From an uncultured Bacteroidales bacterium (GTDB lineage Bacteria > Bacteroidota > Bacteroidia > Bacteroidales > FEN-979): 64,000 nt of DNA. The notes below the pieces were generated by a model that was not told the origin of the DNA, made no database searches, and saw nothing but the letters and a program-made list of their open reading frames with translations. The translations under genes were made by a program, and so were the position numbers. Below are positions 1 to 64,000 of this stretch, piece after piece. Numbering within the stretch: the stretch's first letter is position 1; each line of letters starts with the position of its first letter. Location of the stretch: NCBI GenBank assembly GCA_903913885.1, contig CAIWMX010000009.1:1176-65175 (forward strand), in the 5' to 3' direction.

Positions 1-1
1 G

Positions 2-406
2 GTCACCAACACACACAAGCAATTTGAGCAGGATATCCTCGACCAGATCAAACCGTTCACGGATGTTCCCATCATTTTCACGTCAGTAGTGACTAAACAG
101 CGGATTTTCAAAGCTGTAGAGACGGCCATCCAGGTGTATAAAAACAAGTCAAAGAAGATCAGCACCTCGGCCCTCAACGAATTTATCCTGCCCATCATCG
201 AAGCGATGCCGCCCCCGGTGGTTAAAGGAAAATATGTCCGGATCAAATTCGCGATGCAGCTTCCCACAGCATTTCCGTCATTTGCGTTTTTTTGCAACCA
301 TCCTCAATACTTAAACGAGTCGTACAAGCGTTTTATTGAAAATAAGCTTCGCGAGAAGTTTGATTTCAACGGGGTTCCCATGGAAATTTATTTCCGGCAA
401 AAATAG
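2..406 (+). CDS. der: GTPase Der/EngA, C-terminal fragment (5' end outside the window)
   Basis: The frame is open from the window edge to TAG at 404-406. ...PIIFTSVVTKQRIFKAVE...KGKYVRIKFAMQL..FFCNHPQYLNESYKRFIENKLREKFDFNGVPMEIYFRQK matches the KH-like C-terminal domain of EngA/Der. Confidence 0.8.
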   Translation, partial: VTNTHKQFEQDILDQIKPFTDVPIIFTSVVTKQRIFKAVETAIQVYKNKSKKISTSALNEFILPIIEAMPPPVVKGKYVRIKFAMQLPTAFPSFAFFCNHPQYLNESYKRFIENKLREKFDFNGVPMEIYFRQK

Positions 407-410
407 GTTG

Positions 411-797
411 ATGGATCAGGGCATACGAATCGATAAATGGTTATGGGCGGTGAGGGTGTTCAAAACGCGCAGTCTTGCCTCCGATGCCTGCAGGTCGGGC
501 AAGGTCAGGATCCTCGACCAGGTTGTAAAGCCCTCGCGCGAGGTAAAAGCCGGGGAGGTGGTCACCATATCGTTGCCTCCGATAACCAAAACCGTGAAAG
601 TCATCGTACCTGCCGGAAGCAGGGTAGCTGCCAGGCTTGTGCCGGGATTGATGGAAGATTTAACGCCTGAATCCGAATACCTGAAGCTGAAGCGGCCCGA
701 TGAACCGGGCTTTGAGCACCGGGAGCGCGGGCTCGGGCGCCCCACCAAGCGTGAGCGGCGGGAAATTGAATTTCTCAAGTTATATCTTGACGAATGA
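411..797 (+). CDS. S4-domain RNA-binding protein (Hsp15/HslR-like)
   Basis: Start taken at ATG 411, because the ORF-track start at 336 overlaps der. MDQGIRIDKWLWAVRVFKTRSLASDACRSGKVRI is the S4 alpha-L motif. The C-terminal tail is basic. Confidence 0.8.
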   Translation: MDQGIRIDKWLWAVRVFKTRSLASDACRSGKVRILDQVVKPSREVKAGEVVTISLPPITKTVKVIVPAGSRVAARLVPGLMEDLTPESEYLKLKRPDEPGFEHRERGLGRPTKRERREIEFLKLYLDE

Positions 798-1576
798 CAG
801 GTACGCGCATCCCGAATCTCGACGAGCTGGCTTTCGAAGGCAGGAACAAGGATTATGGCGCCTTTGAACTGCGCAGGAAGTATTACCGGTACCTGCTGGT
901 CGCCGCGATCGTGGGGAGCAGCATTGTTTCTCTCCTCGTTCTCATACCCTGCCTTTACTTTTATTTTGAACCGGTTCCCCTCATTGAAGGGGATATGATG
1001 TACCAGGTTGAATATTACGACATGAGCGCCCCTCCCGATGCGGATCCGAAACTTGCCCAGGCCCTTTCCAGGCCTTTGCCTGAAGAACCCCAGGTGCCCG
1101 TGGTTACTGATTCAGTTAAACCAAAGGAGGAAAAGCCGGTAGAGGACCCCCCGGAACAGAAAAAGGAGGTTGAAAACGCGAAAGTTGATTCTGCGGCACA
1201 ACCCGGCGGCTCTGGATTGGGAAAGGGAACGGGCGATGACTCAGGGCTGACTTCGGCCATTGATGTTTACCCGCGTTTCCCGGGCGGGGATGAAGCACGG
1301 CTCTATTTTTTAAGGAAGAACACCCATTATCCTGAAACAGCCATTAAAACCCTGGTACAGGGGGTGGTGATGGTCGTGTTTATCGTGGAGGTGGATGGGA
1401 CCCTGTCCAATGTAAAAGTACTGCAGAAAATCGGGGGAGGATGTGATGAAGAGGCTGTGAGGGTAACCAGGGAAATGCCACGCTGGGACCCGGGCAAACG
1501 CAACGGGCGCGCCGTGCGCGTGCTGGTGAGAATGCCCATCGTATTCAGGCTGCCCGGACACGGGACAACCAAATAA
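794..1576 (+). CDS. TonB-family energy transducer
   Basis: It has an N-terminal TM helix, a Pro/Glu/Lys-rich linker (PEEPQVPVV..KPKEEKPVEDPPEQKKE) and a C-terminal TonB_C fold (YPRFPGGDEA...GVVMVVFIVEVDGTLSNVKV...VRMPIVFRL). An ATGA overlap with the upstream gene suggests translational coupling. Confidence 0.8.
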   Translation: MTGTRIPNLDELAFEGRNKDYGAFELRRKYYRYLLVAAIVGSSIVSLLVLIPCLYFYFEPVPLIEGDMMYQVEYYDMSAPPDADPKLAQALSRPLPEEPQVPVVTDSVKPKEEKPVEDPPEQKKEVENAKVDSAAQPGGSGLGKGTGDDSGLTSAIDVYPRFPGGDEARLYFLRKNTHYPETAIKTLVQGVVMVVFIVEVDGTLSNVKVLQKIGGGCDEEAVRVTREMPRWDPGKRNGRAVRVLVRMPIVFRLPGHGTTK

Positions 1577-1581
1577 AAAAA

Positions 1582-1597
1582 GGGGCATTTAAGCCCC
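1582..1597. terminator. Short bidirectional hairpin between convergent genes
   Basis: aaaaaa-GGGGC-atttaa-GCCCC-tttt lies between the stops at 1576 (+) and 1627 (-). The stem is only 5 bp. Confidence 0.45.
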
Positions 1598-1626
1598 TTT
1601 TATATACAGGATATCCTGCGGTTTGA

Positions 1627-1860
1627 TTACTTCTTTTCAGGAGTTGTTGCAGCGGGTTTTTTTCCTTCTTTTGAGCAGCAACCTTTACCTTCTTTAGAAT
1701 GAGTGCAGGCAGCTTTGCTTTTCATATCACAACCAGCTTTTGAATCCTTACCGGCGGCTTCGGTTTTTGCAGCAGGTTTTTCAGCTTTCTGAGGAGCCTG
1801 GGCAAAGGTTAAACCTGCCATGAGAACTACGGCCGAAAATAACAAAACAACTTTTTTCAT
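1627..1860 (-). CDS. Small secreted Lys/Cys-rich protein, function unknown
   Basis: 77 aa. Signal peptide MKKVVLLFSAVVLMAGLTFAQA, then a low-complexity K/A/E-rich region with 5 Cys (GCDMKSKAACTHSKEGKGCCSKEGKK). Confidence 0.6.
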   Translation of the reverse strand: MKKVVLLFSAVVLMAGLTFAQAPQKAEKPAAKTEAAGKDSKAGCDMKSKAACTHSKEGKGCCSKEGKKPAATTPEKK

Positions 1861-1959
1861 GGAATTTTAGTTTTAAGTTAATTAACTTATTTAGAATTTG
1901 ACAAAATTACATCAACTTTTTCAGATTACCAACAGCAACCTGTTAATTTTTTGTTAAGG

Positions 1960-4323
1960 TTAAGAAGTTGTCCCTTTTCCGTGCAGTACTTCCTGGACCA
2001 TGGTGAGCAGCGCTTTTTTATCAAATGGTTTTGCCAGGTGTCTGTTGCAGCCTACTGCATAAAGCTGTTCCTTGTCCTCATCCATGGTGTATCCTGTAAC
2101 GGCGATGACAGGCGTTTTCAGATGCCGGGGAATCTGACGAATCTCACGGATGGCTTCAATGCCGTTCATTCCATAACCCAGGTGGATATCCATCAGAATG
2201 ACATTGTAATCATTGTCTCTTGCCATTTCCAACGCAGTTGCCGCATCAGGGGCGTACTCCATCTGGCATGTATTTCTTAGGAAAAAGTAAATAAGTTCCT
2301 TGTTTACCTTGTTGTCCTCAACGAGTAAAACAACCGGCAGCGGTTTCATTAAAAAGTGATCCTGGTCAACCAGGCCGGGTTCACCTGTGTCTGTAATGGA
2401 GTCATTATATCCCGGGATATCGGGGTCACAAGGCATCCATATTGAAAAACAGGATCCTTTGTCGGGTTCGCTTTCAATCATGATGATACCGCCAAGCAGA
2501 TCAATGATCTTCTTGCTGATGGTGAGCCCGATGCCGCTTCCCTGGTATTTTCGTCCAAAGCCTTCGCTTACCTGCCTGAATTCCTGGAATATCAGGGTAT
2601 AGTAAGCTTTGTCGATCCCGATCCCTGTATCTGCAATCCTGACAACTACATACTCCCTGCCTGAATGAGTTCTCTTCAGGGTCTCGATCGATACCCCGCC
2701 CTTCTCGGTAAATTTGACGGCATTGTCGACGATCTGAAGCAAAAGCTGCTTAAACAGCTGGGCGTCGGTATTGATCGAAAATGGTCGGATCCCCGTGCAA
2801 TCCAGGTAAATATTCTTCTCCGAACAGAGCGACTCCATCGATTTTACAACCGAGTGGATGCTCTGTTCAACCATGACCTTCTTCAGCGTAAGGTTAATGT
2901 TCCCGGCTTCGAGTTGCGAAAGGGTGATAATTGAATTAAGGGTCGACATCAGCCGCTTGCCGGAGTCTGCAATATTGTCGACCATGCTCTCATATTCGGT
3001 CTGGCTAAGTTCCTCCTTCAGGATTTCGGCAAACCCGAGTATTCCTGTTAAAGGCGTGCGGAGTTCATGGCTCATGTTCGAAAGGATGGAGGTTTTCAGC
3101 CGGTCTGATTCTTCCGCTTTCTCCTTAGCCCCGATCAATTCACGTTCGTTGATCTTCCGCAGGGTGATATCGCGGTCGGCTCCCCGGTATCCCTGGTAAA
3201 GGCCCTGCTCATTGAATACGGCAATGCCGGAGGTTTCAAGGTACACGATCTGTCCGTTCTTATGTTTTGCCCGGTTCACAATGGCGTTGAGGGGTTTGAA
3301 CTGGTGGACCATGCCACGCACACCCTCTTTTACCTTCTCAGCATCTTCAGGGAGGATAAAATCAAAAGGGGACTTGCCGATCATCTCTTCCGGCTGGTAA
3401 CCAAGTATGCTGAACACTTTAGGCGAAACAAACGAGTACTTCCAGGCGGGGTTGATCTCCCAGATCCAGTCATTGGTGATGTCTACAATTTCATGGAGGC
3501 GTTGTTCGCTTTCACGCAGCCTGGTTTCGGCGAGTTTACGCTCGGTTATGTCCCGGAAGATCCCCAATGTGCCTGTGAAGCGTTGTTCCGCGTCAAACTG
3601 AGGTGTTGCTGTCACAATAATCCAGCGGCGCACGTCGTCAAGCCGGTGGATCTCAATCTCGTAGATGCTTTTCTCGCCCTGCTGGCGCAAAGCTGTCTGA
3701 CGCTTGATCTCTTCGATGGTGGAATCATCCAGGAATTCAAGAAGACTCTTGCCGAGCAACTCCTTTTGCTGCAACCCGAAGATTTCGCATGCAGCCGGAT
3801 TTACAAAAGAAAACCGTTCGTCGGGATCAACCATGCCCAAACCTTCGCCACTGGTTTCAACAAGATCGTGATATCGTGCATTGCTTGATCTGAGTGCATT
3901 TTCCTTCTCCTGCAATTCGCGGAGGTCGCGGGCGATGATAATGAAAACTGCTTCACCAGGCGCATCAATTTTCTTCATGCTTACTTTTACAGGAATCATG
4001 GCGCCATCGCTGTTTTTCCATTTTGTCTCCTGCATGAACAGCATCATTTCATCATGTCCGGCATTCACGGCGTGCATGGCCGTGATGTCAGGAAAATCAA
4101 TCATAATATCTGAAAGACACCGTTGAATGATCTCATCTTTGGTATAACCCAGCATCCCAAGGCACTCCCTGTTGGCCTCCAAAACAATCCCCGCGACGGA
4201 TCTGACAATGAGGATCGCATCACTGTCGAGATCCATCAAGGTTTTGCACACCGCCGCCAAACGCTGGAATGAACCTTCCGGGTCCTGCTCCTTGTCAATC
4301 CCGATTGTCAGGTTGTTATTCAT
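1960..4323 (-). CDS. Hybrid sensor histidine kinase with multiple PAS domains, HisKA, HATPase and a C-terminal receiver
   Basis: 787 aa. Repeated PAS-like blocks, H-box MSHELRTPLTGI, G-boxes (DTGIGI, GSGIGL) and a C-terminal REC domain (LLVEDNKVNKEL...DIHLGYGMNG...VTGY...KPF). Confidence 0.9.
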   Translation of the reverse strand: MNNNLTIGIDKEQDPEGSFQRLAAVCKTLMDLDSDAILIVRSVAGIVLEANRECLGMLGYTKDEIIQRCLSDIMIDFPDITAMHAVNAGHDEMMLFMQETKWKNSDGAMIPVKVSMKKIDAPGEAVFIIIARDLRELQEKENALRSSNARYHDLVETSGEGLGMVDPDERFSFVNPAACEIFGLQQKELLGKSLLEFLDDSTIEEIKRQTALRQQGEKSIYEIEIHRLDDVRRWIIVTATPQFDAEQRFTGTLGIFRDITERKLAETRLRESEQRLHEIVDITNDWIWEINPAWKYSFVSPKVFSILGYQPEEMIGKSPFDFILPEDAEKVKEGVRGMVHQFKPLNAIVNRAKHKNGQIVYLETSGIAVFNEQGLYQGYRGADRDITLRKINERELIGAKEKAEESDRLKTSILSNMSHELRTPLTGILGFAEILKEELSQTEYESMVDNIADSGKRLMSTLNSIITLSQLEAGNINLTLKKVMVEQSIHSVVKSMESLCSEKNIYLDCTGIRPFSINTDAQLFKQLLLQIVDNAVKFTEKGGVSIETLKRTHSGREYVVVRIADTGIGIDKAYYTLIFQEFRQVSEGFGRKYQGSGIGLTISKKIIDLLGGIIMIESEPDKGSCFSIWMPCDPDIPGYNDSITDTGEPGLVDQDHFLMKPLPVVLLVEDNKVNKELIYFFLRNTCQMEYAPDAATALEMARDNDYNVILMDIHLGYGMNGIEAIREIRQIPRHLKTPVIAVTGYTMDEDKEQLYAVGCNRHLAKPFDKKALLTMVQEVLHGKGTTS

Positions 4324-4546
4324 GGTTTATTTACTGTGTGTCTGGTTTCTGATTAAACCTCGTTTCCCGTTTTTCAGTATTGCAGGAATATCAACGCCAA
4401 AAATCAACATATTGTTTGTAAAGTGCTATACATCTTCAGGGGAAATGCTATGCCAAATTTACGCTTTTTCTTTTGTGTCAGGAAATCAAAATTATTATTT
4501 TTATGGTTTGGTTTTACAAATAATTTAAACATGACATGAATAAAAA

Positions 4547-4999
4547 CTACTCTTTGTTCCAGGTGTCGATGAGGATGGTTACCGGCCCGTCATTGACCAG
4601 GTTCACTGCCATCATAGCCCCAAATACGCCGGTTTCGATTTTCCTGCCAAGCAATTCCCCCAATCTGGCAATAAAGAGGTTGTAAAGGGGGATGGCCGAT
4701 TCGGGCCTGGCAGCCCTGATGTACGACGGCCGGTTCCCTTTCCGGGTGCTCGCATGCAGGGTGAACTGACTTACAACAAGGATGTTGCCTCCGATCTCGG
4801 CGACCGAACAGTTCATCACGCCATGCACATCATTAAAAATCCGCAAATTAACCAGTTTTAATGCCAGCCATTCAACATCCGGCAATCCGTCACGTTCTTC
4901 AATGCCTGTCAGGACAAGCAAGCCTTGTCTTATTTTTCCCACCACTTCGCCTTCAATGGCAACAGAAGCGGACGCTACCCGCTGGATGACTGCTCTCAT
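4547..4999 (-). CDS. dtd: D-aminoacyl-tRNA deacylase
   Basis: MRAVIQRVASASVAIEGEVVGKIRQGLLVLTGI...ILVVSQFTL...GNRPSY...MAVNLVNDGPVTILIDT is the Dtd signature. Start taken at ATG 4997-4999; the 53-aa upstream extension in the ORF track has no homology. Confidence 0.9.
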   Translation of the reverse strand: MRAVIQRVASASVAIEGEVVGKIRQGLLVLTGIEERDGLPDVEWLALKLVNLRIFNDVHGVMNCSVAEIGGNILVVSQFTLHASTRKGNRPSYIRAARPESAIPLYNLFIARLGELLGRKIETGVFGAMMAVNLVNDGPVTILIDTWNKE

Positions 5000-5169
5000 A
5001 CGCTGCTTCTTCTTATAAGTTTTACCATTGACAAATGCGTTGATCGTATCGGTCCATGACGATAAAGTTAACAATAAGTTGTAAATGTACTGAAATTGTG
5101 TTTTCAGGATGCCGGACGGTCGTGGTTCACACCCCTTTTTATCGTAGATTTGCATCAAACAAGCCGGAA

Positions 5170-5886
5170 ATGACCAGATTAAGCGTGAATATCAATAAAA
5201 TTGCGACTTTGAGGAATGCACGCGGAGGCGACCTTCCCAACGTTGTAAAAGCAGCCCTCGATTGCGAACGATTTGGCGCCGAAGGGATAACAGTACATCC
5301 CCGTCCCGACGAACGGCACATCCGGTATAAGGATGTCTTTGACCTGAAACCATTGCTGGCAGGTGAGTTTAACATTGAGGGGTATCCTTCGCGCGGATTT
5401 ATTGACATGGTTTGTTCTGTCAAACCAACCCAGGTTACTCTCGTGCCTGATCCGCCGGATGTGTTAACGTCCAATGCCGGCTGGGATACTTTCCTGCATG
5501 AGTCTTTTTTAACAGAAGTCATTGCTGAATTCAGGAAAAACGGGATCCGGACCTCCGTATTTATAGATCCGGACCCCGGGTTAATCCGCCAGGCCGTGAA
5601 AACCGGTACCGACCGCATCGAACTGTACACTGAATCCTATGCCAGGAATTTCCATGCCGACCGGGGTGAAGCCATCAGGACATACCGTGAAGCGGCAGTT
5701 GCAGCCTGTAATGCCGGGCTTGGAATCAATGCCGGCCATGACCTGAACCTGGAAAACCTGAAATATTTTGCACAGAATATCCCGGGGTTGCTCGAAGTTT
5801 CGATCGGGCATGCCCTGATCTGCGATGCGCTTTACCTTGGGCTGGAGAACTCGGTTCAGCTTTACCTGAGGCAGCTCATGGTATAG
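5170..5886 (+). CDS. pdxJ: Pyridoxine 5'-phosphate synthase
   Basis: [21 protein letters not shown]....[21 protein letters not shown]...NIEG is typical of PdxJ. Start trimmed to ATG 5170. Confidence 0.9.
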
Positions 5887-5929
5887 ATCTGCGAATATCG
5901 AATATTGATTAACGAATTTAGGAGTTAGA

Positions 5930-7174
5930 ATGGAAAAGATAGTTGGAGTTGTTTTGGTGCTTTTAGGCGGGTATTTCTGCGGATTTTCAGGCAACAAGCC
6001 CGGGGAGTTGGAAAAGAAGGCGGCGGCTATTCACAAGGCGGTGATCACCATCGATTCCCATACAGATACGCCAATGCAGATGATGCAAAAGGGATTTGAC
6101 ATGTCGGTGCGCCATGATGCGCGCAAGGAGTATTCAAAAATTGATTTTCCGCGCATGAAGGAGGGTGGGCTTAATGGCGTGTTTTTTGCGGTGTTTATAT
6201 CCCAGGGACCGAGAACCGCGGAAGCGAATGAAAAGGTCAGACAAAAAGCAATCACACTTTTTGACAGCATTCACGCCGTCGTTACCCGCAATCATGCGCT
6301 TGCTGAACTGGCGGTTTCACCCGCCGACCTTGTCAGGTTAACTAAAGAGGGTAAACGTGCGGCCTTTATCGGCATTGAAAACGGGTATGCGATCGGAAGG
6401 GATATTTCGCTGATCAGCACGTACTATTTGCGCGGCGCCCGCTACATCACCCTGTGCCACACCAAAAATAACGATATCTGCGACTCCTCGACCGATACAA
6501 CCGAACATCACGGTCTCAGCACTTTTGGCTATGAGGTGGTTCAGGAAATGAACCATGTAGGCATGATGGTGGACGTGTCGCATATTTCGGATAAGGCGGT
6601 AAAGGATGTGCTTGCATTTACCAAAGCACCTGTCATTGCTTCCCATTCCTGCGCAAAATCCATATGCAACAATCCCCGCAACCTGTCGGATGAATTGCTG
6701 AGGGCGATAGCAAAAAACGGTGGTGTGGTCCAGATGTGCATCCTGAGCGATTATGTAAAAACACCGGCGCCGGACCCTGCCCGCGACTCGGCCCGTGCAG
6801 CGCTCCGTAAAAAGTATCATGACTTTGACGGTTTGACCGACGACGAAATGAAAACAGCACACACAGATTGGAATTCGATGAATGACAGGTTTCCGCAGAA
6901 ACTTGCCAACGTGAGTGATGTGGCCGATCATATCGATCACCTTGTTAAAACAGCCGGGATCAATCATGTGGGTATTGGTACCGATTTTGATGGTGGCGGC
7001 GGGGTTGAAGGGTGTTTCGATGTAAGTGAAATGGGGAACATTACCCTGGAGCTGGTGAGAAGGGGATATTCCGAAAGCGAGCTCCGGAAAATTTGGGGAG
7101 GCAACCTCATGCGGGTCATGAAAAAAACCGCAAAAATTGCACAGGAATACCAGCTCCATTGCAGGTGCGACTGA
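5930..7174 (+). CDS. Membrane dipeptidase (peptidase M19 family), probable lipoprotein
   Basis: 414 aa. Signal/lipobox-like N-terminus, with HTD and DVSH metal-binding motifs (ITIDSHTDTP, MMVDVSHISDK, IGTDFDGGGG) as in renal-dipeptidase-type enzymes. Confidence 0.85.
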   Translation: MEKIVGVVLVLLGGYFCGFSGNKPGELEKKAAAIHKAVITIDSHTDTPMQMMQKGFDMSVRHDARKEYSKIDFPRMKEGGLNGVFFAVFISQGPRTAEANEKVRQKAITLFDSIHAVVTRNHALAELAVSPADLVRLTKEGKRAAFIGIENGYAIGRDISLISTYYLRGARYITLCHTKNNDICDSSTDTTEHHGLSTFGYEVVQEMNHVGMMVDVSHISDKAVKDVLAFTKAPVIASHSCAKSICNNPRNLSDELLRAIAKNGGVVQMCILSDYVKTPAPDPARDSARAALRKKYHDFDGLTDDEMKTAHTDWNSMNDRFPQKLANVSDVADHIDHLVKTAGINHVGIGTDFDGGGGVEGCFDVSEMGNITLELVRRGYSESELRKIWGGNLMRVMKKTAKIAQEYQLHCRCD

Positions 7175-7223
7175 TGACTTTTTTTCATTAACATTGCAGC
7201 ACAGCATCCAATAGTAAACTTTT

Positions 7224-7790
7224 ATGGAAGGACATGCCAAACATCCGGAAAATTATGAAGTTAAGGTGGTTCGCAGTATCTGGTCAAGGACGTGGGTGAG
7301 ATTATGCATGGTTTTTCTTGCCGGCCTGATTTCAGGGTTTGTTATTTTCAGTTTTTCTTCAGGAATCAGTAAGACAAAGAACCTTCCCGCGGCAAACCAG
7401 CAGGCAGCTCCTGCCTCACTGCAGGCGATCGACAGCCTTCAGCCACCTGAGGTGCTGCATTACGACACTCCGCTTACAAAAACAGTCTGTAAAGTCCGCT
7501 ATTCTGCCCGGTTTGTCGAGGTCAGGATTGATTTGTCTTCCCTGTATCCGCTGAAGTCATTGATTGAATTTGATGTCAATAACCTGTCGATTATAAACAT
7601 ACAGCATGTCAGCGTAAATGACCAGTCAACCAGCATGGCAGCTGCCAGTTTTGTGCAAATCAACAGTACGGGCGACAACAAATACATCGTTTTGTTAGCG
7701 AACAGGAATTCATTGCCTCACAAAATTGAATTTACCATATCGCAGAATGAATCGCAGATTTACAAAAATGCCGTGGAGATTAACAAATAG
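7224..7790 (+). CDS. Hypothetical single-pass membrane protein
   Basis: 188 aa. One TM helix (VRLCMVFLAGLISGFVIFSF) followed by a beta-rich extracytoplasmic domain. No recognised motif. Confidence 0.55.
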   Translation: MEGHAKHPENYEVKVVRSIWSRTWVRLCMVFLAGLISGFVIFSFSSGISKTKNLPAANQQAAPASLQAIDSLQPPEVLHYDTPLTKTVCKVRYSARFVEVRIDLSSLYPLKSLIEFDVNNLSIINIQHVSVNDQSTSMAAASFVQINSTGDNKYIVLLANRNSLPHKIEFTISQNESQIYKNAVEINK

Positions 7791-7823
7791 GGTGGTGGTA
7801 TCAATTCAGCAAACAAAATCCAG

Positions 7824-8756
7824 TTGACATTTCCGGAAGCACTTATATCAGGGGACCTGCGAGCCATCCGGTCATTTCCAAAAGCCGATCTGCACAACCA
7901 TTGCCTGCTTGGCGGCAGGCGATCGGTCATCGAAAAATATTACGGGAAAAAACTTGAAAAATTCAGGGCAACCGAACCCGGGATCAGGGAACTGAACCGA
8001 TGGATCGGGAAGGTTTACAGACCGTTCATTGAATTGCCCGGGGCTTTTGAAAAAGGAGTGGAGGCAGCTTTTGTGCAGGCAAAACATGACGGGGTTGCCA
8101 CACTGGAAATAAGTATTGATGCCTGTTTTGGCAGGATGTTCAATATAACGCCCGACCGGGTGGTGGCCACCCTGAAATATTATCACCAGGCGGTTGCTCC
8201 AGGTATTGATTTCAGGCCGGAACTGGGCTTTTCACGAAGCCAGCCCTTCGAAACACTTCATTCCTGTTTCGAAGACTATCTCGGTTTCCAGTATTTCAGG
8301 TCGATTGATCTTTATGATGATGAATTTGCCCAGTCCGTTGGTAATTTTAAACCAATCTACCGGCTGGCCCGCCAGTCGGGTATGAAATGCAAGGCACACG
8401 CCGGTGAGTTCGGAACCGCCGATTCAGTGATGGAAGCCATTGAGGTTCTTGAACTGGATGCCGTGCAGCATGGCATAGGGGCGGCCGGTTCCTCCATGGT
8501 TATGAAATGGCTTGCCGGCCTTCAAATTCCTTTAAACGTATGCCCGACGAGCAATATCAGGTTAAAACGGATTAGTTCCTATAAGACCCATCCTATACGC
8601 ACCCTGTTTGACCATGGCGTGAATGTGACGGTCAATACCGACGATGCGCTTGTGTTCAGGGATGGAAATTCAGAACAATACCGGAAACTTTACCGTTGCG
8701 GCTTATTCACGCCGGATGAATTGGACATGATCAGGAAAAACGGACTGGAGCAGTAA
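7824..8756 (+). CDS. Adenosine/adenine deaminase family protein
   Basis: DLHNHCLLGG near the N-terminus, HAGE and NTDD motifs (KAHAGEFG, VTVNTDDALVF) of the amidohydrolase-type deaminases. The only start that keeps the HxH motif is TTG at 7824, so the start is uncertain. Confidence 0.75.
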   Translation: MTFPEALISGDLRAIRSFPKADLHNHCLLGGRRSVIEKYYGKKLEKFRATEPGIRELNRWIGKVYRPFIELPGAFEKGVEAAFVQAKHDGVATLEISIDACFGRMFNITPDRVVATLKYYHQAVAPGIDFRPELGFSRSQPFETLHSCFEDYLGFQYFRSIDLYDDEFAQSVGNFKPIYRLARQSGMKCKAHAGEFGTADSVMEAIEVLELDAVQHGIGAAGSSMVMKWLAGLQIPLNVCPTSNIRLKRISSYKTHPIRTLFDHGVNVTVNTDDALVFRDGNSEQYRKLYRCGLFTPDELDMIRKNGLEQ

Positions 8757-8769
8757 CCTGACCTACCCG

Positions 8770-9717
8770 TCAGTGTTTTATCAATACTTTCAGGGTGTCG
8801 GGCTTTGAAGCAAATTCGAAAGCGGCCAGGATGTCGGTAAAATCAAAAGTCTTTGCAATAATGGGCGTTGGGTCAACAAGCCCCTTTATGAGCAGGTTCA
8901 ATGCAGGCGTAAAGGGGCCGCACCGCGAGCCGATAATCTCAAATTCATTGATCACGATCTGGTTCAGGTCAATTTTTGAGGAATTCGCCACGGTGGTTTT
9001 TAATACAAGTTTCCCCCCGGGATAGAGGTGTGTCATCGCCTGGCTTATCCCGCCGGCACTTCCCGTGCAGTCGACACAAACCTCTGCTTTGTCCTGGTCA
9101 TTCAGTGTGGAGAGCAATCCTGCACAAATCCCCATCGACCGGGCTTTATTTACTTTTGTTTCATTTGTGTCATACGTCGTTGCATCGCATCCGTTCATCT
9201 TGAAAACCAGTGAAATCAGCAATCCCAGCTTCCCTGCGCCAAAAATATATACCTTCTGCGACGGACTGATGTGCACCTGTTCGAATATTTCAACAGCAGC
9301 TGCCAGGGGTTCTGTAAAAACTGCCAGTTGGGCCGGGAAGTCTTGTGGAATAAGGTGCAGGTTTCTTTCGGGGAGTACCACGTAATCAGCAAAAACGCCA
9401 TCGTGCGCATAAATGCCCAGAACGGTGCGGCTGGTGCAGTGTCTCATACGGGCGTTGCGGCAGAGATAACATTCCCCGCAGTAACAATTGATCTCACCCA
9501 CTACTTTTTTGCCATAAAACTTCCCCGATCCGGACACAACCTCGCCCATAAATTCATGTCCCGGAATCCCCTTAAACGCCATATATCCCCGGGTAATTTC
9601 AAGATCGGTATTGCAGATGGCCGAATACAATACCCTGATCAGCACTTCATCCTTACCAGGTTCTGGTACCGGCAGTTCCGTCAATTTTAACGAGCCGTCA
9701 AAAAACAGGGCTTTCAT
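8770..9717 (-). CDS. Zn-dependent alcohol dehydrogenase (MDR superfamily)
   Basis: CNTDLEI...GHEFMGEV catalytic zinc motif, a structural-Zn Cys cluster (CYCGECYLCRNARMRHC) and a Rossmann GAGKLG. Confidence 0.85.
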   Translation of the reverse strand: MKALFFDGSLKLTELPVPEPGKDEVLIRVLYSAICNTDLEITRGYMAFKGIPGHEFMGEVVSGSGKFYGKKVVGEINCYCGECYLCRNARMRHCTSRTVLGIYAHDGVFADYVVLPERNLHLIPQDFPAQLAVFTEPLAAAVEIFEQVHISPSQKVYIFGAGKLGLLISLVFKMNGCDATTYDTNETKVNKARSMGICAGLLSTLNDQDKAEVCVDCTGSAGGISQAMTHLYPGGKLVLKTTVANSSKIDLNQIVINEFEIIGSRCGPFTPALNLLIKGLVDPTPIIAKTFDFTDILAAFEFASKPDTLKVLIKH

Positions 9718-9883
9718 GCAAATTCTTTTAATAAATACTGGTTTTTTATTTTTTATTGCGTAACTTTATTGACTGGGAAAAATACCGGTTATCCGTAATT
9801 CCGGTGAATTTTTCCTTCGTCAAATTGGCTGCTGTATAATAAAGTTTAAAGATAACAGTTGTTGATTAAAGCGCAATTTTTGT

Positions 9884-11128
9884 ATGATAAAAAAATCGCA
9901 ACTTATTCTTTCTGTAATCCTTGTAATAGGTGCATTTGCCTGCAGCAAAAATGACAACACAAAATACCGGTCTGCAGCGAGCGGAGAAATCCGCATCGGC
10001 GCCCTGCTCCCGCTGACAGGTAGCGGGTCTTCAACAGGCCGGTCAATGAACATCTCGCTTGGTCTTGCCCGCCAGGATATTCAGAATTATCTCACCTCCG
10101 TCGGGAATCACAACACGATTTCAATGATTGTCGCCGATACAAAGACCGATACAGTGGAAGCGCTGAAACAACTGAAGATCTTTTACGACCAGGGTATCAG
10201 GTTGGTGATCGGGCCATACAGCAGTGCGGAACTATTGTCGCTCAAGAACTTTGCTGATACGCACGGGGTCATATTGGTGAGCCCTTCAAGTGTTGCAGTA
10301 TCATTGGCCATACCCGGGGATAATATCTTTCGCTTTGTTCCCAGCGATGTAATGCAAGGGGAGGCCATGAACAAGATGCTGACCGACGACAAAATCAAAG
10401 TGATCGTGCCTATCATCCGCAACGATGTGTGGGGAAATGATTTGCTGGACGTGGTCAGGAGCAATTTTATCAAAAGCGGGGGAACGGTTCAGCCACCGGT
10501 AAAATATGAACCGGGGACGACTGATTTTTCAGGTTTGCTGCCTCAGCTGGATGCCGTTGTTGCTGGAGAGCTAGACCATCACAATCCCAACGAGATAGCT
10601 GTTTACCTGCTCTCCTTCGCCGAAGGAGCAACAATCCTGAAAAGTGCTAAGAACTATGCCCACCTGAACAATGTTTACTGGTACGGAGGATCCGCTTTTT
10701 CAGGAAATGCAGATGCCATTGCCGACACTGTTGCAGCTCTGTTTGCTTACACGCACGGACTTCCATGCCCGGTGTATGGTCTTGAAGAATCGGCAAAAGA
10801 GCGGTGGCAGCCTTTGCGTGACCGTATACAGGCTGAACTGGGACGTATGCCCGAAGTATATGCATTTACGGCCTATGATGCGCTTTGGGTTGGCGTGTTG
10901 ACATACACGACCGTAGGTTTTTCACCTGATGTGAACCTGCTGAAGTCTGCTTTTACCATGGTTGCCGGAAATTATTTCGGTGCAACGGGCAACACGAAAC
11001 TCGACACCAACGGCGACCGGGCTGTGGGAAACTATGATTTCTGGGCAATCAAGCACGACACCACAGGGTATGCCTGGAAAAGGATAGCAAAATACAACTC
11101 CCTTTCGGGAACCCTCGTGAGGGAGTAA
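9884..11128 (+). CDS. Periplasmic-binding-protein type-1 (LivJ-like) solute-binding lipoprotein
   Basis: Lipoprotein signal (VILVIGAFACSKN), then IRIGALLPLTGSGSSTGRS...LVIGPYSSAE, typical of Leu/Ile/Val-binding-type SBPs. No permease or ATPase gene is adjacent. Confidence 0.6.
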   Translation: MIKKSQLILSVILVIGAFACSKNDNTKYRSAASGEIRIGALLPLTGSGSSTGRSMNISLGLARQDIQNYLTSVGNHNTISMIVADTKTDTVEALKQLKIFYDQGIRLVIGPYSSAELLSLKNFADTHGVILVSPSSVAVSLAIPGDNIFRFVPSDVMQGEAMNKMLTDDKIKVIVPIIRNDVWGNDLLDVVRSNFIKSGGTVQPPVKYEPGTTDFSGLLPQLDAVVAGELDHHNPNEIAVYLLSFAEGATILKSAKNYAHLNNVYWYGGSAFSGNADAIADTVAALFAYTHGLPCPVYGLEESAKERWQPLRDRIQAELGRMPEVYAFTAYDALWVGVLTYTTVGFSPDVNLLKSAFTMVAGNYFGATGNTKLDTNGDRAVGNYDFWAIKHDTTGYAWKRIAKYNSLSGTLVRE

Positions 11129-11151
11129 CACGGGCAACCGGCTATATCCGC

Positions 11152-11640
11152 TCAGAGCTTTTTCACAAAAAAAACTTTGCCGTCGCCCTCTTTGTAAAAA
11201 TCGTCGATATGCGCTACGTTTGAATAGCCAACCCTGTCGTAAAAATGGCGCGTGGGCGTATATTTTTCCAGGGAGGAGGTTTCGGCAATCACGATCCGGC
11301 CGCCCATCTCCCTGATGATCCGGTGGGTTTCTTCAATGATCAGGTTGCCGATGCCCCTGCCGCGGTAATCGTTGTGCGTGGCGATCCAGTAAAGGTCAAA
11401 ACTGCCCTCCGTGCCGTCAATCGAGCCGAAGCAGGTGTACGAAACGGTTTTTCCGTCAAGTTCGGCGAATAGGAAATGATAGTCGCTTTGTACGCCCCGT
11501 TCAACCCGGTCCTCCACGAGTTCAAGGGCCACAGGGATTTCGAAGTCATAAAAAAAACCTGTGGAGACAATAATTTCTCTCACTGTCTCAATATCTGCAG
11601 GTGTGGCTTCCGAACGGAAAGTTAGTCTGGTATTCATCAT
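11152..11640 (-). CDS. GNAT-family N-acetyltransferase (last gene of the kamA operon)
   Basis: 162 aa. GNAT motif A is YRGRGIGNLIIEE. It starts 5 nt downstream of the preceding ATP-grasp gene. Confidence 0.8.
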   Translation of the reverse strand: MMNTRLTFRSEATPADIETVREIIVSTGFFYDFEIPVALELVEDRVERGVQSDYHFLFAELDGKTVSYTCFGSIDGTEGSFDLYWIATHNDYRGRGIGNLIIEETHRIIREMGGRIVIAETSSLEKYTPTRHFYDRVGYSNVAHIDDFYKEGDGKVFFVKKL

Positions 11641-11645
11641 AACTG

Positions 11646-12623
11646 CTATTTTCTTAATGCATCCTCCAGGATGCGTTGAACAACCCGGGGAAAGTCGAGC
11701 CCCTTCTTTTTGGATGCGGCCATAAAACCACCCGATTCGGAGAGGCAGGGGTTCAGGTTGATATCGATCACCAGTGGTTCCGAATCAACGGTGACCCGGA
11801 AATCGATCCTGACATACCCTTTCAGGCCCAGTTCATTCCAACATTTTTTGCAGATTTCGATCATCCGGTTCCGGAGGGGTTCGTCAGCCTTCGATAATTG
11901 AAAGGTACGGCGGGTATGCGAATATTCGAACGAATGTTCATCCCATTTTGACTTGTAACCCATCATTTTAGGCTTCCCTTCAGGATATCCTTTGAAGGTC
12001 ATTTCAGCCAGTGGGAGCACCTCGGGTCCCTTTTCGCTGTACAGGATGGAATTGTTGAACTCCCTTCCTTCGATGTATTCCTCGATAAAATAGTGATCAT
12101 GACTTTTCTTCACGATCTTGTTGATGAATTCCTGGTCAGAACCCATGAAAACACAATCTTCATCCAGTTCCAGCGAACCCTCTTCCCAGATGGGTTTAAT
12201 GATGTATTTTCTGTCGCTCGCCAGTTTACTGCATTCTTTCAAGGTAAACCCTGCCGGCGTGCTCACACCAATCCTGTCAAGCTCCCTTTTTGCAAGCAGT
12301 TTATTGGAACAATGGAACATGGGTATCAGCGGTGAACCGGTATAAGGTATCCTGGTAAAATTCAGGACTGAATTGGCCAGGAAGGTGAACTCGCCCTTGT
12401 TCCCGATGGTTTCGGCCAGGTTGAAGATAATATCGGGTTTTATGGCCTGCAACTGCCTGATGGCAGCTTTCAGGTTAAGATCAATCTGCATGTATTGAAC
12501 GTCATAACCAAGCGTAGTTAACGCTTCGGTCACCAGGTTTACCTGTTCAATCACATCCGCTTCATCATCTTTCGGTTTTTTCGACAGCTTGTTGTAAAAT
12601 ATAAGCACCGTTTTTTTCATCAT
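11646..12623 (-). CDS. ATP-grasp ligase, D-Ala-D-Ala-ligase-like (paralog 2)
   Basis: 326 aa from ATG 12621-12623; the ORF-track start at 12827 overlaps the upstream gene. ATP-grasp blocks: KLLAKRELDRIGVSTP, YIIKPIWEEGS, IEEYIEGREF, YVRIDFRV...VIDINLNP. Confidence 0.75.
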   Translation of the reverse strand: MMKKTVLIFYNKLSKKPKDDEADVIEQVNLVTEALTTLGYDVQYMQIDLNLKAAIRQLQAIKPDIIFNLAETIGNKGEFTFLANSVLNFTRIPYTGSPLIPMFHCSNKLLAKRELDRIGVSTPAGFTLKECSKLASDRKYIIKPIWEEGSLELDEDCVFMGSDQEFINKIVKKSHDHYFIEEYIEGREFNNSILYSEKGPEVLPLAEMTFKGYPEGKPKMMGYKSKWDEHSFEYSHTRRTFQLSKADEPLRNRMIEICKKCWNELGLKGYVRIDFRVTVDSEPLVIDINLNPCLSESGGFMAASKKKGLDFPRVVQRILEDALRK

Positions 12624-12642
12624 CCCGATATTTTCCTGGTCG

Positions 12643-13620
12643 TTAAATTTTAGCCCTTTTTCTTGCAGATTCCATGATTTCACGGATGATCCTTTCAAAA
12701 TCGTACCCGTGCATATACGCGAGGATAGGAAGATCGGAATGAACCTTGTCCAGCCCGGCCAGGGGGTTAACTTCAATAAAATTCGGGATGCCCGACCGGT
12801 CGGCACGGATGTCGACCCTCCCGCCATCCCTGCATCCCAGCACGTGCCAGGTTTTCAAGGCAAGGCTGATGCATTTTTCCGAGATATCATTTTCAGGGAT
12901 TTGATACTCCACTGCTTTCAGGTAGTCAGATTTTGTCTGGTAGGAATAGATGCTGTTGGTTTCTTCCTGCCTGTATAAAATTTCCATGATGCCGACAGGA
13001 TAAGCCTCTTCACCTGTACCCAGGATCCCAACGGTGAATTCCCTGCCGGGCAGGTACTCCTCTACCAGCAGGCCTGACGGGTAGCGGGTCAGCAAATCCC
13101 GGCATACATGCAGCAATTCTTCAGGGTTGGTTACCCTCGACAGGGAATTGATCCCTTTCCCGGTTCCTTCGGCATTCGGCTTGACAAACAGCGGGTAGGG
13201 CAGGTTTACAACGGCGATATCCTGTTCGTTACACACAACAGCAAAATCAGGGGTGGGGATGCCGCAGTCGCGGACTACACGCTTGGTCATGCCTTTGTGC
13301 AAGGTCAGGGAGAGCACCAGAGCATCGGAGAAGGTATATGGCACCTGGTAGGCATCAAGCAAGGCAGGAACCTGCGCTTCGCGGCCAATGCCGAACATTC
13401 CTTCGCAGATGTTGAACACCAGGTCCCATCGGTCTCCGTTAACCAGGCGGGAGGTGAGATGGCGAACGTGGCCGATCCTATCGGTCTGGTAGCCCAGCTG
13501 TTGCAGGGTCAGTTCGATGGCTTCGATGGTACTTTCACGGTCAAATTCCGCTGTTTCCTCTTCGCTGTAGCCTTCCTGCAGGTAATCTGACCGTAAATCG
13601 TACGTTAATCCTATGGTCAT
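12643..13620 (-). CDS. ATP-grasp ligase, D-Ala-D-Ala-ligase-like (paralog 1)
   Basis: 325 aa. Blocks: HKGMTKRVVRDCGIPTP, LFVKPNAEGTGKGI, VEEYLPGREFTVGI, GGRVDIRADRSG.PNFIEVNPLAG. It starts 3 nt after the kamA stop. Confidence 0.75.
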   Translation of the reverse strand: MTIGLTYDLRSDYLQEGYSEEETAEFDRESTIEAIELTLQQLGYQTDRIGHVRHLTSRLVNGDRWDLVFNICEGMFGIGREAQVPALLDAYQVPYTFSDALVLSLTLHKGMTKRVVRDCGIPTPDFAVVCNEQDIAVVNLPYPLFVKPNAEGTGKGINSLSRVTNPEELLHVCRDLLTRYPSGLLVEEYLPGREFTVGILGTGEEAYPVGIMEILYRQEETNSIYSYQTKSDYLKAVEYQIPENDISEKCISLALKTWHVLGCRDGGRVDIRADRSGIPNFIEVNPLAGLDKVHSDLPILAYMHGYDFERIIREIMESARKRAKI

Positions 13621-13623
13621 AAG

Positions 13624-14895
13624 TTATTGGGTAAAATCGGGGTACCTGAAGATTTTATCTTCATAATTCTTTAAAAGGGCGTATCCGTCCTCGCGTCCCA
13701 CAAAGTATTCAGGCAGCAGGGGGATTTTTCCGCCTCCTCCGGGCGCATCCACCACGTAAGTTGGCACTGCGTACCCGCTGGTATGGCCGCGAAGGCCCCT
13801 GATGATCTCAAGGCCTTTTTCAATGGTTGTACGGAAATGCCCGGAACCCACCACGGGATCACATTGGTAGAGGTAATAGGGGCGAACCCTTATTTTAAGC
13901 AATTCATGCATCAGTTTTTTCATCACCTCCACCTCGTCGTTGACGTTTTTCAGCAGCACTGTCTGGCTCCCCAGGGGAATGCCGGCATTGGCAAGCTTTT
14001 CGCATGCTTCTTTCACCTCCGGCGTAATTTCGTCGGCATGGGTGAAGTGGATGCTCATATACAGGGGGTGATATTTCTTCAGCATGTTGACCAGTGGCCG
14101 GGTGATGCGTTGCGGAAGCACGGCAGGCACTTTGGTGCCGATGCGGATGATCTCGACATGGGGAATGCTCCGCAATCGAGAAAGCAGGTATTCAACATGC
14201 AGGTCGGGCATGGTGAGCGGGTCGCCTCCCGAAACCAGGACATCGCGAACCTCGGGATGCTGTTCGATATAATTAAGACCGGCTTCCCACGATTTGATCC
14301 CGATATGGCATTTATCTTTTGCCACCATGCGCGTACGCGTACAGTAGCGGCAATAGGTGGAACAGAAGCCGGTAACCAGGAACAAAACACGGTCGGGATA
14401 ACGGTGAACAATGTTGGGCACCGGACTGTCGTGTTCTTCTGAAAGGGGGTCGGAATTCTCCCCGTCATGCACCAGGAACTCATCAAACACCGGGACGACA
14501 CTCTTTCGCAACGCCTGTTCAGGGTTGTCCTGATCCAACAGGCTTATATAATATGGAGAAATACGAAGGGGAAGCGATTGGCTTTTTGTTTCGAAGGGCT
14601 TGACTTCATTGTCGGAAAGCCGGATAAATCTTGCCAACTGCTCTATTGAACGGGCGCTGTTCCTGATCTGCCAGTGCCAGTTATTCCAGTCTTTGATGGT
14701 GGCTTCAGGAAAGTAAGTCTGCATGAACGCAAGAGAACGTTCACTGATTAAGGTTTTATCACGATCGATCCGTGATTTTAAATATTCGTCTAAAAGGGAG
14801 GCTTCATCTATATAGGTGGACTGACTTGGAGGTTCTTCTTCTTCTGATAATTCGGGATGAGGGATGACCAGTTTCTCTGTTGGATTTTTTTCCAT
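13624..14895 (-). CDS. kamA: Lysine 2,3-aminomutase (KamA-family radical SAM/PLP enzyme)
   Basis: 423 aa. W.WQ.RN N-terminal motif, HRYPDRVLFLVT, radical-SAM CSTYCRYCTR, SGGDPL, RPYYLYQCDPV and VVDAPGGGGK blocks are co-linear with Clostridium LAM. Both Asp residues that bind the lysine epsilon-amine appear retained. Confidence 0.88.
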   Translation of the reverse strand: MEKNPTEKLVIPHPELSEEEEPPSQSTYIDEASLLDEYLKSRIDRDKTLISERSLAFMQTYFPEATIKDWNNWHWQIRNSARSIEQLARFIRLSDNEVKPFETKSQSLPLRISPYYISLLDQDNPEQALRKSVVPVFDEFLVHDGENSDPLSEEHDSPVPNIVHRYPDRVLFLVTGFCSTYCRYCTRTRMVAKDKCHIGIKSWEAGLNYIEQHPEVRDVLVSGGDPLTMPDLHVEYLLSRLRSIPHVEIIRIGTKVPAVLPQRITRPLVNMLKKYHPLYMSIHFTHADEITPEVKEACEKLANAGIPLGSQTVLLKNVNDEVEVMKKLMHELLKIRVRPYYLYQCDPVVGSGHFRTTIEKGLEIIRGLRGHTSGYAVPTYVVDAPGGGGKIPLLPEYFVGREDGYALLKNYEDKIFRYPDFTQ

Positions 14896-15045
14896 TGCTT
14901 TTTTCTCGGTTATGAGGTTAAGATTAATGATGCCCCCTACCAGTATAGTAAATGTTTAAGTGATTATAAATCAATTTATTATATATAGTTGTGAAGATCA
15001 TCATGAACAATTCAATTTCCATTGCAAATAGGCTGCAAATTTATG

Positions 15046-15053
15046 TAATTTTG
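15046..15053 (+). promoter_or_regulatory. Bacteroidota -7 promoter box (TAnnTTTG)
   Basis: TAATTTTG lies 54 nt upstream of the ATG at 15107. Confidence 0.4.
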
Positions 15054-15106
15054 ACTCTTTGAAACGATTATTTTTCAACAAAATTGTGTTAATAATTCGA
15101 TGCTGA

Positions 15107-15877
15107 ATGAGATTATTTTGCAGGCATTTCGGGCAGGGGAAACCGGTGGTGATTTTGCACGGGTTATTTGGTATCTCTGACAACTGGGTATCTTTCGGAC
15201 GACTTCTGGGTGAACACTTTACGGTCTATATTCCCGATCTTCGCAATCACGGCCAGTCGCCTCACAGCGGGGTCTTTGATTTCCCTTCTCTCGAAAATGA
15301 CCTGGCTGAACTGATGGAAGATTATTCATTGCCTGAAATCTTCCTGGTAGGTCATTCACTGGGAGGTAAAACTGCCATGTATTTTGCGCTTCACCATCCT
15401 GAACTTGTGAAAAAACTGGTGATTGTGGATATTTCTTTGCGAAAATCACCGCCCGACCGGGAACATCAGCAACTGCTCAACGCCATGATGGCAGTCGATT
15501 TCAGTGCTGCAAAGTCAAGGTCGGATATTGACCGCCAATTGGGTGTAGTGGTGAAAAGTGTGAAATTAAGGCAATTCCTCCTGAAAAATGTATATTGGCG
15601 CGATCGGAACACCATGGACTGGCGGCTGAACCTGAAAGCAATTAATGAGAATCTGCTGGCGGTGTTTGAAGGGGTGAGCGGTAGGGGCGTTTATCCGGGG
15701 CCGGTTTTGTTCATCAGGGGAGGATTGTCTGATTATATTCATGATTCAGACCTGCCTGAACTGAAATTGAAATTCCCCGGGGCAGAGCTGGAAACCATTG
15801 CAAGTGCTTCGCATTGGGTTCACGCTGATGCTCCCGGGGAATTCTACGGGCTGGTGAAAAATTTCCTTGACCGGTAG
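15107..15877 (+). CDS. Alpha/beta-fold hydrolase (esterase YbfF-like)
   Basis: HGLFG oxyanion region, GHSLGG nucleophile elbow and a C-terminal SHWVHAD catalytic His. Confidence 0.8.
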   Translation: MRLFCRHFGQGKPVVILHGLFGISDNWVSFGRLLGEHFTVYIPDLRNHGQSPHSGVFDFPSLENDLAELMEDYSLPEIFLVGHSLGGKTAMYFALHHPELVKKLVIVDISLRKSPPDREHQQLLNAMMAVDFSAAKSRSDIDRQLGVVVKSVKLRQFLLKNVYWRDRNTMDWRLNLKAINENLLAVFEGVSGRGVYPGPVLFIRGGLSDYIHDSDLPELKLKFPGAELETIASASHWVHADAPGEFYGLVKNFLDR

Positions 15878-16816
15878 TTAATAACGGTTGATCTCTATCT
15901 TTGAAATGGCAGTTTTGATGGTCAGGTAGATTTTATTCTTCCCTGTTGCAAAATTGGCTGTTTGGTAGATGCCGTCGCCTTTTTTGGTAAACCCCTCGAA
16001 CTCCTTGCTGATCATGAAGGATTCAGATTTCACCTGGCAGGCCGATTCTTTAGGGATCTCCACCTTGATCGAGGAGGCTCCGGCGTTGAAGGTCATATAG
16101 GTCACCGGGCTTTTATTGCCGATCTTGATATTGATCGAAGATGCCCCGGCGTCAATGGTGGTTGTATCGATTTTGTAATCGCGCAAATCCATGTTGATCT
16201 CAGCGGCACCTATTTCAAATTTGAGATTCCATGATGGCTTATCGCTCAGTTTTATTTCAACGTCGTTTGTCTTTACCGAATGCCTGATCCCCGATTTCTC
16301 CATCGACAGGTTGATTTTTTTCCTGCCCTCTTCATTGCTGGTGGTCAGCGAGTAATTCCCAATATCTCCTGATTTGCTGAACGACAGGAAGTCGGAAGTC
16401 ACACCTTCCAGGTGGAAATTGCCTGCAGCGGCGTCCAGGTGCAACTCTCCCTTATTTACCAGCGAATCGAAAGGAACGCTCAAATTCTGCGGTTGATAGT
16501 TGTATGTCGCTGTGCTATCTTCGTCGTCATCCCAGTCACGGCTTGAAAATCCTTTGAAGTTGTGAAAACGCATCCAGGATGATTTTTCCGAGATCCTGTT
16601 GAAGAAAATAACAGTGACGGCGAGTACAGCGACCAGTGAAACGATTTTAATTCCATCTTTAATAGGCAGGATTGAAATGCCCCAGAGGATCAGGATGAGC
16701 GGCCAGAGGTTCAGCAGGGTGCGGACGCCAAATTCCAGTACCCCGAAATTGTTGAGCATGAATAAGATCCCGATTGCGATCAGGATGAAGGCCCAAAATA
16801 CATGACGATATTTCAT
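15878..16816 (-). CDS. LiaF-like membrane protein with C-terminal toastrack/DUF4097-like beta domain
   Basis: 312 aa. N-terminal multi-TM region (FWAFILIAIGILFML...LWPLILILWGISILPI) followed by a repetitive beta-strand domain (GAAEINMDL, GASSINIKI, GASSIKVEI). It lies downstream of a PspC gene. Confidence 0.6.
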   Translation of the reverse strand: MKYRHVFWAFILIAIGILFMLNNFGVLEFGVRTLLNLWPLILILWGISILPIKDGIKIVSLVAVLAVTVIFFNRISEKSSWMRFHNFKGFSSRDWDDDEDSTATYNYQPQNLSVPFDSLVNKGELHLDAAAGNFHLEGVTSDFLSFSKSGDIGNYSLTTSNEEGRKKINLSMEKSGIRHSVKTNDVEIKLSDKPSWNLKFEIGAAEINMDLRDYKIDTTTIDAGASSINIKIGNKSPVTYMTFNAGASSIKVEIPKESACQVKSESFMISKEFEGFTKKGDGIYQTANFATGKNKIYLTIKTAISKIEINRY

Positions 16817-16827
16817 TTTCCGGAGTA

Positions 16828-17340
16828 TTAGTATTGGTTAATATTGCGTTTTTTGCCGGTGAGGGCATTGATGAGCAGCCCGACGCCAACGACAATCAAA
16901 ATGACCGGCCAGAGGTCACCGAAATTGACCTGGGGTATCAGTTCATCAGCAAGGAACAAGGCTCCAAGGGTGATCAGCACCAGGCCCCCGATCAGACTTC
17001 CCCTTTTCCGTTCTTTGGTTTGCGGGACCGGGGGAGGTGGCGCTGTAGAAAAAGTAAAGTCGGTTTTTTCAGATCCGTCGGGGTTAACTGATGGTTCTGA
17101 TGCCTGCTGTTGCGAATCCTGTTTTGGCTGGTTCATAGCCGGCTGAACCCTTACCGGGTTTTCGGGCGTGACGATCCAGAGGACGACATATATAAGTACC
17201 CCGCCGCCACCGGCCAGGGCAAGAATAACAAATGCCAGGCGAAGGAGCAGGGGATCCATCAAGAAGTACTCGCCCAGTCCACCGGCAACACCGGCGAACT
17301 TGCGATCAGTGAGACTGCGATAAAGACGTTTAGATTCCAT
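16828..17340 (-). CDS. PspC-domain membrane protein
   Basis: MESKRLYRSLTDRKFAGVAGGLGEYFLMDPLLLRLAFVILALAGGGGVLIYVVLWIVTPE is the PspC domain. Start trimmed to ATG 17338-17340. Confidence 0.8.
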   Translation of the reverse strand: MESKRLYRSLTDRKFAGVAGGLGEYFLMDPLLLRLAFVILALAGGGGVLIYVVLWIVTPENPVRVQPAMNQPKQDSQQQASEPSVNPDGSEKTDFTFSTAPPPPVPQTKERKRGSLIGGLVLITLGALFLADELIPQVNFGDLWPVILIVVGVGLLINALTGKKRNINQY

Positions 17341-17411
17341 GAGATTGGTGTTTTGGTGATTTCGTGAGTTAGACGGCGCCTCCCCGAAAAGGTTACAAGC
17401 CACGCAAATCG

Positions 17412-18248
17412 TTATTCCACTATGAGTTCCTGTTTTTTCCGGTAGATACGGGCCGACATGGCAAGGCTCAGCTCAAACAGTGCGTAGAGGGGAACTGCCA
17501 CGATGACCTGGCTGAATATATCCGGGCTCGGGGTGATTACGCCTGCAACGATCAGAATGCCTACGATCGTGTGTTTCCGGTATTTCCGGAGATGTTTCGG
17601 CGTAATGATCCCTATTTTAGTTAGAAATAGGATGAGCATGGGCAGCTCGAACAGCAGGCCCATGAGCAGGGTCATCATGGTGATTGAACTGACATATGAT
17701 GTGAGGGCAATCTGGTTTATTACTGCATCGCTTACCGTGTATCCTCCCAGGAAGTTGATCATCAGCGGGGCTGCTACAAAATAACTGAAGCAAACGCCGG
17801 TAAGGAATAACAGGGTGACGATTGCAACGATTCCGCGTGAATTCCTGATCTCCCTGTCTGACAGCCCCGGCTTGATAAACCGCCATAACTCCCAAAGCGC
17901 ATAGGGCAGGGCGACGATCAGCCCGACGATCATGGAGATGTTCATGTGCGCGGTAAATTGCCCGGCCAGGCTGATGTTGATAAGCTGAAAATGCGATGGA
18001 TCAACGCACAGCGATGGCATGGAAAGCCATTCTCCAAGTTTGCAGAATGCGCGGTAGGTTATAAATGTTTTCGACTTCGGAGCAAGAATGATATCGTCGA
18101 ACAGCACCTCTTTGAATGCAAAGGCCGCGATCGATGTTACCAGGATGGCGATGACGATACGCCATAATGCACCCCGTAATTCGTCAAGATGCTCCCAGAA
18201 GGTCATCTCCCTGCCTTCGTGCTGTTCCGTGATATCTGTTTCCTTCAT
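17412..18248 (-). CDS. tatC: Twin-arginine translocase subunit TatC
   Basis: MTFWEHLDELRGALWRIV..., six TM segments, and ELPMLILFLTKIGIITP...R.... is typical of TatC. Confidence 0.9.
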   Translation of the reverse strand: MKETDITEQHEGREMTFWEHLDELRGALWRIVIAILVTSIAAFAFKEVLFDDIILAPKSKTFITYRAFCKLGEWLSMPSLCVDPSHFQLINISLAGQFTAHMNISMIVGLIVALPYALWELWRFIKPGLSDREIRNSRGIVAIVTLLFLTGVCFSYFVAAPLMINFLGGYTVSDAVINQIALTSYVSSITMMTLLMGLLFELPMLILFLTKIGIITPKHLRKYRKHTIVGILIVAGVITPSPDIFSQVIVAVPLYALFELSLAMSARIYRKKQELIVE

Positions 18249-18324
18249 CCCGTTTCATTTATAAGGAGCAAAGGTAGAGATAAAAATTTTTCATTATATA
18301 GTTTAACCAACGGATTTAATTACG

Positions 18325-18332
18325 TACATTTG
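18325..18332 (+). promoter_or_regulatory. Bacteroidota -7 promoter box (TAnnTTTG)
   Basis: TACATTTG lies 17 nt upstream of the ATG at 18349. Confidence 0.4.
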
Positions 18333-18348
18333 AATAAATAAATATACT

Positions 18349-18591
18349 ATGGCTGAACGAGAAATCATCCTTGAACAGATGCTCAAGGTACTGAAGGATA
18401 TTGAAACCAATACCTGCGACAAGCAATTCATCCCTGATACCAATATGCTTGAAAAGAAGGTTGACCATTTAATCGAGCTTCACGAAAAGGAGATCGAGTT
18501 GCTGAAGACACTTACCAGGGACAGGTGCACTTGCAAGAAAAGCAAGGAAAAGAAGGAGAAGAAGGAGAAGAAAGAAAAAAAATCAAAGTAG
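18349..18591 (+). CDS. Small hypothetical coiled-coil protein with Lys/Glu-repeat tail
   Basis: 80 aa. Helical heptad-like N-terminus and a C-terminal CTCKKSKEKKEKKEKKEKKSK tail encoded by an (AAGAAGGAG)-type DNA repeat. Confidence 0.5.
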   Translation: MAEREIILEQMLKVLKDIETNTCDKQFIPDTNMLEKKVDHLIELHEKEIELLKTLTRDRCTCKKSKEKKEKKEKKEKKSK

Positions 18592-18753
18592 ACTAACCCT
18601 GTTCTCTTATTCTGCCTGGTAATGCATTAATATGGAAATGCAAAGCATTGTTCATGTTGATGCATTTTTTATATAGGTAGCAGCAGAACCGGGCGACAAA
18701 AACTTCCTGTCCGGATATTTCTTCAATCAGGCTCAACCTAAAATAATATTATC

Positions 18754-18761
18754 TAATTTTG
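18754..18761 (+). promoter_or_regulatory. Bacteroidota -7 promoter box (TAnnTTTG)
   Basis: TAATTTTG lies 85 nt upstream of the ATG at 18846. Confidence 0.35.
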
Positions 18762-18845
18762 AACAAGAATTTTTAAGGTATGCGATCACGTACTTTTTGA
18801 ATTAATTTCCCCATTTTTAATCCATTAAGAAAAACCGACCACACA

Positions 18846-21218
18846 ATGAAAAAAACAATCTCTTTGATTTCATTCCTGCTCCTGGGAATGAATTTAGCTT
18901 TTTCCCAACAGGAAGCACCCAAACCGGTCGTTGACCTGCCGGTCTATTTTGATATCTCACCCCCGCTCCGCGATTTGGTAAACCTTGCACCTGAAGCATA
19001 TGATTGTTCATGGAAAGATGGCGTTGTTAAAAATCACCTTGATTTTAACCCCGGGTCTGCACCGAAAAGCGGCATCCCCAATGCATTTGACGCCATTGTG
19101 CAAAATCGGTTCGGATATTATCAACCCGACACGACCATCGCGAATTTTGATGGTGTTGGCAATGTAAACGGCGCGGTACCTCCCGATACCTATGGTGAAG
19201 TTGGCCCCAACCATTATTTCCAGGTCGTAAACCTGTCGTATGCAATCTATAATAAAACCGGTGGCAAAGTACTCGGACCCAAACCAAACAGTTCGATTTT
19301 TACCGGTTTGACCAACAATTCAAATGATGGTGACGCTGTAGTGGTTTACGATGAAAACGCCGACCGCTGGCTATTTTCGCAATTTTCCCTCCCGAACTAT
19401 CCAAATGGTCCGTTTTACCAGATGATTGCCATTTCCCAAACCCCCGATCCAACCGGGTCATGGTATCGCTACCAATATTCATTTACCGAGATGCCCGACT
19501 ATCCCAAATTCGGAATTTGGCCTGATGGTTATTACATGTCGGCTAACCGGTTCCTCGCTTCTGGTGGATTCGCCGGAATTGGCGCGTACGCTTACGACCG
19601 CACTGCCATGCTTGCCGGGTCGCCTACTGCAGCCAGGATCTCATTCACCCTCTCCGGAAATACACCATTCGCTTTTCTGCCTTCTGATTGTGACGGTGCC
19701 TTCCCCCCCGTTGGAACGCCTGATTATTTTACTTATATCAACAGGACCTCCGGATCACAATACCTCGGCATTTATGAGTTTCATGTCGACTGGAACACAC
19801 CCGCAAATTCAAGCTTCGGTAACAGCATCCAACTGCCTGTGACAGCATTTACCTCCCTGACACAGGGTATCCCGCAACTCGGGACCACCCGCAAGCTGGA
19901 TAACCTGGGCGACCGCCTCATGTACCGTTTGCAGTATCGTAAATTCAACGGTTATGCAGCCATGGTTGTAAACCATTCCGTTAACGCAGGAAGCAGCATT
20001 GCCGGCGTTCGCTGGTACGAACTCAGAAACCCGGGCACAGGCTGGTCCATTTACCAGCAGTCCACCTATGCCCCTGCCGACAATAACTCCCGCTGGATGG
20101 CCAGTATGGCCATCGACACAGCCGGTACCATTGCCATGGGTTTCACGATTTCAAGCGCCACCATGTACCCGGGGATCCACTATACCGGGAGATTTAAGAA
20201 CGATCCGCTCGGGCAAATGACCGTTACTGAAAAAACCATGATGGATGGCGGCGGATCACAAACAGCCGGAAACAACTCAGGGGCAACCAATGGAAGATGG
20301 GGCGATTACAGCGGCATGAGCGTTGATCCGAAATCACCGACCACGTTCTGGTTTACCACCGAATATTATACAACCACCTCGGCAGCCACCTGGAGCACCC
20401 GCATCGCATCATTTACCTTTGCCAATATCTTTTCGTCCACAGCTTCAGCATTCCCGACTTCGTTCTGTGCAGGCGATTCGACTCAACTTAAAGATGTTCC
20501 CTATGGCGGAAGCGGGGTTTATACCTATTCATGGACTTCGGTGCCTCCGGGATTCACTTCTACAGCAAAAAGTCCCAAAGCTGCACCGAGTGTGCCCACG
20601 AAATTCATCTGCGCAGTGAGCGATGGATCCTCCACACGCCATGATACCACTTCGGTATCTCCTGTGCTGCCTCCCACCGTGAATGCTGGCCCCGACACCC
20701 TTGTCTGCCAGAATTCGGTTAAGATCACCCTGCATGGAACTGCAAGCAATTACCGGATGATCGGCTGGGCAACCTCAGGGGATGGAACTTTCAGCAATTC
20801 ATCGTCACTCACCACCGATTACACGTTCGGCATCGGGGATAAGACAAACGGCAGTGTTGACCTGAAACTCATCGGGATACCCAACATTCCCTGCAGTGCT
20901 AACATTACAAGCATCAGGCATGTGACTTTTGATCCTTGCAGCGGGATTGACGAACGGTCGGCTGGAAACCTTAACCTCATCATCCGCCCGAATCCTGCAA
21001 CTGAAAGTGTTACCTTCACCTTCACCGGAGTGGTTGATAAGGCAGGCACCCTTACCATTTCGAATATGGAGGGACAGGTAAAATATGCCGAACAGGTTCA
21101 GCCGTCGGGAATTACATTGGTGAAAAACATGAACCTGACCGGGTATGCCAAAGGAGTTTACATTGTTCAGCTGAAGACTGAAGACCAGGTAACTTCCCAG
21201 CGACTGGTGGTACAGTAG
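18846..21218 (+). CDS. Secreted protein of unknown function with T9SS C-terminal sorting domain
   Basis: 790 aa. Signal peptide, then a ~500-aa conserved-looking domain (GDRLMYRLQYRKF..., RWGDYSGMSVDP), Ig-like middle repeats and a C-terminal T9SS CTD (LIIRPNPATESVTFTF...GVYIVQLKTEDQVTSQRLVVQ). Confidence 0.75.
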   Translation: MKKTISLISFLLLGMNLAFSQQEAPKPVVDLPVYFDISPPLRDLVNLAPEAYDCSWKDGVVKNHLDFNPGSAPKSGIPNAFDAIVQNRFGYYQPDTTIANFDGVGNVNGAVPPDTYGEVGPNHYFQVVNLSYAIYNKTGGKVLGPKPNSSIFTGLTNNSNDGDAVVVYDENADRWLFSQFSLPNYPNGPFYQMIAISQTPDPTGSWYRYQYSFTEMPDYPKFGIWPDGYYMSANRFLASGGFAGIGAYAYDRTAMLAGSPTAARISFTLSGNTPFAFLPSDCDGAFPPVGTPDYFTYINRTSGSQYLGIYEFHVDWNTPANSSFGNSIQLPVTAFTSLTQGIPQLGTTRKLDNLGDRLMYRLQYRKFNGYAAMVVNHSVNAGSSIAGVRWYELRNPGTGWSIYQQSTYAPADNNSRWMASMAIDTAGTIAMGFTISSATMYPGIHYTGRFKNDPLGQMTVTEKTMMDGGGSQTAGNNSGATNGRWGDYSGMSVDPKSPTTFWFTTEYYTTTSAATWSTRIASFTFANIFSSTASAFPTSFCAGDSTQLKDVPYGGSGVYTYSWTSVPPGFTSTAKSPKAAPSVPTKFICAVSDGSSTRHDTTSVSPVLPPTVNAGPDTLVCQNSVKITLHGTASNYRMIGWATSGDGTFSNSSSLTTDYTFGIGDKTNGSVDLKLIGIPNIPCSANITSIRHVTFDPCSGIDERSAGNLNLIIRPNPATESVTFTFTGVVDKAGTLTISNMEGQVKYAEQVQPSGITLVKNMNLTGYAKGVYIVQLKTEDQVTSQRLVVQ

Positions 21219-21239
21219 TATTTTTCACTTTTCCTGAAA

Positions 21240-21270
21240 GGTGGATCCGGACCAGCGTTCCGGATCCACC
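21240..21270 (+). terminator. Rho-independent terminator
   Basis: Perfect 11-bp stem GGTGGATCCGG / CCGGATCCACC, a 9-nt loop, then TTTTT. It lies 22 nt after the stop at 21218. Confidence 0.8.
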
Positions 21271-21320
21271 TTTTTCAATGCCAAAGAAGTATCCATCTTT
21301 TTAAAAACAAATACTGACAC

Positions 21321-22442
21321 ATGAAACAAACAGGCATTATTTACCTGGTACTTTTATTTCTCACCTCCTTTTCCGGCCGCGCACAGGAAAATGGCACCGA
21401 TCCTTCATTGCAGGCAGGTTCCCCCAAAAAGCCGCATGTAGTCACATGCGTTTGCGGTGACGGGACCCAGACACCCTTAGGTGTGATGACCGATCATATA
21501 CATCCCAAAGGCGAATGGATGGTCTCCTATACCTACATGAATATGGCGATGAAGGGAAATTACATGGGCGATACCCGGGTAAGCGATGACTTCATTTATA
21601 AATTTAAAACCGACCTGGCGTACATGATGGCTCCTGAAACCATGACCATGCAGATGCACATGGGCATGGTCATGTACGGGCTTACCGACAAAATTACCCT
21701 GATGGTTATGGGTGGTTTTGAGACTTTCAGTATGACCATGAACATCCCGCCCGACATGGTAGGCATGCCCCATATGAACATGGATTCAGGCAGTACCAGT
21801 ATGAAATCAACTTCATCAGGCTTTACCGACACAAAAATATACGGTTTATACAGTTTCCTGAACAAGGGATCAAACCGCCTGGTTGCAAGCCTGGGGCTCA
21901 ACCTGCCCACAGGGGCCATAAGGGCGAAAGGTAAAACCATGCTTGGCGATAACGCCCAAATGCCATATGATATGCAGCCAGGTACAGGGTCATTTGGCCT
22001 TGCGCCTGATCTCACCTATATTCACCAGTTTGGCCTCCTTGCCCTCGGGGCCGACCTTGGCGCAGATATTAAACTTAATAAAAACACGATCGGCTACAAG
22101 TTGGGGAACGTATACCACATCACTGCCTGGGCAAACTACAAATTCCTTCCTTTTCTAAGCGGATCCGTGCGGGGCGAAGGCATCTTGACCGGTAATATTA
22201 CCGGTTCGGACCCGGAACTGGCTGACCCTTATTTTCCAACCAGCGACCCTACTACCGTCACTGAAAATTATGGGGGAAAAGTCGTCAACCTTTATGCCGG
22301 GTTGAATTTCCATGTAAAACAACCGGTCCTGAAAAATTTCACCTTGCTGGTTGAATATGGAATGCCTGTTTATCAATACCTTAACGGGATTCAGATGGCA
22401 TCGAAGTTTAACCTGATCCTTGGATTGCAATACAAAATCTGA
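21321..22442 (+). CDS. Outer-membrane beta-barrel protein (MetA/phenol-degradation-type 'transporter' family-like), Met/His-rich
   Basis: 373 aa. Signal peptide, alternating beta-strand pattern, C-terminal aromatic (LGLQYKI), and Met/His-rich segments (HIHPKGEWM, MTMQMHMGMVMYG, MVGMPHMNMD). Confidence 0.6.
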   Translation: MKQTGIIYLVLLFLTSFSGRAQENGTDPSLQAGSPKKPHVVTCVCGDGTQTPLGVMTDHIHPKGEWMVSYTYMNMAMKGNYMGDTRVSDDFIYKFKTDLAYMMAPETMTMQMHMGMVMYGLTDKITLMVMGGFETFSMTMNIPPDMVGMPHMNMDSGSTSMKSTSSGFTDTKIYGLYSFLNKGSNRLVASLGLNLPTGAIRAKGKTMLGDNAQMPYDMQPGTGSFGLAPDLTYIHQFGLLALGADLGADIKLNKNTIGYKLGNVYHITAWANYKFLPFLSGSVRGEGILTGNITGSDPELADPYFPTSDPTTVTENYGGKVVNLYAGLNFHVKQPVLKNFTLLVEYGMPVYQYLNGIQMASKFNLILGLQYKI

Positions 22443-22612
22443 GATCCTTCCCGTAAAAAGGAACAAACCCTCCTTCATGGTTTCGGAAACACGTTGGGCT
22501 TCAACCTGACATAGCCAGTCATGGTTCGTGAAACGTCTGGCAGGATGAAAATTTCCCTTATCCACGTTTCATAAAATTATGTAAATTCGTGACCTAATTT
22601 TAATTAGCCAAA

Positions 22613-25525
22613 ATGAGAAAACTCTTTACGATTTTATGCCTGGCGCTTTTATCGCAGGCAGTGTGGGCTAAATTTGTCCCACAGCAGGATGCCGCAAAGG
22701 TGGCTGTCAGTTTTTACCGGCTTAATAATTCCATGGGTGTCACAAATCCCTTGTTGCTGACACAAACTGTCAGGTACTGGGAGAATGCGCCGTCAATCTA
22801 TCTCTTCCGGTTTGTATCGGGAGGTTTCGTGCTGGTTGCTGCCGATGATGCTTCCATCCCTGTATTGGGTTATTCATTTGAAAATGACATGCCCTTGGTG
22901 AACGACAACCCGGCCACCAAAGAGTGGCTTGATGACTATAGCCGGCAGATCAGTTTTATTATCAGCCATCACCTCGATAACACTGAAACCGCAAAGCAGT
23001 GGAGTGGGATCATGAGCGGGAAGGCCCTTGCGTTATCACCTTTGCAAACCCAGGATGTAACACCCCTGCTGTCGACCCTGTGGGACCAGGGGTGCTTTTA
23101 CAATGCGCTGTGCCCTGTCGCCACAGGCGCCCAATGTGGTCACGTATGGACCGGCTGTGTTGCAACAGCCATGTCGCAGATCATGAAATACCATAATTTC
23201 CCGCCGCAGGGGGTTGGGCAGCACAGCTACACCGACCCGGTTTACGGACCGCAATCGGCCAATTTCGGCAATACAACCTATAACTGGTCGTCGATGCCCA
23301 ATTCGGTGGGCAGCAGCAATACCGCCGTCGCCACGCTCATGTATCACAATGGCGTTTCAGTTGAGATGCAATACGGGGTAAGCGGTTCAGGCGCTTTCAG
23401 CGAGAGCGTGCCGGGCGCATTGCAAAACTACTTTAACTACAGTCCCGAAATTGATATGAAATACAAGGACACATATCCCAATGTGGAGGATTTCAAAACA
23501 TTATTGCGGGCCGATCTGAATGCAGGTCTGCCGATCTATTACAGCGGATCGAATCCAACGGAAGGTCATGCATGGGTATGCGACGGTTACCGGATGAGCG
23601 ACGGCATGTTCCATTTTAACTGGGGATGGTCGGGATCGTCAAACGGATATTACGCGATCGGCAACCTAAACCCGGGTGGTACCACCTTCAACCTGAACAA
23701 TTCCGTTGTACTGCATATCAAGCCTTACAATCCAAACCTGATTGTGCGGATTACCCACCCGGTGAACAAGGCTGTAATCGGGGTTGGCTACAGCGTTGAC
23801 ATCAAAGCCAGCGTTGTTAGGGGAACTGCTACGATGATGAAGATCTTCATCGACAGTGTGGAGAAATTCTCTTTCCCGGGCGATTCAATTACCTATACAT
23901 GGAACACTTCCACAGCCGATCTGGGGTCGCATACTGTAAGAGCCTATGCCTATAATGCAACGGATACCGTATATTATAAGGAACTGGTCAATGTAGCGGA
24001 ATGGATTTCACAGGCTAGCGGTTTCACAGCGCCTTCCCGTGCCGTTACTTACATGTCGGCTGTAGACAGCAATGTTGTATGGGGAACTGCTGCAGATGCC
24101 AACAACCTGGCTGCTGCCTGCTCCGATTTCACAAAAACCACCAATGGAGGTAATACCTGGACTCCGGGCGTGATCACCAACACAACAGGTCTTGCTTCAG
24201 CCATGATTTTTGCCATGGATGCCAGTACAGCGTATGTTGCCATGTTCAAGGTCTCCGGCACCAAGCCGATGGGGATTTACATGACCTCTGACGGTGGGGC
24301 TACCTGGGCAAGGCAGGCCAGTGCATCATTCAGCAATGCAGCGTCATTCCCCGATGTTGTTCATTTCTTTAATACCACCGATGGCGTTGCCATTGGCGAT
24401 CCCATCAACGGCAAATTTGAAATTTACACCACCACCGACGGCGGCACAAACTGGACCCTGATTCCGGGCGCCGGGAACCCGGCTCCCGTGAGCGGGGAGT
24501 ATGGTGTTGTCGGATATTATTCTGCTGTTCATGATACCATCTGGTTCGGAACCAACAAGGGAAGGTCCTATAAATCGGTGAATAAGGGCGTTGCATGGAC
24601 AGTTTCCGCAGCCCCCGGTATGAGCGCCGTGTTTGTAAAACCGGTGTTCAGGGATGGCAGCCACGGACTGCTCATTGATGAAAGTTCGGGAACAGGAGCG
24701 CTTTGCGAGTCTTCCGACGGTGGCAATACATGGACACCGCTTACATTTACCGGGTCAAACTATGCTGGTGATCTCTCCTATGTGCCGGGAACCCCGAATA
24801 CCTGGGTGCGCTCTGGCAGCACCAGCATCCTGGGATGCGCCTATTCCTTTGATGGCGGGCATACCTGGACTGATTTCATCGGCACGACAGGCGCTCCCTA
24901 TTACCAGATGTCATGGGTGAATAACCATTGCGGCTGGTCGGGCGGCGTCAATGCAACAACAACAGAGAACGGAACCTATAAGTTTATCGGAAAACTGCAG
25001 CAACCGTTGCCTCCGCCCCGGAATGTCACCGCTACCGCCATCGGGCATAATGTGAACATCACCTGGATGCCGCCAAATTACAATAGCGGTTCGATGACCT
25101 TGCAGGGTTATAATCTTTCGAGGAATGGTACGAAAATAAACGCAAGTCCGATCACCGGGGTTACTTACCTCGATCAGAGTGTCCCCAGCGGCGTTTACAC
25201 CTATTGTGTTTCTGCCCATTATGATATCGGTGAATCGCCCGACAGCTGCAACAGCGTGGATGTTGCAGTAGGTATTGCGCAGATTGGTGGTTCGGAATTG
25301 CAGATCTATCCAAATCCTGCACACGGAACTGTTTACGTCAGAACATCAGCCCTTTCTTCAGAAGCCTCCATCTGCGATCTTGCCGGGAACATTTTGCAGG
25401 CTCAAGTCAGGAACGTGTCAGCAAACCTTCTGACCATTGATATCTCAGGGTTACAGTCCGGCATCTATCTTTTGTCTGTTAGCAACCGCGAGGGAGTTTC
25501 AAGGACCAAGCTGGTGGTTTACTAG
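22613..25525 (+). CDS. Peptidase C10 (streptopain/SpeB-like) fused to BNR-type beta-propeller, FN3-like module and T9SS CTD
   Basis: 970 aa. N-terminal inhibitor-like prodomain. Catalytic Cys block GCVATAMSQIMKYHNFP (SpeB: GCVATATAQIMKYHNYP) and His block GHAWVCDGY...FHFNWGWSG. Five x-DGG-x-TW repeats (NGGNTWT, DGGATWA, DGGTNWT, DGGNTWT, DGGHTWT). CTD is LQIYPNPAHGTVYV...GIYLLSV. Confidence 0.88.
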   Translation: MRKLFTILCLALLSQAVWAKFVPQQDAAKVAVSFYRLNNSMGVTNPLLLTQTVRYWENAPSIYLFRFVSGGFVLVAADDASIPVLGYSFENDMPLVNDNPATKEWLDDYSRQISFIISHHLDNTETAKQWSGIMSGKALALSPLQTQDVTPLLSTLWDQGCFYNALCPVATGAQCGHVWTGCVATAMSQIMKYHNFPPQGVGQHSYTDPVYGPQSANFGNTTYNWSSMPNSVGSSNTAVATLMYHNGVSVEMQYGVSGSGAFSESVPGALQNYFNYSPEIDMKYKDTYPNVEDFKTLLRADLNAGLPIYYSGSNPTEGHAWVCDGYRMSDGMFHFNWGWSGSSNGYYAIGNLNPGGTTFNLNNSVVLHIKPYNPNLIVRITHPVNKAVIGVGYSVDIKASVVRGTATMMKIFIDSVEKFSFPGDSITYTWNTSTADLGSHTVRAYAYNATDTVYYKELVNVAEWISQASGFTAPSRAVTYMSAVDSNVVWGTAADANNLAAACSDFTKTTNGGNTWTPGVITNTTGLASAMIFAMDASTAYVAMFKVSGTKPMGIYMTSDGGATWARQASASFSNAASFPDVVHFFNTTDGVAIGDPINGKFEIYTTTDGGTNWTLIPGAGNPAPVSGEYGVVGYYSAVHDTIWFGTNKGRSYKSVNKGVAWTVSAAPGMSAVFVKPVFRDGSHGLLIDESSGTGALCESSDGGNTWTPLTFTGSNYAGDLSYVPGTPNTWVRSGSTSILGCAYSFDGGHTWTDFIGTTGAPYYQMSWVNNHCGWSGGVNATTTENGTYKFIGKLQQPLPPPRNVTATAIGHNVNITWMPPNYNSGSMTLQGYNLSRNGTKINASPITGVTYLDQSVPSGVYTYCVSAHYDIGESPDSCNSVDVAVGIAQIGGSELQIYPNPAHGTVYVRTSALSSEASICDLAGNILQAQVRNVSANLLTIDISGLQSGIYLLSVSNREGVSRTKLVVY

Positions 25526-25568
25526 AGATCAGGATATGTGCAAACCGTTTACACCGGTTTGCAAAAAA

Positions 25569-25595
25569 GGCTCCCTGCATTGACGGCAGGGAGCC
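25569..25595. terminator. Bidirectional rho-independent terminator between the convergent C10 genes
   Basis: aaaaaa-GGCTCCCTGC-attgacg-GCAGGGAGCC-tttttt, a perfect 10-bp stem. Confidence 0.85.
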
Positions 25596-25619
25596 TTTTT
25601 TGTCAGGGTGAGAGCCTGG

Positions 25620-27755
25620 CTAATTGATGAGCACTTTCCTGGTCGTTGTTTCCTGGTCTGTTGTGATCTTCATGAAATAGATCCCGGGAGCAATTCCGGA
25701 AATGTCCATATTAATAATTCCGGCGACCGGGGTGTTATCGTTAACCAAACGTACCATTTGCCCGGTACTGCTGATCAGTTCCAGGCGAACCGGGAGGCTG
25801 GGTCCCCTGCCGAATTCAACCGATACCCCGTCATGGGCGGGAACGGGAAAGATCGTGATTTTCTGTGAAGGAACAGGAGCCGGTATACCGGTTTGAACAA
25901 CTGAATAAGATCCTTCCCAGCCAGAATCGGTGTTGGTTGAGTTGGTCATGAAAACGATCATCATTTTACCGCTGTTGCTGGTCACCGGTGCAGGCATGTT
26001 CGATGCATCGTAATCACCCGAATAGGTGGCAAGGTTTTGCCCTGAACCCATATCGTAGAATTTAACCACGTCGAATCCCGCCTCGGTCCTGAACTGGCTG
26101 AAAGAGAAGGTGACCGGTCCTGGAATTGATGGTGTGATCATCCATTTGCACATCGTTCTGTTCCGGTAATTGTGAGAACCGCTTCCGTCTTTTATTGTTC
26201 GGGCCGGATCCGTGTAGGTTTCAGCCGGCATGCACCAATCGGCTGATTTGGTGGTATAGGTAGCAAACCATCCTTCGTTTGTACCGCTGCCGTTTGTCTG
26301 GAAAGTAACCAGCGCCTTGTAATTGTTTACGACGATAGCGGGAGGAAGTACGCTACCCGACCAGGTTCCGATCAGTGAATCGGAGGTTGAACCGCCTTTG
26401 TAGATCCTCACGATATCAATGCCACTCTCGGTATTGAATTTGTTGAAGGTGATGGTGATGCTCACAATGGAGTCGCTGGCCGATTGTGGTTCGATGAGCC
26501 AGCTACGGTTGCAGTTGTTCGGGTAATTCTTCACCGGGCCGCTTCCATCCTCAAAAGTTCCGGCAAGCGCTGTGAGCAGTGTCTGCCCGTTGGTGGCTGA
26601 AGGATAGGTGTAACTCAGGGTGTCCGGGTATAGATTAACGATCGCGCCCTGTCCCTGGGTGAAATCCTCTCCCCCGGGATTCAGGTTGGTGAGGTAGAAA
26701 TACCCGTTAAACGATCCGCTCCATCCCCAGTTGAAATGAAAATAGTCGGTTCCCTGGTAGCCGTCGAGGTTGAATGCATGTCCCCCGGTGCCATACCCGT
26801 CATAATAAAGGGGCCGTTTCTGGTCAAGGTTTTCGCGGATCGTCTGCGACCAGGATGCGTCGGAATAATTGCTTTTCTCAATAAGCACACTGTTGGGGGT
26901 ATATTTGAACGTATTGACCATGGCATTTCTTGCATCATCGCTGTATGCGCCCGATCCGCCGGCGCCGTACATCATGTTCACGCTGATCCCGGCATGCCAA
27001 AGCAAAGTGGCGCCGGCGGTATCGTTCCATGCCGTAGTGAGAACATTCATCATTTCATTCCACTTGTAGGTGGTTGCAGCAAAATCTGCACATTGCTGCG
27101 GGTAGCCTGAAGGATAATAACAGTGCTGTCCGACCCCGGTTTCGGGCCAGCGATAATAATACATCACCTGCGACATAGCTGTTGCCACGCATCCGGCCCA
27201 AACACGGCCACCCGATCCGCCGGCGTCGAGCGGACACAACATGTTATAAGGGAAGCCTTGGTCCCAGGTCGATATGAGCAAAGGTGCCACATCCGTTGAT
27301 GGTGAAAGCGGTGCATTATTCACCGGGACACCTGATAACAGCCGCTGCCATGCATCGTTTACCACCTGCGGGGCAGCATAATGATTCGCGGAGGCCCGGT
27401 TAATCTGTTTTGCATAACCCTCCATCCAGTTTACGAACTGCGGCGGCTGGTTTTCAGGAGAATAAGTACCTGTGAACGAATATCCCAGCACCGGGGTCAC
27501 GATGTTATCTGCTGAAACGATAACGTAGCCTTCGTGCCGGAGATTGAACACATAATAAACAGGCGTACCGGCGTAAGTTTTCGTAAAACTTTGAACGCAA
27601 ATGACCGAATCGGCAGGATAAGGCCTGACCCTGTTGACCTGCTGGCAATAGAACTTCAGTCCGGCGCGCCGCGCAGTGGCCATATCAACCGGCCCTGCAA
27701 AAAGAGGACCCAGCAAACTTAAAAGAAGGAAAATCGTGAATAGTTGTTTTTTCAT
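25620..27755 (-). CDS. Peptidase C10 (streptopain-like) with two CUB-like domains and T9SS CTD
   Basis: 711 aa. Blocks GCVATAMSQVMYYYRWP and GHAFNLDGYQG..YFHFNWGWSG. Two CUB-like modules (C..SWLIEP...ITITFNKFNTESGIDIVRIY.G; C.WMITP...FSFSQFRTEAGFDVVKFYD). CTD is ITIFPVPAHDGVSV...GIYFMKI. Confidence 0.88.
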   Translation of the reverse strand: MKKQLFTIFLLLSLLGPLFAGPVDMATARRAGLKFYCQQVNRVRPYPADSVICVQSFTKTYAGTPVYYVFNLRHEGYVIVSADNIVTPVLGYSFTGTYSPENQPPQFVNWMEGYAKQINRASANHYAAPQVVNDAWQRLLSGVPVNNAPLSPSTDVAPLLISTWDQGFPYNMLCPLDAGGSGGRVWAGCVATAMSQVMYYYRWPETGVGQHCYYPSGYPQQCADFAATTYKWNEMMNVLTTAWNDTAGATLLWHAGISVNMMYGAGGSGAYSDDARNAMVNTFKYTPNSVLIEKSNYSDASWSQTIRENLDQKRPLYYDGYGTGGHAFNLDGYQGTDYFHFNWGWSGSFNGYFYLTNLNPGGEDFTQGQGAIVNLYPDTLSYTYPSATNGQTLLTALAGTFEDGSGPVKNYPNNCNRSWLIEPQSASDSIVSITITFNKFNTESGIDIVRIYKGGSTSDSLIGTWSGSVLPPAIVVNNYKALVTFQTNGSGTNEGWFATYTTKSADWCMPAETYTDPARTIKDGSGSHNYRNRTMCKWMITPSIPGPVTFSFSQFRTEAGFDVVKFYDMGSGQNLATYSGDYDASNMPAPVTSNSGKMMIVFMTNSTNTDSGWEGSYSVVQTGIPAPVPSQKITIFPVPAHDGVSVEFGRGPSLPVRLELISSTGQMVRLVNDNTPVAGIINMDISGIAPGIYFMKITTDQETTTRKVLIN

Positions 27756-27987
27756 CTGGGTTGGATTGTAAGAATTTGATATTTAAGTATCTCCTGTTTC
27801 ATTTCACCTCACAAATATGAGTTAAAGTAGCCAATGATAAGAATCTGGTGCAATTTAGAGAAAAACATAAGAACTGTAAGCATTAACTTACATTCCACGA
27901 CCGTAAATATACCTTTCCAGGAATGCGACCCGGGAAACTCTGCCTGCAATAGTACCTTAATAGTTTGTTCCTGAATATAATAAAAAA

Positions 27988-28021
27988 GGTGGGACCGGAA
28001 TCAATCGAATCCGGTCCCGCC
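27988..28021 (-). terminator. Rho-independent terminator at the 3' end of the sulfur-module operon
   Basis: GGTGGGACCGGA / TCCGGTCCCGCC stem (one G-U pair) with a 10-nt loop, followed on the minus strand by a T-run (plus-strand aaaaaa at 27982-27987). It lies 28 nt past the stop at 28049. Confidence 0.75.
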
Positions 28022-28048
28022 TTTTGGGATATGCCGTTGTGCCTAAAA

Positions 28049-28255
28049 CTATTCCTTTTTAGCAGTGTTCATCTTAAAGGGCAGATAGAGCGGGCAGAAG
28101 CCGATAAAACTGGTCAGGATGAAAATCCCGGCAAAGATGAAAAGGATGATCGACAGAATGCCGTACGAATCACGAATAAAATAGCCAACCACAATCATGA
28201 TTATCGCAACAACAATTCTGATCACTTTGTCAATTAGTCCCATGTTCTGTTTCAT
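28049..28255 (-). CDS. DUF2892 (YgaP-like) small membrane protein
   Basis: 68 aa. Two TM helices and a conserved C-terminal CPLY motif (GFCPLYLPF). This family is often fused or linked to rhodaneses. Confidence 0.7.
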   Translation of the reverse strand: MKQNMGLIDKVIRIVVAIIMIVVGYFIRDSYGILSIILFIFAGIFILTSFIGFCPLYLPFKMNTAKKE

Positions 28256-28323
28256 AATCGTAAGTTTTAAATTTGGTTATTGATGAATGCAAATATATAT
28301 ATAAGTCGATTAACTTCGCACGA

Positions 28324-29790
28324 TTATTCCAGGTCAAACCACGAATCGGGCCTGATGTGATTCCCGGCATCAAATTTATAGCTGAATTCGTTGGTATGCT
28401 TATTATAATTGTAGTCTGAAGCCCATTCAGCGTGGTGTCTTTGAATTTCCCTAATGGCATCGGTAAAGCAGTATAGTTCGCTGTCCGTCATGGTCGGATG
28501 CAGGGAGAGCCGCACCCATCCGGGTTTCTCAGACAAATCGCCTTCATTGATCTTATCGGTGATCGACTTCGACTGTTCATGGCTGACGTGCAGAAGGTAA
28601 TGGCCATATGTGCCGGCACAGGCGCACCCGCCCCTGACCTGGATGCCGAACCGGTCGCTGAGCAATTTTACAACCAGGTTGTAATGGATAAGATCAATGT
28701 AAAAGGAGACCACCCCCAGCCGGTTCCTGACTTTATCAGCCAGGATGTGCAAGCCGGGAACCTGCGAAAGTTCTCTGAAGGCGATTGCCACCAGTTCTTC
28801 TTCACGCTGATGGATTTTATTAATGGTCATTTTATTTTTCAACCCGAGGGCAAGGGCCGTGCGCATGGCTTGTAAAAAACCGGGAGTGCCGCCATCTTCG
28901 CGTACTTCGATGTCGTCGATGAACTTATATTCACCCCAGCGGTTGGTCCATTCAACCGTCCCTCCGCCAGGCTGGTCCGGCACTTCTAATTTGTACAGTG
29001 TGGAGTTGAAAACAAGAACGCCTGATGAACCGGGGCCTCCCAGGAATTTGTGCGGTGAAAAGTAGATAGCATCCAGGCTTTCCAAAGGATCGCCGGGATG
29101 CATGTTCATATCGTCGTATGGGGCGGAGGCAGCGTAGTCGATGAACGCATATCCGCCATACTGGTGCATCAGCCGTGCCATCTGGTGCACCGGGGTGCGT
29201 ATGCCTGTTACGTTGGAGCAGGCGGTAAATGAACCGATTTTAACCTTACGGTCCTCATATTTTTTTAATGCATTCTCCAGGTGATTGAGGTCAACGAGCA
29301 TATCGTTGCCCGGTTCGATGATCACAACCTCGGCGCTGGTCTCATACCAGGAAGTCTGGTTTGAATGGTGTTCCATGTGTGTAAGAAATACAACCGGACG
29401 TTCGGCTTCGTGGAGGTGATGCTGATGGGTGGGATCACTGCAGTGTTTCATGCCCAGGATACGCTGGAATTTAACAATGGCGCCGGTCATTCCAAATCCC
29501 GTGGTGATGATAACGTCTTTAGGCCCGGCATTTACATGCGCTTTTATCCTGCTGTGGGCCAGGTGATAGGCTTCTGTCATCAACCGGCCGTTTTCGCTGG
29601 TCTCCGTATGCGTATTCCCAACAAAAGGCCCGATCAGGTTGATGAACACATCTTCGATCGGGCGGTACAGACGGCCACTGGCTACCCAATCGGCATAGAT
29701 CATTTTTTTTTGGCCGTAGGGCGTGTTGAATTGGCAGTCGAAGCCAATGGTATTTTCCCTGAATTGATTAAAATATTGTTCGGTTGTCAT
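28324..29790 (-). CDS. Class-V PLP-dependent enzyme (cysteine desulfurase / selenocysteine lyase-like)
   Basis: 488 aa. PLP-lysine block FSPHKFLGGPGSSGVLVF and a C-terminal active-site-like GGCACAGTYGH loop. Confidence 0.75.
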   Translation of the reverse strand: MTTEQYFNQFRENTIGFDCQFNTPYGQKKMIYADWVASGRLYRPIEDVFINLIGPFVGNTHTETSENGRLMTEAYHLAHSRIKAHVNAGPKDVIITTGFGMTGAIVKFQRILGMKHCSDPTHQHHLHEAERPVVFLTHMEHHSNQTSWYETSAEVVIIEPGNDMLVDLNHLENALKKYEDRKVKIGSFTACSNVTGIRTPVHQMARLMHQYGGYAFIDYAASAPYDDMNMHPGDPLESLDAIYFSPHKFLGGPGSSGVLVFNSTLYKLEVPDQPGGGTVEWTNRWGEYKFIDDIEVREDGGTPGFLQAMRTALALGLKNKMTINKIHQREEELVAIAFRELSQVPGLHILADKVRNRLGVVSFYIDLIHYNLVVKLLSDRFGIQVRGGCACAGTYGHYLLHVSHEQSKSITDKINEGDLSEKPGWVRLSLHPTMTDSELYCFTDAIREIQRHHAEWASDYNYNKHTNEFSYKFDAGNHIRPDSWFDLE

Positions 29791-29957
29791 AAAATTCTTC
29801 CTGGTTTGCCTGGTTCATGATATTCCCAAAGCCCCGCAAAAGGAACTCCGTCTTTGCAGAGATGGTATCCCGTATAGGACACGCACAAAAGTAATGAAAT
29901 AGCAAATTGATTCGTCGTGAAAACGAACAGGGAAGCCATGGTGTTAGCTACACCGGA

Positions 29958-30458
29958 TCAGGTGAAAATGATCTGGGTCTGCAAGCCGCCGCACTTTTCG
30001 TAGAACTGGCCTACGGTAAGCACTTCCTTAACCCCGTCCCAAAGGTCTTCCTTTTTCAGTTTGAACATATCCATCGCGAGTTTGCAGGCAAAAACTTCGC
30101 CACCGCCCGCTTCGATCATTTCAAGGAATTCGGCCACAGGCGGGATGTCCAGTTTTTCCATCTGGCCGCGCATCATGGCTGATACCCCGGCTTCAACTCC
30201 CGGGATCACGCCGAGCAGTGTGGGAAAGGGCAGCCCACCCGGCATACGCATCGCCGGGTTCCCGGTAACCCCGGTATGGAGGCTGTTCATTGTCTTTTTT
30301 GTAATCGCGTCAAGCCCGAAAAAGGTAAAGAACAGTTTTGTCTCAATGCCTTCCATTACCGCGCCATTGCCCATCACCAGGGCTGCGTAAACATCTTCGA
30401 TGGTGCCTTTTGCACAGATAATGCACACCTTTTTCAGTGGAAATTCTTCATTTGCCAT
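29958..30458 (-). CDS. DsrE/DsrF-like (DrsE_2) sulfur-relay family protein
   Basis: 166 aa. KKVCIICAKGTIEDVYAALVMGNGAVMEG...FFTFFGLDAI...VFACKLAMDMF resembles DsrE2/3-type carriers with a conserved Cys. Confidence 0.7.
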   Translation of the reverse strand: MANEEFPLKKVCIICAKGTIEDVYAALVMGNGAVMEGIETKLFFTFFGLDAITKKTMNSLHTGVTGNPAMRMPGGLPFPTLLGVIPGVEAGVSAMMRGQMEKLDIPPVAEFLEMIEAGGGEVFACKLAMDMFKLKKEDLWDGVKEVLTVGQFYEKCGGLQTQIIFT

Positions 30459-30487
30459 ATCAAATAGTTTTAAAGTTTAAGAAACAC

Positions 30488-30799
30488 CTACACGCATGAT
30501 GCTGGTTTGGGGATCCCGGCAATTTTTGCTGCTTTTTTCATCGGGGCTCCGGGAAATAACCCATAAAAGCCCTTGATGTCAATGATCCCGGAGTTGCCGA
30601 CCGAACGGATGGTGAGGGTTTCGCCTTTGCCAAAACGTTCACGCAGGAAATCCAAAACAGCCAGGTGCTTGTCAGTCAGGATAATTCCCTCTTCCTTCGC
30701 AACTTCCATTGCAATCTCCCTGCTCCATTGGGCAGGATTCGTGAAATAACCTTCTTCATTGACATCGACGGTTACCCCTGCAAAAATTTTCTGTGCCAT
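30488..30799 (-). CDS. tusE: TusE/DsrC-family sulfur carrier (single C-terminal Cys type)
   Basis: 103 aa ending ...AKIAGIPKPASCV, the hallmark penultimate Cys arm of DsrC/TusE. The second DsrC Cys, about 11 residues upstream, is Ala here. Confidence 0.85.
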   Translation of the reverse strand: MAQKIFAGVTVDVNEEGYFTNPAQWSREIAMEVAKEEGIILTDKHLAVLDFLRERFGKGETLTIRSVGNSGIIDIKGFYGLFPGAPMKKAAKIAGIPKPASCV

Positions 30800-30920
30800 A
30801 GTTTTAATGATTGAAAGAATGATTTATTGATTAACTGAATTTTCCACTAAACAAAATTGAACCTAATTTCAGAATTAACCTATAACAGCCACCTTAATTT
30901 TTCAATAAATCTAAAAAAAA

Positions 30921-30997
30921 CCACGTCCCACGTCCCACGTCCCACGTCCCACGTCCCACGTCCCACGTCCTTCGTCCCACGTCCTACGTCCTACGTC
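30921..30997. repeat. Tandem heptamer array (CCACGTC)x11: 7 perfect and 4 degenerate units
   Basis: Read directly: ccacgtc x7, cttcgtc, ccacgtc, ctacgtc x2. The last unit overlaps the DUF1641 stop (30991-30993), and an A8 run (30913-30920) abuts the other end. The minus (sense) strand reads (GGGACGT)n. Confidence 0.97.
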
Positions 30998-31569
30998 CTC
31001 CCCGCAGCCTCCACCAGCCTGAGGGCAAATGACAGCGATTTCCTTACATCCGGAGAATTGAGCTGTTTCACAATACCGAACAGGGATTTATTATCGAGTT
31101 TGTCGTCCATCCTGATTGAGGCAATGGCTTTGGTGGTGCGGTTGAGCGATGTAAGAAGGCCTGGTTGGGTGAGGTTGCGTATGATCCCGGCAATTTCATC
31201 AAAATATCCCTTCTGGTCTAATTCGTTCATTTTATTCACCGCATCGAGGCCAACCTGGTGAAGAACCGGTGAAATATCCTTCATAAAGTCACGTACACTC
31301 TCAAGCATTTCAAGCATTTCATGAAAAGTGCCAACATTCTGCAGGATTTTAATCAGCAGCATCGGGATATCGCTGTTATCAACATCAATCTGTGATTTAT
31401 CGAGCATCACCACGGTGTTTTTGAAAGCATCCCTGGCTACAATGCTCAGGTCTTCAACAAGGTCGTCAAATTCCTCACGATTTCTCTTCTGCTGCTCAAC
31501 ACTTTCAAGGACCAGGTCCATCTTACGGTTGAGTTCGGAAATTTGTTCCTGTATATCTTTTTCTGTCAT
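30991..31569 (-). CDS. DUF1641-domain protein
   Basis: 192 aa, helical. The C-terminal block LLTSLNRTTKAIASI....D...SLFGIVKQLNSPDVRKSLSFALRLVEA is typical of DUF1641 proteins, which accompany FAD-dependent sulfide/NADH oxidoreductases. Confidence 0.7.
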   Translation of the reverse strand: MTEKDIQEQISELNRKMDLVLESVEQQKRNREEFDDLVEDLSIVARDAFKNTVVMLDKSQIDVDNSDIPMLLIKILQNVGTFHEMLEMLESVRDFMKDISPVLHQVGLDAVNKMNELDQKGYFDEIAGIIRNLTQPGLLTSLNRTTKAIASIRMDDKLDNKSLFGIVKQLNSPDVRKSLSFALRLVEAAGRT

Positions 31570-31580
31570 AGCCCCGTGCT

Positions 31581-32810
31581 TTACATTTTTTTACCTGCCA
31601 TGGACATTTTTGAATCGATCGGCATCTCTTTGCCTTTTAACAGGATATGCCAGTAAATCCAGCGAAACAGCAATTTTCCGTAATGGTTCATGCGCGTCTC
31701 CTTCAGCAGGCCAAACGGACCAACACCCGGAAACGGGAACGAACCCGGAAGCGGTTCGGTGGTGTAATTGAAATCGATCAGCGCTCCTTTTCCAAACCCG
31801 GTTTCAATATAGCAATTGGCATGGCCGTCGAACGACTCGGTAAAAGGCCTGTTTTCAATGGCACACATCAGGTTGGCCGTGAGAACATCGGCCTGGAAAT
31901 GAACCACCGAGCCGGCTTTGGAGGTCGGGAAATTCCCTGCATCACCGATGATAAAAATATTGGGATAAAAGTCCGACTGAAGGGTGTGCTTATGAGCCTT
32001 GGCGAAATCCATTTCATCTCCCAGTCCGCTGCGGCCGATCATCATATCTCCCTTGTGAACCGGGACCGTAACCAGACAGTCGAACGGGATTTCCCGGTCA
32101 TCGTAGGAAACGAGAACCTTCCTATCATTATCAACTTTTTCAAGATAGAAATCGGGAACGATTTTTATGTTTTTCTCCTCCAGCAGCGAGCCCAGCACTT
32201 TGGATGCGCGTGGCTTTGTGAAAGCGCCCGACATCGGGGTCACATAGGAGATGTTTACTTTGTTTCGAAATCCGCGCTCAACAAAGAATGCGTCGGCAAA
32301 CATGACGAATTCGAGCGGTGCTACCGGGCATTTTATAGGAACGTCGGCGATGTTTAGCACCAGTTCGCCTCCCTGCCAGGTTTTAAAAAATTCAGCCAAG
32401 GCAACAGCGCCTTCGATGGTGTAAAAATCGAAAATGTTCTTCTGCCACAATGGCCCTTTCAGTCCCGGGGTCTCATCCGGATCCACCCGCGTCCCCGTGG
32501 CAACGATCAGAAAATCATACTTCAGCGAAATCCCGTCTTTCAGAATCACATGGTTGTTCGGGGCATCAACCCGGTCAATTTCCTGGAGAATAAGATTTAC
32601 CCCGGCAGGAAGAAAACTGTTCTTCGGTTTGACCACATCCTGCCTTGTGTACATTCCGAATGGGATAAACAGGAACCCGGGCTGATAGTAATGCGTCCTG
32701 TGCTGATCTACAATGGTGATGTCCCATTCTTCGCGTGACAGGAGTTTCCTCATTTTATTAGCCATGATGGTTCCACCTGTACCGGCTCCAAGAATTAATA
32801 GTCTTTGCAT
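31581..32810 (-). CDS. FAD-dependent pyridine nucleotide-disulfide oxidoreductase, sulfide:quinone oxidoreductase-like
   Basis: Start at ATG 32808-32810 gives MQRLLILGAGTGGTIMANK (FAD GxGxxG). The SQR-like Cys blocks PIKCPVAPLE and HANCYIETGFGKG are present. Confidence 0.75.
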   Translation of the reverse strand: MQRLLILGAGTGGTIMANKMRKLLSREEWDITIVDQHRTHYYQPGFLFIPFGMYTRQDVVKPKNSFLPAGVNLILQEIDRVDAPNNHVILKDGISLKYDFLIVATGTRVDPDETPGLKGPLWQKNIFDFYTIEGAVALAEFFKTWQGGELVLNIADVPIKCPVAPLEFVMFADAFFVERGFRNKVNISYVTPMSGAFTKPRASKVLGSLLEEKNIKIVPDFYLEKVDNDRKVLVSYDDREIPFDCLVTVPVHKGDMMIGRSGLGDEMDFAKAHKHTLQSDFYPNIFIIGDAGNFPTSKAGSVVHFQADVLTANLMCAIENRPFTESFDGHANCYIETGFGKGALIDFNYTTEPLPGSFPFPGVGPFGLLKETRMNHYGKLLFRWIYWHILLKGKEMPIDSKMSMAGKKM

Positions 32811-32957
32811 GATATGGGAGGTTTTTGTGCGTTTTATGTATGCACAAAAATAGATATATATATTCTGCGATTTATATACCTGTGAAAAAAATAACAAAAA
32901 TTATATTCAGTCTGAATATAAAAAAGTTATCAAGAGGAGGAGGGGATCATAAATAAA

Positions 32958-32997
32958 CAGCCAATTGATTCCCCGGGATTTGGGAATCAATTGGCTG
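32958..32997 (-). terminator. Rho-independent terminator downstream of tatA
   Basis: Perfect 16-bp stem CAGCCAATTGATTCCC / GGGAATCAATTGGCTG with an 8-nt loop, 21 nt past the tatA stop. On the minus strand it is followed by TTTATTTAT. Confidence 0.8.
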
Positions 32998-33017
32998 TTA
33001 CAGCAGGGATTGCCTGT

Positions 33018-33242
33018 TTAAACTTTCTTCTCGGCCTGATCGACCGGGGGAGTTTTTTCGGTCGGTTTTTTCAGCTCTTCTTCAAAGCCATCCATACCAT
33101 CTTTGAAGCTTTTAACGCCCTTGCCCAGTCCTTTCATAAGTTCAGGGATTTTCTTGCCGCCGAATAAAAGAAGGACAACCAAAGCAACCAGCAACAGCTC
33201 CGAGTTGCCCAGTCCGAATATCAATAAAATGCCTAAGGTCAT
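33018..33242 (-). CDS. tatA: Twin-arginine translocase subunit TatA/E
   Basis: [49 protein letters not shown] is the TatA TM helix plus amphipathic helix. Start trimmed to ATG 33240-33242. Confidence 0.9.
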
Positions 33243-33357
33243 GATGTGTGTTTTTAAGTCGGAAATCAATGCAAAGATACAAATCTATTGTAATTACAGG
33301 ACTGTTTTAAAAACATTGTGGAGTGTAGGAAAACAACCATATTCCGGCTGGGTCCTG

Positions 33358-34593
33358 TCACAAGCCGGGCTTGAAAAACAGAGATGAATCCCCGTAACTC
33401 AAGAACCGGAAATCATTTGAAAGTGCGTATTCATAAGCGCTTTTCCATGCTTCCCCAACCAGTGCTGCCACCAGCAGGAGCAAGGTGCTTTGCGGCATGT
33501 GGAAATTGGTAATCAGGCCTGCGACCACTTTAAAGCTGTAGCCCGGAACAATCATCAGCTGGGTTTCTCCGGAATATTCCGCCATACCGTTTTCATCAAG
33601 GAACCTTAACAGGGTTTCCAACGCCTGTTCAGTGCTTATTTTGTCAACCTCGTGTATCTCGTATGGATCCCATTGAAAAATCACCGGGTTGTGGTTGTTT
33701 CCGTCTCTGGCCAGTTTTACACCGAGCCAGTATAGGCTTTCCAGCGTTCTTGCCGAGGTTGTACCTACTGCAAACACCGGTCGTTCCCGGTGGTTTAACA
33801 GGCTGGCGATGGTTTTCCTGGAAACCACGATTTTTTCATGGTGCATCACATGACCGCCGATCCGTTCCGCGATGACAGGTTTAAACGTTCCTACACCTAC
33901 ATGCAGGGTTACATTTTCGTAGATAATTCCCCTGGCCGCAATTTTTTGCAAGACAGATTCTGTGAAATGAAGTCCTGCGGTAGGAGCGGCAACGGAGCCC
34001 TGAGGTGCGGCAAAGATGGTTTGGTATCGCTCTGAATCAGCATTTTCGGGAGGCCTGTGGATGTAAGGAGGCAAAGGGATCAACCCGGCCAGTTCAAGGA
34101 TTTCAGAGAAGGTTTTTTCAGCCGGGGACCAGGTGAATTCAATTGCATGGCTGCCATCGCCATAGGGGCCGGCATATTTCGCACCGAGCTGATATGTGTT
34201 TCCCTGGTACCGGATTTCATGAATCAGCAAACCGCTTTTCCACCGTTTCAGGTTCCCGACCAGGCATTTCCAGGTCGATGCCGATTTCTGCAGGAACGCA
34301 GTCTGAATATCCGCCACAGGGGCGATGGGCTCAAGACAGAAGATCTCAACAACCGCACCGGTTGACTTGGTGAAAATGAGCCTTGCCCTGATTACCCTGG
34401 TGTCGTTGAAAACCAGCATGCTGTTGGCAGGCAGCTGGCTGCCGATATTTGAGAAAACATCCTGGCTCAGCAACCCTTGCCGGTATACCAGCAGTTTCGA
34501 TGCATCGCGGTTGGCCAGCGGAAACTGGGCAATCCGGCTGTCCGGCAGGGGGTAATTATAATCAGCTATGCGTATTTCGCCCGGGTCGAACAT
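33358..34593 (-). CDS. queA: S-adenosylmethionine:tRNA ribosyltransferase-isomerase
   Basis: DYNYPLPDSRIAQFPL..RD.SKLLV, GAVVEIF.LEP, PLPPYI.R and TAGLHFT blocks of QueA. The first ATG is at 34591-34593; the ORF track uses an upstream TTG at 34611. Confidence 0.9.
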   Translation of the reverse strand: MFDPGEIRIADYNYPLPDSRIAQFPLANRDASKLLVYRQGLLSQDVFSNIGSQLPANSMLVFNDTRVIRARLIFTKSTGAVVEIFCLEPIAPVADIQTAFLQKSASTWKCLVGNLKRWKSGLLIHEIRYQGNTYQLGAKYAGPYGDGSHAIEFTWSPAEKTFSEILELAGLIPLPPYIHRPPENADSERYQTIFAAPQGSVAAPTAGLHFTESVLQKIAARGIIYENVTLHVGVGTFKPVIAERIGGHVMHHEKIVVSRKTIASLLNHRERPVFAVGTTSARTLESLYWLGVKLARDGNNHNPVIFQWDPYEIHEVDKISTEQALETLLRFLDENGMAEYSGETQLMIVPGYSFKVVAGLITNFHMPQSTLLLLVAALVGEAWKSAYEYALSNDFRFLSYGDSSLFFKPGL

Positions 34594-34636
34594 TACCGTG
34601 TTTTCCTGCAAAGAAAAGGAAAAAAACGGTTGGTCA

Positions 34637-36082
34637 TCAGTGTTTGTCCGAATTGAAGAAAGTCGGTTTGTAGGTCAGCATAATGTAAGCATACTGAGCC
34701 CATTTGCTGGTACCGGTTTTCAGTCCGTTCAATTTTTCCATGGTGGAGGTCGGAAGGAAAAAGCAGTAGGCCGCGTTTATCTCAAGGTTGCTGATGGGCT
34801 TGTAGCCAAACATCAGGTCAATTTCAGAACCCAGGCTCTTTGTCACCGGGGCATAGGGCAAATCTCCCGTTTTTTTGACGGTGGCAGGGATATACCCTTT
34901 GGCGATGCCCAGCATCCGCCAGGTTGCCTCGAGTGATGCTTTTTCGCTGAAAAGCACCGTGGCCCTGCCGTAGAGGTCAGTCAGTCCAGGACTGTTCCCG
35001 CTGGTCACCTGGGCTGAGAACATATCCATGTACCCGTAAAATCCATGGCTGGTTCCATACAAGGTCGAGAAGGCGGTCGATTTTGTTTTCAACCCTGTCG
35101 TGTTCGAATAATCATTGCCGCTCATCCAGTCGTAACCAACCAGCAGGGTGAGAGGTTTTACTACTTTATAGGATGCAAAACCACCGAACAAACCGGCATT
35201 GATGGTCCTTCCGTCGTTGAATTTGCCGGCCTGGTAATATCCGGAAAGGAATATTTTGAGGTTCTTCCAGGTGTATGCGGCAGTTCCGCCTACGGTAAAC
35301 CTGCCGTACAACTGGGTGGGGTAGGTAGTGGTGGCGGAGGCAGTGGAGGTGGTTGAGATGATGGTCTTCCCGATGGTGTCGTGACTTGAGTTGGTGACCC
35401 AAAGTGTGTCTTTACGGGTCGTTTTCGTTGTGGTTACAGAATTTGGTTTCTGGAATACATCCATGACAGCCAGCAGGCTGACCACCAGTTTTTCTTTAAA
35501 AAATTTCTTTTGTTCATACAGATATCCCATGTATTTGTAGCCCTTCAGGGGATAGGTGGCCAGGAAGGCGGATGCCGGCGCTGTGTTGTTGATGGCAAAC
35601 CCGAGGTCGCCGCGGTAGCCCTTTGCCGGGGTTTCCCATTGAAGGATTCCAACATCGTGCGTGGCTCCTTTGGGCGACCAGTTTGAGTTTCCGAACAACC
35701 TCGCATCATCATAGATCAATTCGGTTCGGCCGATTTTAATGGCGAAGTTTTTTGTGAAACTGTAGCGGAACCATCCTTCATACATGTTAACGGTATTTCG
35801 TGTAATGGTATCGGAAGAATAGTTGTTCTCCCCAAAAACATACGCTTGCTGCAACGAGAATTTCGCGGTAAACTGATCGTTCCTGTAGTCGAAGTTCAGC
35901 CGGTTCCGGCCCAGGATGGTAGGATAACCTGTTTGACTCGAATCTCGCAGTTTACTATATCCGTCCCGGTATTCAAGGCGGGGCCGGAATTCGCCTGATA
36001 TCGTGAACTGGGCTTTCAGGTTACCTGCCAGCAGCAGGATACTGCACGACAACAAGAGTAAAATTTTAATCGGGGATTTCAT
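34637..36082 (-). CDS. Outer-membrane beta-barrel porin (alginate-export-family-like)
   Basis: 481 aa. Signal peptide, FTISGEFRPRLEYRDGY N-terminal strand motif, alternating amphipathic strands and a C-terminal aromatic. Confidence 0.6.
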   Translation of the reverse strand: MKSPIKILLLLSCSILLLAGNLKAQFTISGEFRPRLEYRDGYSKLRDSSQTGYPTILGRNRLNFDYRNDQFTAKFSLQQAYVFGENNYSSDTITRNTVNMYEGWFRYSFTKNFAIKIGRTELIYDDARLFGNSNWSPKGATHDVGILQWETPAKGYRGDLGFAINNTAPASAFLATYPLKGYKYMGYLYEQKKFFKEKLVVSLLAVMDVFQKPNSVTTTKTTRKDTLWVTNSSHDTIGKTIISTTSTASATTTYPTQLYGRFTVGGTAAYTWKNLKIFLSGYYQAGKFNDGRTINAGLFGGFASYKVVKPLTLLVGYDWMSGNDYSNTTGLKTKSTAFSTLYGTSHGFYGYMDMFSAQVTSGNSPGLTDLYGRATVLFSEKASLEATWRMLGIAKGYIPATVKKTGDLPYAPVTKSLGSEIDLMFGYKPISNLEINAAYCFFLPTSTMEKLNGLKTGTSKWAQYAYIMLTYKPTFFNSDKH

Positions 36083-36185
36083 AATGGGGAATTTTGTGTT
36101 GTGAATATGTGAACAATGCGAAAATAGAAAATTCCGTCCTAAGGATAATCATTCCGTTGTATCTAATTTTGTAGCAATAAAAAGG

Positions 36186-36193
36186 TAATTTTG
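36186..36193 (+). promoter_or_regulatory. Bacteroidota -7 promoter box (TAnnTTTG)
   Basis: TAATTTTG lies 17 nt upstream of the ATG at 36210. Confidence 0.4.
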
Positions 36194-36209
36194 CAGTAAA
36201 CACACGAAA

Positions 36210-36953
36210 ATGAAAATCAAACAGTATATCCCGAATGCCCTTACGACCATGAATCTGCTCTGCGGGCTGATCTCTCTTACGCTGACGTTCAGGGGTAATT
36301 ATCCCGGTGCATCCTTGTTTATATTCATAGCGGCCGTGTTTGATTTCCTCGACGGAAATGCAGCCAGGATCCTGAAAGCCTATTCTGAATTGGGGAAGCA
36401 ACTCGACTCGCTTGCCGATATGGTTTCATTCGGCGTGGCTCCCGGGATTATGATGTACCAGCTTTTGTCGAACGATTGTGCCGGCAGTTGCAATGCGCTG
36501 GAGCGCATGCACATAACACCATGGCTGGCCATGTTGATCCCGGTCTGTTCAGCGCTGCGGCTCGCGAAATTTAACATTGACCTCAGGCAGGAGGTTAATT
36601 TCATCGGTATGCCAACTCCGGCCATCGCGATTTTCTTTGCTTCGGTTCCCCTCGTATTGTTTGTTCAGCCCGGCTTGTTCAGCCTGATCCATCTTGATTT
36701 CATGGCAGTCTTTTTCGCAAATACCCGTATCCTGACCATCCTGGTGGTTTTCTTTTCCTACCTGCTGATTTCAGACTTTCGTATTTTTTCAATGAAATTC
36801 AAATCTTTGGGCTGGCAGGGCAACCAGTTGCGCTATGTGTTGCTGATATGTTCGGTCATCCTGCTGATCCTGTTTTTCCTCAGCGCCATCCCCATGATCA
36901 TCATGCTCTATGTGGTGATATCGATCTTTTTTCAGAATTACATCACCGACTGA
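36210..36953 (+). CDS. pssA: CDP-diacylglycerol--serine O-phosphatidyltransferase
   Basis: CDP-alcohol phosphatidyltransferase motif DFLDGNAARILKAYSELGKQLDSLADMVSFG (DGx2ARx8Gx3Dx3D). Multi-TM protein of 247 aa. Confidence 0.85.
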   Translation: MKIKQYIPNALTTMNLLCGLISLTLTFRGNYPGASLFIFIAAVFDFLDGNAARILKAYSELGKQLDSLADMVSFGVAPGIMMYQLLSNDCAGSCNALERMHITPWLAMLIPVCSALRLAKFNIDLRQEVNFIGMPTPAIAIFFASVPLVLFVQPGLFSLIHLDFMAVFFANTRILTILVVFFSYLLISDFRIFSMKFKSLGWQGNQLRYVLLICSVILLILFFLSAIPMIIMLYVVISIFFQNYITD

Positions 36954-36970
36954 ACAACAGAACCCAAAGA

Positions 36971-37693
36971 TTAACGCAATTCGAAATTCTGCCCCAGGTA
37001 AACCTTGCGAACATAGGGATCATCGGCAAGTTCCTGCCCGGTACCTGCACGGAGGATCGACCCTTCGAACAGCAGATAGGAACGGTCGGTGATTGAAAGT
37101 GTTTCGTGAACGTTATGGTCGGTAATCAGCACGCCGATATTTTTCTCCTTGAGCTTCCTGACGATTTGCTGAATATCCTCAACGGCAATCGGGTCGATCC
37201 CGGCAAACGGTTCATCGAGGAGCACAAATTTAGGATCGACCGCCAGGGAACGGGCAATTTCGCACCTTCTTCGTTCGCCGCCCGACAAGGTAATGCCATG
37301 ACTCTTTCTGACATGCTGAAGTCCGAATTCATCGAGCAGGGTTTCAAGCCGATGTTTCTGCAGATCCTTGCTGAGCCCGGTGAATTCGAGGATGGCCTTG
37401 ATGTTGTCTTCCACGCTCAGGTTACGAAAAATGGAAGCCTCCTGGGGCAGGTAGCTGATGCCGCGTTTGGCCCGTTTGTACATGGGCTCTTTGGTTATAT
37501 TGGTATCATCGAGAAAAACCTCTCCTGCAAAGGGTTTGATCAGCCCCACAATGATATAAAACGAGGTGGTTTTCCCGGCGCCGTTAGGTCCAAGCAAACC
37601 AACAATTTCTCCCTGGTTTAGTTCGATGGAAACTTCGTTGACCACAGTCCGTTTCCGGTATTTTTTTACAATTTTTTCAGTCCTGAGAATCAT
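36971..37693 (-). CDS. lptB: LPS export ABC transporter ATP-binding protein
   Basis: Walker [10 protein letters not shown], signature LSGGERRR, Walker [12 protein letters not shown], and a 240-aa single-NBD architecture typical of LptB. Confidence 0.85.
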
Positions 37694-37732
37694 GCGGTGA
37701 GTTTTTTCAGTGGCCTTTGCCCTGTTGCAAAA

Positions 37733-40213
37733 TTAGAAAGAAAAGAATAGCGAAACGAATAATCCGAATTTGGCGACATTCGGGTTGCCGGCGTCATGCA
37801 GGTGGCTCATCCGCCAGATAGCATCAACGCGGATGATTTTAAAGATGTTTTCGATCCCGGCGCCTGCCTCCCAGTATGGCTGACCAGCAAATGACCTGAG
37901 GTTCCCGGGGAAGAGTGAATATTGCCGGTTTTGCTCGGTAAGGGTTCCGTAAACGCACCGCACCTGGCCCACCTCCCGCCATTTCAGCTTTCTGAACAAA
38001 GGGATTTTGTTGAACAGTAATCCGCCGAAATGGTGTGTATAGGAAGCACTTATCCAGGTATCGCTGACAAACTCATAGTAATTCATCAGATTTGACGAGT
38101 GATCGTCGTAGAAAAAACTCTGGTTGCCATCGTGGATGTTTAAAAGCGGGTAGGGAAGCGTGCCCCAAATTTTTCCAGCATGAATAAGATATTTCGACCA
38201 TCCGATGGTTGCAAAATTGAACCATTCGGAGATATTCAGTTCAAGTTTATGATATTCATAATCACTTTTGAAAACTTTCGGAATACCGTAGGAATAGCTC
38301 AGCTGCACGATGGGGTAAACCGAACTGATGGTGACCCTTGTAAACTCTCCGTTCACGAACCGTTCGCGAAAGGCAAGCCTGACATCGAACTGTACTTCCG
38401 AAGTAAACAGGGAGTTCATATACAACGGGTTTGAACGATTACCCGGGAAGACAATAAACTCCGTCGCTCCCAGCGGGAAGAGTTCCCGGTGGATGAAATG
38501 GATGCGGTTGATTAACCCGGTATACCATTCGTGTTCATACTCCAGGCGATAATCGCGCGCCCAGGTGAGTTTGTTGTTCGGGCCGCGGTAAAATACCGAT
38601 GAGAGCAGGTTGTCGCTTGAAAGGGCGGTGGGGCTTGATCCGAGTTGTTCAACATCGTATTTATAGCTTGCAGCAAAGTCGCGCCGCGGATTTTTGCTAA
38701 ACATGTAAATGACATCACCCCCATATTTGAATTTCCGGTCGAGCGTTCCATAGGCCAGGAAGGCCTCAAATCGAATCTTTTTACTGAACGAACTGGCTGT
38801 TCGCATACCATAGCGAAAACGGGCACCCTCAATGGCGTTATAACTGAAAAAATTGAAGTAAGGGCCCAGTTGGAATTTACCCCAGCGCAGATATCCTGCA
38901 AAAACGCCGTAAATAATGTCGGTATAAGTTTTAAAAATGGGTATCGATTTTACCGAATCGATCATAACATAAATACCCTTCTCCTTTTCACTTAACTTCT
39001 CAGGCCGCTTGTTTTCCCAGAACTCAGCAGGTTTGTCTGTGGCGTCGGGATCGATGAATACATCGGCTGGCGACCGGAAAAATCTTTTATTTTCAGGGAT
39101 ATCGAACTGGAACTTACGATAGATCGTCGTGCGCTGTCCATAAAAACCAAGTGTGTTTTTTGAATTATCCAGGATGTTGAAGTCGGTGTTCAGTTTATCG
39201 AGTGTGATCATCCAGAACTGGTTCCCGGTCCATTCGAACTGCTGTTCCACCTCAAGATCGTTGATGAAATTTACGTTGGCATCTTCCGCTATGCGCATTT
39301 TGAAGTGTGTAACCGCGAACGAGGTGTCATTGATCACAAGGTTTCCGGTGAAGGTAAGCTCCTGTTTGCGGCGTGGTTTGAACATAATATGGTAGCACCA
39401 CCTGTTGCCGATGAATGCACTGTCGACGAGGTAAAATTTGTAATATTGGATGGCAAAATCAGCCACCGGGCTGACAAAATTTTTCTCAAAGAGGGGGATG
39501 AAGTTCCTATAGATATCTACCTGCTCCGACAAATTCCCGAGAAATTGCGAAACGCTGGAATTTTTGAAACCCGACATGGACGATGCCGTGATGATCTCTT
39601 TTCTCGAGCGGGGTGATTTCCGGAAATAGATATCCGACATGGTTTCAGTGATAAAAACCGGCAGGTACGACTTGCCGTTCAGCGTCGAAGTATCCATATA
39701 ATTCCAGATGAAGTCGAAATTTTTGAAAACCTTCCGGTTTTTAAACCGTTCGCTGATGTTGTTGGCATCCAGTTCGATTTTGGTATAGGCTTCATACTGG
39801 TATGCATTGAACGATTGCAGGGAATTCTTCTCCTTGTTCTGGAAAACTTTTTTCATCAGCACCTCTGCAGGGTTGCCCTGATAGGTGATTGTTACTTCCG
39901 GGAGGTTGAGATTTTGAGGGACAAGTTCAAAATCGATGGTCTGAAACTGGTTGTGCTGGATTTTCCTGGCGCTCCGGTTGTACCCGATGAGGAAAGCGCA
40001 GATGGAATCGGTTTTTTGTCTGAATTCAAGCGAATAGTTCCCGTTAAAATCGGTCAGAGTGCCAATGGTAGTAGCGGGAATCACTACGTTCACAAACGGA
40101 ATCGCCTCTTTTGAACTGCCGTCGCGTACCGTGCCCATGATCTTCGTAACCTGGGCAAAACCCAATGCAGGAATGAGAAGGATGAAAACCAAAAAAACGA
40201 AAGTTACACGCAT
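37733..40213 (-). CDS. DUF5686 / carboxypeptidase-regulatory-like domain outer-membrane protein
   Basis: Start at ATG 40211-40213 gives MRVTFVFLVFILLIPALGFAQ; the track uses TTG at 40231. CarboxypepD_reg block GTVRDGSSKEAIPFVNVVI..T..GT.TD.NG.Y.L is followed by a ~700-aa beta-rich region ending in a C-terminal Phe. Confidence 0.8.
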   Translation of the reverse strand: MRVTFVFLVFILLIPALGFAQVTKIMGTVRDGSSKEAIPFVNVVIPATTIGTLTDFNGNYSLEFRQKTDSICAFLIGYNRSARKIQHNQFQTIDFELVPQNLNLPEVTITYQGNPAEVLMKKVFQNKEKNSLQSFNAYQYEAYTKIELDANNISERFKNRKVFKNFDFIWNYMDTSTLNGKSYLPVFITETMSDIYFRKSPRSRKEIITASSMSGFKNSSVSQFLGNLSEQVDIYRNFIPLFEKNFVSPVADFAIQYYKFYLVDSAFIGNRWCYHIMFKPRRKQELTFTGNLVINDTSFAVTHFKMRIAEDANVNFINDLEVEQQFEWTGNQFWMITLDKLNTDFNILDNSKNTLGFYGQRTTIYRKFQFDIPENKRFFRSPADVFIDPDATDKPAEFWENKRPEKLSEKEKGIYVMIDSVKSIPIFKTYTDIIYGVFAGYLRWGKFQLGPYFNFFSYNAIEGARFRYGMRTASSFSKKIRFEAFLAYGTLDRKFKYGGDVIYMFSKNPRRDFAASYKYDVEQLGSSPTALSSDNLLSSVFYRGPNNKLTWARDYRLEYEHEWYTGLINRIHFIHRELFPLGATEFIVFPGNRSNPLYMNSLFTSEVQFDVRLAFRERFVNGEFTRVTISSVYPIVQLSYSYGIPKVFKSDYEYHKLELNISEWFNFATIGWSKYLIHAGKIWGTLPYPLLNIHDGNQSFFYDDHSSNLMNYYEFVSDTWISASYTHHFGGLLFNKIPLFRKLKWREVGQVRCVYGTLTEQNRQYSLFPGNLRSFAGQPYWEAGAGIENIFKIIRVDAIWRMSHLHDAGNPNVAKFGLFVSLFFSF

Positions 40214-40249
40214 CAAGAGTTTGTTTGGCAAATGCAGGCGAAAAAAGAA

Positions 40250-40277
40250 TTACGATTTACGATTTACGATTGACGAT
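40250..40277. repeat. Tandem heptamer array (TTACGAT)x4, left arm of an inverted pair
   Basis: ttacgat x3 + tgacgat, read directly. Preceded by an A6 run (40241-46). Lies 36 nt upstream of the DUF5686 gene ATG. Confidence 0.97.
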
Positions 40278-40342
40278 TTTAGTAAGACTAAACGGGTTCC
40301 GGAACGAAAGTTTGCTCACGGGTTTAACATCAACATACGCAG

Positions 40343-40391
40343 TTCGTCAATCATCAATCGTAAATCGTAAATCGTAAATCGTAAATCGTAA
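40343..40391. repeat. Tandem heptamer array (ATCGTAA)x5 plus 2 degenerate units, right arm (reverse complement of the left arm)
   Basis: ttcgtca, atcatca, then atcgtaa x5 perfect (40357-40391). It ends 3 nt from the kpsF stop codon (40395-97). It can pair with 40250-40277 over 28 bp with 1 mismatch. Confidence 0.97.
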
Positions 40392-40394
40392 ATC

Positions 40395-41351
40395 CTAAAG
40401 GATTCCTTCTCTGAGTATATCATGCAGATGAATGACTCCTTTATATAAGTTTTTTTCAACGACCAGCAGTTGTGTGATATTGTTCTGACGCATCAGGTTG
40501 AGTGCATTTACGAGGAGGGTATCGGGAGTGATGGTCCGTGGTTTTTTGGTCATGATGTCGGCTGCGGTGAGTTTGCTGATGTCGGAGTTGTTCTCAAGCA
40601 TCCGGCGAAGGTCGCCATCCGTTATGACGCCAAGCAGTTTATCTTCTTTAATAACGGCGGTGGCACCCAAACGTTTGGAGGAAATTTCGTAGATGACCTT
40701 TTTAATATCATCGTCGAAGCTGACCCTGGGCGCCTGGTTGTTCGAATAAATATCGCTGACCTTAAGATAAAGTTGTTTCCCGATAGCACCCCCGGGATGA
40801 AGCCGGGCGAAATCGCTGGAGGTAAAGCCCCGGGCTTCAAGCAGACAAACAGCCAGTGCGTCGCCCATCACGAGTTGGGCGGTGGTGCTGGAAGTCGGGG
40901 CAAGGTTGTTCGGGCATGCCTCTTTTGAAACCGTGGTGTCGATCACCAGGTCGGCCTGTTTGGCGAGGTACGACTCCTTATTTCCTACGATGGCTATGAG
41001 GGAACTGCCGTATTCTTTCAGCAAGGGGATCAGGATCTTGATCTCGGGAGTTTCACCGCTTTTTGAAAGGCACAGCACGATATCGTCTTTCTGTATGGTG
41101 CCAAGATCCCCGTGAATGGCATCCGCAGCATGCAGGAATGTTGCCGGGGTGCCTGTTGAGTTAAACGTTGCAACTATTTTTTGCCCGATAATGGCACTTT
41201 TCCCGATTCCTGTCACAATTACCCTTCCTTTTGCATGAAGGATAAGGTCAACACAAGTTAAAAAATCGGAATCAACAAAATTTACTAAATTTGCTATGGC
41301 AGTCGCTTCCTCTCTGATTGTGTTGATTGCGATCGTTTTTAAGGATTTCAT
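40395..41351 (-). CDS. kpsF: Arabinose-5-phosphate isomerase (KpsF/GutQ family: SIS + 2 CBS)
   Basis: SIS block GRVIVTGIGKSAIIGQKIVATFNSTGTPA.FLHAADA.HGDLG and tandem C-terminal CBS domains. The first ATG is at 41349-41351; the track uses TTG at 41360. Confidence 0.88.
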   Translation of the reverse strand: MKSLKTIAINTIREEATAIANLVNFVDSDFLTCVDLILHAKGRVIVTGIGKSAIIGQKIVATFNSTGTPATFLHAADAIHGDLGTIQKDDIVLCLSKSGETPEIKILIPLLKEYGSSLIAIVGNKESYLAKQADLVIDTTVSKEACPNNLAPTSSTTAQLVMGDALAVCLLEARGFTSSDFARLHPGGAIGKQLYLKVSDIYSNNQAPRVSFDDDIKKVIYEISSKRLGATAVIKEDKLLGVITDGDLRRMLENNSDISKLTAADIMTKKPRTITPDTLLVNALNLMRQNNITQLLVVEKNLYKGVIHLHDILREGIL

Positions 41352-41407
41352 TTTTTTCAATGCACAATTTTTTTTTTAAATATTTGTTTATTCCACACGT
41401 TTATACT

Positions 41408-41415
41408 TACATTTG
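41408..41415 (+). promoter_or_regulatory. Bacteroidota -7 promoter box (TAnnTTTG)
   Basis: TACATTTG lies 74 nt upstream of the recQ ATG. Confidence 0.4.
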
Positions 41416-41488
41416 TATATAGGCACAGTGAAAGTATATCAATCAACTTGCCCTGAACAAAAGTACTAAAATAAATCAACGTTAAAAA

Positions 41489-43690
41489 ATGGCGGCCAAC
41501 AAGGACGAGCACCAGCTATTTGAAGTATTGAAGAAAGTGTTTGGTTATGATAGTTTTAAAGGTAACCAGGAGGCCATCATACGGAGTGTGCTGGCCAACA
41601 ACGATACCTTTGTAATCATGCCCACAGGTGGAGGAAAATCGCTGTGTTATCAGCTGCCTGCCCTTATGAAACCGGGAACAGCCATCATCGTTTCACCGCT
41701 TATTGCCTTGATGAAAAACCAGGTGGATTCCATCCGGAGTTTCGGAACGGAGAACAATGTGGCCCATTTCATGAATTCTTCACTCACCAAACAGGAAATT
41801 ACCCAGGTTAAACAGGATATCGTAGACGGGAAAACCAAGTTGCTCTATGTGGCTCCTGAAACCATCACGAAAGAGGAAAATATTGAGTTTCTGCAGAATA
41901 TCCAGATTTCCTTTTATGCCATCGATGAAGCGCATTGCATCTCGGAATGGGGCCATGATTTCAGGCCTGAATACCGGCGCCTGCGTCCAATCATTGATGC
42001 CATCGGGCAGAAAGTACCCGTTATCGCCCTTACGGCAACCGCAACGCCCAAGGTGCAGCAGGATATTCAGAAGAATCTCAACATGATGGATGCCTCGGTC
42101 TTCCTATCCTCGTTTAACCGGCCGAATTTATATTATGAAGTTCGGGCAAAGACTAAAAATGTAACCAAGGATATTATAAAGTTTATCAAGGGGCATGCCG
42201 GTAAGTCGGGCATCGTCTATTGCCTGAGCCGTAAAAAAGTGGAGGAAATGGCCGAGAGTTTCGTCGTAAACGGGATCAAGGCGTTGCCTTACCATGCGGG
42301 GCTCGATGCATCGACCCGCCGTCAGAACCAGGATAAATTCCTGATGGAAGAGGTGGATGTGATTGTTGCGACCATTGCTTTTGGGATGGGCATCGATAAA
42401 CCCGATGTACGGTTTGTAATTCACTACGACATGCCCAAAAGCCTCGAGGGATACTATCAGGAGACCGGCCGGAGCGGACGCGATGACGGTGAAGGCAATT
42501 GCATCGCTTTTTACAGTTATGATGATATCCAGAAACTTGAAAAATTCCTCAAGGGCAAAGCCGTTGCCGAACAGGAAATAGCCAAGCAACTGCTGATGGA
42601 GACCGTTTCATACAGTGAATCTTCGGTATGCCGTCGCAAACAGCTTTTACATTATTTCGGAGAGATATACACGGAAGATAATTGTCAGAACTGCGACAAC
42701 TGTATGCATCCAAAGAAAAAATTTGAAGGAAAACAATACGTCAAGCTGGTGCTGGAAACTGTAATAGCTGTGAAACAGCAATTCAAGAACAAGCACATCA
42801 TCAACATCATCCTCGGGAAAAGCGCGGCAACCATCAAATCCTACAAGCACAATAAACTCGATGTTTTTGGCAAGGGAGCCGAACGGGACGAAAAATTCTG
42901 GAATGCCGTCATCCGCCAAACGCTGATCGAACGGTTGCTCACCAAGGATATTGAAAACTATGGCTTGCTGAAGATCAGCCCTGAAGGCACCCAGTTTCTT
43001 AAGAGCCCGCATTCGGTCATGCTTGTTGATGATCATGACTTTGAAAATCCGGAAGAAGAGGAGCTTTTTGAAGCGCTCGGTGCGAAAAGCAGTACCGCTG
43101 ATAAAACATTATTTGCCCTGCTGAAAGACCTCAGAAAAGAGATTGCAAGGAAAGAGAAACTTCCTCCCTTTGTCATCTTCCAGGATCCGTCGCTTGAAGA
43201 TATGGCCATACAGTACCCGGTAACGGTGGACGAACTCCGCCAGATCACCGGCGTCGGATCAGGAAAAGCGCTCAAATACGGTAAACCGTTCCTTGACCTG
43301 ATTAAGGATTATGTGGAGGAAAACGAGATCATCCGCCCCATGGACATGGTGGTCAAGTCGGTGGTGAATAAATCGGGAATCAAAGTATTCATTATCCAGA
43401 GCATCGACCGCAAAGTTGCCCTCGAGGATATCGCCCTCGCCAAGAACCTCAGTTTTGACGAACTCCTCACCGAAATTGAAAGCATCGTGGGATCGGGTAC
43501 GAAAATCGATATTAACTATTACATCGACGAATTCGTGGATCCCTATCACCAGGAAGAGATCTTTGAGTACTTCCGGAAAGCTGAATCCGATTCAATAAAT
43601 GATGCTTTAAAAGAATTGGGTGAAGATGAATTCACGGAGGAAGAGATCAGGTTGATGCGAATTAAATTCATGTCTGAATTAGGAAATTAA
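41489..43690 (+). CDS. recQ: ATP-dependent DNA helicase RecQ
   Basis: 733 aa. FGYDSFKGNQEAII, MPTGGGKSLCYQLPA, DEAHCISEWGHDFRPEY, TATAT, zinc-binding CRRKQLLHYFGE...C.NCDNC, plus RQC and HRDC regions. Confidence 0.93.
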   Translation: MAANKDEHQLFEVLKKVFGYDSFKGNQEAIIRSVLANNDTFVIMPTGGGKSLCYQLPALMKPGTAIIVSPLIALMKNQVDSIRSFGTENNVAHFMNSSLTKQEITQVKQDIVDGKTKLLYVAPETITKEENIEFLQNIQISFYAIDEAHCISEWGHDFRPEYRRLRPIIDAIGQKVPVIALTATATPKVQQDIQKNLNMMDASVFLSSFNRPNLYYEVRAKTKNVTKDIIKFIKGHAGKSGIVYCLSRKKVEEMAESFVVNGIKALPYHAGLDASTRRQNQDKFLMEEVDVIVATIAFGMGIDKPDVRFVIHYDMPKSLEGYYQETGRSGRDDGEGNCIAFYSYDDIQKLEKFLKGKAVAEQEIAKQLLMETVSYSESSVCRRKQLLHYFGEIYTEDNCQNCDNCMHPKKKFEGKQYVKLVLETVIAVKQQFKNKHIINIILGKSAATIKSYKHNKLDVFGKGAERDEKFWNAVIRQTLIERLLTKDIENYGLLKISPEGTQFLKSPHSVMLVDDHDFENPEEEELFEALGAKSSTADKTLFALLKDLRKEIARKEKLPPFVIFQDPSLEDMAIQYPVTVDELRQITGVGSGKALKYGKPFLDLIKDYVEENEIIRPMDMVVKSVVNKSGIKVFIIQSIDRKVALEDIALAKNLSFDELLTEIESIVGSGTKIDINYYIDEFVDPYHQEEIFEYFRKAESDSINDALKELGEDEFTEEEIRLMRIKFMSELGN

Positions 43691-43700
43691 ACAACGAAAT

Positions 43701-44411
43701 ATGCAAGAAGAAAATTTTGAAAAGCCTCAGGTTCATGAGGATACGGAAATGCTTTACCAATCACCCGCACCCTTGACAAACTTACCCGTGTCGAAACCGC
43801 CTTTTTTTGTCTTTAACTTCAATACGCTGCTTGGCCTTGTTTTACTGGTTGGACTCATAGTTTTATACGTGCTGTTCCTTGGAAAAGGCAGGTCTAATGA
43901 AGTTCCCATTCCGCTTAACGTACAAAAGGCCTCCGGAAAAGCCACTTCCATCGTATACGTCAACCTCGACAGTTTGAATTCCCATTACGAATATGTCAAC
44001 GTTTTAAAGAGGGATCTGGAAACTACAGGCAAAAAACTACAGTCCGAGGTGATTGCAGAGCAGTCGGCGCTTGAAAAAGAGGGTGCCGAATTCCAGAAGC
44101 AGGTCGCGGCCAACGCGATCGCCGAAGACAAAGCCAAGGTCATTTATGAGCAGCTGATGAAGCGCAGCAGTGCACTTGACCAGAAGAAGCAGCATTACAG
44201 CCAGCAGGTGGCCGACCAGGAGATGGCGATGAACCTTCGCCTGATCGACAGTGTAACAACCTTCCTGCGACGGTTCAACAGCCATTACAGGTTTGATTAT
44301 ATCATGGGATACAAGACCGGTGGCGAAATCCTGATCGCAAACGACAGCCTTGATATCACAAGAATGGTGCTGGAAGCACTGAACACAGAAAAACAGCAGG
44401 GCAAAAAATGA
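43701..44411 (+). CDS. OmpH/Skp-family periplasmic chaperone (membrane-anchored)
   Basis: 236 aa. One TM helix followed by a long coiled-coil (LQSEVIAEQSALEKEGAEFQKQV...) typical of OmpH-like proteins. Confidence 0.7.
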   Translation: MQEENFEKPQVHEDTEMLYQSPAPLTNLPVSKPPFFVFNFNTLLGLVLLVGLIVLYVLFLGKGRSNEVPIPLNVQKASGKATSIVYVNLDSLNSHYEYVNVLKRDLETTGKKLQSEVIAEQSALEKEGAEFQKQVAANAIAEDKAKVIYEQLMKRSSALDQKKQHYSQQVADQEMAMNLRLIDSVTTFLRRFNSHYRFDYIMGYKTGGEILIANDSLDITRMVLEALNTEKQQGKK

Positions 44412-44788
44412 GCATTCCTTCACGGTTTTTGATGCTCCTGGCAATTTGCCTGTTCGTGACGTCGTGCGGTGAAAAGAAGGATCTGCCGTCGGAGGAAGCC
44501 CCGATCCCTTCCGATTCCGTTCTTTCTGCAGAGAAAATGGTACATCTCCTGGCTGATGTGCATATGGCTGAAGCAGCCCTGATGATGGAGCGCGACCAGG
44601 GCCAGGATTCAAAAGTGAAACAGGAAGCTTATTACCGCGGTATTTTTAAGAAGTACCACATCAGCCAGCGGCGCTTTGATGAGAACCTGCGATACTACCG
44701 GCAGAATCCCGCTGTGTTATCAAAGATTTACGACAAGGTTATCCAGGAACTGGAAGCGAGACAGAAATTTTTCCCGCCCGTCAAGTAG
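44408..44788 (+). CDS. DUF4296-domain lipoprotein
   Basis: Lipobox LFVTSCGEK. KMVHLLADVHMAEAAL...YYRGIFKKYHISQRRFDENLRYYRQNP is the DUF4296 signature. ATGA overlap with the upstream gene. Confidence 0.7.
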   Translation: MSIPSRFLMLLAICLFVTSCGEKKDLPSEEAPIPSDSVLSAEKMVHLLADVHMAEAALMMERDQGQDSKVKQEAYYRGIFKKYHISQRRFDENLRYYRQNPAVLSKIYDKVIQELEARQKFFPPVK

Positions 44789-45205
44789 CTATTTTTTTGT
44801 GTAGACGGCCACCGCATGGGTCAGGTTGGCGCCATCATCGATGGTGTATACCCAGGTGATTTTAGTCCCCGATAAAGTGCCGCCCCCGTTAAGTTTAAGG
44901 CCATCAATTACCTGGTTGGCGTCGAGGGTGATCTTGCTGCCCGATACGACAGCGCCTGCCCTGGGACCCGAAGGCATCGTATTTGCAAAGCCGGCAATCA
45001 GCACGCCATCATTTGAATTTGGATCCGCGAGGATGGTAACCTCATAGGTAAGTTTCGTATAGCTTTCGCTAACGCTCCAGCTTCCGATATAGGAATCCCG
45101 CCCAACCGGGGTATCGGGGGTGGTTGTCGAATCCTTGGTACAGCCTGCCAAAGCTGCGACCATTGCCACGAGGAACAGGTTAATGGCCAGGTGTATCTTT
45201 TTCAT
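44789..45205 (-). CDS. Hypothetical lipoprotein
   Basis: Start at ATG 45203-45205 gives MKKIHLAINLFLVAMVAALAGCTKD (lipobox). The mature part is a small beta-rich domain. Confidence 0.6.
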   Translation of the reverse strand: MKKIHLAINLFLVAMVAALAGCTKDSTTTPDTPVGRDSYIGSWSVSESYTKLTYEVTILADPNSNDGVLIAGFANTMPSGPRAGAVVSGSKITLDANQVIDGLKLNGGGTLSGTKITWVYTIDDGANLTHAVAVYTKK

Positions 45206-45215
45206 ATCACTTATA

Positions 45216-46055
45216 TTATTGAACATGTTCAACGATGCGGTCGGCCAGTCGGCTTGCACCAATACGAAACAGGTCGGGGGTAAGCCAGGCTTCACCAAGA
45301 ATGTCCCTGACCAGCCAATGGTAATTCAGCGCTTTTTCGGGGTCAGAGATCCCGCCGGCAGGTTTTATCCCGATTTTTTTACCCGTTTTACGATAGTGTT
45401 CCCCGATGACCCGGAGCATGACATAAACAGCTTCTTCTGTTGCAGCCGGTGAAATTTTACCGGTACTTGTTTTGATGAAATCAGCTCCGGCTTCGATGGC
45501 AATTTCGCTGGCCCTGGCAATATTCTCATACGAGGCAAGTTCCCCGGTTTCAAGGATCACCTTCAGCAGTTTCCCTTTTGTAAGATCGCGCATGGCATCC
45601 AGCTCGCGGTAAATCCTGTGGTACTCTTTCTCAAGAAAGGTGCCCCTGGAAATAACCACATCGATTTCGTCGGCGCCCTCATTCATGGCATACCTGATCT
45701 CTTCGAGTTTGACCTGCAAGGGCATCTGGCCATGTGGAAAGGCTGCCGCGGTAGTGGCAACTTTAATGGGCGTACCCTGAAGCGCATTTATTGCCGTGGA
45801 GATGAACGGTGGATAAATGCATACGGCGGCGGGGTAGGGCAGCCCTTTCTCGCCGAAGGAGATGGCTTTTTCACATAGCGCCTTAATTTTTTCATGGGTA
45901 TCAGACCCTTCCAGGGAAGTGAAATCCATAAAGGAAAATACCTGTTTAAGGGCGGGGATGCATTGCGCTGGTGAAGGCTTGCGACCGAGTATTTCCCGGA
46001 GGTCGTCGGCAAGATTGTCGAAGGTGATGCCGGAAATCAGTGAAAATGAGAACAT
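45216..46055 (-). CDS. deoC: Deoxyribose-phosphate aldolase
   Basis: 279 aa. IDVVISRG, LKVILETGEL and Schiff-base lysine block FIKTSTGK are typical of DeoC. Confidence 0.85.
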   Translation of the reverse strand: MFSFSLISGITFDNLADDLREILGRKPSPAQCIPALKQVFSFMDFTSLEGSDTHEKIKALCEKAISFGEKGLPYPAAVCIYPPFISTAINALQGTPIKVATTAAAFPHGQMPLQVKLEEIRYAMNEGADEIDVVISRGTFLEKEYHRIYRELDAMRDLTKGKLLKVILETGELASYENIARASEIAIEAGADFIKTSTGKISPAATEEAVYVMLRVIGEHYRKTGKKIGIKPAGGISDPEKALNYHWLVRDILGEAWLTPDLFRIGASRLADRIVEHVQ

Positions 46056-46069
46056 CAGTTTTTTAAGAA

Positions 46070-48388
46070 TTAGAAACCAAAGCTTAAGCCAAGACTTGGC
46101 ATCAGGGGCATCTGGTCGACCCGGGTGTATGAAACGCGGTCGAAATAGAAGATGTTCTGCTGATTCAGGGCATTGGTAACGCTTGCGCTGATTTCGAGTT
46201 TGGATGTTTTGCCCAGGAAGAAGGTTTTCTTCAGGTTAAGGTCGAGACGGCTGTAGTATGGGAGCCTGCCCTTGTCATAATCGCCGTAGAGAATTCCCAG
46301 GTTGCCGTTGGCAGTCGTGTAATTTGTTCCCATGTTCTCAAAATTGATCTGTTCATAGAATCCCTGGGTTTGCGTGAATGGGAAGCCCGAACCGAAATTA
46401 TACCTGACATCGAATTCCCAGCCCAGTTTCTTGCCCCAGTTGAAGGTCGACACTACGTTCAGGTTATGCCTGCGGTCGTAAGGCGGGACATAGGTTGAAA
46501 CGCCATCGCTGCGGTGGATGAATCCAAAGGAATAGGTGATCCAGAAATGAACCTTTTTCCAGTCATATTTAACCGAAAAGTCAACTCCTTCAGCATCCCC
46601 GGTTTCATAAACATAATCTTTCTTGAAATAATCGGGAACTTCGGAATTTGCCGGCGTGTCGTCGAATAACTTATTCCGGTTGAGGCTGTAAAGCTGGGGA
46701 TAGTACTTGTAATATCCTTCGATGTTAACAGAAAGATTTTGACGCAGGTCCCATTCAAAGCCAAAAACGCCCTGTGTACAGCGTTGGTAATGGGTGCTGA
46801 TCTTTTTGCCTTCGAAGGTGGTCGGGAGGTTGGTCGGACTGGTGATGAACCCGTAAAAGAGGTTGACCACATCCTTGTCGTAGGTGGTGCTCAGCAGGTT
46901 CTGGGAATACATGCCACCGGCCATTTTCAGGCGGAAATTCTTGGCAAGATTATATTTGATGGCCAGCCTGGGCTCAAGCGATGCTTCAGAGAGTGAGCCA
47001 TAGTACTGCAGCCTGAGGCCCGGTTCGATGATAAACTGACCCGGCATCCATTTGTACTTGATGAAAAGCGATGCCTCTGTCGAATTCTGCGGGTCGCCGC
47101 CGATTTTACGGTTAACGCTGTTGACCATTTCAAGCGTTGTTTTGTATCCCGAGAGTTCAAGTCCGTATTTCAGGGCATCGCGGCCGAAGAAATAGGTGAA
47201 ATTCAGGCCCCCGTTGAATCCGGCAATGGAGCTTGACCTGGGTGACTGGTTCGTTACCGCCATGACGATGTCATAGTAGGAATAGGCGAAGTTTCCTTCG
47301 ATAAGTACCGGGCTTTTCCCCGGGATAGCCAGGAAATTAAGCCCTCCCCCGTAAGCCTGCCAGTTGTAATCATTGAGAACAGAATAGTGAACCTTGTCGG
47401 TGAAGTCAAACCCGAAAATATTCACCTTGCTGCCATTTGGCGCATTGATGGCGATTTTGCCGTAAATATCCAGGTAGTTGTAAGGAAGTCCGTTTTTATC
47501 GATATAGCTGTAAAATATCTTGCTTGACTGCTGGAGATATGAATTTTTTACCGAAAGCAGGAAGGTCGCGCTGGCGTCATCATCGTTTTTTTGTTTGTGG
47601 ATGGGCCCTTCGAGCAAGGCTTTGGCGCCAAAGGTACTCACATCGAATTTGCCGGCCAGCCTGTTTTTGTTACCGTCGCGGGTGGTCACATCCATTACCG
47701 AAGAGAGCCTGCCTCCATATTCTGCGCCGAATCCGCCGGTATAAACATCCACGTTTTTAAGGATATCCACATCAAAAACAGAGAAGAGCCCGATGGAGTG
47801 GAACGGGTTATAGATGATCATCCCGTCGTAAAGCACCTTGTTTTGTATGGGGGGGCCGCCGCGGATATATAACTGTCCGCCCTGGTCGCCCGAAAAGATA
47901 ACCCCCGGAAGGATCTGCAGGTATTGGGCCAGGTCAGGCTGCCCGCCAATGGTAGGGATAGACTGGATTTCTTTCGGGGTGATCTTGATGATGCTTGTCT
48001 GGGTCTCCCTGATCTTATCCTGCCGGGCGGCTGAAATGTTGATCTCTTCAAGCTGAACCGTGGATTTGGTAAGATAAAGCTTCTTGCTCACCAGTTCATT
48101 GGCCTTGATGGTGATGGGCATTTTCAGTGTATCAAAGCCGACATAGGTGACCATCAGGAAATACTGGCCCGGCGGGATCTTTGTGATGGCAAAATAACCA
48201 TTGGCATCGGTGGGCGCGCCAATGGAGGTTTTATAAAGATAAACGTTGGTGAACAGCACGGGTTCCCCGGTTTCCTGCTCATATACAAATCCGCGGATGG
48301 AGCCGTTCTGGGCGAAGGTTTCATCGTGCAGGAGCAAGAAGGCAATGACGAGTAGAAAATATACCGGGACAACATTGTATAGCTTCAT
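46070..48388 (-). CDS. TonB-dependent receptor with N-terminal carboxypeptidase-regulatory-like domain
   Basis: 772 aa. Signal peptide, GSIRGFVYEQETGEPVLFTNVYL (CarboxypepD_reg), plug region (GGQPDLAQYLQILPGV), beta-barrel and terminal Phe. Confidence 0.85.
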   Translation of the reverse strand: MKLYNVVPVYFLLVIAFLLLHDETFAQNGSIRGFVYEQETGEPVLFTNVYLYKTSIGAPTDANGYFAITKIPPGQYFLMVTYVGFDTLKMPITIKANELVSKKLYLTKSTVQLEEINISAARQDKIRETQTSIIKITPKEIQSIPTIGGQPDLAQYLQILPGVIFSGDQGGQLYIRGGPPIQNKVLYDGMIIYNPFHSIGLFSVFDVDILKNVDVYTGGFGAEYGGRLSSVMDVTTRDGNKNRLAGKFDVSTFGAKALLEGPIHKQKNDDDASATFLLSVKNSYLQQSSKIFYSYIDKNGLPYNYLDIYGKIAINAPNGSKVNIFGFDFTDKVHYSVLNDYNWQAYGGGLNFLAIPGKSPVLIEGNFAYSYYDIVMAVTNQSPRSSSIAGFNGGLNFTYFFGRDALKYGLELSGYKTTLEMVNSVNRKIGGDPQNSTEASLFIKYKWMPGQFIIEPGLRLQYYGSLSEASLEPRLAIKYNLAKNFRLKMAGGMYSQNLLSTTYDKDVVNLFYGFITSPTNLPTTFEGKKISTHYQRCTQGVFGFEWDLRQNLSVNIEGYYKYYPQLYSLNRNKLFDDTPANSEVPDYFKKDYVYETGDAEGVDFSVKYDWKKVHFWITYSFGFIHRSDGVSTYVPPYDRRHNLNVVSTFNWGKKLGWEFDVRYNFGSGFPFTQTQGFYEQINFENMGTNYTTANGNLGILYGDYDKGRLPYYSRLDLNLKKTFFLGKTSKLEISASVTNALNQQNIFYFDRVSYTRVDQMPLMPSLGLSFGF

Positions 48389-48495
48389 GGGGCAGGTTGA
48401 TAGAATTGATTTGAACCAACAAAATTAGTCAATTTGATCGAGTAAAAAAAGTAAAATCAGCTTGCCTGATATATAGGAGATTAGGAAAATATGCT

Positions 48496-48503
48496 TATTT
48501 TTG
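48496..48503 (+). promoter_or_regulatory. Bacteroidota -7 promoter box (TAnnTTTG)
   Basis: TATTTTTG lies 31 nt upstream of the iorA ATG. Confidence 0.4.
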
Positions 48504-48533
48504 TCCAAATTCAACTACCACTGAAACTACGCT

Positions 48534-50141
48534 ATGCAGAAGCTATTGTTATTGGGAGACGAAGCAATTGCACAGGGAGCCCTTGACTCAGGCCTCTCCG
48601 GCATTTATGCTTACCCGGGGACTCCTTCCACTGAAATTACTGAATTTATACAGAACTCAACCTTTGCGCATGAGAACCATATTCATTCAAGCTGGTCGGC
48701 CAATGAAAAAACGGCCATGGAGTCGGCTTTAGGGATGTCGTATGCCGGGAAGCGCACCATGGTATGCATGAAACATGTAGGGTTGAATGTTGCAGCCGAC
48801 CCGTTTATCAATTCAGCCATAACAGGGGCCAACGGGGGGATTATTGTCGTTTCTGCCGACGACCCATCGATGCACTCTTCACAGAACGAACAGGATTCAC
48901 GCTTCTTCGGGAGGTTCGCCCTGGTGCCGATCCTTGAACCCAGCCACCAGCAGGAAGCCTATGACATGGTTTGCTATGGATTCGATTTCTCCGAGAAATT
49001 TAAGATACCTGTCCTGATGCGTATCACTACACGTCTTGCACATTCACGTTCGGGTGTGGAAAGGCGTAAGGACGTCAGGAAACAAAATGACCTGAAAATG
49101 CCGACCGATCTGCGGCAGTTCGTATTGCTCCCGAACCTTGCCAGGAAACGGTACAAGAACCTGCTAAAGGACCATAGTGCATTTGTCGCGGAATCGGATT
49201 TGTCACCCTTCAACAAGTACATCGACGGAGCCGATAAATCGAAGGGGATCATCGTGTGCGGCATCGCCTATAATTATCTCCTCGAAAATTACCCTGACCG
49301 CGTAGTACCGCACCCGGTACTCAAAATCGGGCAGTATCCTCTGCCACGCACCCTCGTTGAAAAAATGGCCGATGAATGTGATGAAATCCTGGTGATTGAA
49401 GAAGGTGCGCCGATGGTGGAAGAGTTGTTAAAAGGGTACCTCGGACGCGGAATCAAGGTTCATGGCAGGCTCGACGGAACCCTTCCCCGCGATGGCGAAC
49501 TAAACCCCAATCTCGTGGCCGTGGCACTTGGAAAACCCGACACCTATGGCTTGCCAGTTCCTGAACTCGTTGTAGGACGGCCTCCCTCGCTATGCAGCGG
49601 ATGCCCGCATATCGACTCCTATTATGCCTTGAGTGAAACGCTCAGTAATTTATCCAATGGCCGGGTATTTTCCGATATCGGATGTTATACCCTGGGTGCA
49701 CTGAAACCCTATGAAGCCATCAATTCATGCGTCGATATGGGAGCCTCTATCACCATGGCCAAAGGAGCAGCCGATGCCGGCCTGATTCCATCTGTAGCCG
49801 TGATTGGTGACTCCACCTTCACCCATTCGGGGATGACCGGCCTGCTGGATGCTGTAAACGACAAGTCACCTATCACTGTGATGATCCTTGATAATGGGAC
49901 CACGGCTATGACTGGCGGACAGGACTCCCAGGCATTTGGAAAGATTGAAGATATATGCAGGGGACTTGGCGTGGAGGAGGCCCATATCCGGATTTTAAAA
50001 CCACTGAAGAAGTACCATGACGAGAATGTGGCCATTATGAAGGAAGAACTAGCCTATAAGGGCGTCTCCGTGATCATTCCCCGCAGGGAATGCATCGTGG
50101 CCATTGATAAACGGATCAGGGAAAAATTCAGGAACAAGTAA
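48534..50141 (+). CDS. iorA: Indolepyruvate:ferredoxin oxidoreductase, alpha subunit (TPP-binding)
   Basis: 535 aa. LLLGDEAIAQGALD.G....YAYPGTPSTEI, SQNEQDSR, a CSGCPH cluster and the TPP motif GDSTFTHSGMTGL...N. Confidence 0.85.
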   Translation: MQKLLLLGDEAIAQGALDSGLSGIYAYPGTPSTEITEFIQNSTFAHENHIHSSWSANEKTAMESALGMSYAGKRTMVCMKHVGLNVAADPFINSAITGANGGIIVVSADDPSMHSSQNEQDSRFFGRFALVPILEPSHQQEAYDMVCYGFDFSEKFKIPVLMRITTRLAHSRSGVERRKDVRKQNDLKMPTDLRQFVLLPNLARKRYKNLLKDHSAFVAESDLSPFNKYIDGADKSKGIIVCGIAYNYLLENYPDRVVPHPVLKIGQYPLPRTLVEKMADECDEILVIEEGAPMVEELLKGYLGRGIKVHGRLDGTLPRDGELNPNLVAVALGKPDTYGLPVPELVVGRPPSLCSGCPHIDSYYALSETLSNLSNGRVFSDIGCYTLGALKPYEAINSCVDMGASITMAKGAADAGLIPSVAVIGDSTFTHSGMTGLLDAVNDKSPITVMILDNGTTAMTGGQDSQAFGKIEDICRGLGVEEAHIRILKPLKKYHDENVAIMKEELAYKGVSVIIPRRECIVAIDKRIREKFRNK

Positions 50142-50152
50142 ATTACTATCTG

Positions 50153-50734
50153 ATGAAGAAAGATATTATTCTGGCAGGTGTTGGTGGTCAGGGAATCATT
50201 TCCATAGCTGCCATCATAGGATACGCCGCACTCGGACAAGGCATGTACTTAAAACAATCGGAGGTGCACGGCATGAGCCAGCGGGGAGGCGACGTGATGT
50301 CGAATCTTCGTATTTCGCACAATGAAATAGCCTCCGATCTGATTCCGTTCGGGCAGGCCGACATGATCATTTCAATCGAGCCGCTCGAAGCACTCCGTTA
50401 TCTCCCATACCTCTCATCTGAAGGTTGGGTCATTACAAATACCAAACCTTTCAACAATATCCCCAATTATCCTGATCCCGTTCTGATCATGGAGGAAATT
50501 GGAAAGGTTCCTCATCACATTGCCCTGGATGCTGACGGCCTGGCAAAAGAGGCAGGCTCTACAAAAGCCGCCAATATCGTCATCCTTGGCGCCGCCTCGC
50601 CGTTCCTGGGCATGGCTTATGAGAAAATTGAGGATGCCATCAGGTTTACCTTCCGCAAGAAAGGTGACAAGGTGATAGACCTGAATTTAAATGCGTTGAA
50701 GGCAGGACGAGATTTTGCAACTAAAAATATGTAA
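50153..50734 (+). CDS. iorB: Indolepyruvate oxidoreductase, beta subunit
   Basis: 193 aa. ILAGVGGQGI....I...A.......K.SEVHGMSQRGG.V.S.LR is typical of IorB/gamma-type subunits. It starts 11 nt after iorA. Confidence 0.85.
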   Translation: MKKDIILAGVGGQGIISIAAIIGYAALGQGMYLKQSEVHGMSQRGGDVMSNLRISHNEIASDLIPFGQADMIISIEPLEALRYLPYLSSEGWVITNTKPFNNIPNYPDPVLIMEEIGKVPHHIALDADGLAKEAGSTKAANIVILGAASPFLGMAYEKIEDAIRFTFRKKGDKVIDLNLNALKAGRDFATKNM

Positions 50735-50743
50735 ATAATTTCG

Positions 50744-50751
50744 TACCTTTG
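50744..50751 (+). promoter_or_regulatory. Bacteroidota -7 promoter box (TAnnTTTG)
   Basis: TACCTTTG lies 31 nt upstream of ATG 50782. Confidence 0.4.
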
Positions 50752-50781
50752 CCCGCTTTAATTTTACAGAAACATACAAAA

Positions 50782-51972
50782 ATGAGGTTTTTACAGCGAA
50801 AATTAGCCCATTATACCGAGCCACAGAAAGTTGAAAAGATGGGGATCTATCCATTCTTCCGGATGATAGAATCGGACCAGGATACCGTGGTGACCATGAA
50901 TGGGAAAAAGGTGCTTATGTTTGGTTCAAACAGCTACCTTGGTTTGACGAATCACCCGAAAATCAAAGAAGCTGCCATAAAGGCAACCGAAAAATATGGT
51001 ACCGGCTGTGCCGGCTCCCGTTTTCTGAACGGCACCCTCGACATCCATATTGAACTTGAAACAAAACTTGCTGAATTTGTCGGTAAACAGGCTGCCCTGG
51101 TTTACAGCACCGGTTTCCAGGTCAACCTGGGGGTGATTCCGACAGTAACCGGACGCAACGATTATATACTGATCGATGAACTGGATCATGCATCCATCAT
51201 CGAAGCCACCCGTTTGTCGTTTGCCAAGGTGCTTAAATTCCGCCATAACGACATGCATTCCCTCGAATCCATCCTTAAGCGGTGTGAACCAAGCCGGATC
51301 AAACTGATCGTGGTCGACGGGGTTTTCAGCATGGACGGCGACATTGCCAACCTCGCGGAAATCGTCAGGCTCTCAGAAAAATATGAAGCGACCGTCATGG
51401 TGGATGATGCCCACTCCATTGGCGTTTTAGGCAAAAACGGTTCAGGAACAGCCAGTCACTTCGGCCTTACCGACAAAGTTGACCTGATCATGGGCACTTT
51501 TTCAAAATCTCTTGCAGCCCTTGGCGGATTTATTGCCAGCGATGCAGAAACGATCAATTATATCAAACATCATTCCCGCACGCTTATTTTCAGCGCTTCG
51601 GCAACCCCCGCTTCGGCTGCAGCAGTGCTTGCAGCCCTTGAGATCATCAAAAGCGAGCCCGAACGCATCGAACACCTATGGGATGTCACCCATTATGCCA
51701 TTGATAATTTCAGGAGACTCGGGTTCGACATCGGGAATACGGTCACGCCCATTATCCCGCTGTACATAAGGGATAATCTCAAAACCCTTACTATTACCCG
51801 CATGTTGCTGGATGAAGGCATTTTTGTTAACCCGGTGGTTTCTCCGGCAGTAAGCAAGGATGACACACTGATTCGCTTTTCTCTCATGGCAACCCATACC
51901 AGGGATCAGGTTGATATTGCCCTGGAAAAATTTGAAAAACTGGGGAAGAAACTCCATATCCTATCAAAATAA
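50782..51972 (+). CDS. Alpha-oxoamine synthase (serine palmitoyltransferase / cysteate-acyltransferase-like, PLP)
   Basis: 396 aa from ATG 50782. FGSNSYLGL, DELDHASII, MVDDAHS.G and PLP-lysine GTFSKSLA, the AONS/KBL/SPT family signature. Confidence 0.85.
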   Translation: MRFLQRKLAHYTEPQKVEKMGIYPFFRMIESDQDTVVTMNGKKVLMFGSNSYLGLTNHPKIKEAAIKATEKYGTGCAGSRFLNGTLDIHIELETKLAEFVGKQAALVYSTGFQVNLGVIPTVTGRNDYILIDELDHASIIEATRLSFAKVLKFRHNDMHSLESILKRCEPSRIKLIVVDGVFSMDGDIANLAEIVRLSEKYEATVMVDDAHSIGVLGKNGSGTASHFGLTDKVDLIMGTFSKSLAALGGFIASDAETINYIKHHSRTLIFSASATPASAAAVLAALEIIKSEPERIEHLWDVTHYAIDNFRRLGFDIGNTVTPIIPLYIRDNLKTLTITRMLLDEGIFVNPVVSPAVSKDDTLIRFSLMATHTRDQVDIALEKFEKLGKKLHILSK

Positions 51973-51977
51973 ACCTG

Positions 51978-53111
51978 ATGACAAATACCAGCCCGATTCG
52001 GATAGCAGAAATCAGCACAAAAAGGGATCTCAAGCGGTTCATCAATTTTCAGTACAAGCATTATAAAGGCAACCAGTTCTGGTGCCCGCCCATCAGGATG
52101 GACGAAATGAATACCTTGAGCAGGGCTAAAAACCCTGCTTTTGACTTCTGTGACGCGGGGTACTGGCTGGCGTACCGTGGTGATGAAATCGTTGGCAGGA
52201 TAGCCGGGATCATCAATCATAAAGCCAATGAACGCTGGAACGAGAAACTGGTGCGTTTTGGCTGGATCGAGTTTATCGACGACCCTGAAGTATCGCGCCT
52301 GCTGGTCGAAACAGTGGAAGATTGGGGACGTGCAAAGGGAATGAACGGCATTCATGGGCCGCTCGGGTTTTCCGACATGGATTATGAGGGGATGCTGATC
52401 AAGGGATTTGATGAACAGTCAACCCTTACCTCCATCTACAATTTTCCCTATTATGTTCAGCACATGGAACGGCTTGGCTTTGGAAAAGCAGCCGACTGGG
52501 TGCAGTATGAGTTTGAGATACCTCCATCTATCCCCGACAAGGTTGAGCGGATGTCGTTGCTTGTACAGGAGAAGTATAAACTGAAAATCGTCCAGGCAAA
52601 AAAGGCAAAGGATCTGCTGCCATATGCTCCCAAGATGTTCCTTACCCTGAATGCAGCCTTTAGTGATCTTTACGGCTACACGGCACTGTCTCAGAAGCAG
52701 ATGGACATGTATGTCAAATCTTATTTCGGATTTGTGCGGCCAGAATTTGTGACGTTTGTTGTTGATAAGGAGGATGACGTGGTAGGCTTTGGCGTTTCCA
52801 TGCCCTCCCTCACCAAAGCGTTGCGCAAATGCAACGGGAAGCTGTTCCCATTTGGTTTTCTCAATATTCTCCGGGCCATAAAAAAGAACGATGTCATCGA
52901 CATGTACCTGAACGGGGTGCGTCCCGATTATCATGGAAAAGGGGTGAATGCGCTCTATTATAATGAAATGCATCGCGCCTATATCAAATATGGAATTACA
53001 AAGGCCGTTACAAGTCCGCAACTTGAAGACAACGCCAAAGCCCTGACCATTTGGAAGAATTTCAATGGCAGGCAGCATTTGACGCGGAGATGCTGGATCA
53101 AGCATTTTTAA
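51978..53111 (+). CDS. GNAT-fold acyltransferase-like protein, paralog 1
   Basis: 377 aa. The C-terminal half carries a GNAT motif-A-like VRPDYHGKGVNAL. By eye roughly 60% identical to the 54194-55318 product. Confidence 0.6.
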   Translation: MTNTSPIRIAEISTKRDLKRFINFQYKHYKGNQFWCPPIRMDEMNTLSRAKNPAFDFCDAGYWLAYRGDEIVGRIAGIINHKANERWNEKLVRFGWIEFIDDPEVSRLLVETVEDWGRAKGMNGIHGPLGFSDMDYEGMLIKGFDEQSTLTSIYNFPYYVQHMERLGFGKAADWVQYEFEIPPSIPDKVERMSLLVQEKYKLKIVQAKKAKDLLPYAPKMFLTLNAAFSDLYGYTALSQKQMDMYVKSYFGFVRPEFVTFVVDKEDDVVGFGVSMPSLTKALRKCNGKLFPFGFLNILRAIKKNDVIDMYLNGVRPDYHGKGVNALYYNEMHRAYIKYGITKAVTSPQLEDNAKALTIWKNFNGRQHLTRRCWIKHF

Positions 53112-53183
53112 AGGTAGCCAGGTAGCGAGGTAGCGAAATTGCGAAATGGCGAGGTAGCGAAGTAGCGAAAAAGCGAGGTAGCG
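53112..53183. repeat. Tandem octamer array (AGGTAGCG)x9: 5 perfect, 1 single-mismatch and 3 A-rich variants
   Basis: aggtagcc aggtagcg aggtagcg aaattgcg aaatggcg aggtagcg aagtagcg aaaaagcg aggtagcg. It begins 1 nt after the stop at 53111 and ends 4 nt before the ATG at 53188. Confidence 0.97.
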
Positions 53184-53187
53184 AATA

Positions 53188-54192
53188 ATGGGAAACATCC
53201 TGATTACCGGTGCCAGCGGGTTTATTGGCAGTTTTCTCGTGGAGAAGGGGCTTGAAATGGGATTCCAGGTTTATGCAGGTATCCGCAGTTCAAGTTCCCG
53301 GAAATATCTGCAGGACCCGCGTATCTGTTTCGTGGAATTCGATTTTTCCACTACTGAAAAGGTCACGGAAACCCTTGAATCGTGCCGGAACAACAACATC
53401 TCCTTCCAGTATATCATTCATAATGCCGGGCTGACAAAAGCCAGGAAAAAAGAGGATTTTTACAGGGTCAACTGCCAGAACACGGTTCATTTTATTGAAG
53501 CGCTGATTCAGACCGGGATGGTGCCTGAGAAATTTCTCTTCGTCAGCAGCCTGGCCGCCTTTGGACCCGGCAATCCGGATTCCGGTCTGCCTGTCCGTCT
53601 TGCAGATGAACCCAAACCCATAGAACTCTACGGTAAAAGCAAACTGGAGGCTGAGCGGTACATTACCTCTCTTGAGAACTTTCCCTGGCTTATTGTCAGG
53701 CCTACGGGGGTCTATGGCCCGAAGGAAAAAGATTACTTCGTGTTTTTCCAAACCATAAACCGGGGGATGGAGCCATACATCGGCTTTAAGAAACAAATCC
53801 TGACCTTCATTTACGTACGCGATCTGGTGAGGTTTATATTTATTGCTCTGTCAGCACCACATACCCGCAAGGCCTATTTTGTTGCCGATGGCAGGGAATA
53901 CCCGTCTGAAATTTTCGCTCAGATCACCAAGAAAGTGCTGGGAAGGAAAACGATCAGGTTTACCGTTCCGCTGCCGGTTGTCAAAACCATTGCTACGGTT
54001 GGCGAGCGGCTGGCAGGATTGTGGGGAAGGACTCCTACCCTGAATACCGACAAATACAATGTTCTGAGCAGCACCAACTGGCGGTGTGAAACAGAACCCC
54101 TGCAACTTGATTTCGGATTTACCGCCGAATATGACCTTGAACGGGGCGTAACTGAAACGCTGGCCTGGTATAAAAAGGAAGGATGGCTTTAA
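53188..54192 (+). CDS. NAD-dependent epimerase/dehydratase-family SDR (candidate 3-keto-aminolipid reductase)
   Basis: 334 aa. ILITGASGFIGSFL Rossmann motif and YGKSK catalytic Tyr-x3-Lys. Confidence 0.8.
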   Translation: MGNILITGASGFIGSFLVEKGLEMGFQVYAGIRSSSSRKYLQDPRICFVEFDFSTTEKVTETLESCRNNNISFQYIIHNAGLTKARKKEDFYRVNCQNTVHFIEALIQTGMVPEKFLFVSSLAAFGPGNPDSGLPVRLADEPKPIELYGKSKLEAERYITSLENFPWLIVRPTGVYGPKEKDYFVFFQTINRGMEPYIGFKKQILTFIYVRDLVRFIFIALSAPHTRKAYFVADGREYPSEIFAQITKKVLGRKTIRFTVPLPVVKTIATVGERLAGLWGRTPTLNTDKYNVLSSTNWRCETEPLQLDFGFTAEYDLERGVTETLAWYKKEGWL

Positions 54193-54193
54193 T

Positions 54194-55318
54194 ATGAGTG
54201 AACTGGAGATTAGAAAGGTTTCAACACGCCGCGATCTGAACAGGTTCATAGATTTTCCTTTTCAACTATACAAGGGGAATGAATTCTGGGTGCCCCCCAT
54301 GATTTTCGATGAACTGAATACGCTCAGAAAGGACAAAAATCCTGCTTTTGAATATTGCGAAGCCGAATACTGGATTGCTTACCGCGACAACAAACCGGTT
54401 GGCAGAATTGCGGGTATCATTAATCATAAGGAATCTGAACGCTGGAACGAAAAACTGGTTCGTTTCGGATGGATCGATTTTATCGACGATGCGGATGTTT
54501 CCCGGATTTTAATTGAAACGGTAAAAGAGTGGGGGCGATCAAAGGGGATGACCAGCATTCACGGCCCCCTGGGATTTACCGACATGGACCCAGAAGGGAT
54601 GCTGACAGAGGGATATGACCAGATTTCCAGCCTGTCGGCGATTTACAATTATCCCTATTATGTGGATCACATGGAGAAGCTCGGTTTCCGCAAGGCAAGC
54701 GACTGGATCCAGTTTGAGATCACTATTCCCGATTCAATTCCCGACAAGGTTGAGCGCATGACCAGGATTGTACTTGAAAAATACAAGTTGCATCTTTTAA
54801 AACCGCGAAAAGCAAGTGAGATAAGACCGTATGCCGCAAAGATGTTTGCTATGTATAACAAGGCTTTTTATGATCTTTACGGGTTCACCGAGCTTACCAA
54901 AAGACAGATGGACAGTTATACGCAACAATATTTCGGTTTTATCCGTCCGGAGTTTGTTTCACTGATAATTGACAACCAGGATGACGTTGTGGGATTCGGG
55001 ATAACCATGCCATGCCTTGCAAAAGCGCTGCAAAAGGCGAAGGGACGGTTGTTTCCCTTTGGTTTCCTGCACATCTTACGGGCCATGAAATGGAACGACA
55101 CCATTCATATGTACCTGATCGGCGTAAGGCCTGATTACCAGGGCAAAGGAGTGTTGGCGCTTGTTTATCACGAGTTGAACAAGGCCTACATTGATGCAGG
55201 CATTAAACTTGCCCGTACGCATCCCCAGTTGGAGGAGAACTTTCGTGCCATCACCATATGGAAAAACTATGATGCCCGGGTAAATATCCGCCGCCGGTGC
55301 TGGATCAATGAGGTCTAA
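54194..55318 (+). CDS. GNAT-fold acyltransferase-like protein, paralog 2
   Basis: 374 aa. Co-linear with paralog 1 (KGNEFWVPP, GRIAGIINHKESERWNEKLVRFGWIDFIDD, VRPDYQGKGVLAL). It starts 1 nt after the SDR stop. Confidence 0.6.
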   Translation: MSELEIRKVSTRRDLNRFIDFPFQLYKGNEFWVPPMIFDELNTLRKDKNPAFEYCEAEYWIAYRDNKPVGRIAGIINHKESERWNEKLVRFGWIDFIDDADVSRILIETVKEWGRSKGMTSIHGPLGFTDMDPEGMLTEGYDQISSLSAIYNYPYYVDHMEKLGFRKASDWIQFEITIPDSIPDKVERMTRIVLEKYKLHLLKPRKASEIRPYAAKMFAMYNKAFYDLYGFTELTKRQMDSYTQQYFGFIRPEFVSLIIDNQDDVVGFGITMPCLAKALQKAKGRLFPFGFLHILRAMKWNDTIHMYLIGVRPDYQGKGVLALVYHELNKAYIDAGIKLARTHPQLEENFRAITIWKNYDARVNIRRRCWINEV

Positions 55319-55326
55319 AAAAAAAA

Positions 55327-55349
55327 GAAGCCACCTTTTGGGTGGCTTT
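55327..55349. terminator. Bidirectional rho-independent terminator
   Basis: aaaaaa-GAAGCCACC-ttttg-GGTGGCTTT-cttttt lies between the convergent stops at 55318 (+) and 55385 (-). Confidence 0.8.
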
Positions 55350-55384
55350 CTTTTTTAAGCAAAGTTCAAGATTGATTTCCGGAA

Positions 55385-56839
55385 TTAATTCTTATCCCAG
55401 AACAGTTTAGTAGTAACAGCATCTCCGCCAATGGCTGCAGCTGCAGCGGTATAGTTGGCTCCATTGAGGGTTTGTTCAACCACCGGGAAGGTAAGACGAA
55501 CAGGGATGTCTGTTTTGGCATCAGCAGGGGCAACCAGGACCGGGAAATCCAACAATCTCCAGGAAGTCCAGGCTTCGAAGCCGCGATTGTACAAACCGAG
55601 CCATTTCTGTTCACCGATCTTCTGTTTCCAGGTGCCTGTTGCTGTGGCATAGGCAACTTTAGTCTGTCCCAGGTATGCTGAAATCTCAGCCGGGGTACCG
55701 CCCCAATACTCTATTGAGCGGGTGATGGCGAGGTTGTAATGGTCAGCAGCAGTTCCGCCAACAGTGAATCCTCTTGCAGCACCTTCGGCCAGTAAGAATT
55801 CGGTTTCTTCAGCATCGAAAATGAGTGCCTCGAACGTCGGGGCCTGGATGGGATCGGAAACGTGTGAATACTGGGTGTAATCGTTTGAAGCGCCATAAAC
55901 ACCGCCAACATAGGCTAGTTTAGTTGTTCCAACGACAGAGGAAGTGTCAACCTGGGTAAAATAAAATGGCAACCTCGGGTCGTTGAGGTCATTCATTTTA
56001 TTGATATAGGTATCAGCGCCAACAAAGTCATGACGGCCACTGGCAACCAGGTTTTCATAAATCGGGTTATCATTGGGCTGGGAAGTCAGGTAGATAAGTC
56101 TGGCATTATCAGCGTTGGAAGTAAGCGCACCGGGAGCGGCTGCTTCAACGGTTGCTTTGGCCAGGGCAGGTTCAACATCTGAAAGGAGCATGCCCATCCT
56201 TAATTTCAGGGAATTGGCAAATTTCAGCCACTTGCTTACATCGCCGCCATACATGTTGTCGGATGCATCAAGGCTGCCGTAACTTGGATTCATTTTTCCG
56301 ATGGCAGCATTCAGGCGGGCTATCAGGTCTTTGTAAACAGTAAGACCATCATCATACTTCGGTAAAAGAACACCGTCTGTTAATGCTTGGGTATAAGGAA
56401 CATTGCCAAATGATTCAACGAGGATGCTGTAAGTATAAACATTCATTACCTCAATGATGGCCAGTTTGTTCTCCAGAACGGCCGCATTATCGCCAGGTTT
56501 ATTGCCTGAGGCTTTAATTACTTTGGCAGATTCGTCGAGGTTTTTCAGCACGCTTACGTACAGCTGGTTCCAGTGGCTTGCGGGAATCGGCCTGGTGATG
56601 ATGTCGTAATTGCTTTCATCCGTATAGGTTGTTTCTGTCCATTGCTGAACAAACATTCTCCAGATATTCAGGTTCACGTTGGGGGTGGTCATCTGGTCGA
56701 ACAGACGCTTCTGGGCTGCGGTAAACAGCGATTCACCGGGTACACTGGTCGGATCCTTGATGTTCTTATTCAGATTCTCCAGTTTCGTGCAGGACGAAAA
56801 CACCAGGATCACCAGGAAAATTGATAATATCTTTTTCAT
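55385..56839 (-). CDS. SusD/RagB-family nutrient-binding outer-membrane lipoprotein
   Basis: 484 aa. Lipobox VFSSCTK, helical TPR-like body, located immediately downstream of a SusC-type gene. Confidence 0.8.
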   Translation of the reverse strand: MKKILSIFLVILVFSSCTKLENLNKNIKDPTSVPGESLFTAAQKRLFDQMTTPNVNLNIWRMFVQQWTETTYTDESNYDIITRPIPASHWNQLYVSVLKNLDESAKVIKASGNKPGDNAAVLENKLAIIEVMNVYTYSILVESFGNVPYTQALTDGVLLPKYDDGLTVYKDLIARLNAAIGKMNPSYGSLDASDNMYGGDVSKWLKFANSLKLRMGMLLSDVEPALAKATVEAAAPGALTSNADNARLIYLTSQPNDNPIYENLVASGRHDFVGADTYINKMNDLNDPRLPFYFTQVDTSSVVGTTKLAYVGGVYGASNDYTQYSHVSDPIQAPTFEALIFDAEETEFLLAEGAARGFTVGGTAADHYNLAITRSIEYWGGTPAEISAYLGQTKVAYATATGTWKQKIGEQKWLGLYNRGFEAWTSWRLLDFPVLVAPADAKTDIPVRLTFPVVEQTLNGANYTAAAAAIGGDAVTTKLFWDKN

Positions 56840-56850
56840 GATTTTTTAAT

Positions 56851-59800
56851 TTAGAAGGTGAGTTTTACGTTAAAGCTAAAATCACGGGTCGTAGGCAATG
56901 AACCTGTAGTGTACCCTTGCAGGTTACCCGCGCCGAGTCCTGATTCAGGATCTGCGTATGGTAAGTTCTTGAACAGGATCCAAACGTTGGATGCCACAGC
57001 GGTAAATGTTACACCGGTAATGAAACATTTTTTCAGCAGGGAGGAAGGCAACGCATAGGATAATGAAACCTGGCGTAATTTGATATAGCTTGCATCGTAA
57101 ACAAACGCTTTATTGGGAAGTCTTACGTAACCAAAAGCACCGTAGTTGGACGCGGCTAATCTGGTTGTATTCGGGGTAACAACTCCGGTAGCACTTACCT
57201 GAACGCCAGGGTTGATGAAACCACCGCTCGTTGAAGCATAACCTTTGGAATGGTCTGCAGGGTCGGCCCAAACGATAAGATCTCTTACAGGGTTGCCAAG
57301 GTCGTTGGTGTAGGCTGTTTCCTTGTAGATACCTGTTGCAAGTCCGTAATACATATCCAGAGAGAAAATATCGCCGCCTTTTTGTACGTCGAACAGGAAG
57401 GCAAACGACCAGTTCTTGTAGGTCAGGTTGTTCAGAACGCCGCCGGTCCAGTCGGGATTCATGTTTCCGATCACATTGTCTGATTTGGTTGTCATCTGGT
57501 ATGCACCGTTGGATTTCACGACTTTTTGTCCGCTGTTATAAACATAGTCAGTTCCGTAAAGAACGCCGTAAGGTTGTCCCACCATGGCATTGAGGGTAAC
57601 ACCGCCCTGGAATGATCCCAGTTGGAGGGTGTTAATGCCTTCTTTCAGAGCGATAACCTTGTTCCTGTTCATTGCCCAGTTTACAGTCACATCCCATTTG
57701 AAGTTTTTGTTTTTGCAGGGAGTTGCGTGGAGAGCTAATTCAACCCCCTGGTTCTGGATCTCGCCGGCATTGATCACTTCGTAGTAGAATCCGGTTGCAG
57801 AGGAAACGGGGAGGGGCAGAATCTGGTTAACGGTGTTGGTTTTATACAACGCCAGGTCAAATCCAAGTCTTTTGCCAAGGAAGTACATTTCAAGACCACC
57901 TTCAATACTCGTGGTAAGTTCAGGTTTCAGATCCGGGTCTTTCTTAGTCGTGGGTACGGTGGTTGAAAGAACATAGAACGGAGTATTGATAACGTAGTTG
58001 TTGACCAGCTGATCGAAAGTTGCACTGTTTCCTACTTTGGCGTAATTTAAACGAACTTTTCCAAAAGAGAGCCATTTGGCATCAGGCATAACGTTTGAGA
58101 AAACAAAGCTTCCGGCAACTGACGGGTAATAGTAGCTGCTGTTGGCCGAAGGCAATGTTGAAGCGTGATCGTTCCTGAGGGTAGCGTCGAGGTATAAAAA
58201 GTTTTTATAACCGAGGGAAGCGCTGGCATAGATACCATTTACACCAACCTTGGAAGCAAGTTCCTTGGGAAGGGGCAGCGGGCCTACACTATTTGCCAGC
58301 GAGTAAAGATCGGAAATCCGGAGACCACCGCTGGTGGAGGAGATCAAACGGTCATAATTGGTCCGTCTGATGTTCATACCGAGAACGGCTTTCAGGTTGA
58401 AGGATTTGGAAAGATCCTTGTTGAAATTGGCCATAGCGTCATAGTTGTATTCGCTGTAACGGATATCCCTTCTGAGATAGCCTGAACTCTGGTCGCTTCT
58501 GCCACCGCTGCCGTCGGCTCCGGTGGTTCCGATACCAAACGTGGCTGCAATGCTACCGATGGCTCTTCTTTCTTCCTGCAATTCCGTATAGGTATCAACT
58601 GAAAAACGTCCAAAAAGGCTTAACCAGTCGGTGATTTTATAATTTGCACTGAGATTCCCAATAAAACGGTTTCTTTTATCAGTTTCATAGTTCTCATAAC
58701 GGGTCCAGTAATAGTTGTCCCAGAAAATAGGCTGTGCATCCGACGGGTCGGCATAGTTCCAAGTGGCGTTACGCCCGGTCAGGTTATACATGTTCTTCAG
58801 GTCTTTCATGTCAACGTTGGTTTCCATCCACTGACGCATGGATGTGAGAATGTTGTCATTGTAACCGGTTGAGTTACGGCCTGTGGTATTGTTGAGCGAA
58901 TAGTTGCCAAATCCTGTAACAGTCAGTTTGCTGTTCACGTTCCATGTTCCGTTCAACGAAACATTGTTCTTGATCATCTGGCTGTTCGGCATGAGACCGT
59001 TCTGTTTGTAGTTGGTATAAGCCAACCTGTAACTGCCAAGGCTGGAGGCGTTATCCAGGGCAACCGAATTGGTGAAGGTCACCGGGTTCTCAAAGAAGGT
59101 AACTGGGCCATTGGCGGCGGGAAGCCAGGGGGTAGCTTTAAGGTAACCGGGTGACTGCGGGTCAACGGCTGTCCACTGGTAAGTAGGTGAACCATCGAAT
59201 CTTGCACCATAGGAGGCATCTTCCGAAGTAGTAACCCATTTGGTAAGCTTACTATTGGCATCAACCGGGTTTATGGTGATGGAACCATCGGTGTTGATAT
59301 AACGCATATACCAGTTGCTGCCGGGGCCATCATAATAGTGACCGTAGCCACCGCCGTATTCCTGCTGGTATTCGGGGAAGGTCGATTTGTCAACAAAACC
59401 AACTGTAACGCCTGAATTCAGGGTGACACCCACGCTTTTTTTTCCTGATGCGGTTGATCCGGCACCTTTTTTGGTGGTGATCATGATCACACCATTGGCA
59501 GCGCGCGAACCGTACAGAGCAGTAGCGGCCGAGCCTTTCAAAACGTTGATGGTTTCAATATCGTCGGGGTTGATGTCGGAAGCATCATTGCCATAGTCAT
59601 AACCCTGGCCGGCCTGTTGCTGGTTGGTCGAGTTCGTGACACTGTTGTTCACGGGAACCCCGTCAATAACAAACATCGCCTGGTTGTCACCGGTCAGGGA
59701 TTTGGTACCTCTTAAAGTGATGTTGGTTGAACCACCCATGTTGGTGGTTGCCCTTACCTGAACACCGGCAACCCTGCCCGAAAGGGAGTTGACAAAGTTA

Positions 59801-60210
59801 TCGGTCTGCACTTTGTTGAGATCGCTCCCGCTTACTTCCTGGGTAGCATAGCCGAGTGACTTCTTCTCCCTGGGAATACCAAGTGCGGTAACAACAACGC
59901 CTTCAAGTTCCCGTACACTGGCAGCTAAAACAACGTTGGCAACATTGTCAGCGCCAAGTTTGAGCTCCTGCGATACCATCCCGACGTAAGAGAACAGCAG
60001 CACATCCTTATCCTTGGGCACACTCAGGGAGTATTTCCCGTCAACATCAGTAATGGTCCCGACAGCGGTGCCTTTGACCATGACGGTGGCACCCGGAATT
60101 CCGGCACCATCATCAGAACTTGTTACCTTGCCCGTAATCGTACGCTGGGCGCTGGCAACTTGCAACCCTATGAAAAGCATAAGGGCAAGGAAAATAGTAA
60201 ATTTTCTCAT
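56851..60210 (-). CDS. SusC/RagA-family TonB-linked outer-membrane transporter
   Basis: 1119 aa. CarboxypepD_reg N-terminus (ITGKVTSSDDGAGIPGATVMVKGT..GT.TD.DGKYSL), plug (NVLKGSAATALYGSRAANGVIMITTKKG), a large barrel and a C-terminal ...NVKLTF. Confidence 0.92.
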   Translation of the reverse strand: MRKFTIFLALMLFIGLQVASAQRTITGKVTSSDDGAGIPGATVMVKGTAVGTITDVDGKYSLSVPKDKDVLLFSYVGMVSQELKLGADNVANVVLAASVRELEGVVVTALGIPREKKSLGYATQEVSGSDLNKVQTDNFVNSLSGRVAGVQVRATTNMGGSTNITLRGTKSLTGDNQAMFVIDGVPVNNSVTNSTNQQQAGQGYDYGNDASDINPDDIETINVLKGSAATALYGSRAANGVIMITTKKGAGSTASGKKSVGVTLNSGVTVGFVDKSTFPEYQQEYGGGYGHYYDGPGSNWYMRYINTDGSITINPVDANSKLTKWVTTSEDASYGARFDGSPTYQWTAVDPQSPGYLKATPWLPAANGPVTFFENPVTFTNSVALDNASSLGSYRLAYTNYKQNGLMPNSQMIKNNVSLNGTWNVNSKLTVTGFGNYSLNNTTGRNSTGYNDNILTSMRQWMETNVDMKDLKNMYNLTGRNATWNYADPSDAQPIFWDNYYWTRYENYETDKRNRFIGNLSANYKITDWLSLFGRFSVDTYTELQEERRAIGSIAATFGIGTTGADGSGGRSDQSSGYLRRDIRYSEYNYDAMANFNKDLSKSFNLKAVLGMNIRRTNYDRLISSTSGGLRISDLYSLANSVGPLPLPKELASKVGVNGIYASASLGYKNFLYLDATLRNDHASTLPSANSSYYYPSVAGSFVFSNVMPDAKWLSFGKVRLNYAKVGNSATFDQLVNNYVINTPFYVLSTTVPTTKKDPDLKPELTTSIEGGLEMYFLGKRLGFDLALYKTNTVNQILPLPVSSATGFYYEVINAGEIQNQGVELALHATPCKNKNFKWDVTVNWAMNRNKVIALKEGINTLQLGSFQGGVTLNAMVGQPYGVLYGTDYVYNSGQKVVKSNGAYQMTTKSDNVIGNMNPDWTGGVLNNLTYKNWSFAFLFDVQKGGDIFSLDMYYGLATGIYKETAYTNDLGNPVRDLIVWADPADHSKGYASTSGGFINPGVQVSATGVVTPNTTRLAASNYGAFGYVRLPNKAFVYDASYIKLRQVSLSYALPSSLLKKCFITGVTFTAVASNVWILFKNLPYADPESGLGAGNLQGYTTGSLPTTRDFSFNVKLTF

Positions 60211-60496
60211 ACAGTTTGATTTTAGTTAGTAAATGTATTAATTATCAGTGATCTATTTAAATTCATTCGGGAGTATGGCGTGATATGAGCCAACTGAATG
60301 GTATATATATGGAGGTTTTTCTTCAAAGAGGTTTATTTCAACTGCAAGTTTAAGAAATAGTTTTTATGTAACAAACAAGATTTTAACAAAAATTTAATAA
60401 TAATTTAACAATGTTTGTTAATTCACACCGGCCGGGGTCGTCAGGGGGAAAACATAACAAGGCAATCTCGGGCTAAGGTATTGTCAGTCAAACTGG

Positions 60497-60922
60497 TTAG
60501 TTCAGTTTTCTGAAAAAAAGGCCAAAAAGGAGCAGCAGGAAGATATTTACCATGGTTGTACCGGTGCTGATTTGCGGCTGAAGTGCCTGCCAGGCAGAAA
60601 TTATAAGACAGGAAGGCGCCAGCAGCCAGAAACCGGTCCTTTTACCAGACCAAATGAAAAGGGCACCTCCGAATGCCAGCAGGTTGAAGAGGAATCCTGA
60701 AGAGAAAAGGACAAGCAAATGGTTGTGGGAATAGGCATTTTCAGGAACATAGAGGTTTCGCACGCGCGTGATGGTCCCCGAGTAGAAGATACATGTGAAA
60801 AAGAGCATTGAAAGCAACGCAAAATAAACAAAGGCGAACAGGCACAACACAGTTAGCAAAACAGGTCGTGTCCTGGCCTTCACATCCCCGGCAACATCAA
60901 TATTCACGGCCTCCTTGTTCAT
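60497..60922 (-). CDS. Hypothetical 4-TM membrane protein
   Basis: 141 aa with four hydrophobic segments. Starts 1 nt after the upstream gene. Confidence 0.55.
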   Translation of the reverse strand: MNKEAVNIDVAGDVKARTRPVLLTVLCLFAFVYFALLSMLFFTCIFYSGTITRVRNLYVPENAYSHNHLLVLFSSGFLFNLLAFGGALFIWSGKRTGFWLLAPSCLIISAWQALQPQISTGTTMVNIFLLLLFGLFFRKLN

Positions 60923-60923
60923 G

Positions 60924-61364
60924 TCAGGTCATAAATTTGAGGTTCATGCTGTACAGATAGATGAAAAGCCCTGAAAACACAAGGTCGAAAAGCCCCGGTG
61001 CGGGCAGGTGCATGAAATACATGGTTGCAAGGATGAGCAGGATCTGAAAGATTGTATAGATGTGAAACCCTGCTTTCTTTTGGCGCATCATAAGGATAGC
61101 CCCCGCAATTGAACCGGCAAACAACACGGCCGACACAATAAAAAAAACCGGGCCGGGTGCAAGCAACTGATCGATACCGGGCAATTTGAACTTTTCGCTG
61201 ATTTCCGGGGCAATCTGAAGGAAAACATCATAAAACCCGGCAATGACCAGGTTGGAAAACAGATACAGCCCGCTCCAGATGAAGGTGAGAATACAGAGTA
61301 TGGTGAGCATGTTGGGGCGTTTGGGCTGTGCTTCGGGCAGCTGCTCCTGTGTTGTGTCTTCCAT
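60924..61364 (-). CDS. Hypothetical 4-TM membrane protein
   Basis: 146 aa. Topology resembles the neighbouring gene product (possibly a distant paralog). Starts 3 nt after the upstream gene. Confidence 0.55.
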   Translation of the reverse strand: MEDTTQEQLPEAQPKRPNMLTILCILTFIWSGLYLFSNLVIAGFYDVFLQIAPEISEKFKLPGIDQLLAPGPVFFIVSAVLFAGSIAGAILMMRQKKAGFHIYTIFQILLILATMYFMHLPAPGLFDLVFSGLFIYLYSMNLKFMT

Positions 61365-61367
61365 TAT

Positions 61368-61763
61368 TTATGCGCCAAAATTAGATTTGTCTCCAACATA
61401 AACTGCTTTGCCGAATCCCAGGATAGGGATAAATATCCATCGCAGGAAAAATAAACCGACAGTAAAACCTGAGCTTTTGCCGAAGCTTTTTGATAACCCG
61501 TCCAGGGTGATAATAAGAATCACCAGATTCACAACGGGGATCATCATCAACAGGATATACCACCAGGGTTTTCCGGCAATTTTAATACCAATAAGTAAAT
61601 TGTAAACAGGAATAATTGCTGCCCAGCCGGGTTCACCGGCCTTTTCGAACATATACCAGGCTCCTGCGATCTCGACCACGGCAGTTGTGAGTGCAAAGAT
61701 GAGGATGGGGATGATCAGGGCCAGGATAAACGGCCAGAACGGGATAGAATCGGTGATTTCCAT
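61368..61763 (-). CDS. DUF5684-like small membrane protein
   Basis: 131 aa. WYMFEKAGEPGWAAIIPVYNLLIGIKIAGKPWWYILLMMIPVVNLV resembles the DUF5684 signature. Confidence 0.6.
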   Translation of the reverse strand: MEITDSIPFWPFILALIIPILIFALTTAVVEIAGAWYMFEKAGEPGWAAIIPVYNLLIGIKIAGKPWWYILLMMIPVVNLVILIITLDGLSKSFGKSSGFTVGLFFLRWIFIPILGFGKAVYVGDKSNFGA

Positions 61764-61826
61764 ACGACGGTTTTTTTATGGGTTAATGATTGGGTGTGCT
61801 TAGCAGGGGTGTTCGTAACAACAAGT

Positions 61827-61958
61827 GAAAATGTTCACGCAGATTTGAGCGGATTTTTATTCGCAGATTCACGCAGAATTATACCAACAGGAGGCTTATT
61901 CCGCAAAAATCTGCGATTATATCTGCGTAAATCTGCGCAAATCCGCGTGAACATTTTC
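61827..61958. repeat. Long imperfect inverted repeat built from ~10-11 nt periodic CGCAGAT/GCGGAT-type units
   Basis: The outer 14 bp are perfect (GAAAATGTTCACGC / GCGTGAACATTTTC). Pairing continues to ~30 bp with 2 mismatches and 1 G-U. The arms contain cgcagattt, gcggattt, cgcagatt, cgcagaatt / aatctgcg, atctgcg, aatctgcg, aatccgcg. It starts 4 nt from the hutH stop. Confidence 0.9.
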
Positions 61959-61962
61959 CATT

Positions 61963-63486
61963 CTATTCAAGTGTTCCTAAAGTATTCTCAACTTCCGTGA
62001 GTATTTCGCATGATTTCACGAGCGCTTTCATGGCGTTGTGATCAGGATAGAGCGGTCTGTCCACTTCGAGGAAGTCAACATATTTCCTGATGACCTCCCT
62101 GGCTTTTGAGACGCCTGCCCCGAATTTATATTCCCTGAAATCCAGGGCCTGGGCGGCAGCCATCAGTTCAATTCCAAGAATGCCGTAAGCGTTGTCGAGA
62201 ATCTGGAAGTTTTTCAGGGCCGTGTTCATGCCCATGGAAACGAAGTCTTCCTGGTCGGCTGCGGCCGGAATCGACTGGATTGATGCAGGCGCTGAGAGAA
62301 TTCGTTGTTCAACGATCTGCATATCGGCAGTGTACTGGCTTAACATGAGACCGCTGAACATGCCGGCTCCCTTGGTCAGGAAAGCAGGCAGCCCAACGCT
62401 CAGGGCGGGGTTGTTCAACCGGTTCATCCGGCGTTCGCTCATAACGCTGACCATGGTGATCACATAACCAGCCATATCCATTGGTACAGAAACGGGCGAA
62501 CCCTGGAAATTGGCTCCCGAGAGCTGAAGATTTTCTTCGGGGAAGAATATCGGGTTATCGCCCACGCCGTTCAGTTCAATCTCCACCTGCGACCTTGCAT
62601 AGGCCAGCGCATCATGAGCGGCGCCGATGACCTGGGGTGTGGAACGCATGGAATAAGCATCCTGGACCTTGCATTTCACCTTTCCTTCCACGAGATCACC
62701 CCCGGTAACACATTTAAGAATGGCTGCAGCGCTACGCACAGCTCCTTTAAATCCACGGATTTCATGGAGTTTCGGACTGTAGGGGCGCATGTTTGCCTTC
62801 ATGGCTTCGAGCGACATGGAAGCTGCGATTTCAGCCTGTTTCAGCCAGTTATTGGCATCAAAAAGGTAAAGGGCGCTCATGGCCGTAAGCACATTGGATC
62901 CATTAATGGTGGCAAGTCCGTCGCGTGCCTGCAGTCCCGGAACAGGTATGCCGGCAGCGTCGAGCGCATCTTTACCCGGCATCAGGGTTCCCTGGTAATA
63001 AGCCTGTCCTTCGCCCATCATCAACAAGGCAATCTGCGACATGGGGGCAAGGTCGCCGCATGCACCCACCGATCCCTTCTGACAAACCATGGGCGTTACA
63101 CCCTTGTTCAGCATGTCGACAAGCGTTTGGGTGATCTCAAGACGGGAACCGGAATTGCCATGGGCATGCACGTTAATACGTCCGAGCATGGCGCCGCGTA
63201 CCCAGTCGATGGGCATTGGGTCGCCAATACCGGCGGCATGGTTGTATATCAGGTATTTCTGGAATTCCTTGACCTGGTCGTCGTTTAGCACCATTTCAGA
63301 AAATTCGCCGATACCGGTATTTACACCATACATGATTTCGTGGGCCTGAATTTTCCGCTCAAGCATCGCCCTGCATATATGTATACGTTCAACTGCTTTG
63401 GGATCAAGTTCTACTTTTTCATTGTGGCGGGCAACCCTGACCACGTCTTCAATTGTAAGGCCAGCGCCTTTTATAATTAATGTCAT
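61963..63486 (-). CDS. hutH: Histidine ammonia-lyase (MIO enzyme) with Ala-Cys-Gly in place of Ala-Ser-Gly
   Basis: 507 aa. YGVNTGIGEFSE, NHAAGIG, GSVGACGDLAPMS, NGSNVLTA, QDAYS.R and NQEDFVSMG are co-linear with bacterial HutH. The triad codons GCA-TGC-GGC are read directly at 63055-63063 (minus strand). Confidence 0.85.
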   Translation of the reverse strand: MTLIIKGAGLTIEDVVRVARHNEKVELDPKAVERIHICRAMLERKIQAHEIMYGVNTGIGEFSEMVLNDDQVKEFQKYLIYNHAAGIGDPMPIDWVRGAMLGRINVHAHGNSGSRLEITQTLVDMLNKGVTPMVCQKGSVGACGDLAPMSQIALLMMGEGQAYYQGTLMPGKDALDAAGIPVPGLQARDGLATINGSNVLTAMSALYLFDANNWLKQAEIAASMSLEAMKANMRPYSPKLHEIRGFKGAVRSAAAILKCVTGGDLVEGKVKCKVQDAYSMRSTPQVIGAAHDALAYARSQVEIELNGVGDNPIFFPEENLQLSGANFQGSPVSVPMDMAGYVITMVSVMSERRMNRLNNPALSVGLPAFLTKGAGMFSGLMLSQYTADMQIVEQRILSAPASIQSIPAAADQEDFVSMGMNTALKNFQILDNAYGILGIELMAAAQALDFREYKFGAGVSKAREVIRKYVDFLEVDRPLYPDHNAMKALVKSCEILTEVENTLGTLE

Positions 63487-63496
63487 AGCTCAATAG

Positions 63497-63524
63497 AAAT
63501 TAAAAATTAAAAACTAAAAATTAC
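63497..63524. repeat. Tandem heptamer array (AAATTAA)x4
   Basis: aaattaa aaattaa aaactaa aaattac, starting 11 nt upstream of the hutH start codon. The sense strand reads a T-rich (TTAATTT)n. Confidence 0.9.
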
Positions 63525-63540
63525 CGGAGATCACTGTTTT

Positions 63541-63571
63541 CCTGCATTCCTGCATTCATGCATTCTGCATT
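63541..63571. repeat. Tandem octamer array (CCTGCATT)x4
   Basis: cctgcatt cctgcatt catgcatt ctgcatt, in the hisS-hutH spacer. Confidence 0.9.
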
Positions 63572-63648
63572 GCCAGCTTACTCTGCTCCGATAATCATGC
63601 TGCGTGCACTAAGAATGGCTGTGGACCATGTGCGCTTCACATTTTTCT

Positions 63649-64000
63649 TTACCATGACAATATTTGTTTAACCTCGCCGGGCGTACATATTTTTTGTTCG
63701 CCCGAACGCATGTCTTTAAGGGCCATCTGCCCTTGCTCCATTTCATCTTTGCCGACAAGGATCACAAAGGGGATGTTCTTCCGGTTGGCATACTCCATCT
63801 GTTTTTTCAGTTTGGAGGGATCGGGATAGAGTTCTGCAGGTATGCCTGCCTTGCGGAGATCTGCAAGTTGTTTCAGGCAATATTTTTCTTCTTCAGTCCC
63901 GAAATTTACAAACAGGACCCTGGATACCGCCTGGAGGGTTTCGGGAAAGAGTTTTAATTCACTCATAACATCACAGATGCGGTCGGCACCGAAGGAAATG
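63649..64000 (-). CDS. hisS: Histidine--tRNA ligase, C-terminal fragment (5' end outside the window)
   Basis: The frame is open to the window edge (...ISFGADRICDVMSELKLFPE...). The anticodon-binding domain reads VLFVNFGTEEEKYCLKQLADLRKAGIPAELYPD..KLKKQMEYANRKNIPFVILVGKDEMEQGQMALKDMRSGEQ. Confidence 0.85.
   Translation of the reverse strand, partial: ISFGADRICDVMSELKLFPETLQAVSRVLFVNFGTEEEKYCLKQLADLRKAGIPAELYPDPSKLKKQMEYANRKNIPFVILVGKDEMEQGQMALKDMRSGEQKICTPGEVKQILSW

Follow-up and report, generated by a model that had tools for sequence, protein, structure and literature searches.

The compatible solute N-epsilon-acetyl-beta-lysine is produced by AblA and AblB in methanogens and some bacteria. 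Beta-lysine is also present in several antibiotics, and GNATs acetylating it give resistance; streptothricin acetyltransferases, for instance, act on the beta-lysine moiety. Some ATP-grasp ligases, RimK among them, modify proteins, and Ngg is a fusion of a GNAT and an ATP-grasp domain that makes N-acetylglutaminylglutamine amide (NAGGN). Microviridin/graspetide systems combine a small GNAT with two ATP-grasp enzymes. The pairing of an aminomutase with an acetyltransferase is the logic of AblAB (PMC3543383).

The locus described here lies in a 64,000-nucleotide stretch of DNA (the window) from an uncultured Bacteroidales bacterium. Its minus-strand gene quartet of kamA, two ATP-grasp ligase genes (G1 and G2) and a small GNAT gene is read, with confidence only slightly above even, as a self-contained cassette for an N-acetylated beta-lysine amide or short peptide, probably cytoplasmic, whose product and role are inferred rather than shown. 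The features are as follows.

13624-14895, minus strand: kamA, 423 aa, Pfam Radical_SAM and LAM_C
12643-13620, minus strand: G1, ATP-grasp ligase, 325 aa, Pfam Dala_Dala_lig_C
11646-12623, minus strand: G2, ATP-grasp ligase, 325 aa, Pfam Dala_Dala_lig_C and ATP-grasp_3
11152-11640, minus strand: small GNAT N-acetyltransferase, 162 aa, Pfam Acetyltransf_1/7
15023-15093, no strand: conserved intergenic block in the spacer between kamA and a divergent alpha/beta-hydrolase gene

The coordinates and the gaps of 3 (ctt, between kamA and G1), 19 and 5 nt given in the first-pass annotation are confirmed from the sequence. The longest open reading frame of G2 extends to 12827 and overlaps G1, and the MMKK start at 12623 matches the homologues. 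That annotation also held the genes to be one operon, and would have been refuted if the arrangement were not conserved in relatives. The operon is supported by the tight gaps here and by the same order, KamA-G1-G2-GNAT, in 49 of the 83 related loci, which extend well beyond Bacteroidales (Bacteroidota, Desulfobacterota, Planctomycetota and other phyla); across loci, the gaps have medians of 11, -1 and 5 nt, and neighbouring genes often overlap by 4 nt. Upstream of kamA, the spacer to the divergent hydrolase gene is 211 nt long and contains 55 columns that are invariant across nine Bacteroidales loci, mostly within 15023-15093. The element TAAATTTG is located inside this block at 15036-15043 on the minus strand, and Rfam gives no match. 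Judged from the sequence, the block probably holds promoter or operator elements, for kamA or for the hydrolase gene, which cannot be assigned between the two.

KamA aligns with the solved lysine 2,3-aminomutase 2A5H with an E value of 3e-127 and 51% identity over 358 aa. The radical-SAM CSTYCRYC motif noticed earlier is present as the cluster motif C178/C182/C185, and the D346, D383, K390 and R187 residues align to D293, D330, K337 and R134 of 2A5H, respectively. The residue logic used in the first-pass annotation, in which D293 and D330 denote lysine and not glutamate, holds on the structure-based alignment, and C178/C182/C185, R187, D346, D383 and K390 are each at least 97% conserved in the 58 cassette-linked KamAs. 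Because KamA retains all the lysine-specific residues of the solved enzyme, its predicted product is (3S)-beta-lysine, which we infer strongly. With regard to family models, KamA exceeds the cut-off of the KamA-family model (374 against 199 bits); AblA is the best-scoring model at 481 bits, yet this is under its cut-off of 525, and the glutamate 2,3-aminomutase (Eam) model gives 443 bits against a cut-off of 650. An EpmB identity was rejected, since the EpmB model gives 258 bits (cut-off 369), the LAM_C domain is present and AblA scores higher. Compared to clostridial LAM, KamA has approximately 55 extra N-terminal residues, and approximately 50 C-terminal residues are missing.

The two ligases score 153 bits (G1) and 100 bits (G2) with the NCBIfam Ddl models, whose cut-off is 243, and are 25-28% identical to E. 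coli DdlB. G2 shares 23% identity with G1 and is the more divergent of the two. The AF2 model of G1 has a pLDDT of 87, and its top PDB matches are Ddl enzymes (TM 0.76, 23-28% identity); the G2 model has a pLDDT of only 40, leaving its pocket without a usable model. The invariant equivalents in G1 are K97, K144, E180, E187, K215, R255, D257, E270, N272, G276 and S281. At the position of Ddl Y216, G1 has E or S, at L282 an invariant D296, and at E68 an invariant R80. In G2, the ATP/Mg residues are retained and D20/D23 are invariant in the family, and invariant W227, C293 and G299 occupy the positions of Y216, G276 and L282, respectively. Consequently, Y216 and L282 are substituted in both families, and S150 is likewise replaced in a family-invariant manner. 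PDB sequence and profile searches with the ligases return Ddl-type enzymes only; a distant match in the PDB is the L-amino acid ligase BL00235 (E 1e-8). From these residues it is inferred that G1 and G2 are catalytically competent amide ligases with remodelled substrate pockets. A housekeeping Ddl identity was rejected on account of the scores, the replacement of Y216 and L282, and the genuine Ddl encoded 4.4 kb from the cassette in a related genome (L022). Thus, neither of two further outcomes that would have overturned the first-pass annotation, a KamA in the EpmB clade or an ATP-grasp enzyme that is the housekeeping Ddl, is found.

As Ddl is the closest characterised relative of both ligases, they may instead serve cell-envelope chemistry, either by making an alternative dipeptide or by attaching beta-lysine to a precursor of peptidoglycan or of a lipid, and envelope decoration had been proposed in the earlier annotation. 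This is regarded as quite improbable: the residues that hold D-Ala2 are altered, there is no export signal, the cassette spans phyla with very different envelopes, and mur, fem, flippase and lipid-linked genes do not co-occur with it in the 83 loci.

The cassette is found in hundreds of species, mostly anaerobic bacteria. At E<1e-30, relatives of G2 fall into 822 clusters of 50% identity, and they occur in at least 559 species genomes. Natural fusions of G1-G2, G2-GNAT and G2-KamA exist, with G2 as the most frequently fused component. On the other hand, some genomes contain reduced neighbouring sets (G2 and GNAT, G1-G2-GNAT, or KamA-G2-GNAT), which implies that beta-lysine may not be an obligate substrate or that G1 may be dispensable. 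The GNAT is absent from one subclade; therefore, acetylation is not universal. In Bacteroidales, the cassette is flanked by syntenic housekeeping genes. In the neighbourhoods of the 83 loci, no conserved transporter or precursor peptide is linked to the cassette, and neither are efp, epmA, ablB or kamDE/kdd/kce/kal; no linked polyamine biosynthesis genes were found.

These neighbourhoods bear on two further explanations. The first is a secreted or specialised product, for example a beta-lysine antibiotic or a metal chelator, in which the GNAT would confer self-resistance as streptothricin acetyltransferases do. Beta-lysine antibiotics and their resistance GNATs are indeed known, and ATP-grasp ligases make peptide natural products, with BL00235 as a distant PDB match; nevertheless, exporters, tailoring enzymes and resistance transporters are not conserved in the vicinity, and a minimal form that is uniform over many phyla, with housekeeping synteny in Bacteroidales, is unlike a typical cluster, so that we find this explanation improbable. 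The second, which is scarcely tenable, is a microviridin/graspetide-type ribosomal peptide system with KamA as an extra tailoring enzyme. A pair of roughly 325-aa ligases with a small GNAT after them does resemble MdnB/MdnC/MdnD, but the gaps inside the cassette are too short for a precursor gene, no conserved small open reading frame or precursor family is found near it (in a census limited to frames of at least 70 aa), the PDB searches give no graspetide ligase, and the free-lysine binding site of KamA is complete.

The GNAT belongs to the same family as the uncharacterised PDB entry 2R7H (E 2e-37). Its best NCBIfam match is RimI, at 36 bits far under the cut-off of 86; it has the acetyl-CoA loop RGRGIG, in which G98 is at least 97% conserved, and is predicted to be the capping enzyme. 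As the first-pass annotation had remarked, it is, at 162 aa, much shorter than AblB-type acetyltransferases; the AblB model does not match it. The gene of the 2R7H protein is part of such an operon in Desulfovibrio (Oleidesulfovibrio) alaskensis G20 (genes Dde_3041-3044), as G20-like contigs show; thus, the cassette is amenable to genetic testing. The only other recurring neighbour, seen at roughly one locus in five, encodes a deacetylase with a GNAT-like and an HDAC domain; acetylpolyamine amidohydrolases are the nearest relatives of its catalytic domain (E 4e-66).

These observations largely refute an AblAB-type reading, in which the aminomutase and acetyltransferase alone would account for the locus and for which the AblA score of KamA speaks. 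Apart from the mismatch of the GNAT, the ligases are co-conserved with KamA and GNAT across phyla and fused to them in some organisms, and they are not the Ddl of their hosts, as their scores, the loss of Y216 and L282 and the coexisting Ddl indicate; little probability remains for it. Protein modification is unlikely, too. Here, the ligases would attach, and perhaps extend, beta-lysine on a protein side chain or C-terminus, a role comparable to that of EpmA/EpmB for EF-P or of RimK for ribosomal protein S6, and the GNAT and deacetylase would tune the modification. RimK offers a precedent among ATP-grasp enzymes, RimI is the top match of the GNAT (albeit a weak one), the deacetylase is in the HDAC superfamily, and an intracellular target would agree with the missing transporter. 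However, no target gene (efp, a ribosomal protein gene or another) recurs beside the cassette in the 83 loci, the ligases have the Ddl fold typical of small-molecule ligases and are not of the RimK type, the deacetylase is nearest to small-molecule amidohydrolases rather than protein deacetylases, and KamA is not of the EpmB type. Patchy distribution and sigma-54 control also speak against a core translation role.

In the favoured pathway to an acetylated beta-lysine amide or peptide, KamA would convert L-lysine to (3S)-beta-lysine using a [4Fe-4S] cluster, SAM and PLP. G1 and G2 are inferred to form one amide bond each through an acyl-phosphate intermediate, with beta-lysine as at least one ligation partner, and the product may be di- or tripeptide-like, such as one beta-lysine coupled to another or a beta-lysine bordered by different amino acids or amines. 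A substrate with ammonium groups fits, because both ligase pockets have extra invariant acidic residues. The GNAT is then inferred to acetylate a remaining aliphatic primary amine with acetyl-CoA, lowering the positive charge, and the cassette-encoded deacetylase would undo this in some genomes. The product may be made on demand: the Desulfovibrio operon has a sigma-54 promoter (in locus L086) and comes with an enhancer-binding protein of its own, whose gene is present in L084 and L086. Most likely the product acts as a solute in the cytoplasm, as a polyamine-like compound or as a nitrogen-rich reserve; this is the least certain part. A pure salt osmolyte role is weakened because the source samples, according to record titles, appear mostly to be fresh water, soil, groundwater and digesters, not saline. 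Everything after the beta-lysine step is inferred from gene content and residue changes, with no known product, substrate or phenotype. No description of this cassette was found in the open literature; if the reading is true, it represents a new pathway to a compound not yet described.

Compared to the known systems, the cassette shares with AblA/AblB the lysine-binding residues of the aminomutase and an acetyl-CoA-dependent GNAT later in the operon, but two ATP-grasp ligases, conserved or fused with both, stand between them, the GNAT is of another, much smaller family, and KamA is under the AblA cut-off without the C-terminal part of that model. With EpmA/EpmB it shares a KamA-family aminomutase whose beta-lysine is later joined via an amide bond; however, its ligases are ATP-grasp and not aminoacyl-adenylate-forming enzymes, and no EpmA (a LysRS paralogue) or efp is linked. 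The fold and the ATP/Mg/acyl-phosphate catalytic residues are those of Ddl/VanA, which suggests the same chemistry, an ATP-dependent amide bond between two small molecules; the differences are the low identity, the sub-threshold scores, the replaced Y216, L282, G276 and S150, the genuine Ddl that coexists with the cassette, and the absence of cell-wall gene context. As a dipeptide solute with an N-acetyl cap, NAGGN follows a similar logic, and the G2-GNAT fusions are the same two-domain pair as in Ngg. Nevertheless, the models of the NAGGN trio detect no homology in the cassette proteins, whose ATP-grasp enzyme is of the Ddl type; the two domains come in the opposite order, an AsnO-type amidotransferase is missing, and a beta-amino acid comes from a dedicated aminomutase. 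Finally, a small GNAT with a related deacetylase, as in SpeG-type GNAT/acetylpolyamine amidohydrolase systems, suggests that an aliphatic primary amine is acetylated reversibly; in this case, a further GNAT-like domain stands at the N-terminus of the deacetylase, whose gene forms part of a beta-lysine/ligase cassette.

The cassette occupies 11152-14895 on the minus strand of the window and consists of four genes, listed here from upstream to downstream.

Genes of the cassette in the window
13624-14895, minus strand: kamA, radical-SAM aminomutase (423 aa; Pfam Radical_SAM and LAM_C)
12643-13620, minus strand: G1, first Ddl-like ATP-grasp ligase (325 aa; Pfam Dala_Dala_lig_C)
11646-12623, minus strand: G2, second Ddl-like ATP-grasp ligase (325 aa from the MMKK start; Pfam Dala_Dala_lig_C)
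11152-11640, minus strand: GNAT, small acetyltransferase (162 aa; Pfam Acetyltransf_1/7, above cut-off)

The first-pass annotation had given intergenic gaps of 3, 19 and 5 nt, and the DNA junctions read accordingly: TAA-ctt-ATG (3 nt), TAA-19 nt-ATG and TAG-cagtt-ATG (5 nt). The longest open reading frame of G2 (11646-12827) reaches 204 nt further upstream and overlaps the end of G1; since all homologues start at the MMKK position, 12623 is taken as the true start.

KamA aligns with the solved lysine 2,3-aminomutase 2A5H over 358 residues at 51% identity (E 3e-127). In this alignment, C178, C182 and C185 of KamA correspond to the iron-sulfur cluster cysteines C125, C129 and C132 of 2A5H (CxxxCxxC); R187 corresponds to R134, which contacts the lysine carboxylate; D346 and D383 correspond to D293 and D330, which contact the lysine epsilon-ammonium group; and K390 corresponds to the PLP lysine K337. 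All seven residues are kept in at least 97% of 58 cassette-linked KamAs. We take D293 and D330, together with R134, to be the determinants of lysine specificity. The earlier reading of the acidic pair as the mark of a lysine-type enzyme is borne out by this alignment and conservation, and beta-lysine is the expected product because the lysine-binding residues are present. KamA was assigned by model scores and active-site residues, without a full reference tree. It is a member of the KamA family TIGR00238 (373.9 bits vs a cut-off of 199.2; NCBIfam) and scores below the cut-offs of the AblA equivalog TIGR03820 (480.8 vs 525.4), the glutamate 2,3-aminomutase model TIGR04368 (443.4 vs 650), the arginine 2,3-aminomutase model (390 vs 600) and the EpmB equivalog (258.1 vs 369.3), the last being the placement that the initial proposal had named as refuting it. 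The shortfall against the AblA model is partly a matter of length, since KamA covers only model positions 2-360 of 417; it lacks the approximately 50-55 C-terminal residues of the clostridial lysine 2,3-aminomutase/AblA model and carries an N-terminal extension of approximately 55 residues. An assignment as glutamate 2,3-aminomutase was rejected on the sub-cut-off score and on the D293 and D330 positions, both of which are Asp rather than basic or amide residues.

G1 and G2 share 23% identity with each other and 25-28% each with E. coli DdlB. Their best scores against Ddl models are 153.3 and 99.8 bits, respectively, vs a cut-off of 243 (NCBIfam). In sequence and profile searches of the PDB with both ligases, the matches were Ddl/Van enzymes, followed at a distance by an L-amino acid ligase, GAR synthetases and GshAB; ligases of the RimK or graspetide type were not among them. 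The AlphaFold model of G1 (pLDDT 87) superposes on Ddl structures with a TM-score of approximately 0.76; the single-sequence model of G2 reaches a pLDDT of only 40. The pockets were compared with Ddl by sequence alignment, not by coordinates: residues of DdlB (the reference is identical to 2DLN; DdlB numbering is used below) were mapped onto alignments of 72 G1 and 81 G2 sequences. The ATP, Mg and catalytic positions K97, K144, E180, E187, K215, R255, D257, E270 and N272 are invariant in both sets, the equivalent of E270 being E or D across the 81 G2 sequences. Because these positions are invariant, both ligases are predicted to be active.

The substrate sites differ from that of Ddl. In G1, Y216 is replaced by Glu or Ser, L282 by an invariant Asp (D296), E68 by an invariant Arg and S150 by Thr. 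In G2, Y216 is replaced by an invariant Trp (W227), G276 by an invariant Cys (C293) and L282 by an invariant Gly; an invariant Asp occupies the N-terminal acidic position, and another lies three residues on. These family-invariant changes add acidic side chains to the pockets, so that ammonium-bearing substrates such as beta-lysine would fit. A true Ddl was found in a Bacteroidales genome that also carries the cassette (locus L022, 13373-14473), 4.4 kb downstream of it. This protein scores 508.8 bits against NF002525, above the equivalog cut-off of 457, and keeps E15, S150, Y216 and S281, with M at L282. Since a bona fide Ddl coexists with the cassette in this genome, the cassette ligases are extra paralogues. 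A housekeeping Ddl role for G1 or G2 was rejected on these three grounds (scores below cut-off, replaced substrate-site residues and a separate Ddl), Y216 and L282 being replaced in both ligases; the first-pass proposal had named such a role as refuting it. Public databases annotate the cassette ligases as 'D-alanine--D-alanine ligase'.

The GNAT matches PDB 2R7H (E 2e-37), a structural-genomics deposit labelled 'putative D-alanine N-acetyltransferase', for which no functional study was found. Its acetyl-CoA pyrophosphate loop (R/Q-x-x-G-x-G/A) reads RGRGIG, and G98 is at least 97% conserved. The sole NCBIfam matches are RimI and PRK03624, neither of which reaches the cut-off, and no AblB-type model matches at E<=0.01. 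The GNAT had been described from the start as much shorter than AblB-type acetyltransferases; with its 162 aa, its membership of the 2R7H family and the missing AblB match, it is not of that type. The plain AblAB pathway, in which beta-lysine would only be N-epsilon-acetylated, shares with the cassette a lysine-type aminomutase and an acetyltransferase; it leaves aside two apparently functional ligases and calls for an AblB-type enzyme, and we consider it very improbable.

Clustering of all flanking open reading frames in 83 cassette-related loci revealed a sole additional recurring family, an accessory protein of approximately 580-600 aa that joins an HDAC domain to a weak GNAT-like domain at its N-terminus, encoded at 15-16 of the 83 loci (L022:5282-7024, L038:8974-10773, L080:7587-9401, L086:8629-10386 and approximately 12 further loci). 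Its gene lies in the KamA/G1 gap, in the G2/GNAT gap or past GNAT, and is absent from the window. The protein is highly conserved between phyla, and its nearest solved relatives are acetylpolyamine amidohydrolases (E 4e-66).

When 1.84 billion representative proteins were scanned with G2 by HMMER, 822 clusters (50% identity) matched at E<1e-30. Among these matches are fusions of G1 with G2 (approximately 640-730 aa), of G2 with GNAT (approximately 510-545 aa) and, in one protein of 707 aa, of G2 with KamA. With a G2 alignment, a relative was found in at least 559 genomes when one genome per species was scanned. The best 80 of these at least 559 loci are in the majority from Bacteroidota, joined by Syntrophales and other Desulfobacterota, Planctomycetota, Fibrobacter, Spirochaetia, Krumholzibacteriia, Anaerolinea and others. 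The matches in Draconibacterium and Maribellus belong to MAGs. Arrangements were determined at the 83 loci by calling open reading frames of at least 70 aa and phmmer comparison; several of the shorter ones end at contig edges.

Arrangements at the 83 loci
KamA-G1-G2-GNAT: 49
KamA-G1-G2: 15
G1-G2-GNAT: 7
G2-GNAT: 6
G1-G2: 4
KamA-G2-GNAT: 1
G2 only: 1

The four-gene arrangement, whose conservation in relatives the initial proposal had presupposed, is thus found at 49 of 83 loci in several phyla, and the median gaps in this census are 11, -1 and 5 nt. In one Bacteroidales subclade (L048, L052, L065, L066, L071 and L078), KamA-G1-G2 is not followed by a GNAT gene; since this subclade truly lacks the gene, acetylation is not universal. 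Reduced cassettes (L027:7938-9496, L042:7977-9612 and L061:6609-9499) consist of G2 and GNAT alone in a Phycisphaeraceae MAG and a Maribellus MAG, and of KamA-G2-GNAT without G1 in a Spirochaetia MAG. The flanks of the variant loci (G2 with GNAT, G1-G2-GNAT and KamA-G2-GNAT) offer no clue to the substrate; the genes there are unrelated, with products such as FtsZ, an epimerase, an OEP family protein and an M14 peptidase. G2 is the hub of the cassette: fusions link it to G1, GNAT and KamA, and where the other members are missing, it is retained together with GNAT. These results show that the cassette is a self-contained module, mobile between phyla, whose components are functionally coupled.

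Around the cassette in the window lie genes for a hydrolase, a binding protein, an alcohol dehydrogenase and a deaminase-like protein; the flanking genes include T9SS sorting domains, and the nearest homologues are Bacteroidales MAG proteins, which places the window in the Bacteroidales. The region downstream (5056-9717) encodes PdxJ, an M19 membrane dipeptidase, the adenosine-deaminase-like protein and the zinc alcohol dehydrogenase, and a Peripla_BP_6 solute-binding protein gene (9884-11128) adjoins the GNAT gene. PdxJ takes part in the synthesis of PLP, the KamA cofactor. Of these five genes, only the alcohol dehydrogenase type occurs again at L001, the one more distant relative checked. 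The neighbouring alpha/beta-hydrolase, LiaF/PspC and TatC genes were rejected as parts of the system, their synteny being limited to close Bacteroidales relatives.

Rfam yielded no riboswitch or other RNA family for the sequence preceding the operon, either in the window or at 20 related loci. An Acido-Lenti-1 match (L027:238-284; 38.8 bits vs a gathering score of 37) lies on the Phycisphaeraceae contig, distant from the cassette. Nine Bacteroidales loci share a conserved block of approximately 70 nt (15023-15093) in the spacer that separates kamA from the divergent alpha/beta-hydrolase gene; it holds TAAATTTG (15036-15043, minus strand) and the near-palindrome TTAACA..TGTTGAA, and we could not tell whether it belongs to kamA or to the hydrolase gene. 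In two Desulfovibrio loci, a gene for an NtrC-family enhancer-binding protein (sigma-54 activator) lies directly upstream of the operon (L084:2874-4465 and L086:2857-4569). At a third, L085, a truncated upstream open reading frame and an identical spacer suggest the same activator gene. GGAAC-N6-GTTCC palindromes occur in the spacers of all three, and at position 4457 of L086 lies a perfect sigma-54 promoter, TGGCATATCTGTTGCT. The promoter and the activator gene indicate that expression of the operon is conditional in Desulfovibrio.

A protein 99% identical to 2R7H is encoded at the end of an identical KamA-G1-G2-GNAT operon on Oleidesulfovibrio alaskensis G20-like contigs (L084:8001-8531), and the same operon is present in Desulfovibrio mangrovi (CP104208), which also encodes the accessory deacetylase. 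On the G20-like contig, the upstream PFL-like gene is Dde_3039 (PMC4045070) and the PP2C phosphatase gene, three genes downstream, is Dde_3047 (PMC8836040). The numbering of these neighbours fits 2R7H being Dde_3044, the operon Dde_3041-3044 and the sigma-54 activator Dde_3040. The cassette is directly testable, because the operon sits in D. alaskensis G20, for which an archived transposon library exists (PMC4045070).

An adjoining group of genes on the same contig (L084:8684-12179) contains SiaC-like, DUF6272, SpoIIE (PP2C) and GGDEF genes and resembles a SiaABCD-type c-di-GMP module. In some Bacteroidales, a response-regulator-PP2C gene follows the cassette (L001:10580-11764). The SpoIIE/SiaC/GGDEF genes were rejected as part of the G20 operon and taken as an independent signalling module; the signalling genes beside the cassette in G20 and L001 are probably coincidental.

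Based on these results, a pathway may be proposed. KamA would first turn lysine into beta-lysine, a step well supported by the active-site residues. G1 and G2, whose catalytic machinery is intact, are inferred to carry out ligation steps. The GNAT, sometimes together with the acetylpolyamine-amidohydrolase-like deacetylase, may then acetylate reversibly an aliphatic primary amine, for example, the beta-lysyl epsilon-amine. None of the families that recur at the 83 loci is a transporter, a regulator, a precursor peptide or the product of efp, epmA, ablB or a lysine-fermentation gene. With no exporter and no target gene, a small molecule that stays in the cytoplasm is favoured, and we incline, with modest confidence, to an N-acetylated beta-lysyl di-/tripeptide-like amide as the product. 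The same absences bear on three other readings. Modification of a protein, for which EF-P beta-lysylation is the precedent, would require a target, and it appears unlikely without being negligible. A specialised natural product would agree with the use of beta-lysine in antibiotics, and for want of a recurring exporter, we regard it as rather improbable. Cell-envelope chemistry could be imagined from the kinship of the ligases with Ddl; it too lacks an exporter and receives little credence from us.

In the cell, the N-acetylated beta-lysyl amide may be a solute, behave like a polyamine or store nitrogen. Of the whole proposal, this role is the least secure, since most source samples appear non-saline. 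A wider reading, which we put forward tentatively as a real possibility rather than an expectation, is that an oligo-beta-lysine or polyamine-like beta-lysyl amide represents a class of small metabolites, cationic or zwitterionic, that was not known before and occurs in hundreds of anaerobic species of several phyla, its charge switched through reversible acetylation by a dedicated GNAT and the acetylpolyamine-amidohydrolase-like deacetylase. It would serve as a new type of compatible solute, polyamine surrogate or nitrogen reserve, and G1 and G2 would be the founders of two new functional families among Ddl-fold ligases, both accepting beta-amino acids.

The cassette is widespread and uncharacterised; no description of it was found in the open full-text literature (subscription journals were outside the scope). 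To our knowledge, few fates of beta-lysine are known, namely, osmolyte acetylation, EF-P modification, fermentation and use as an antibiotic building block. If the proposal is true, the cassette would add a fifth, ligase-dependent fate and a new metabolite class, with relatives in at least 559 species genomes, and its carriers include environmentally important anaerobes (Bacteroidales, syntrophs, sulfate reducers and Planctomycetes). For the Ddl-fold ATP-grasp enzymes, which are of interest for the biocatalysis of beta-peptide bonds, it would mean two further specificities; the orphan structure 2R7H would gain a function, and the automatic 'D-alanine--D-alanine ligase' label of many of the cassette ligases would be corrected.

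Compared with known systems, the cassette lacks a defining feature of each of the AblAB, EpmAB, lysine-fermentation, Ddl and graspetide systems and is none of these. No PADLOC model for anti-phage defence matches any of the four proteins. In contrast to EpmB/EF-P beta-lysylation, KamA falls below the EpmB cut-off, and no LysRS-like or EF-P family recurs at the 83 loci. Unlike lysine fermentation, no kamDE, kdd, kce or kal is linked, the recurring families being only G1, G2, GNAT and the HDAC fusion. A graspetide system of the microviridin type, in which the two ATP-grasp ligases would act on a precursor peptide, can practically be set aside: the cassette gaps are too short for a precursor gene, the PDB matches of the ligases are Ddl-type, and no conserved small open reading frame family was found at the 83 loci (only frames of at least 70 aa were considered). 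The ligases share the fold and catalytic residues of Ddl but miss its score cut-offs and substrate-site residues. Functionally, the nearest counterpart of the cassette is the AblA/AblB pathway, into which it would introduce two ligation steps; the cassette differs in that a 2R7H-family GNAT, and not an AblB-type acetyltransferase, accompanies KamA, and its logic resembles the synthesis of the N-acetyl-capped dipeptide solute NAGGN.

Follow-up and report, generated by a model that had tools for sequence, protein, structure and literature searches.

What places short tandem repeats in one spacer after another between co-directional genes, each spacer with a unit of its own? A preliminary description of the stretch analyzed here (the window, 64,000 nt of contig CAIWMX010000009.1 from an uncultured Bacteroidales bacterium) had listed five such spacers, referred to here as J1 to J5. 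Tandem Repeats Finder (TRF) confirmed tandem arrays at all five, with same-strand flanking genes in 5/5 cases. The proposal that this architecture recurs beyond chance holds as well: the window's 23 spacers of at least 60 nt contain 9 arrays, whereas 20 dinucleotide shuffles of these spacers yielded no arrays in 19 runs and one array in the other. Likewise, 454 spacers from relatives contain 110 arrays compared to 0–2 after shuffling, and a 50 kb control from E. coli K-12 gave none at identical thresholds. An assembly artefact is ruled out by the recurrence of the same arrays in independent assemblies from other samples. A sixth, weak array, also co-directional (5892–5917, forward strand; (CGAATAT) × 3.7 by TRF), starts 5 nt past the stop codon of a pdxJ-like gene (5056–5886) and stops 12 nt short of the following gene on that strand (5930). 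Two further repeats were set aside: 18537–18578 is a coding KEK repeat, and 60374–60411, an 11-nt, T-rich repeat upstream of SusC, shows sequence conservation among relatives and is a separate thing. A search of the window against Rfam returned no family at threshold.

The arrays are a trait of the lineage, a clade of uncultured freshwater Bacteroidales. Our survey of 2.3 Mb in about 160 contigs of related Bacteroidales recovered 224 arrays, mostly with 7- or 8-nt units (57 and 33, respectively, of 130 non-ORF arrays), and array density declines with growing distance from the window's genome: the window and its nearest relatives have 14–22 arrays per 100 kb, distant genomes 4–7, and the E. coli control 0. 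We favor, with moderate confidence, the reading that they are simple-sequence repeats made by slippage, a genome property of this clade rather than five purpose-built elements.

The preliminary description had inferred a placement rule, in which arrays occupy operon-internal or gene-3′ junctions and avoid coding sequences and divergent promoters. In the clade survey, 176 of 224 arrays (79%) lie outside ORFs even though ORFs cover 89% of the DNA; among spacers of at least 60 nt, arrays are present in 17% of the co-directional ones, compared to 11% of those that are convergent and 6% of those that are divergent. Spacers holding a gene's 3′ end are thereby favored over divergent ones (OR 3.0, P = 0.0002), in which arrays are about threefold rarer but not absent, while array frequency shows no significant difference between co-directional and convergent spacers, so that specificity for the former is not borne out. 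Coding sequence is not wholly avoided either: five relatives carry heptamer arrays within hisS, all in one variable loop. The arrays do hug stop codons, adjoining the upstream stop in 27 of 69 spacers (13.7 expected, P < 0.0002), with no such preference for the downstream start. Within the window, four of five were said to start 0–4 nt from the stop or to overlap it, which is true of J1 and J2 (overlapping), J3 (0 nt), and J4 (4 nt); J5 begins 6 nt past the stop of a small ORF that had gone unlisted.

Three of the five loci are unpaired. At J1, on the reverse strand between the DUF1641 and DsrC/TusE genes, the array (30921–30998) comprises CCACGTC × 11.1 with 92% matches; its sense strand is (GACGTGG) × 11, with ACGT between GGG tracts, and its first units include the final two codons and the TAG stop (30991–30993) of the DUF1641 gene. 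A T8 run on the sense strand (30913–30920) lies directly 3′ of the array, followed by 113 nt of non-repeat spacer before the dsrC/tusE start (30799). The sense strand folds no better than shuffles (z = +0.94), and a G-quadruplex option adds about 2 kcal/mol. J3 (53112–53185, forward strand), a degenerate (AGGTAGCG) × 9 called by TRF as AGGTAGCG × 9.1, takes up the entire 76-nt spacer, running from the TAA of a GNAT-like gene (53109–53111) to 2 nt before the ATG of an epimerase gene (53188), again with a fold no better than shuffles (z = +0.87). J5, between hisS and hutH on the reverse strand, contains two arrays: the first (63539–63571) is (AATGCAGG) × 4 on the sense strand (TTCCTGCA × 4.2 by TRF), 77 nt from the hisS stop, and the second (63497–63523) is (TTTTTAA) × 4 on the sense strand (AAATTAA × 3.9 by TRF), ending 10 nt before the hutH ATG (63486). 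The fold of this spacer is not significant (z = −0.2). Between hisS and hutH lies the conserved 20-codon ORF (63578–63640, reverse strand; VKRTWSTAILSARSMIIGAE and a stop), which was found in 18 genomes with column entropies of 12.2, 9.4, and 26.1 at codon positions 1, 2, and 3, and which has no NCBIfam match. These unpaired arrays, J1, J3, and J5, are most likely without dedicated function.

Strong hairpins form at only two of the five loci, J2 and J4, both on the reverse strand. At J2, between a KpsF-like SIS+CBS gene and a DUF5686 gene, the 5′ arm on the sense strand (40344–40399), (GATTTAC) × 8, overlaps the upstream stop (40395–40397) and was called by TRF as TCGTAAA × 8, the inverse of the other arm; the 3′ arm (40247–40279) is (AAATCGT) × 4.3 (TRF, 40250–40279, TTACGAT × 4.3). 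Across a loop at 40280–40343, the arms pair as inverted repeats in several 7-nt registers, with a minimum free energy (MFE) of −57.3 kcal/mol and z = −6.8, and U6 (40241–40246) follows the 3′ arm, 27 nt ahead of the DUF5686 gene's ATG (40213). J4, between hutH and a DUF5684 gene, is an inverted pair (61827–61958) of degenerate CGCAGAT-type units with a period of about 10 nt, its arms at 61898–61958 and 61827–61880; TRF called a 10-nt unit × 4 at 61907–61948, and the partner arm was detected as an inverted repeat. Beginning 4 nt past the hutH stop (61963–61965), it forms a single long imperfect hairpin (MFE −66.7, z = −6.0, or −6.85 in a second computation).

Such structures raise the alternative that the arrays are selected RNA-level elements at intercistronic junctions or 3′ ends, whether terminators, attenuators, stabilizing 3′ hairpins, or ribosome-termination structures insulating the translation of adjacent genes, with repeats merely being this lineage's way of building them. 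Beyond the preference for gene 3′ ends and stop codons and the very stable J2 and J4 hairpins 0–4 nt past a stop, with U6 after J2, this is supported by the hutH–DUF5684 junction, where equally strong hairpins in five genomes are built from four different motifs and several array-free orthologues carry small GC hairpins. Moreover, 25 of 113 arrays (22%) have an inverted partner, compared to 1 of 113 in a reversed-unit control, and in E. coli, re-initiation is reportedly controlled by stable structure directly after a stop (PMC7518266). As a general account we nevertheless consider it unlikely. Three of the five window loci lack a fold beyond that of shuffles, and fold z-scores are no different between co-directional spacers with arrays (n = 71) and those without (n = 91; P = 0.17). 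The sense-strand T-runs noted previously after two loci are indeed present at J1 (T8) and J2 (T6); clade-wide, however, T-runs follow only 9 of 125 arrays (7%) in the sense orientation and 6 of 125 in the antisense one, no strand preference, and the earlier suggestion of terminators assembled from repeats does not work as a general rule. An array of the same class is also found in a sister strain, within the divergent spacer upstream of der. Finally, termination would do harm at J2 and J3, since they interrupt gene pairs that are abutting or overlapping in relatives: the J3 orthologous spacers measure 1, 5, and 21 nt in L020, L023, and L031, and the J2 gene pair is separated by −20 to +46 nt, from which we conclude that the whole J2 element is a lineage-specific insertion. 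The hairpin subclass may still act at transcript 3′ ends, and J2 and J4 probably serve, secondarily, as 3′-end, stabilizing, or translation-insulating structures.

J2 also suggests remnants or cargo of small MITE- or REP-like mobile elements that insert after genes, being a discrete 160–180-nt insertion that has inverted ends and separates genes overlapping in relatives; similar elements with GATTTAC/GTAAATC arms occur at other loci in L013, L018, and L068. We regard this origin as extremely unlikely. Loops differ among elements with the same arm motif, each motif is restricted to one locus within the window, and neither target-site duplications nor transposase genes turned up. Once arrays are masked, the spacers that bear them match essentially only their orthologues (48 hit pairs, nearly all from hisS–hutH or SusC-upstream spacers, with 0 linking J1–J5 together), which upholds the earlier argument against a single REP/MITE family.

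That argument had started from motifs unrelated to one another, and each window locus does have its own. Across the clade, about 100 motif classes were found among 136 arrays of 7–8 nt, yet a class recurs in 12 of 128 within-genome locus pairs compared to 68 of 9009 between-genome pairs (OR 13.6, P = 1 × 10−9), a 13-fold excess that rests on five genomes and short contigs. Examples include AAAATTC at four loci in L022, AAGTAGCG at three in L025, and AACTGGAT at two each in L024 and L028. This sharing is not predicted by random seeding and slippage, and hints at spread between loci or motif-specific selection. It would fit arrays that act as platforms for a putative protein reading one 7–8-nt unit per subunit or domain (a cold-shock- or S1-type RNA binder, or a DNA binder) in a genome-specific post-transcriptional or architectural network, as proposed for the Beggiatoaceae TAACTGA repeats (PMC4679880). 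AATGCAG-type units at both hisS–hutH and era–der in the window's species, and sense-oriented (AAATCGT)n found repeatedly ahead of non-orthologous genes, 10–30 nt upstream of their start codons, point the same way, as does the arrangement of two-array spacers, in which the purine-rich array comes first and the pyrimidine-rich one second in 17 of 22 (P = 0.017), a bias calling for some cause linked to transcription or the transcript. We think such platforms quite improbable, given the many motif classes, the narrow base of the sharing result, the lack of a common motif among window loci, the lack of a candidate binder, and complete motif replacement between species at hisS–hutH. There, the AATGCAG family is kept in L011, L012, L014, and L021 and swapped for other motifs in about 20 other genomes, and a T-rich run similar to the second J5 array occupies the same place in L010, L012, and L021. 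Some array is nevertheless present at this junction across about 25 species, a persistence that may owe something to selection for having an array, and not to inheritance alone. Relatives compared at four junctions carried arrays with different motifs, close genomes sharing motif families, and array-free orthologous spacers spanned −20 to +57 nt, which marks the arrays as insertions.

Copy number varies between samples only in long, perfect arrays. J1 has 11, 10, or 9 units in contigs from different samples, with changes in unit order, while one more contig has a 163-nt spacer that, by length alone, is equivalent to four units fewer; many contigs break within this array. In the window's species, each of three strains has its own version of the era–der arrays, which lie just beyond the window: one unit ranges from 10.7 to 15.7 copies and the other from 21 to 34. 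These arrays also have higher-order periods of 18 and 27 nt, as multi-unit duplication typically leaves. The degenerate arrays are invariant: J2 and J5 are identical in every other readable sample, J4 in 4 other samples, and the J3 spacer is 76 nt in all others. The suggestion of contingency spacers, in which frequent copy-number change would tune spacing and so the coupling or expression of flanking genes as bet-hedging, thus draws on the whole-unit variation and broken assemblies at J1 and era–der, but not on J2–J5. We hold it to be very improbable, as the flanking genes are housekeeping (hisS, hutH, kpsF-like, tusE/dsrC-like, era, der) rather than surface or host-interaction genes, the arrays are not at 5′ ends of reading frames, none was seen between promoter hexamers, the promoters being unmapped here, and Rehm et al. 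were equally negative for the Xanthomonas and Nostoc heptamers (PMC4692102).

The favored slippage origin draws on the unit sizes, the whole-unit variation, the motif turnover, and the placement statistics. Replication strand slippage would duplicate or delete whole units, and loops of 7–8 nt escape efficient methyl-directed mismatch repair (as cited in PMC4060949); arrays would therefore arise from chance short duplications, grow, decay by point mutation, and then be overwritten by new unit variants. We infer selection as the filter: it would purge arrays where length change hurts, in reading frames and in the 20–120 nt before the next start, where promoter and leader lie, and survivors would accumulate right after stops, in originally very short junctions, as well as in HisRS, where at least one protein loop tolerates insertion. 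About one array in five would have acquired an inverted copy of itself, for which template switching across a fold-back is the simplest route, and long hairpins such as J2 and J4 would be the outcome.

The preliminary description knew of no described function for this class in Bacteroidota. The class itself is already described: heptamer arrays are mentioned in passing for some Bacteroidetes (PMC4679880), and heptamer arrays with the same placement bias, likewise with no function assigned, are published for Xanthomonas and Nostoc (PMC4692102). Prokaryotic long simple-sequence repeats (SSRs) are dominated by heptamers (Mrazek 2007, as cited in PMC4679880 and PMC4692102), and the unit-size spectrum found here is of that type. 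The arrays belong with the STRR of cyanobacteria and with the heptamer repeats known in Xanthomonas, Nostoc, and Beggiatoaceae, a repeat kind already known from cyanobacteria and Xanthomonas and here seen across a whole clade of freshwater Bacteroidales.

Tandem Repeats Finder (TRF) recovered short-unit arrays at all five of the gene junctions singled out in the preliminary description (J1-J5), bearing out its reading of these loci as tandem arrays. Each junction lies between same-strand genes, which were identified from an ORF map, Pfam and gene calls made on sister contigs. At J1, a minus-strand junction leading from DUF1641 to DsrC/TusE, 11 copies of CCACGTC occupy 30921-30998. J2 (minus strand, KpsF-like to DUF5686) carries 4.3 copies of TTACGAT at 40250-40279 and the inverse array, eight copies of TCGTAAA, at 40344-40399, while J3 (plus strand, GNAT-like to NAD-epimerase) holds nine copies of AGGTAGCG at 53112-53185. 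J4 (minus strand, HutH to DUF5684) consists of four copies of a 10-nt unit at 61907-61948, with a partner arm at 61827-61880 detected as an inverted repeat, and J5 (minus strand, HisS to HutH) of AAATTAA (63497-63523, 3.9 copies) and TTCCTGCA (63539-63571, 4.2 copies). Overall, the window arrays have units of 7-10 nt in 4-11 copies with 78-92% matches. All five loci begin at most 6 nt from a stop codon: J1 and J2 overlap the upstream stop, J3 starts at the next base after it and J4 starts 4 nt after it. J5 lies 77 nt from the hisS stop, but its first array starts 6 nt past the stop of a conserved 20-codon ORF, which is the stop counted here. A weak sixth array (CGAATAT, 3.7 copies, 5892-5917) obeys the same placement. 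The 23 window spacers of at least 60 nt contained nine arrays, compared with none, and once one, in 20 dinucleotide shuffles, confirming that the arrays exceed chance, and 50 kb of E. coli K-12 yielded zero arrays at identical thresholds. The window arrays recur base for base when other lake samples are assembled independently, so they are not artifacts of assembly.

Two further repeats in the window are of other kinds. A T-rich array with an 11-nt period (60374-60411, in the spacer 60211-60496) lies upstream of a SusC/SusD-like pair and, unlike the other arrays, is conserved in sequence in four related contigs (L012, L022, L032 and L033); its appearance is that of phased T-tracts in a promoter region and not of a slippage array. 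An 80-residue ORF at 18349-18591 (plus strand) terminates in KEKKEKKEKKEKK, a tail whose codons form a 9-nt repeat (18537-18578); this repeat is coding and in-frame. The spacer around it matches contig L123 weakly. The window gave no Rfam match at gathering thresholds and contains no tRNAs.

We examined placement in related genomes fetched with HutH and QueA from genome and metagenome collections, a set of uncultured freshwater Bacteroidales MAGs and contigs totaling 2.3 Mb, with arrays defined by a period of 5-30 and at least three copies. Genes were mapped without a gene finder by greedily calling the longest ORFs of 100 codons or more, which misses small ORFs. This set contained 224 arrays, 176 of them outside ORFs, though ORFs make up 89% of the DNA; some spurious ORFs run across arrays in this map, inflating the count in ORFs and adding noise to stop and start distances. 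Outside ORFs the predominant unit lengths are 7 nt, in 57 arrays, and 8 nt, in 33. Array density per 100 kb was 14 in the window, 22 in the closest relatives and 4-7 in distant relatives. Amongst spacers of at least 60 nt, arrays were present in 89 of 527 co-directional (17%), 11 of 100 convergent (11%) and 12 of 199 divergent spacers (6%), and the result is unchanged when hutH-adjacent junctions are excluded. Spacers holding a gene 3′ end were favored over divergent ones (OR 3.0, P = 0.0002), and co-directional and convergent frequencies did not differ significantly (P = 0.18). Of 69 co-directional spacers, 27 had an array block beginning at most 6 nt from the upstream stop, compared with 13.7 expected at random (P < 0.0002); no pull to the downstream start codon was seen (11 observed, 13.7 expected). 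The placement rule proposed from the window therefore stands as a preference for non-coding DNA, gene 3′ ends and the vicinity of the upstream stop, but not as a restriction to co-directional junctions. Nor does the accompanying remark, that none was seen by eye inside the window's coding sequences or at divergent promoters, extend to the relatives as an absolute rule, given the divergent spacers counted here and the 7-nt arrays present within the hisS coding sequence of five genomes (L014 8562-8590, L020 8659-8692, L023 8599-8629, L024 8628-8658 and L025 8172-8193). The hisS arrays all fall in one variable surface loop of HisRS, between KILNSGNYL and TRHI.EKGLRYD, whose length and sequence are different in each genome.

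At fixed junctions the motif changes from genome to genome. Around 25 of 30 close relatives carry arrays at the hisS-hutH junction after the stop of the small ORF, with motifs such as GGCAATGCA, AAGCTGGT with an inverted partner, CAATTAC, GATTTAC, GTTGGCGA, CCAGTTAT, AATAGCGA and CACTAAA, and closely related genomes have motif families in common. Arrays with motif turnover likewise occur at the DUF1641-dsrC (J1), hutH-DUF5684 (J4) and J3 orthologues. In one relative the hutH-DUF5684 spacer (L022 11522-11740, 217 nt) contains four successive arrays of unrelated units, CGTGACG, GAGTGAAT, CTAATCG and TTTTGAA. Array-free relatives have spacers of only 10-18 nt at J5, 1-21 nt at J3 and 34-57 nt at J4, and at J2 the genes overlap by 14-20 nt or are separated by up to 46 nt. 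Because spacers are tiny in array-free relatives, the arrays are expansions of originally tight junctions, some of them operon-internal.

The 20-codon ORF that sets the position of the J5 arrays lies directly after hisS (63578-63640, minus strand, VKRTWSTAILSARSMIIGAE-stop) and recurs between hisS and hutH in contigs L010-L043, with MVKRTFRISILGARSWVIGSE-stop in a sister group. Since its variation falls mostly at third codon positions (column entropy 12.2, 9.4 and 26.1 at positions 1, 2 and 3 across 18 genomes), its pattern of variation indicates that it is a real small gene; it had no NCBIfam match. In several genomes its in-frame start is GTA or absent, and an overlapping out-of-frame ATG-TAA pair is present. 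More distant relatives (L040, L048, L062, L073, L077, L080 and others) have a different conserved small ORF before hutH, of the type M..NW.LKFKIKINRTSL-stop, which may be a leader peptide of the histidine-utilization gene.

We next consider how array length varies within the species. J1 is the sole long, near-perfect array of the window, and in sequenced contigs it is 11, 10 or 9 units long, the order of units changing among these alleles. One further contig has a 163-nt spacer, the equivalent of four units shorter, its contents being deduced from spacer length, and many contigs end inside J1. J2-J5 are degenerate and unchanged in every other sample. A second variable locus, the era-der spacer, lies 0.95-1.4 kb to the left of window position 1 in three strains of the window's own species (L179 7838-8258, L180 7851-8258 and L181 8090-8258). 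It consists almost entirely of two arrays, (AATGCARAC) in 10.7-15.7 copies from the era stop codon and then (CACATCAG) in 21-34 copies; copy numbers differ in each of the three strains, and higher-order periods of 18 and 27 nt are present. Such copy-number behavior at era-der and J1 is that expected of replication slippage. Phase-variable contingency loci are hypermutable repeats in the 5′ part of a reading frame, or between promoter elements, of surface or host-interaction genes; the arrays do not answer to this description, as they follow stop codons of housekeeping genes, and only J1 amongst the window loci showed the hypermutability of a contingency locus. Of the suggestion that the arrays are contingency spacers of variable copy number, what survives is that J1 varies by whole units; with J2-J5 invariant, the arrays are not switches in general.

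Gene callers place spurious ORFs of 132 and 146 residues on the era-der arrays. In L181, the (CACATCAG)n array before der sits in a divergent spacer, with a rearrangement breakpoint at the array edge and a divergent ABC-transporter gene as upstream neighbor. The strains also differ to the left of era/der, where comparing L180 (2468-6637) with L179 and L181 shows in one strain an inserted segment that carries an AbiEii-family gene together with an ORF of 707 residues and looks like a small variable, defense-type island.

A further proposal held that the arrays are terminators or attenuators assembled from repeats. On the sense strand, the coding strand of the flanking genes, the inverted arrays of J2 and J4 fold into long hairpins (MFE −57.3 and −66.7, z = −6.8 and −6.0 relative to shuffled sequences), whereas the folds of J1, J3 and J5 do not surpass those of shuffled sequences. 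Five genomes retain the J4 hairpin (z = −5.7 to −7.7), built from four different motifs, and small GC hairpins are present in some orthologues of the hutH-DUF5684 junction that have no array. Across the clade, 25 of 113 arrays have an inverted partner at most 400 nt away, compared with 1 of 113 for a reversed-unit control. Array-bearing co-directional spacers showed no extra structure relative to array-free ones (median z −0.94 and −0.70, P = 0.17). Of 125 arrays, 9 were followed by a T-run on the sense strand and 6 by one on the antisense strand, giving no general association. Only J2 combines a hairpin with a U-run (U6); J1 has a U8 without a hairpin, J4 a hairpin without a U-run, and J3 and J5 have neither. 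A consensus terminator scan called no array. Termination therefore does not hold as a general explanation. There are instead two classes of array, a hairpin class with inverted partners (J2 and J4 in the window) and a larger unpaired class (J1, J3 and J5), and the predicted folds suggest that the former may well serve as transcript-end or insulating structures.

In the spacer between convergent genes at 55319-55384, a GC-rich stem of 10 bp with a loop of 3 nt, accompanied by T-runs on either strand, forms a canonical bidirectional terminator (55327-55349); this genome therefore also uses ordinary terminators. Two other roles were considered. A G-quadruplex motif (at least four tracts of three or more G with short loops) occurs only in J1, as seven to eight perfect units of (GGGACGT), and at none of the other four loci; the quadruplex option gains ~2 kcal/mol (ViennaRNA), and G3 tracts are not retained in the orthologous J1 arrays of relatives. 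Rho-utilization sites in C-rich arrays were rejected for want of an overall C-over-G bias on the sense strand.

The relationships among motifs bear on how the arrays arise. The 64-kb window contains at least six unrelated motifs, each at a single locus, and when arrays were masked in 112 array-bearing spacers and these were compared all against all by BLAST, matches arose essentially only between orthologues. A dispersed REP, BIME or MITE family was rejected on these grounds, in agreement with the preliminary description. The arrays of the clade fall into ~100 motif classes, mostly not G-rich. The statement of the preliminary description that the motifs are unrelated is correct for the window but fails clade-wide, where different loci within one genome shared a motif class in 12 of 128 pairs, compared with 68 of 9009 between genomes (OR 13.6, P = 1 × 10−9). 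AAATCGT is the most frequent class, and it is met repeatedly in the sense orientation 10-30 nt before start codons. Of 22 spacers that hold two arrays, 17 have the purine-rich one in front (P = 0.017); single arrays show no strand bias in purine content or GC skew on the sense strand (49 and 49). A passive model leaves the motif sharing, the siting of AAATCGT and the purine-first order unexplained, and for this reason a motif-specific or transcript-level explanation stays alive. One such explanation is that an active, motif-specific system in the clade seeds or copies preferred 7-8-nt arrays to the 3′ flanks of many genes in a genome, where a protein reading one unit with each of its modules would bind, providing fast-evolving intercistronic control. 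It would account for within-genome motif sharing, and its layout could place a purine-rich array behind the stop and one rich in pyrimidines or A ahead of the following start, with hairpin pairs acting as insulators; we nevertheless consider such a system improbable. We lean instead, with moderate confidence, towards the arrays being simple-sequence repeats made by slippage and filtered by selection to harmless positions after stops, with a template-switch hairpin subclass probably co-opted at some junctions.

Since the same junction holds a different array in each of many close relatives, the clade provides a natural series of dozens of closely related genomes. This series could be used to measure array birth, growth, decay and replacement, to address why certain lineages make arrays, and to test for recruitment of the hairpin subclass to functions at transcript ends or in the insulation of translation. 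The arrays also break metagenome assemblies and yield spurious ORFs, which is relevant to MAG annotation in this clade.

Bacterial genomes have been known for decades to carry tandem heptamer arrays between their genes, with, to our knowledge, neither a function nor a mechanism of spread established. Cyanobacterial STRR sequences are tandem heptamers of intergenic DNA, each genome having several families of motif, and are limited to particular lineages, features that the arrays described here share; STRR and long simple sequence repeats (SSRs) have been described in heterocystous cyanobacteria, Burkholderia, Xanthomonas and actinobacteria. The tandem heptanucleotides of Calothrix PCC 7601 are presumably STRR sequences. 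Long SSRs were reportedly described by Mrazek et al. in 2007 as having units of 5-11 nt, with heptamers commonest and polymerase slippage as their proposed origin. Like members of the long-SSR class, the clade's arrays are built of unit repeats, favor non-coding DNA, are preferred between aligned ORFs over divergent ones, lie close to stops and can change copy number by whole units, but no one motif dominates each genome. Dominance of one motif characterizes the Xanthomonas, Nostoc and Beggiatoaceae sub-cases and not STRR, and within the genomes of relatives here motifs are shared in part.

Mrazek et al. 2007 is cited for heptamer-dominated long SSRs and their slippage origin by two later papers (PMC4679880, PMC4692102). 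One of these, Rehm et al. 2015, describes G-rich heptamers, GGGAATC in Xanthomonas and GGGGA(C/T)T in Nostoc, in head-to-tail runs of 2 to >20 copies, and cites an earlier report of three tandemly repetitive heptanucleotides in Calothrix PCC 7601 (PMC4692102). These heptamers are over-represented in non-coding DNA, preferred between aligned ORFs and under-represented between divergent ones, have inverted versions, and occupy the same junctions in related species, where length and sequence vary; they show no link with surface genes or mobile elements, and no function has been assigned to them (PMC4692102). The class is already described outside the phylum, and J1, which on the coding strand reads (GGGACGT)n across the stop codon, fits it directly (PMC4692102). 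However, one G-rich motif dominates each of those genomes and four units, the G-quadruplex minimum, are preferred (PMC4692102), whereas the present clade has ~100 motif classes, units of 7 and 8 nt, no four-copy preference and a Bacteroidales host. Long-unit repeats have also been tied to large genomes of high G+C content (summarized in PMC4692102); the host clade has ~48% G+C, and its complete relatives measure 3.5-5.3 Mb.

Within the Bacteroidetes, MacGregor 2015 reported TAACTGA direct repeats in five members, as well as in marine Beggiatoaceae and some cyanobacteria, and intergenic assemblages of several heptamer repeats in Gramella forsetii, Aequorivita sublithincola and Elizabethkingia anophelis; close relatives had shorter, repeat-free spacers, and contigs terminated inside repeats (PMC4679880). 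All three observations, mixed heptamer assemblages, short repeat-free spacers in relatives and broken contigs, are reproduced here, and (AAATCGT)n just upstream of starts resembles the position of TAACTGA in Beggiatoaceae (PMC4679880). The clade differs in its bias to stop rather than start codons, and TAACTGA itself is essentially absent, with one exact dimer in 2.3 Mb. In E. coli, a stable structure right after a stop codon is reported to control re-initiation (Chemla et al. 2020, PMC7518266), lowering it in the case of ribosome-termination structures, and the strong hairpins predicted 0-4 nt after the stops at J2 and J4, followed at J2 by a U-run, resemble such structures and terminators in form. 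Their stems of 30-50 bp of repeat units and loops of 20-80 nt contrast with the short GC-rich stems and 3-8-nt loops of canonical terminators in the window, such as that at 55327-55349, and most arrays, unlike intrinsic terminators or ribosome-termination structures, do not fold. Set against these known systems, what is new here is the host clade, the wide range of motifs in units of either 7 or 8 nt, their documented replacement at fixed junctions, the hairpins built of repeats and the arrays within a HisRS loop.
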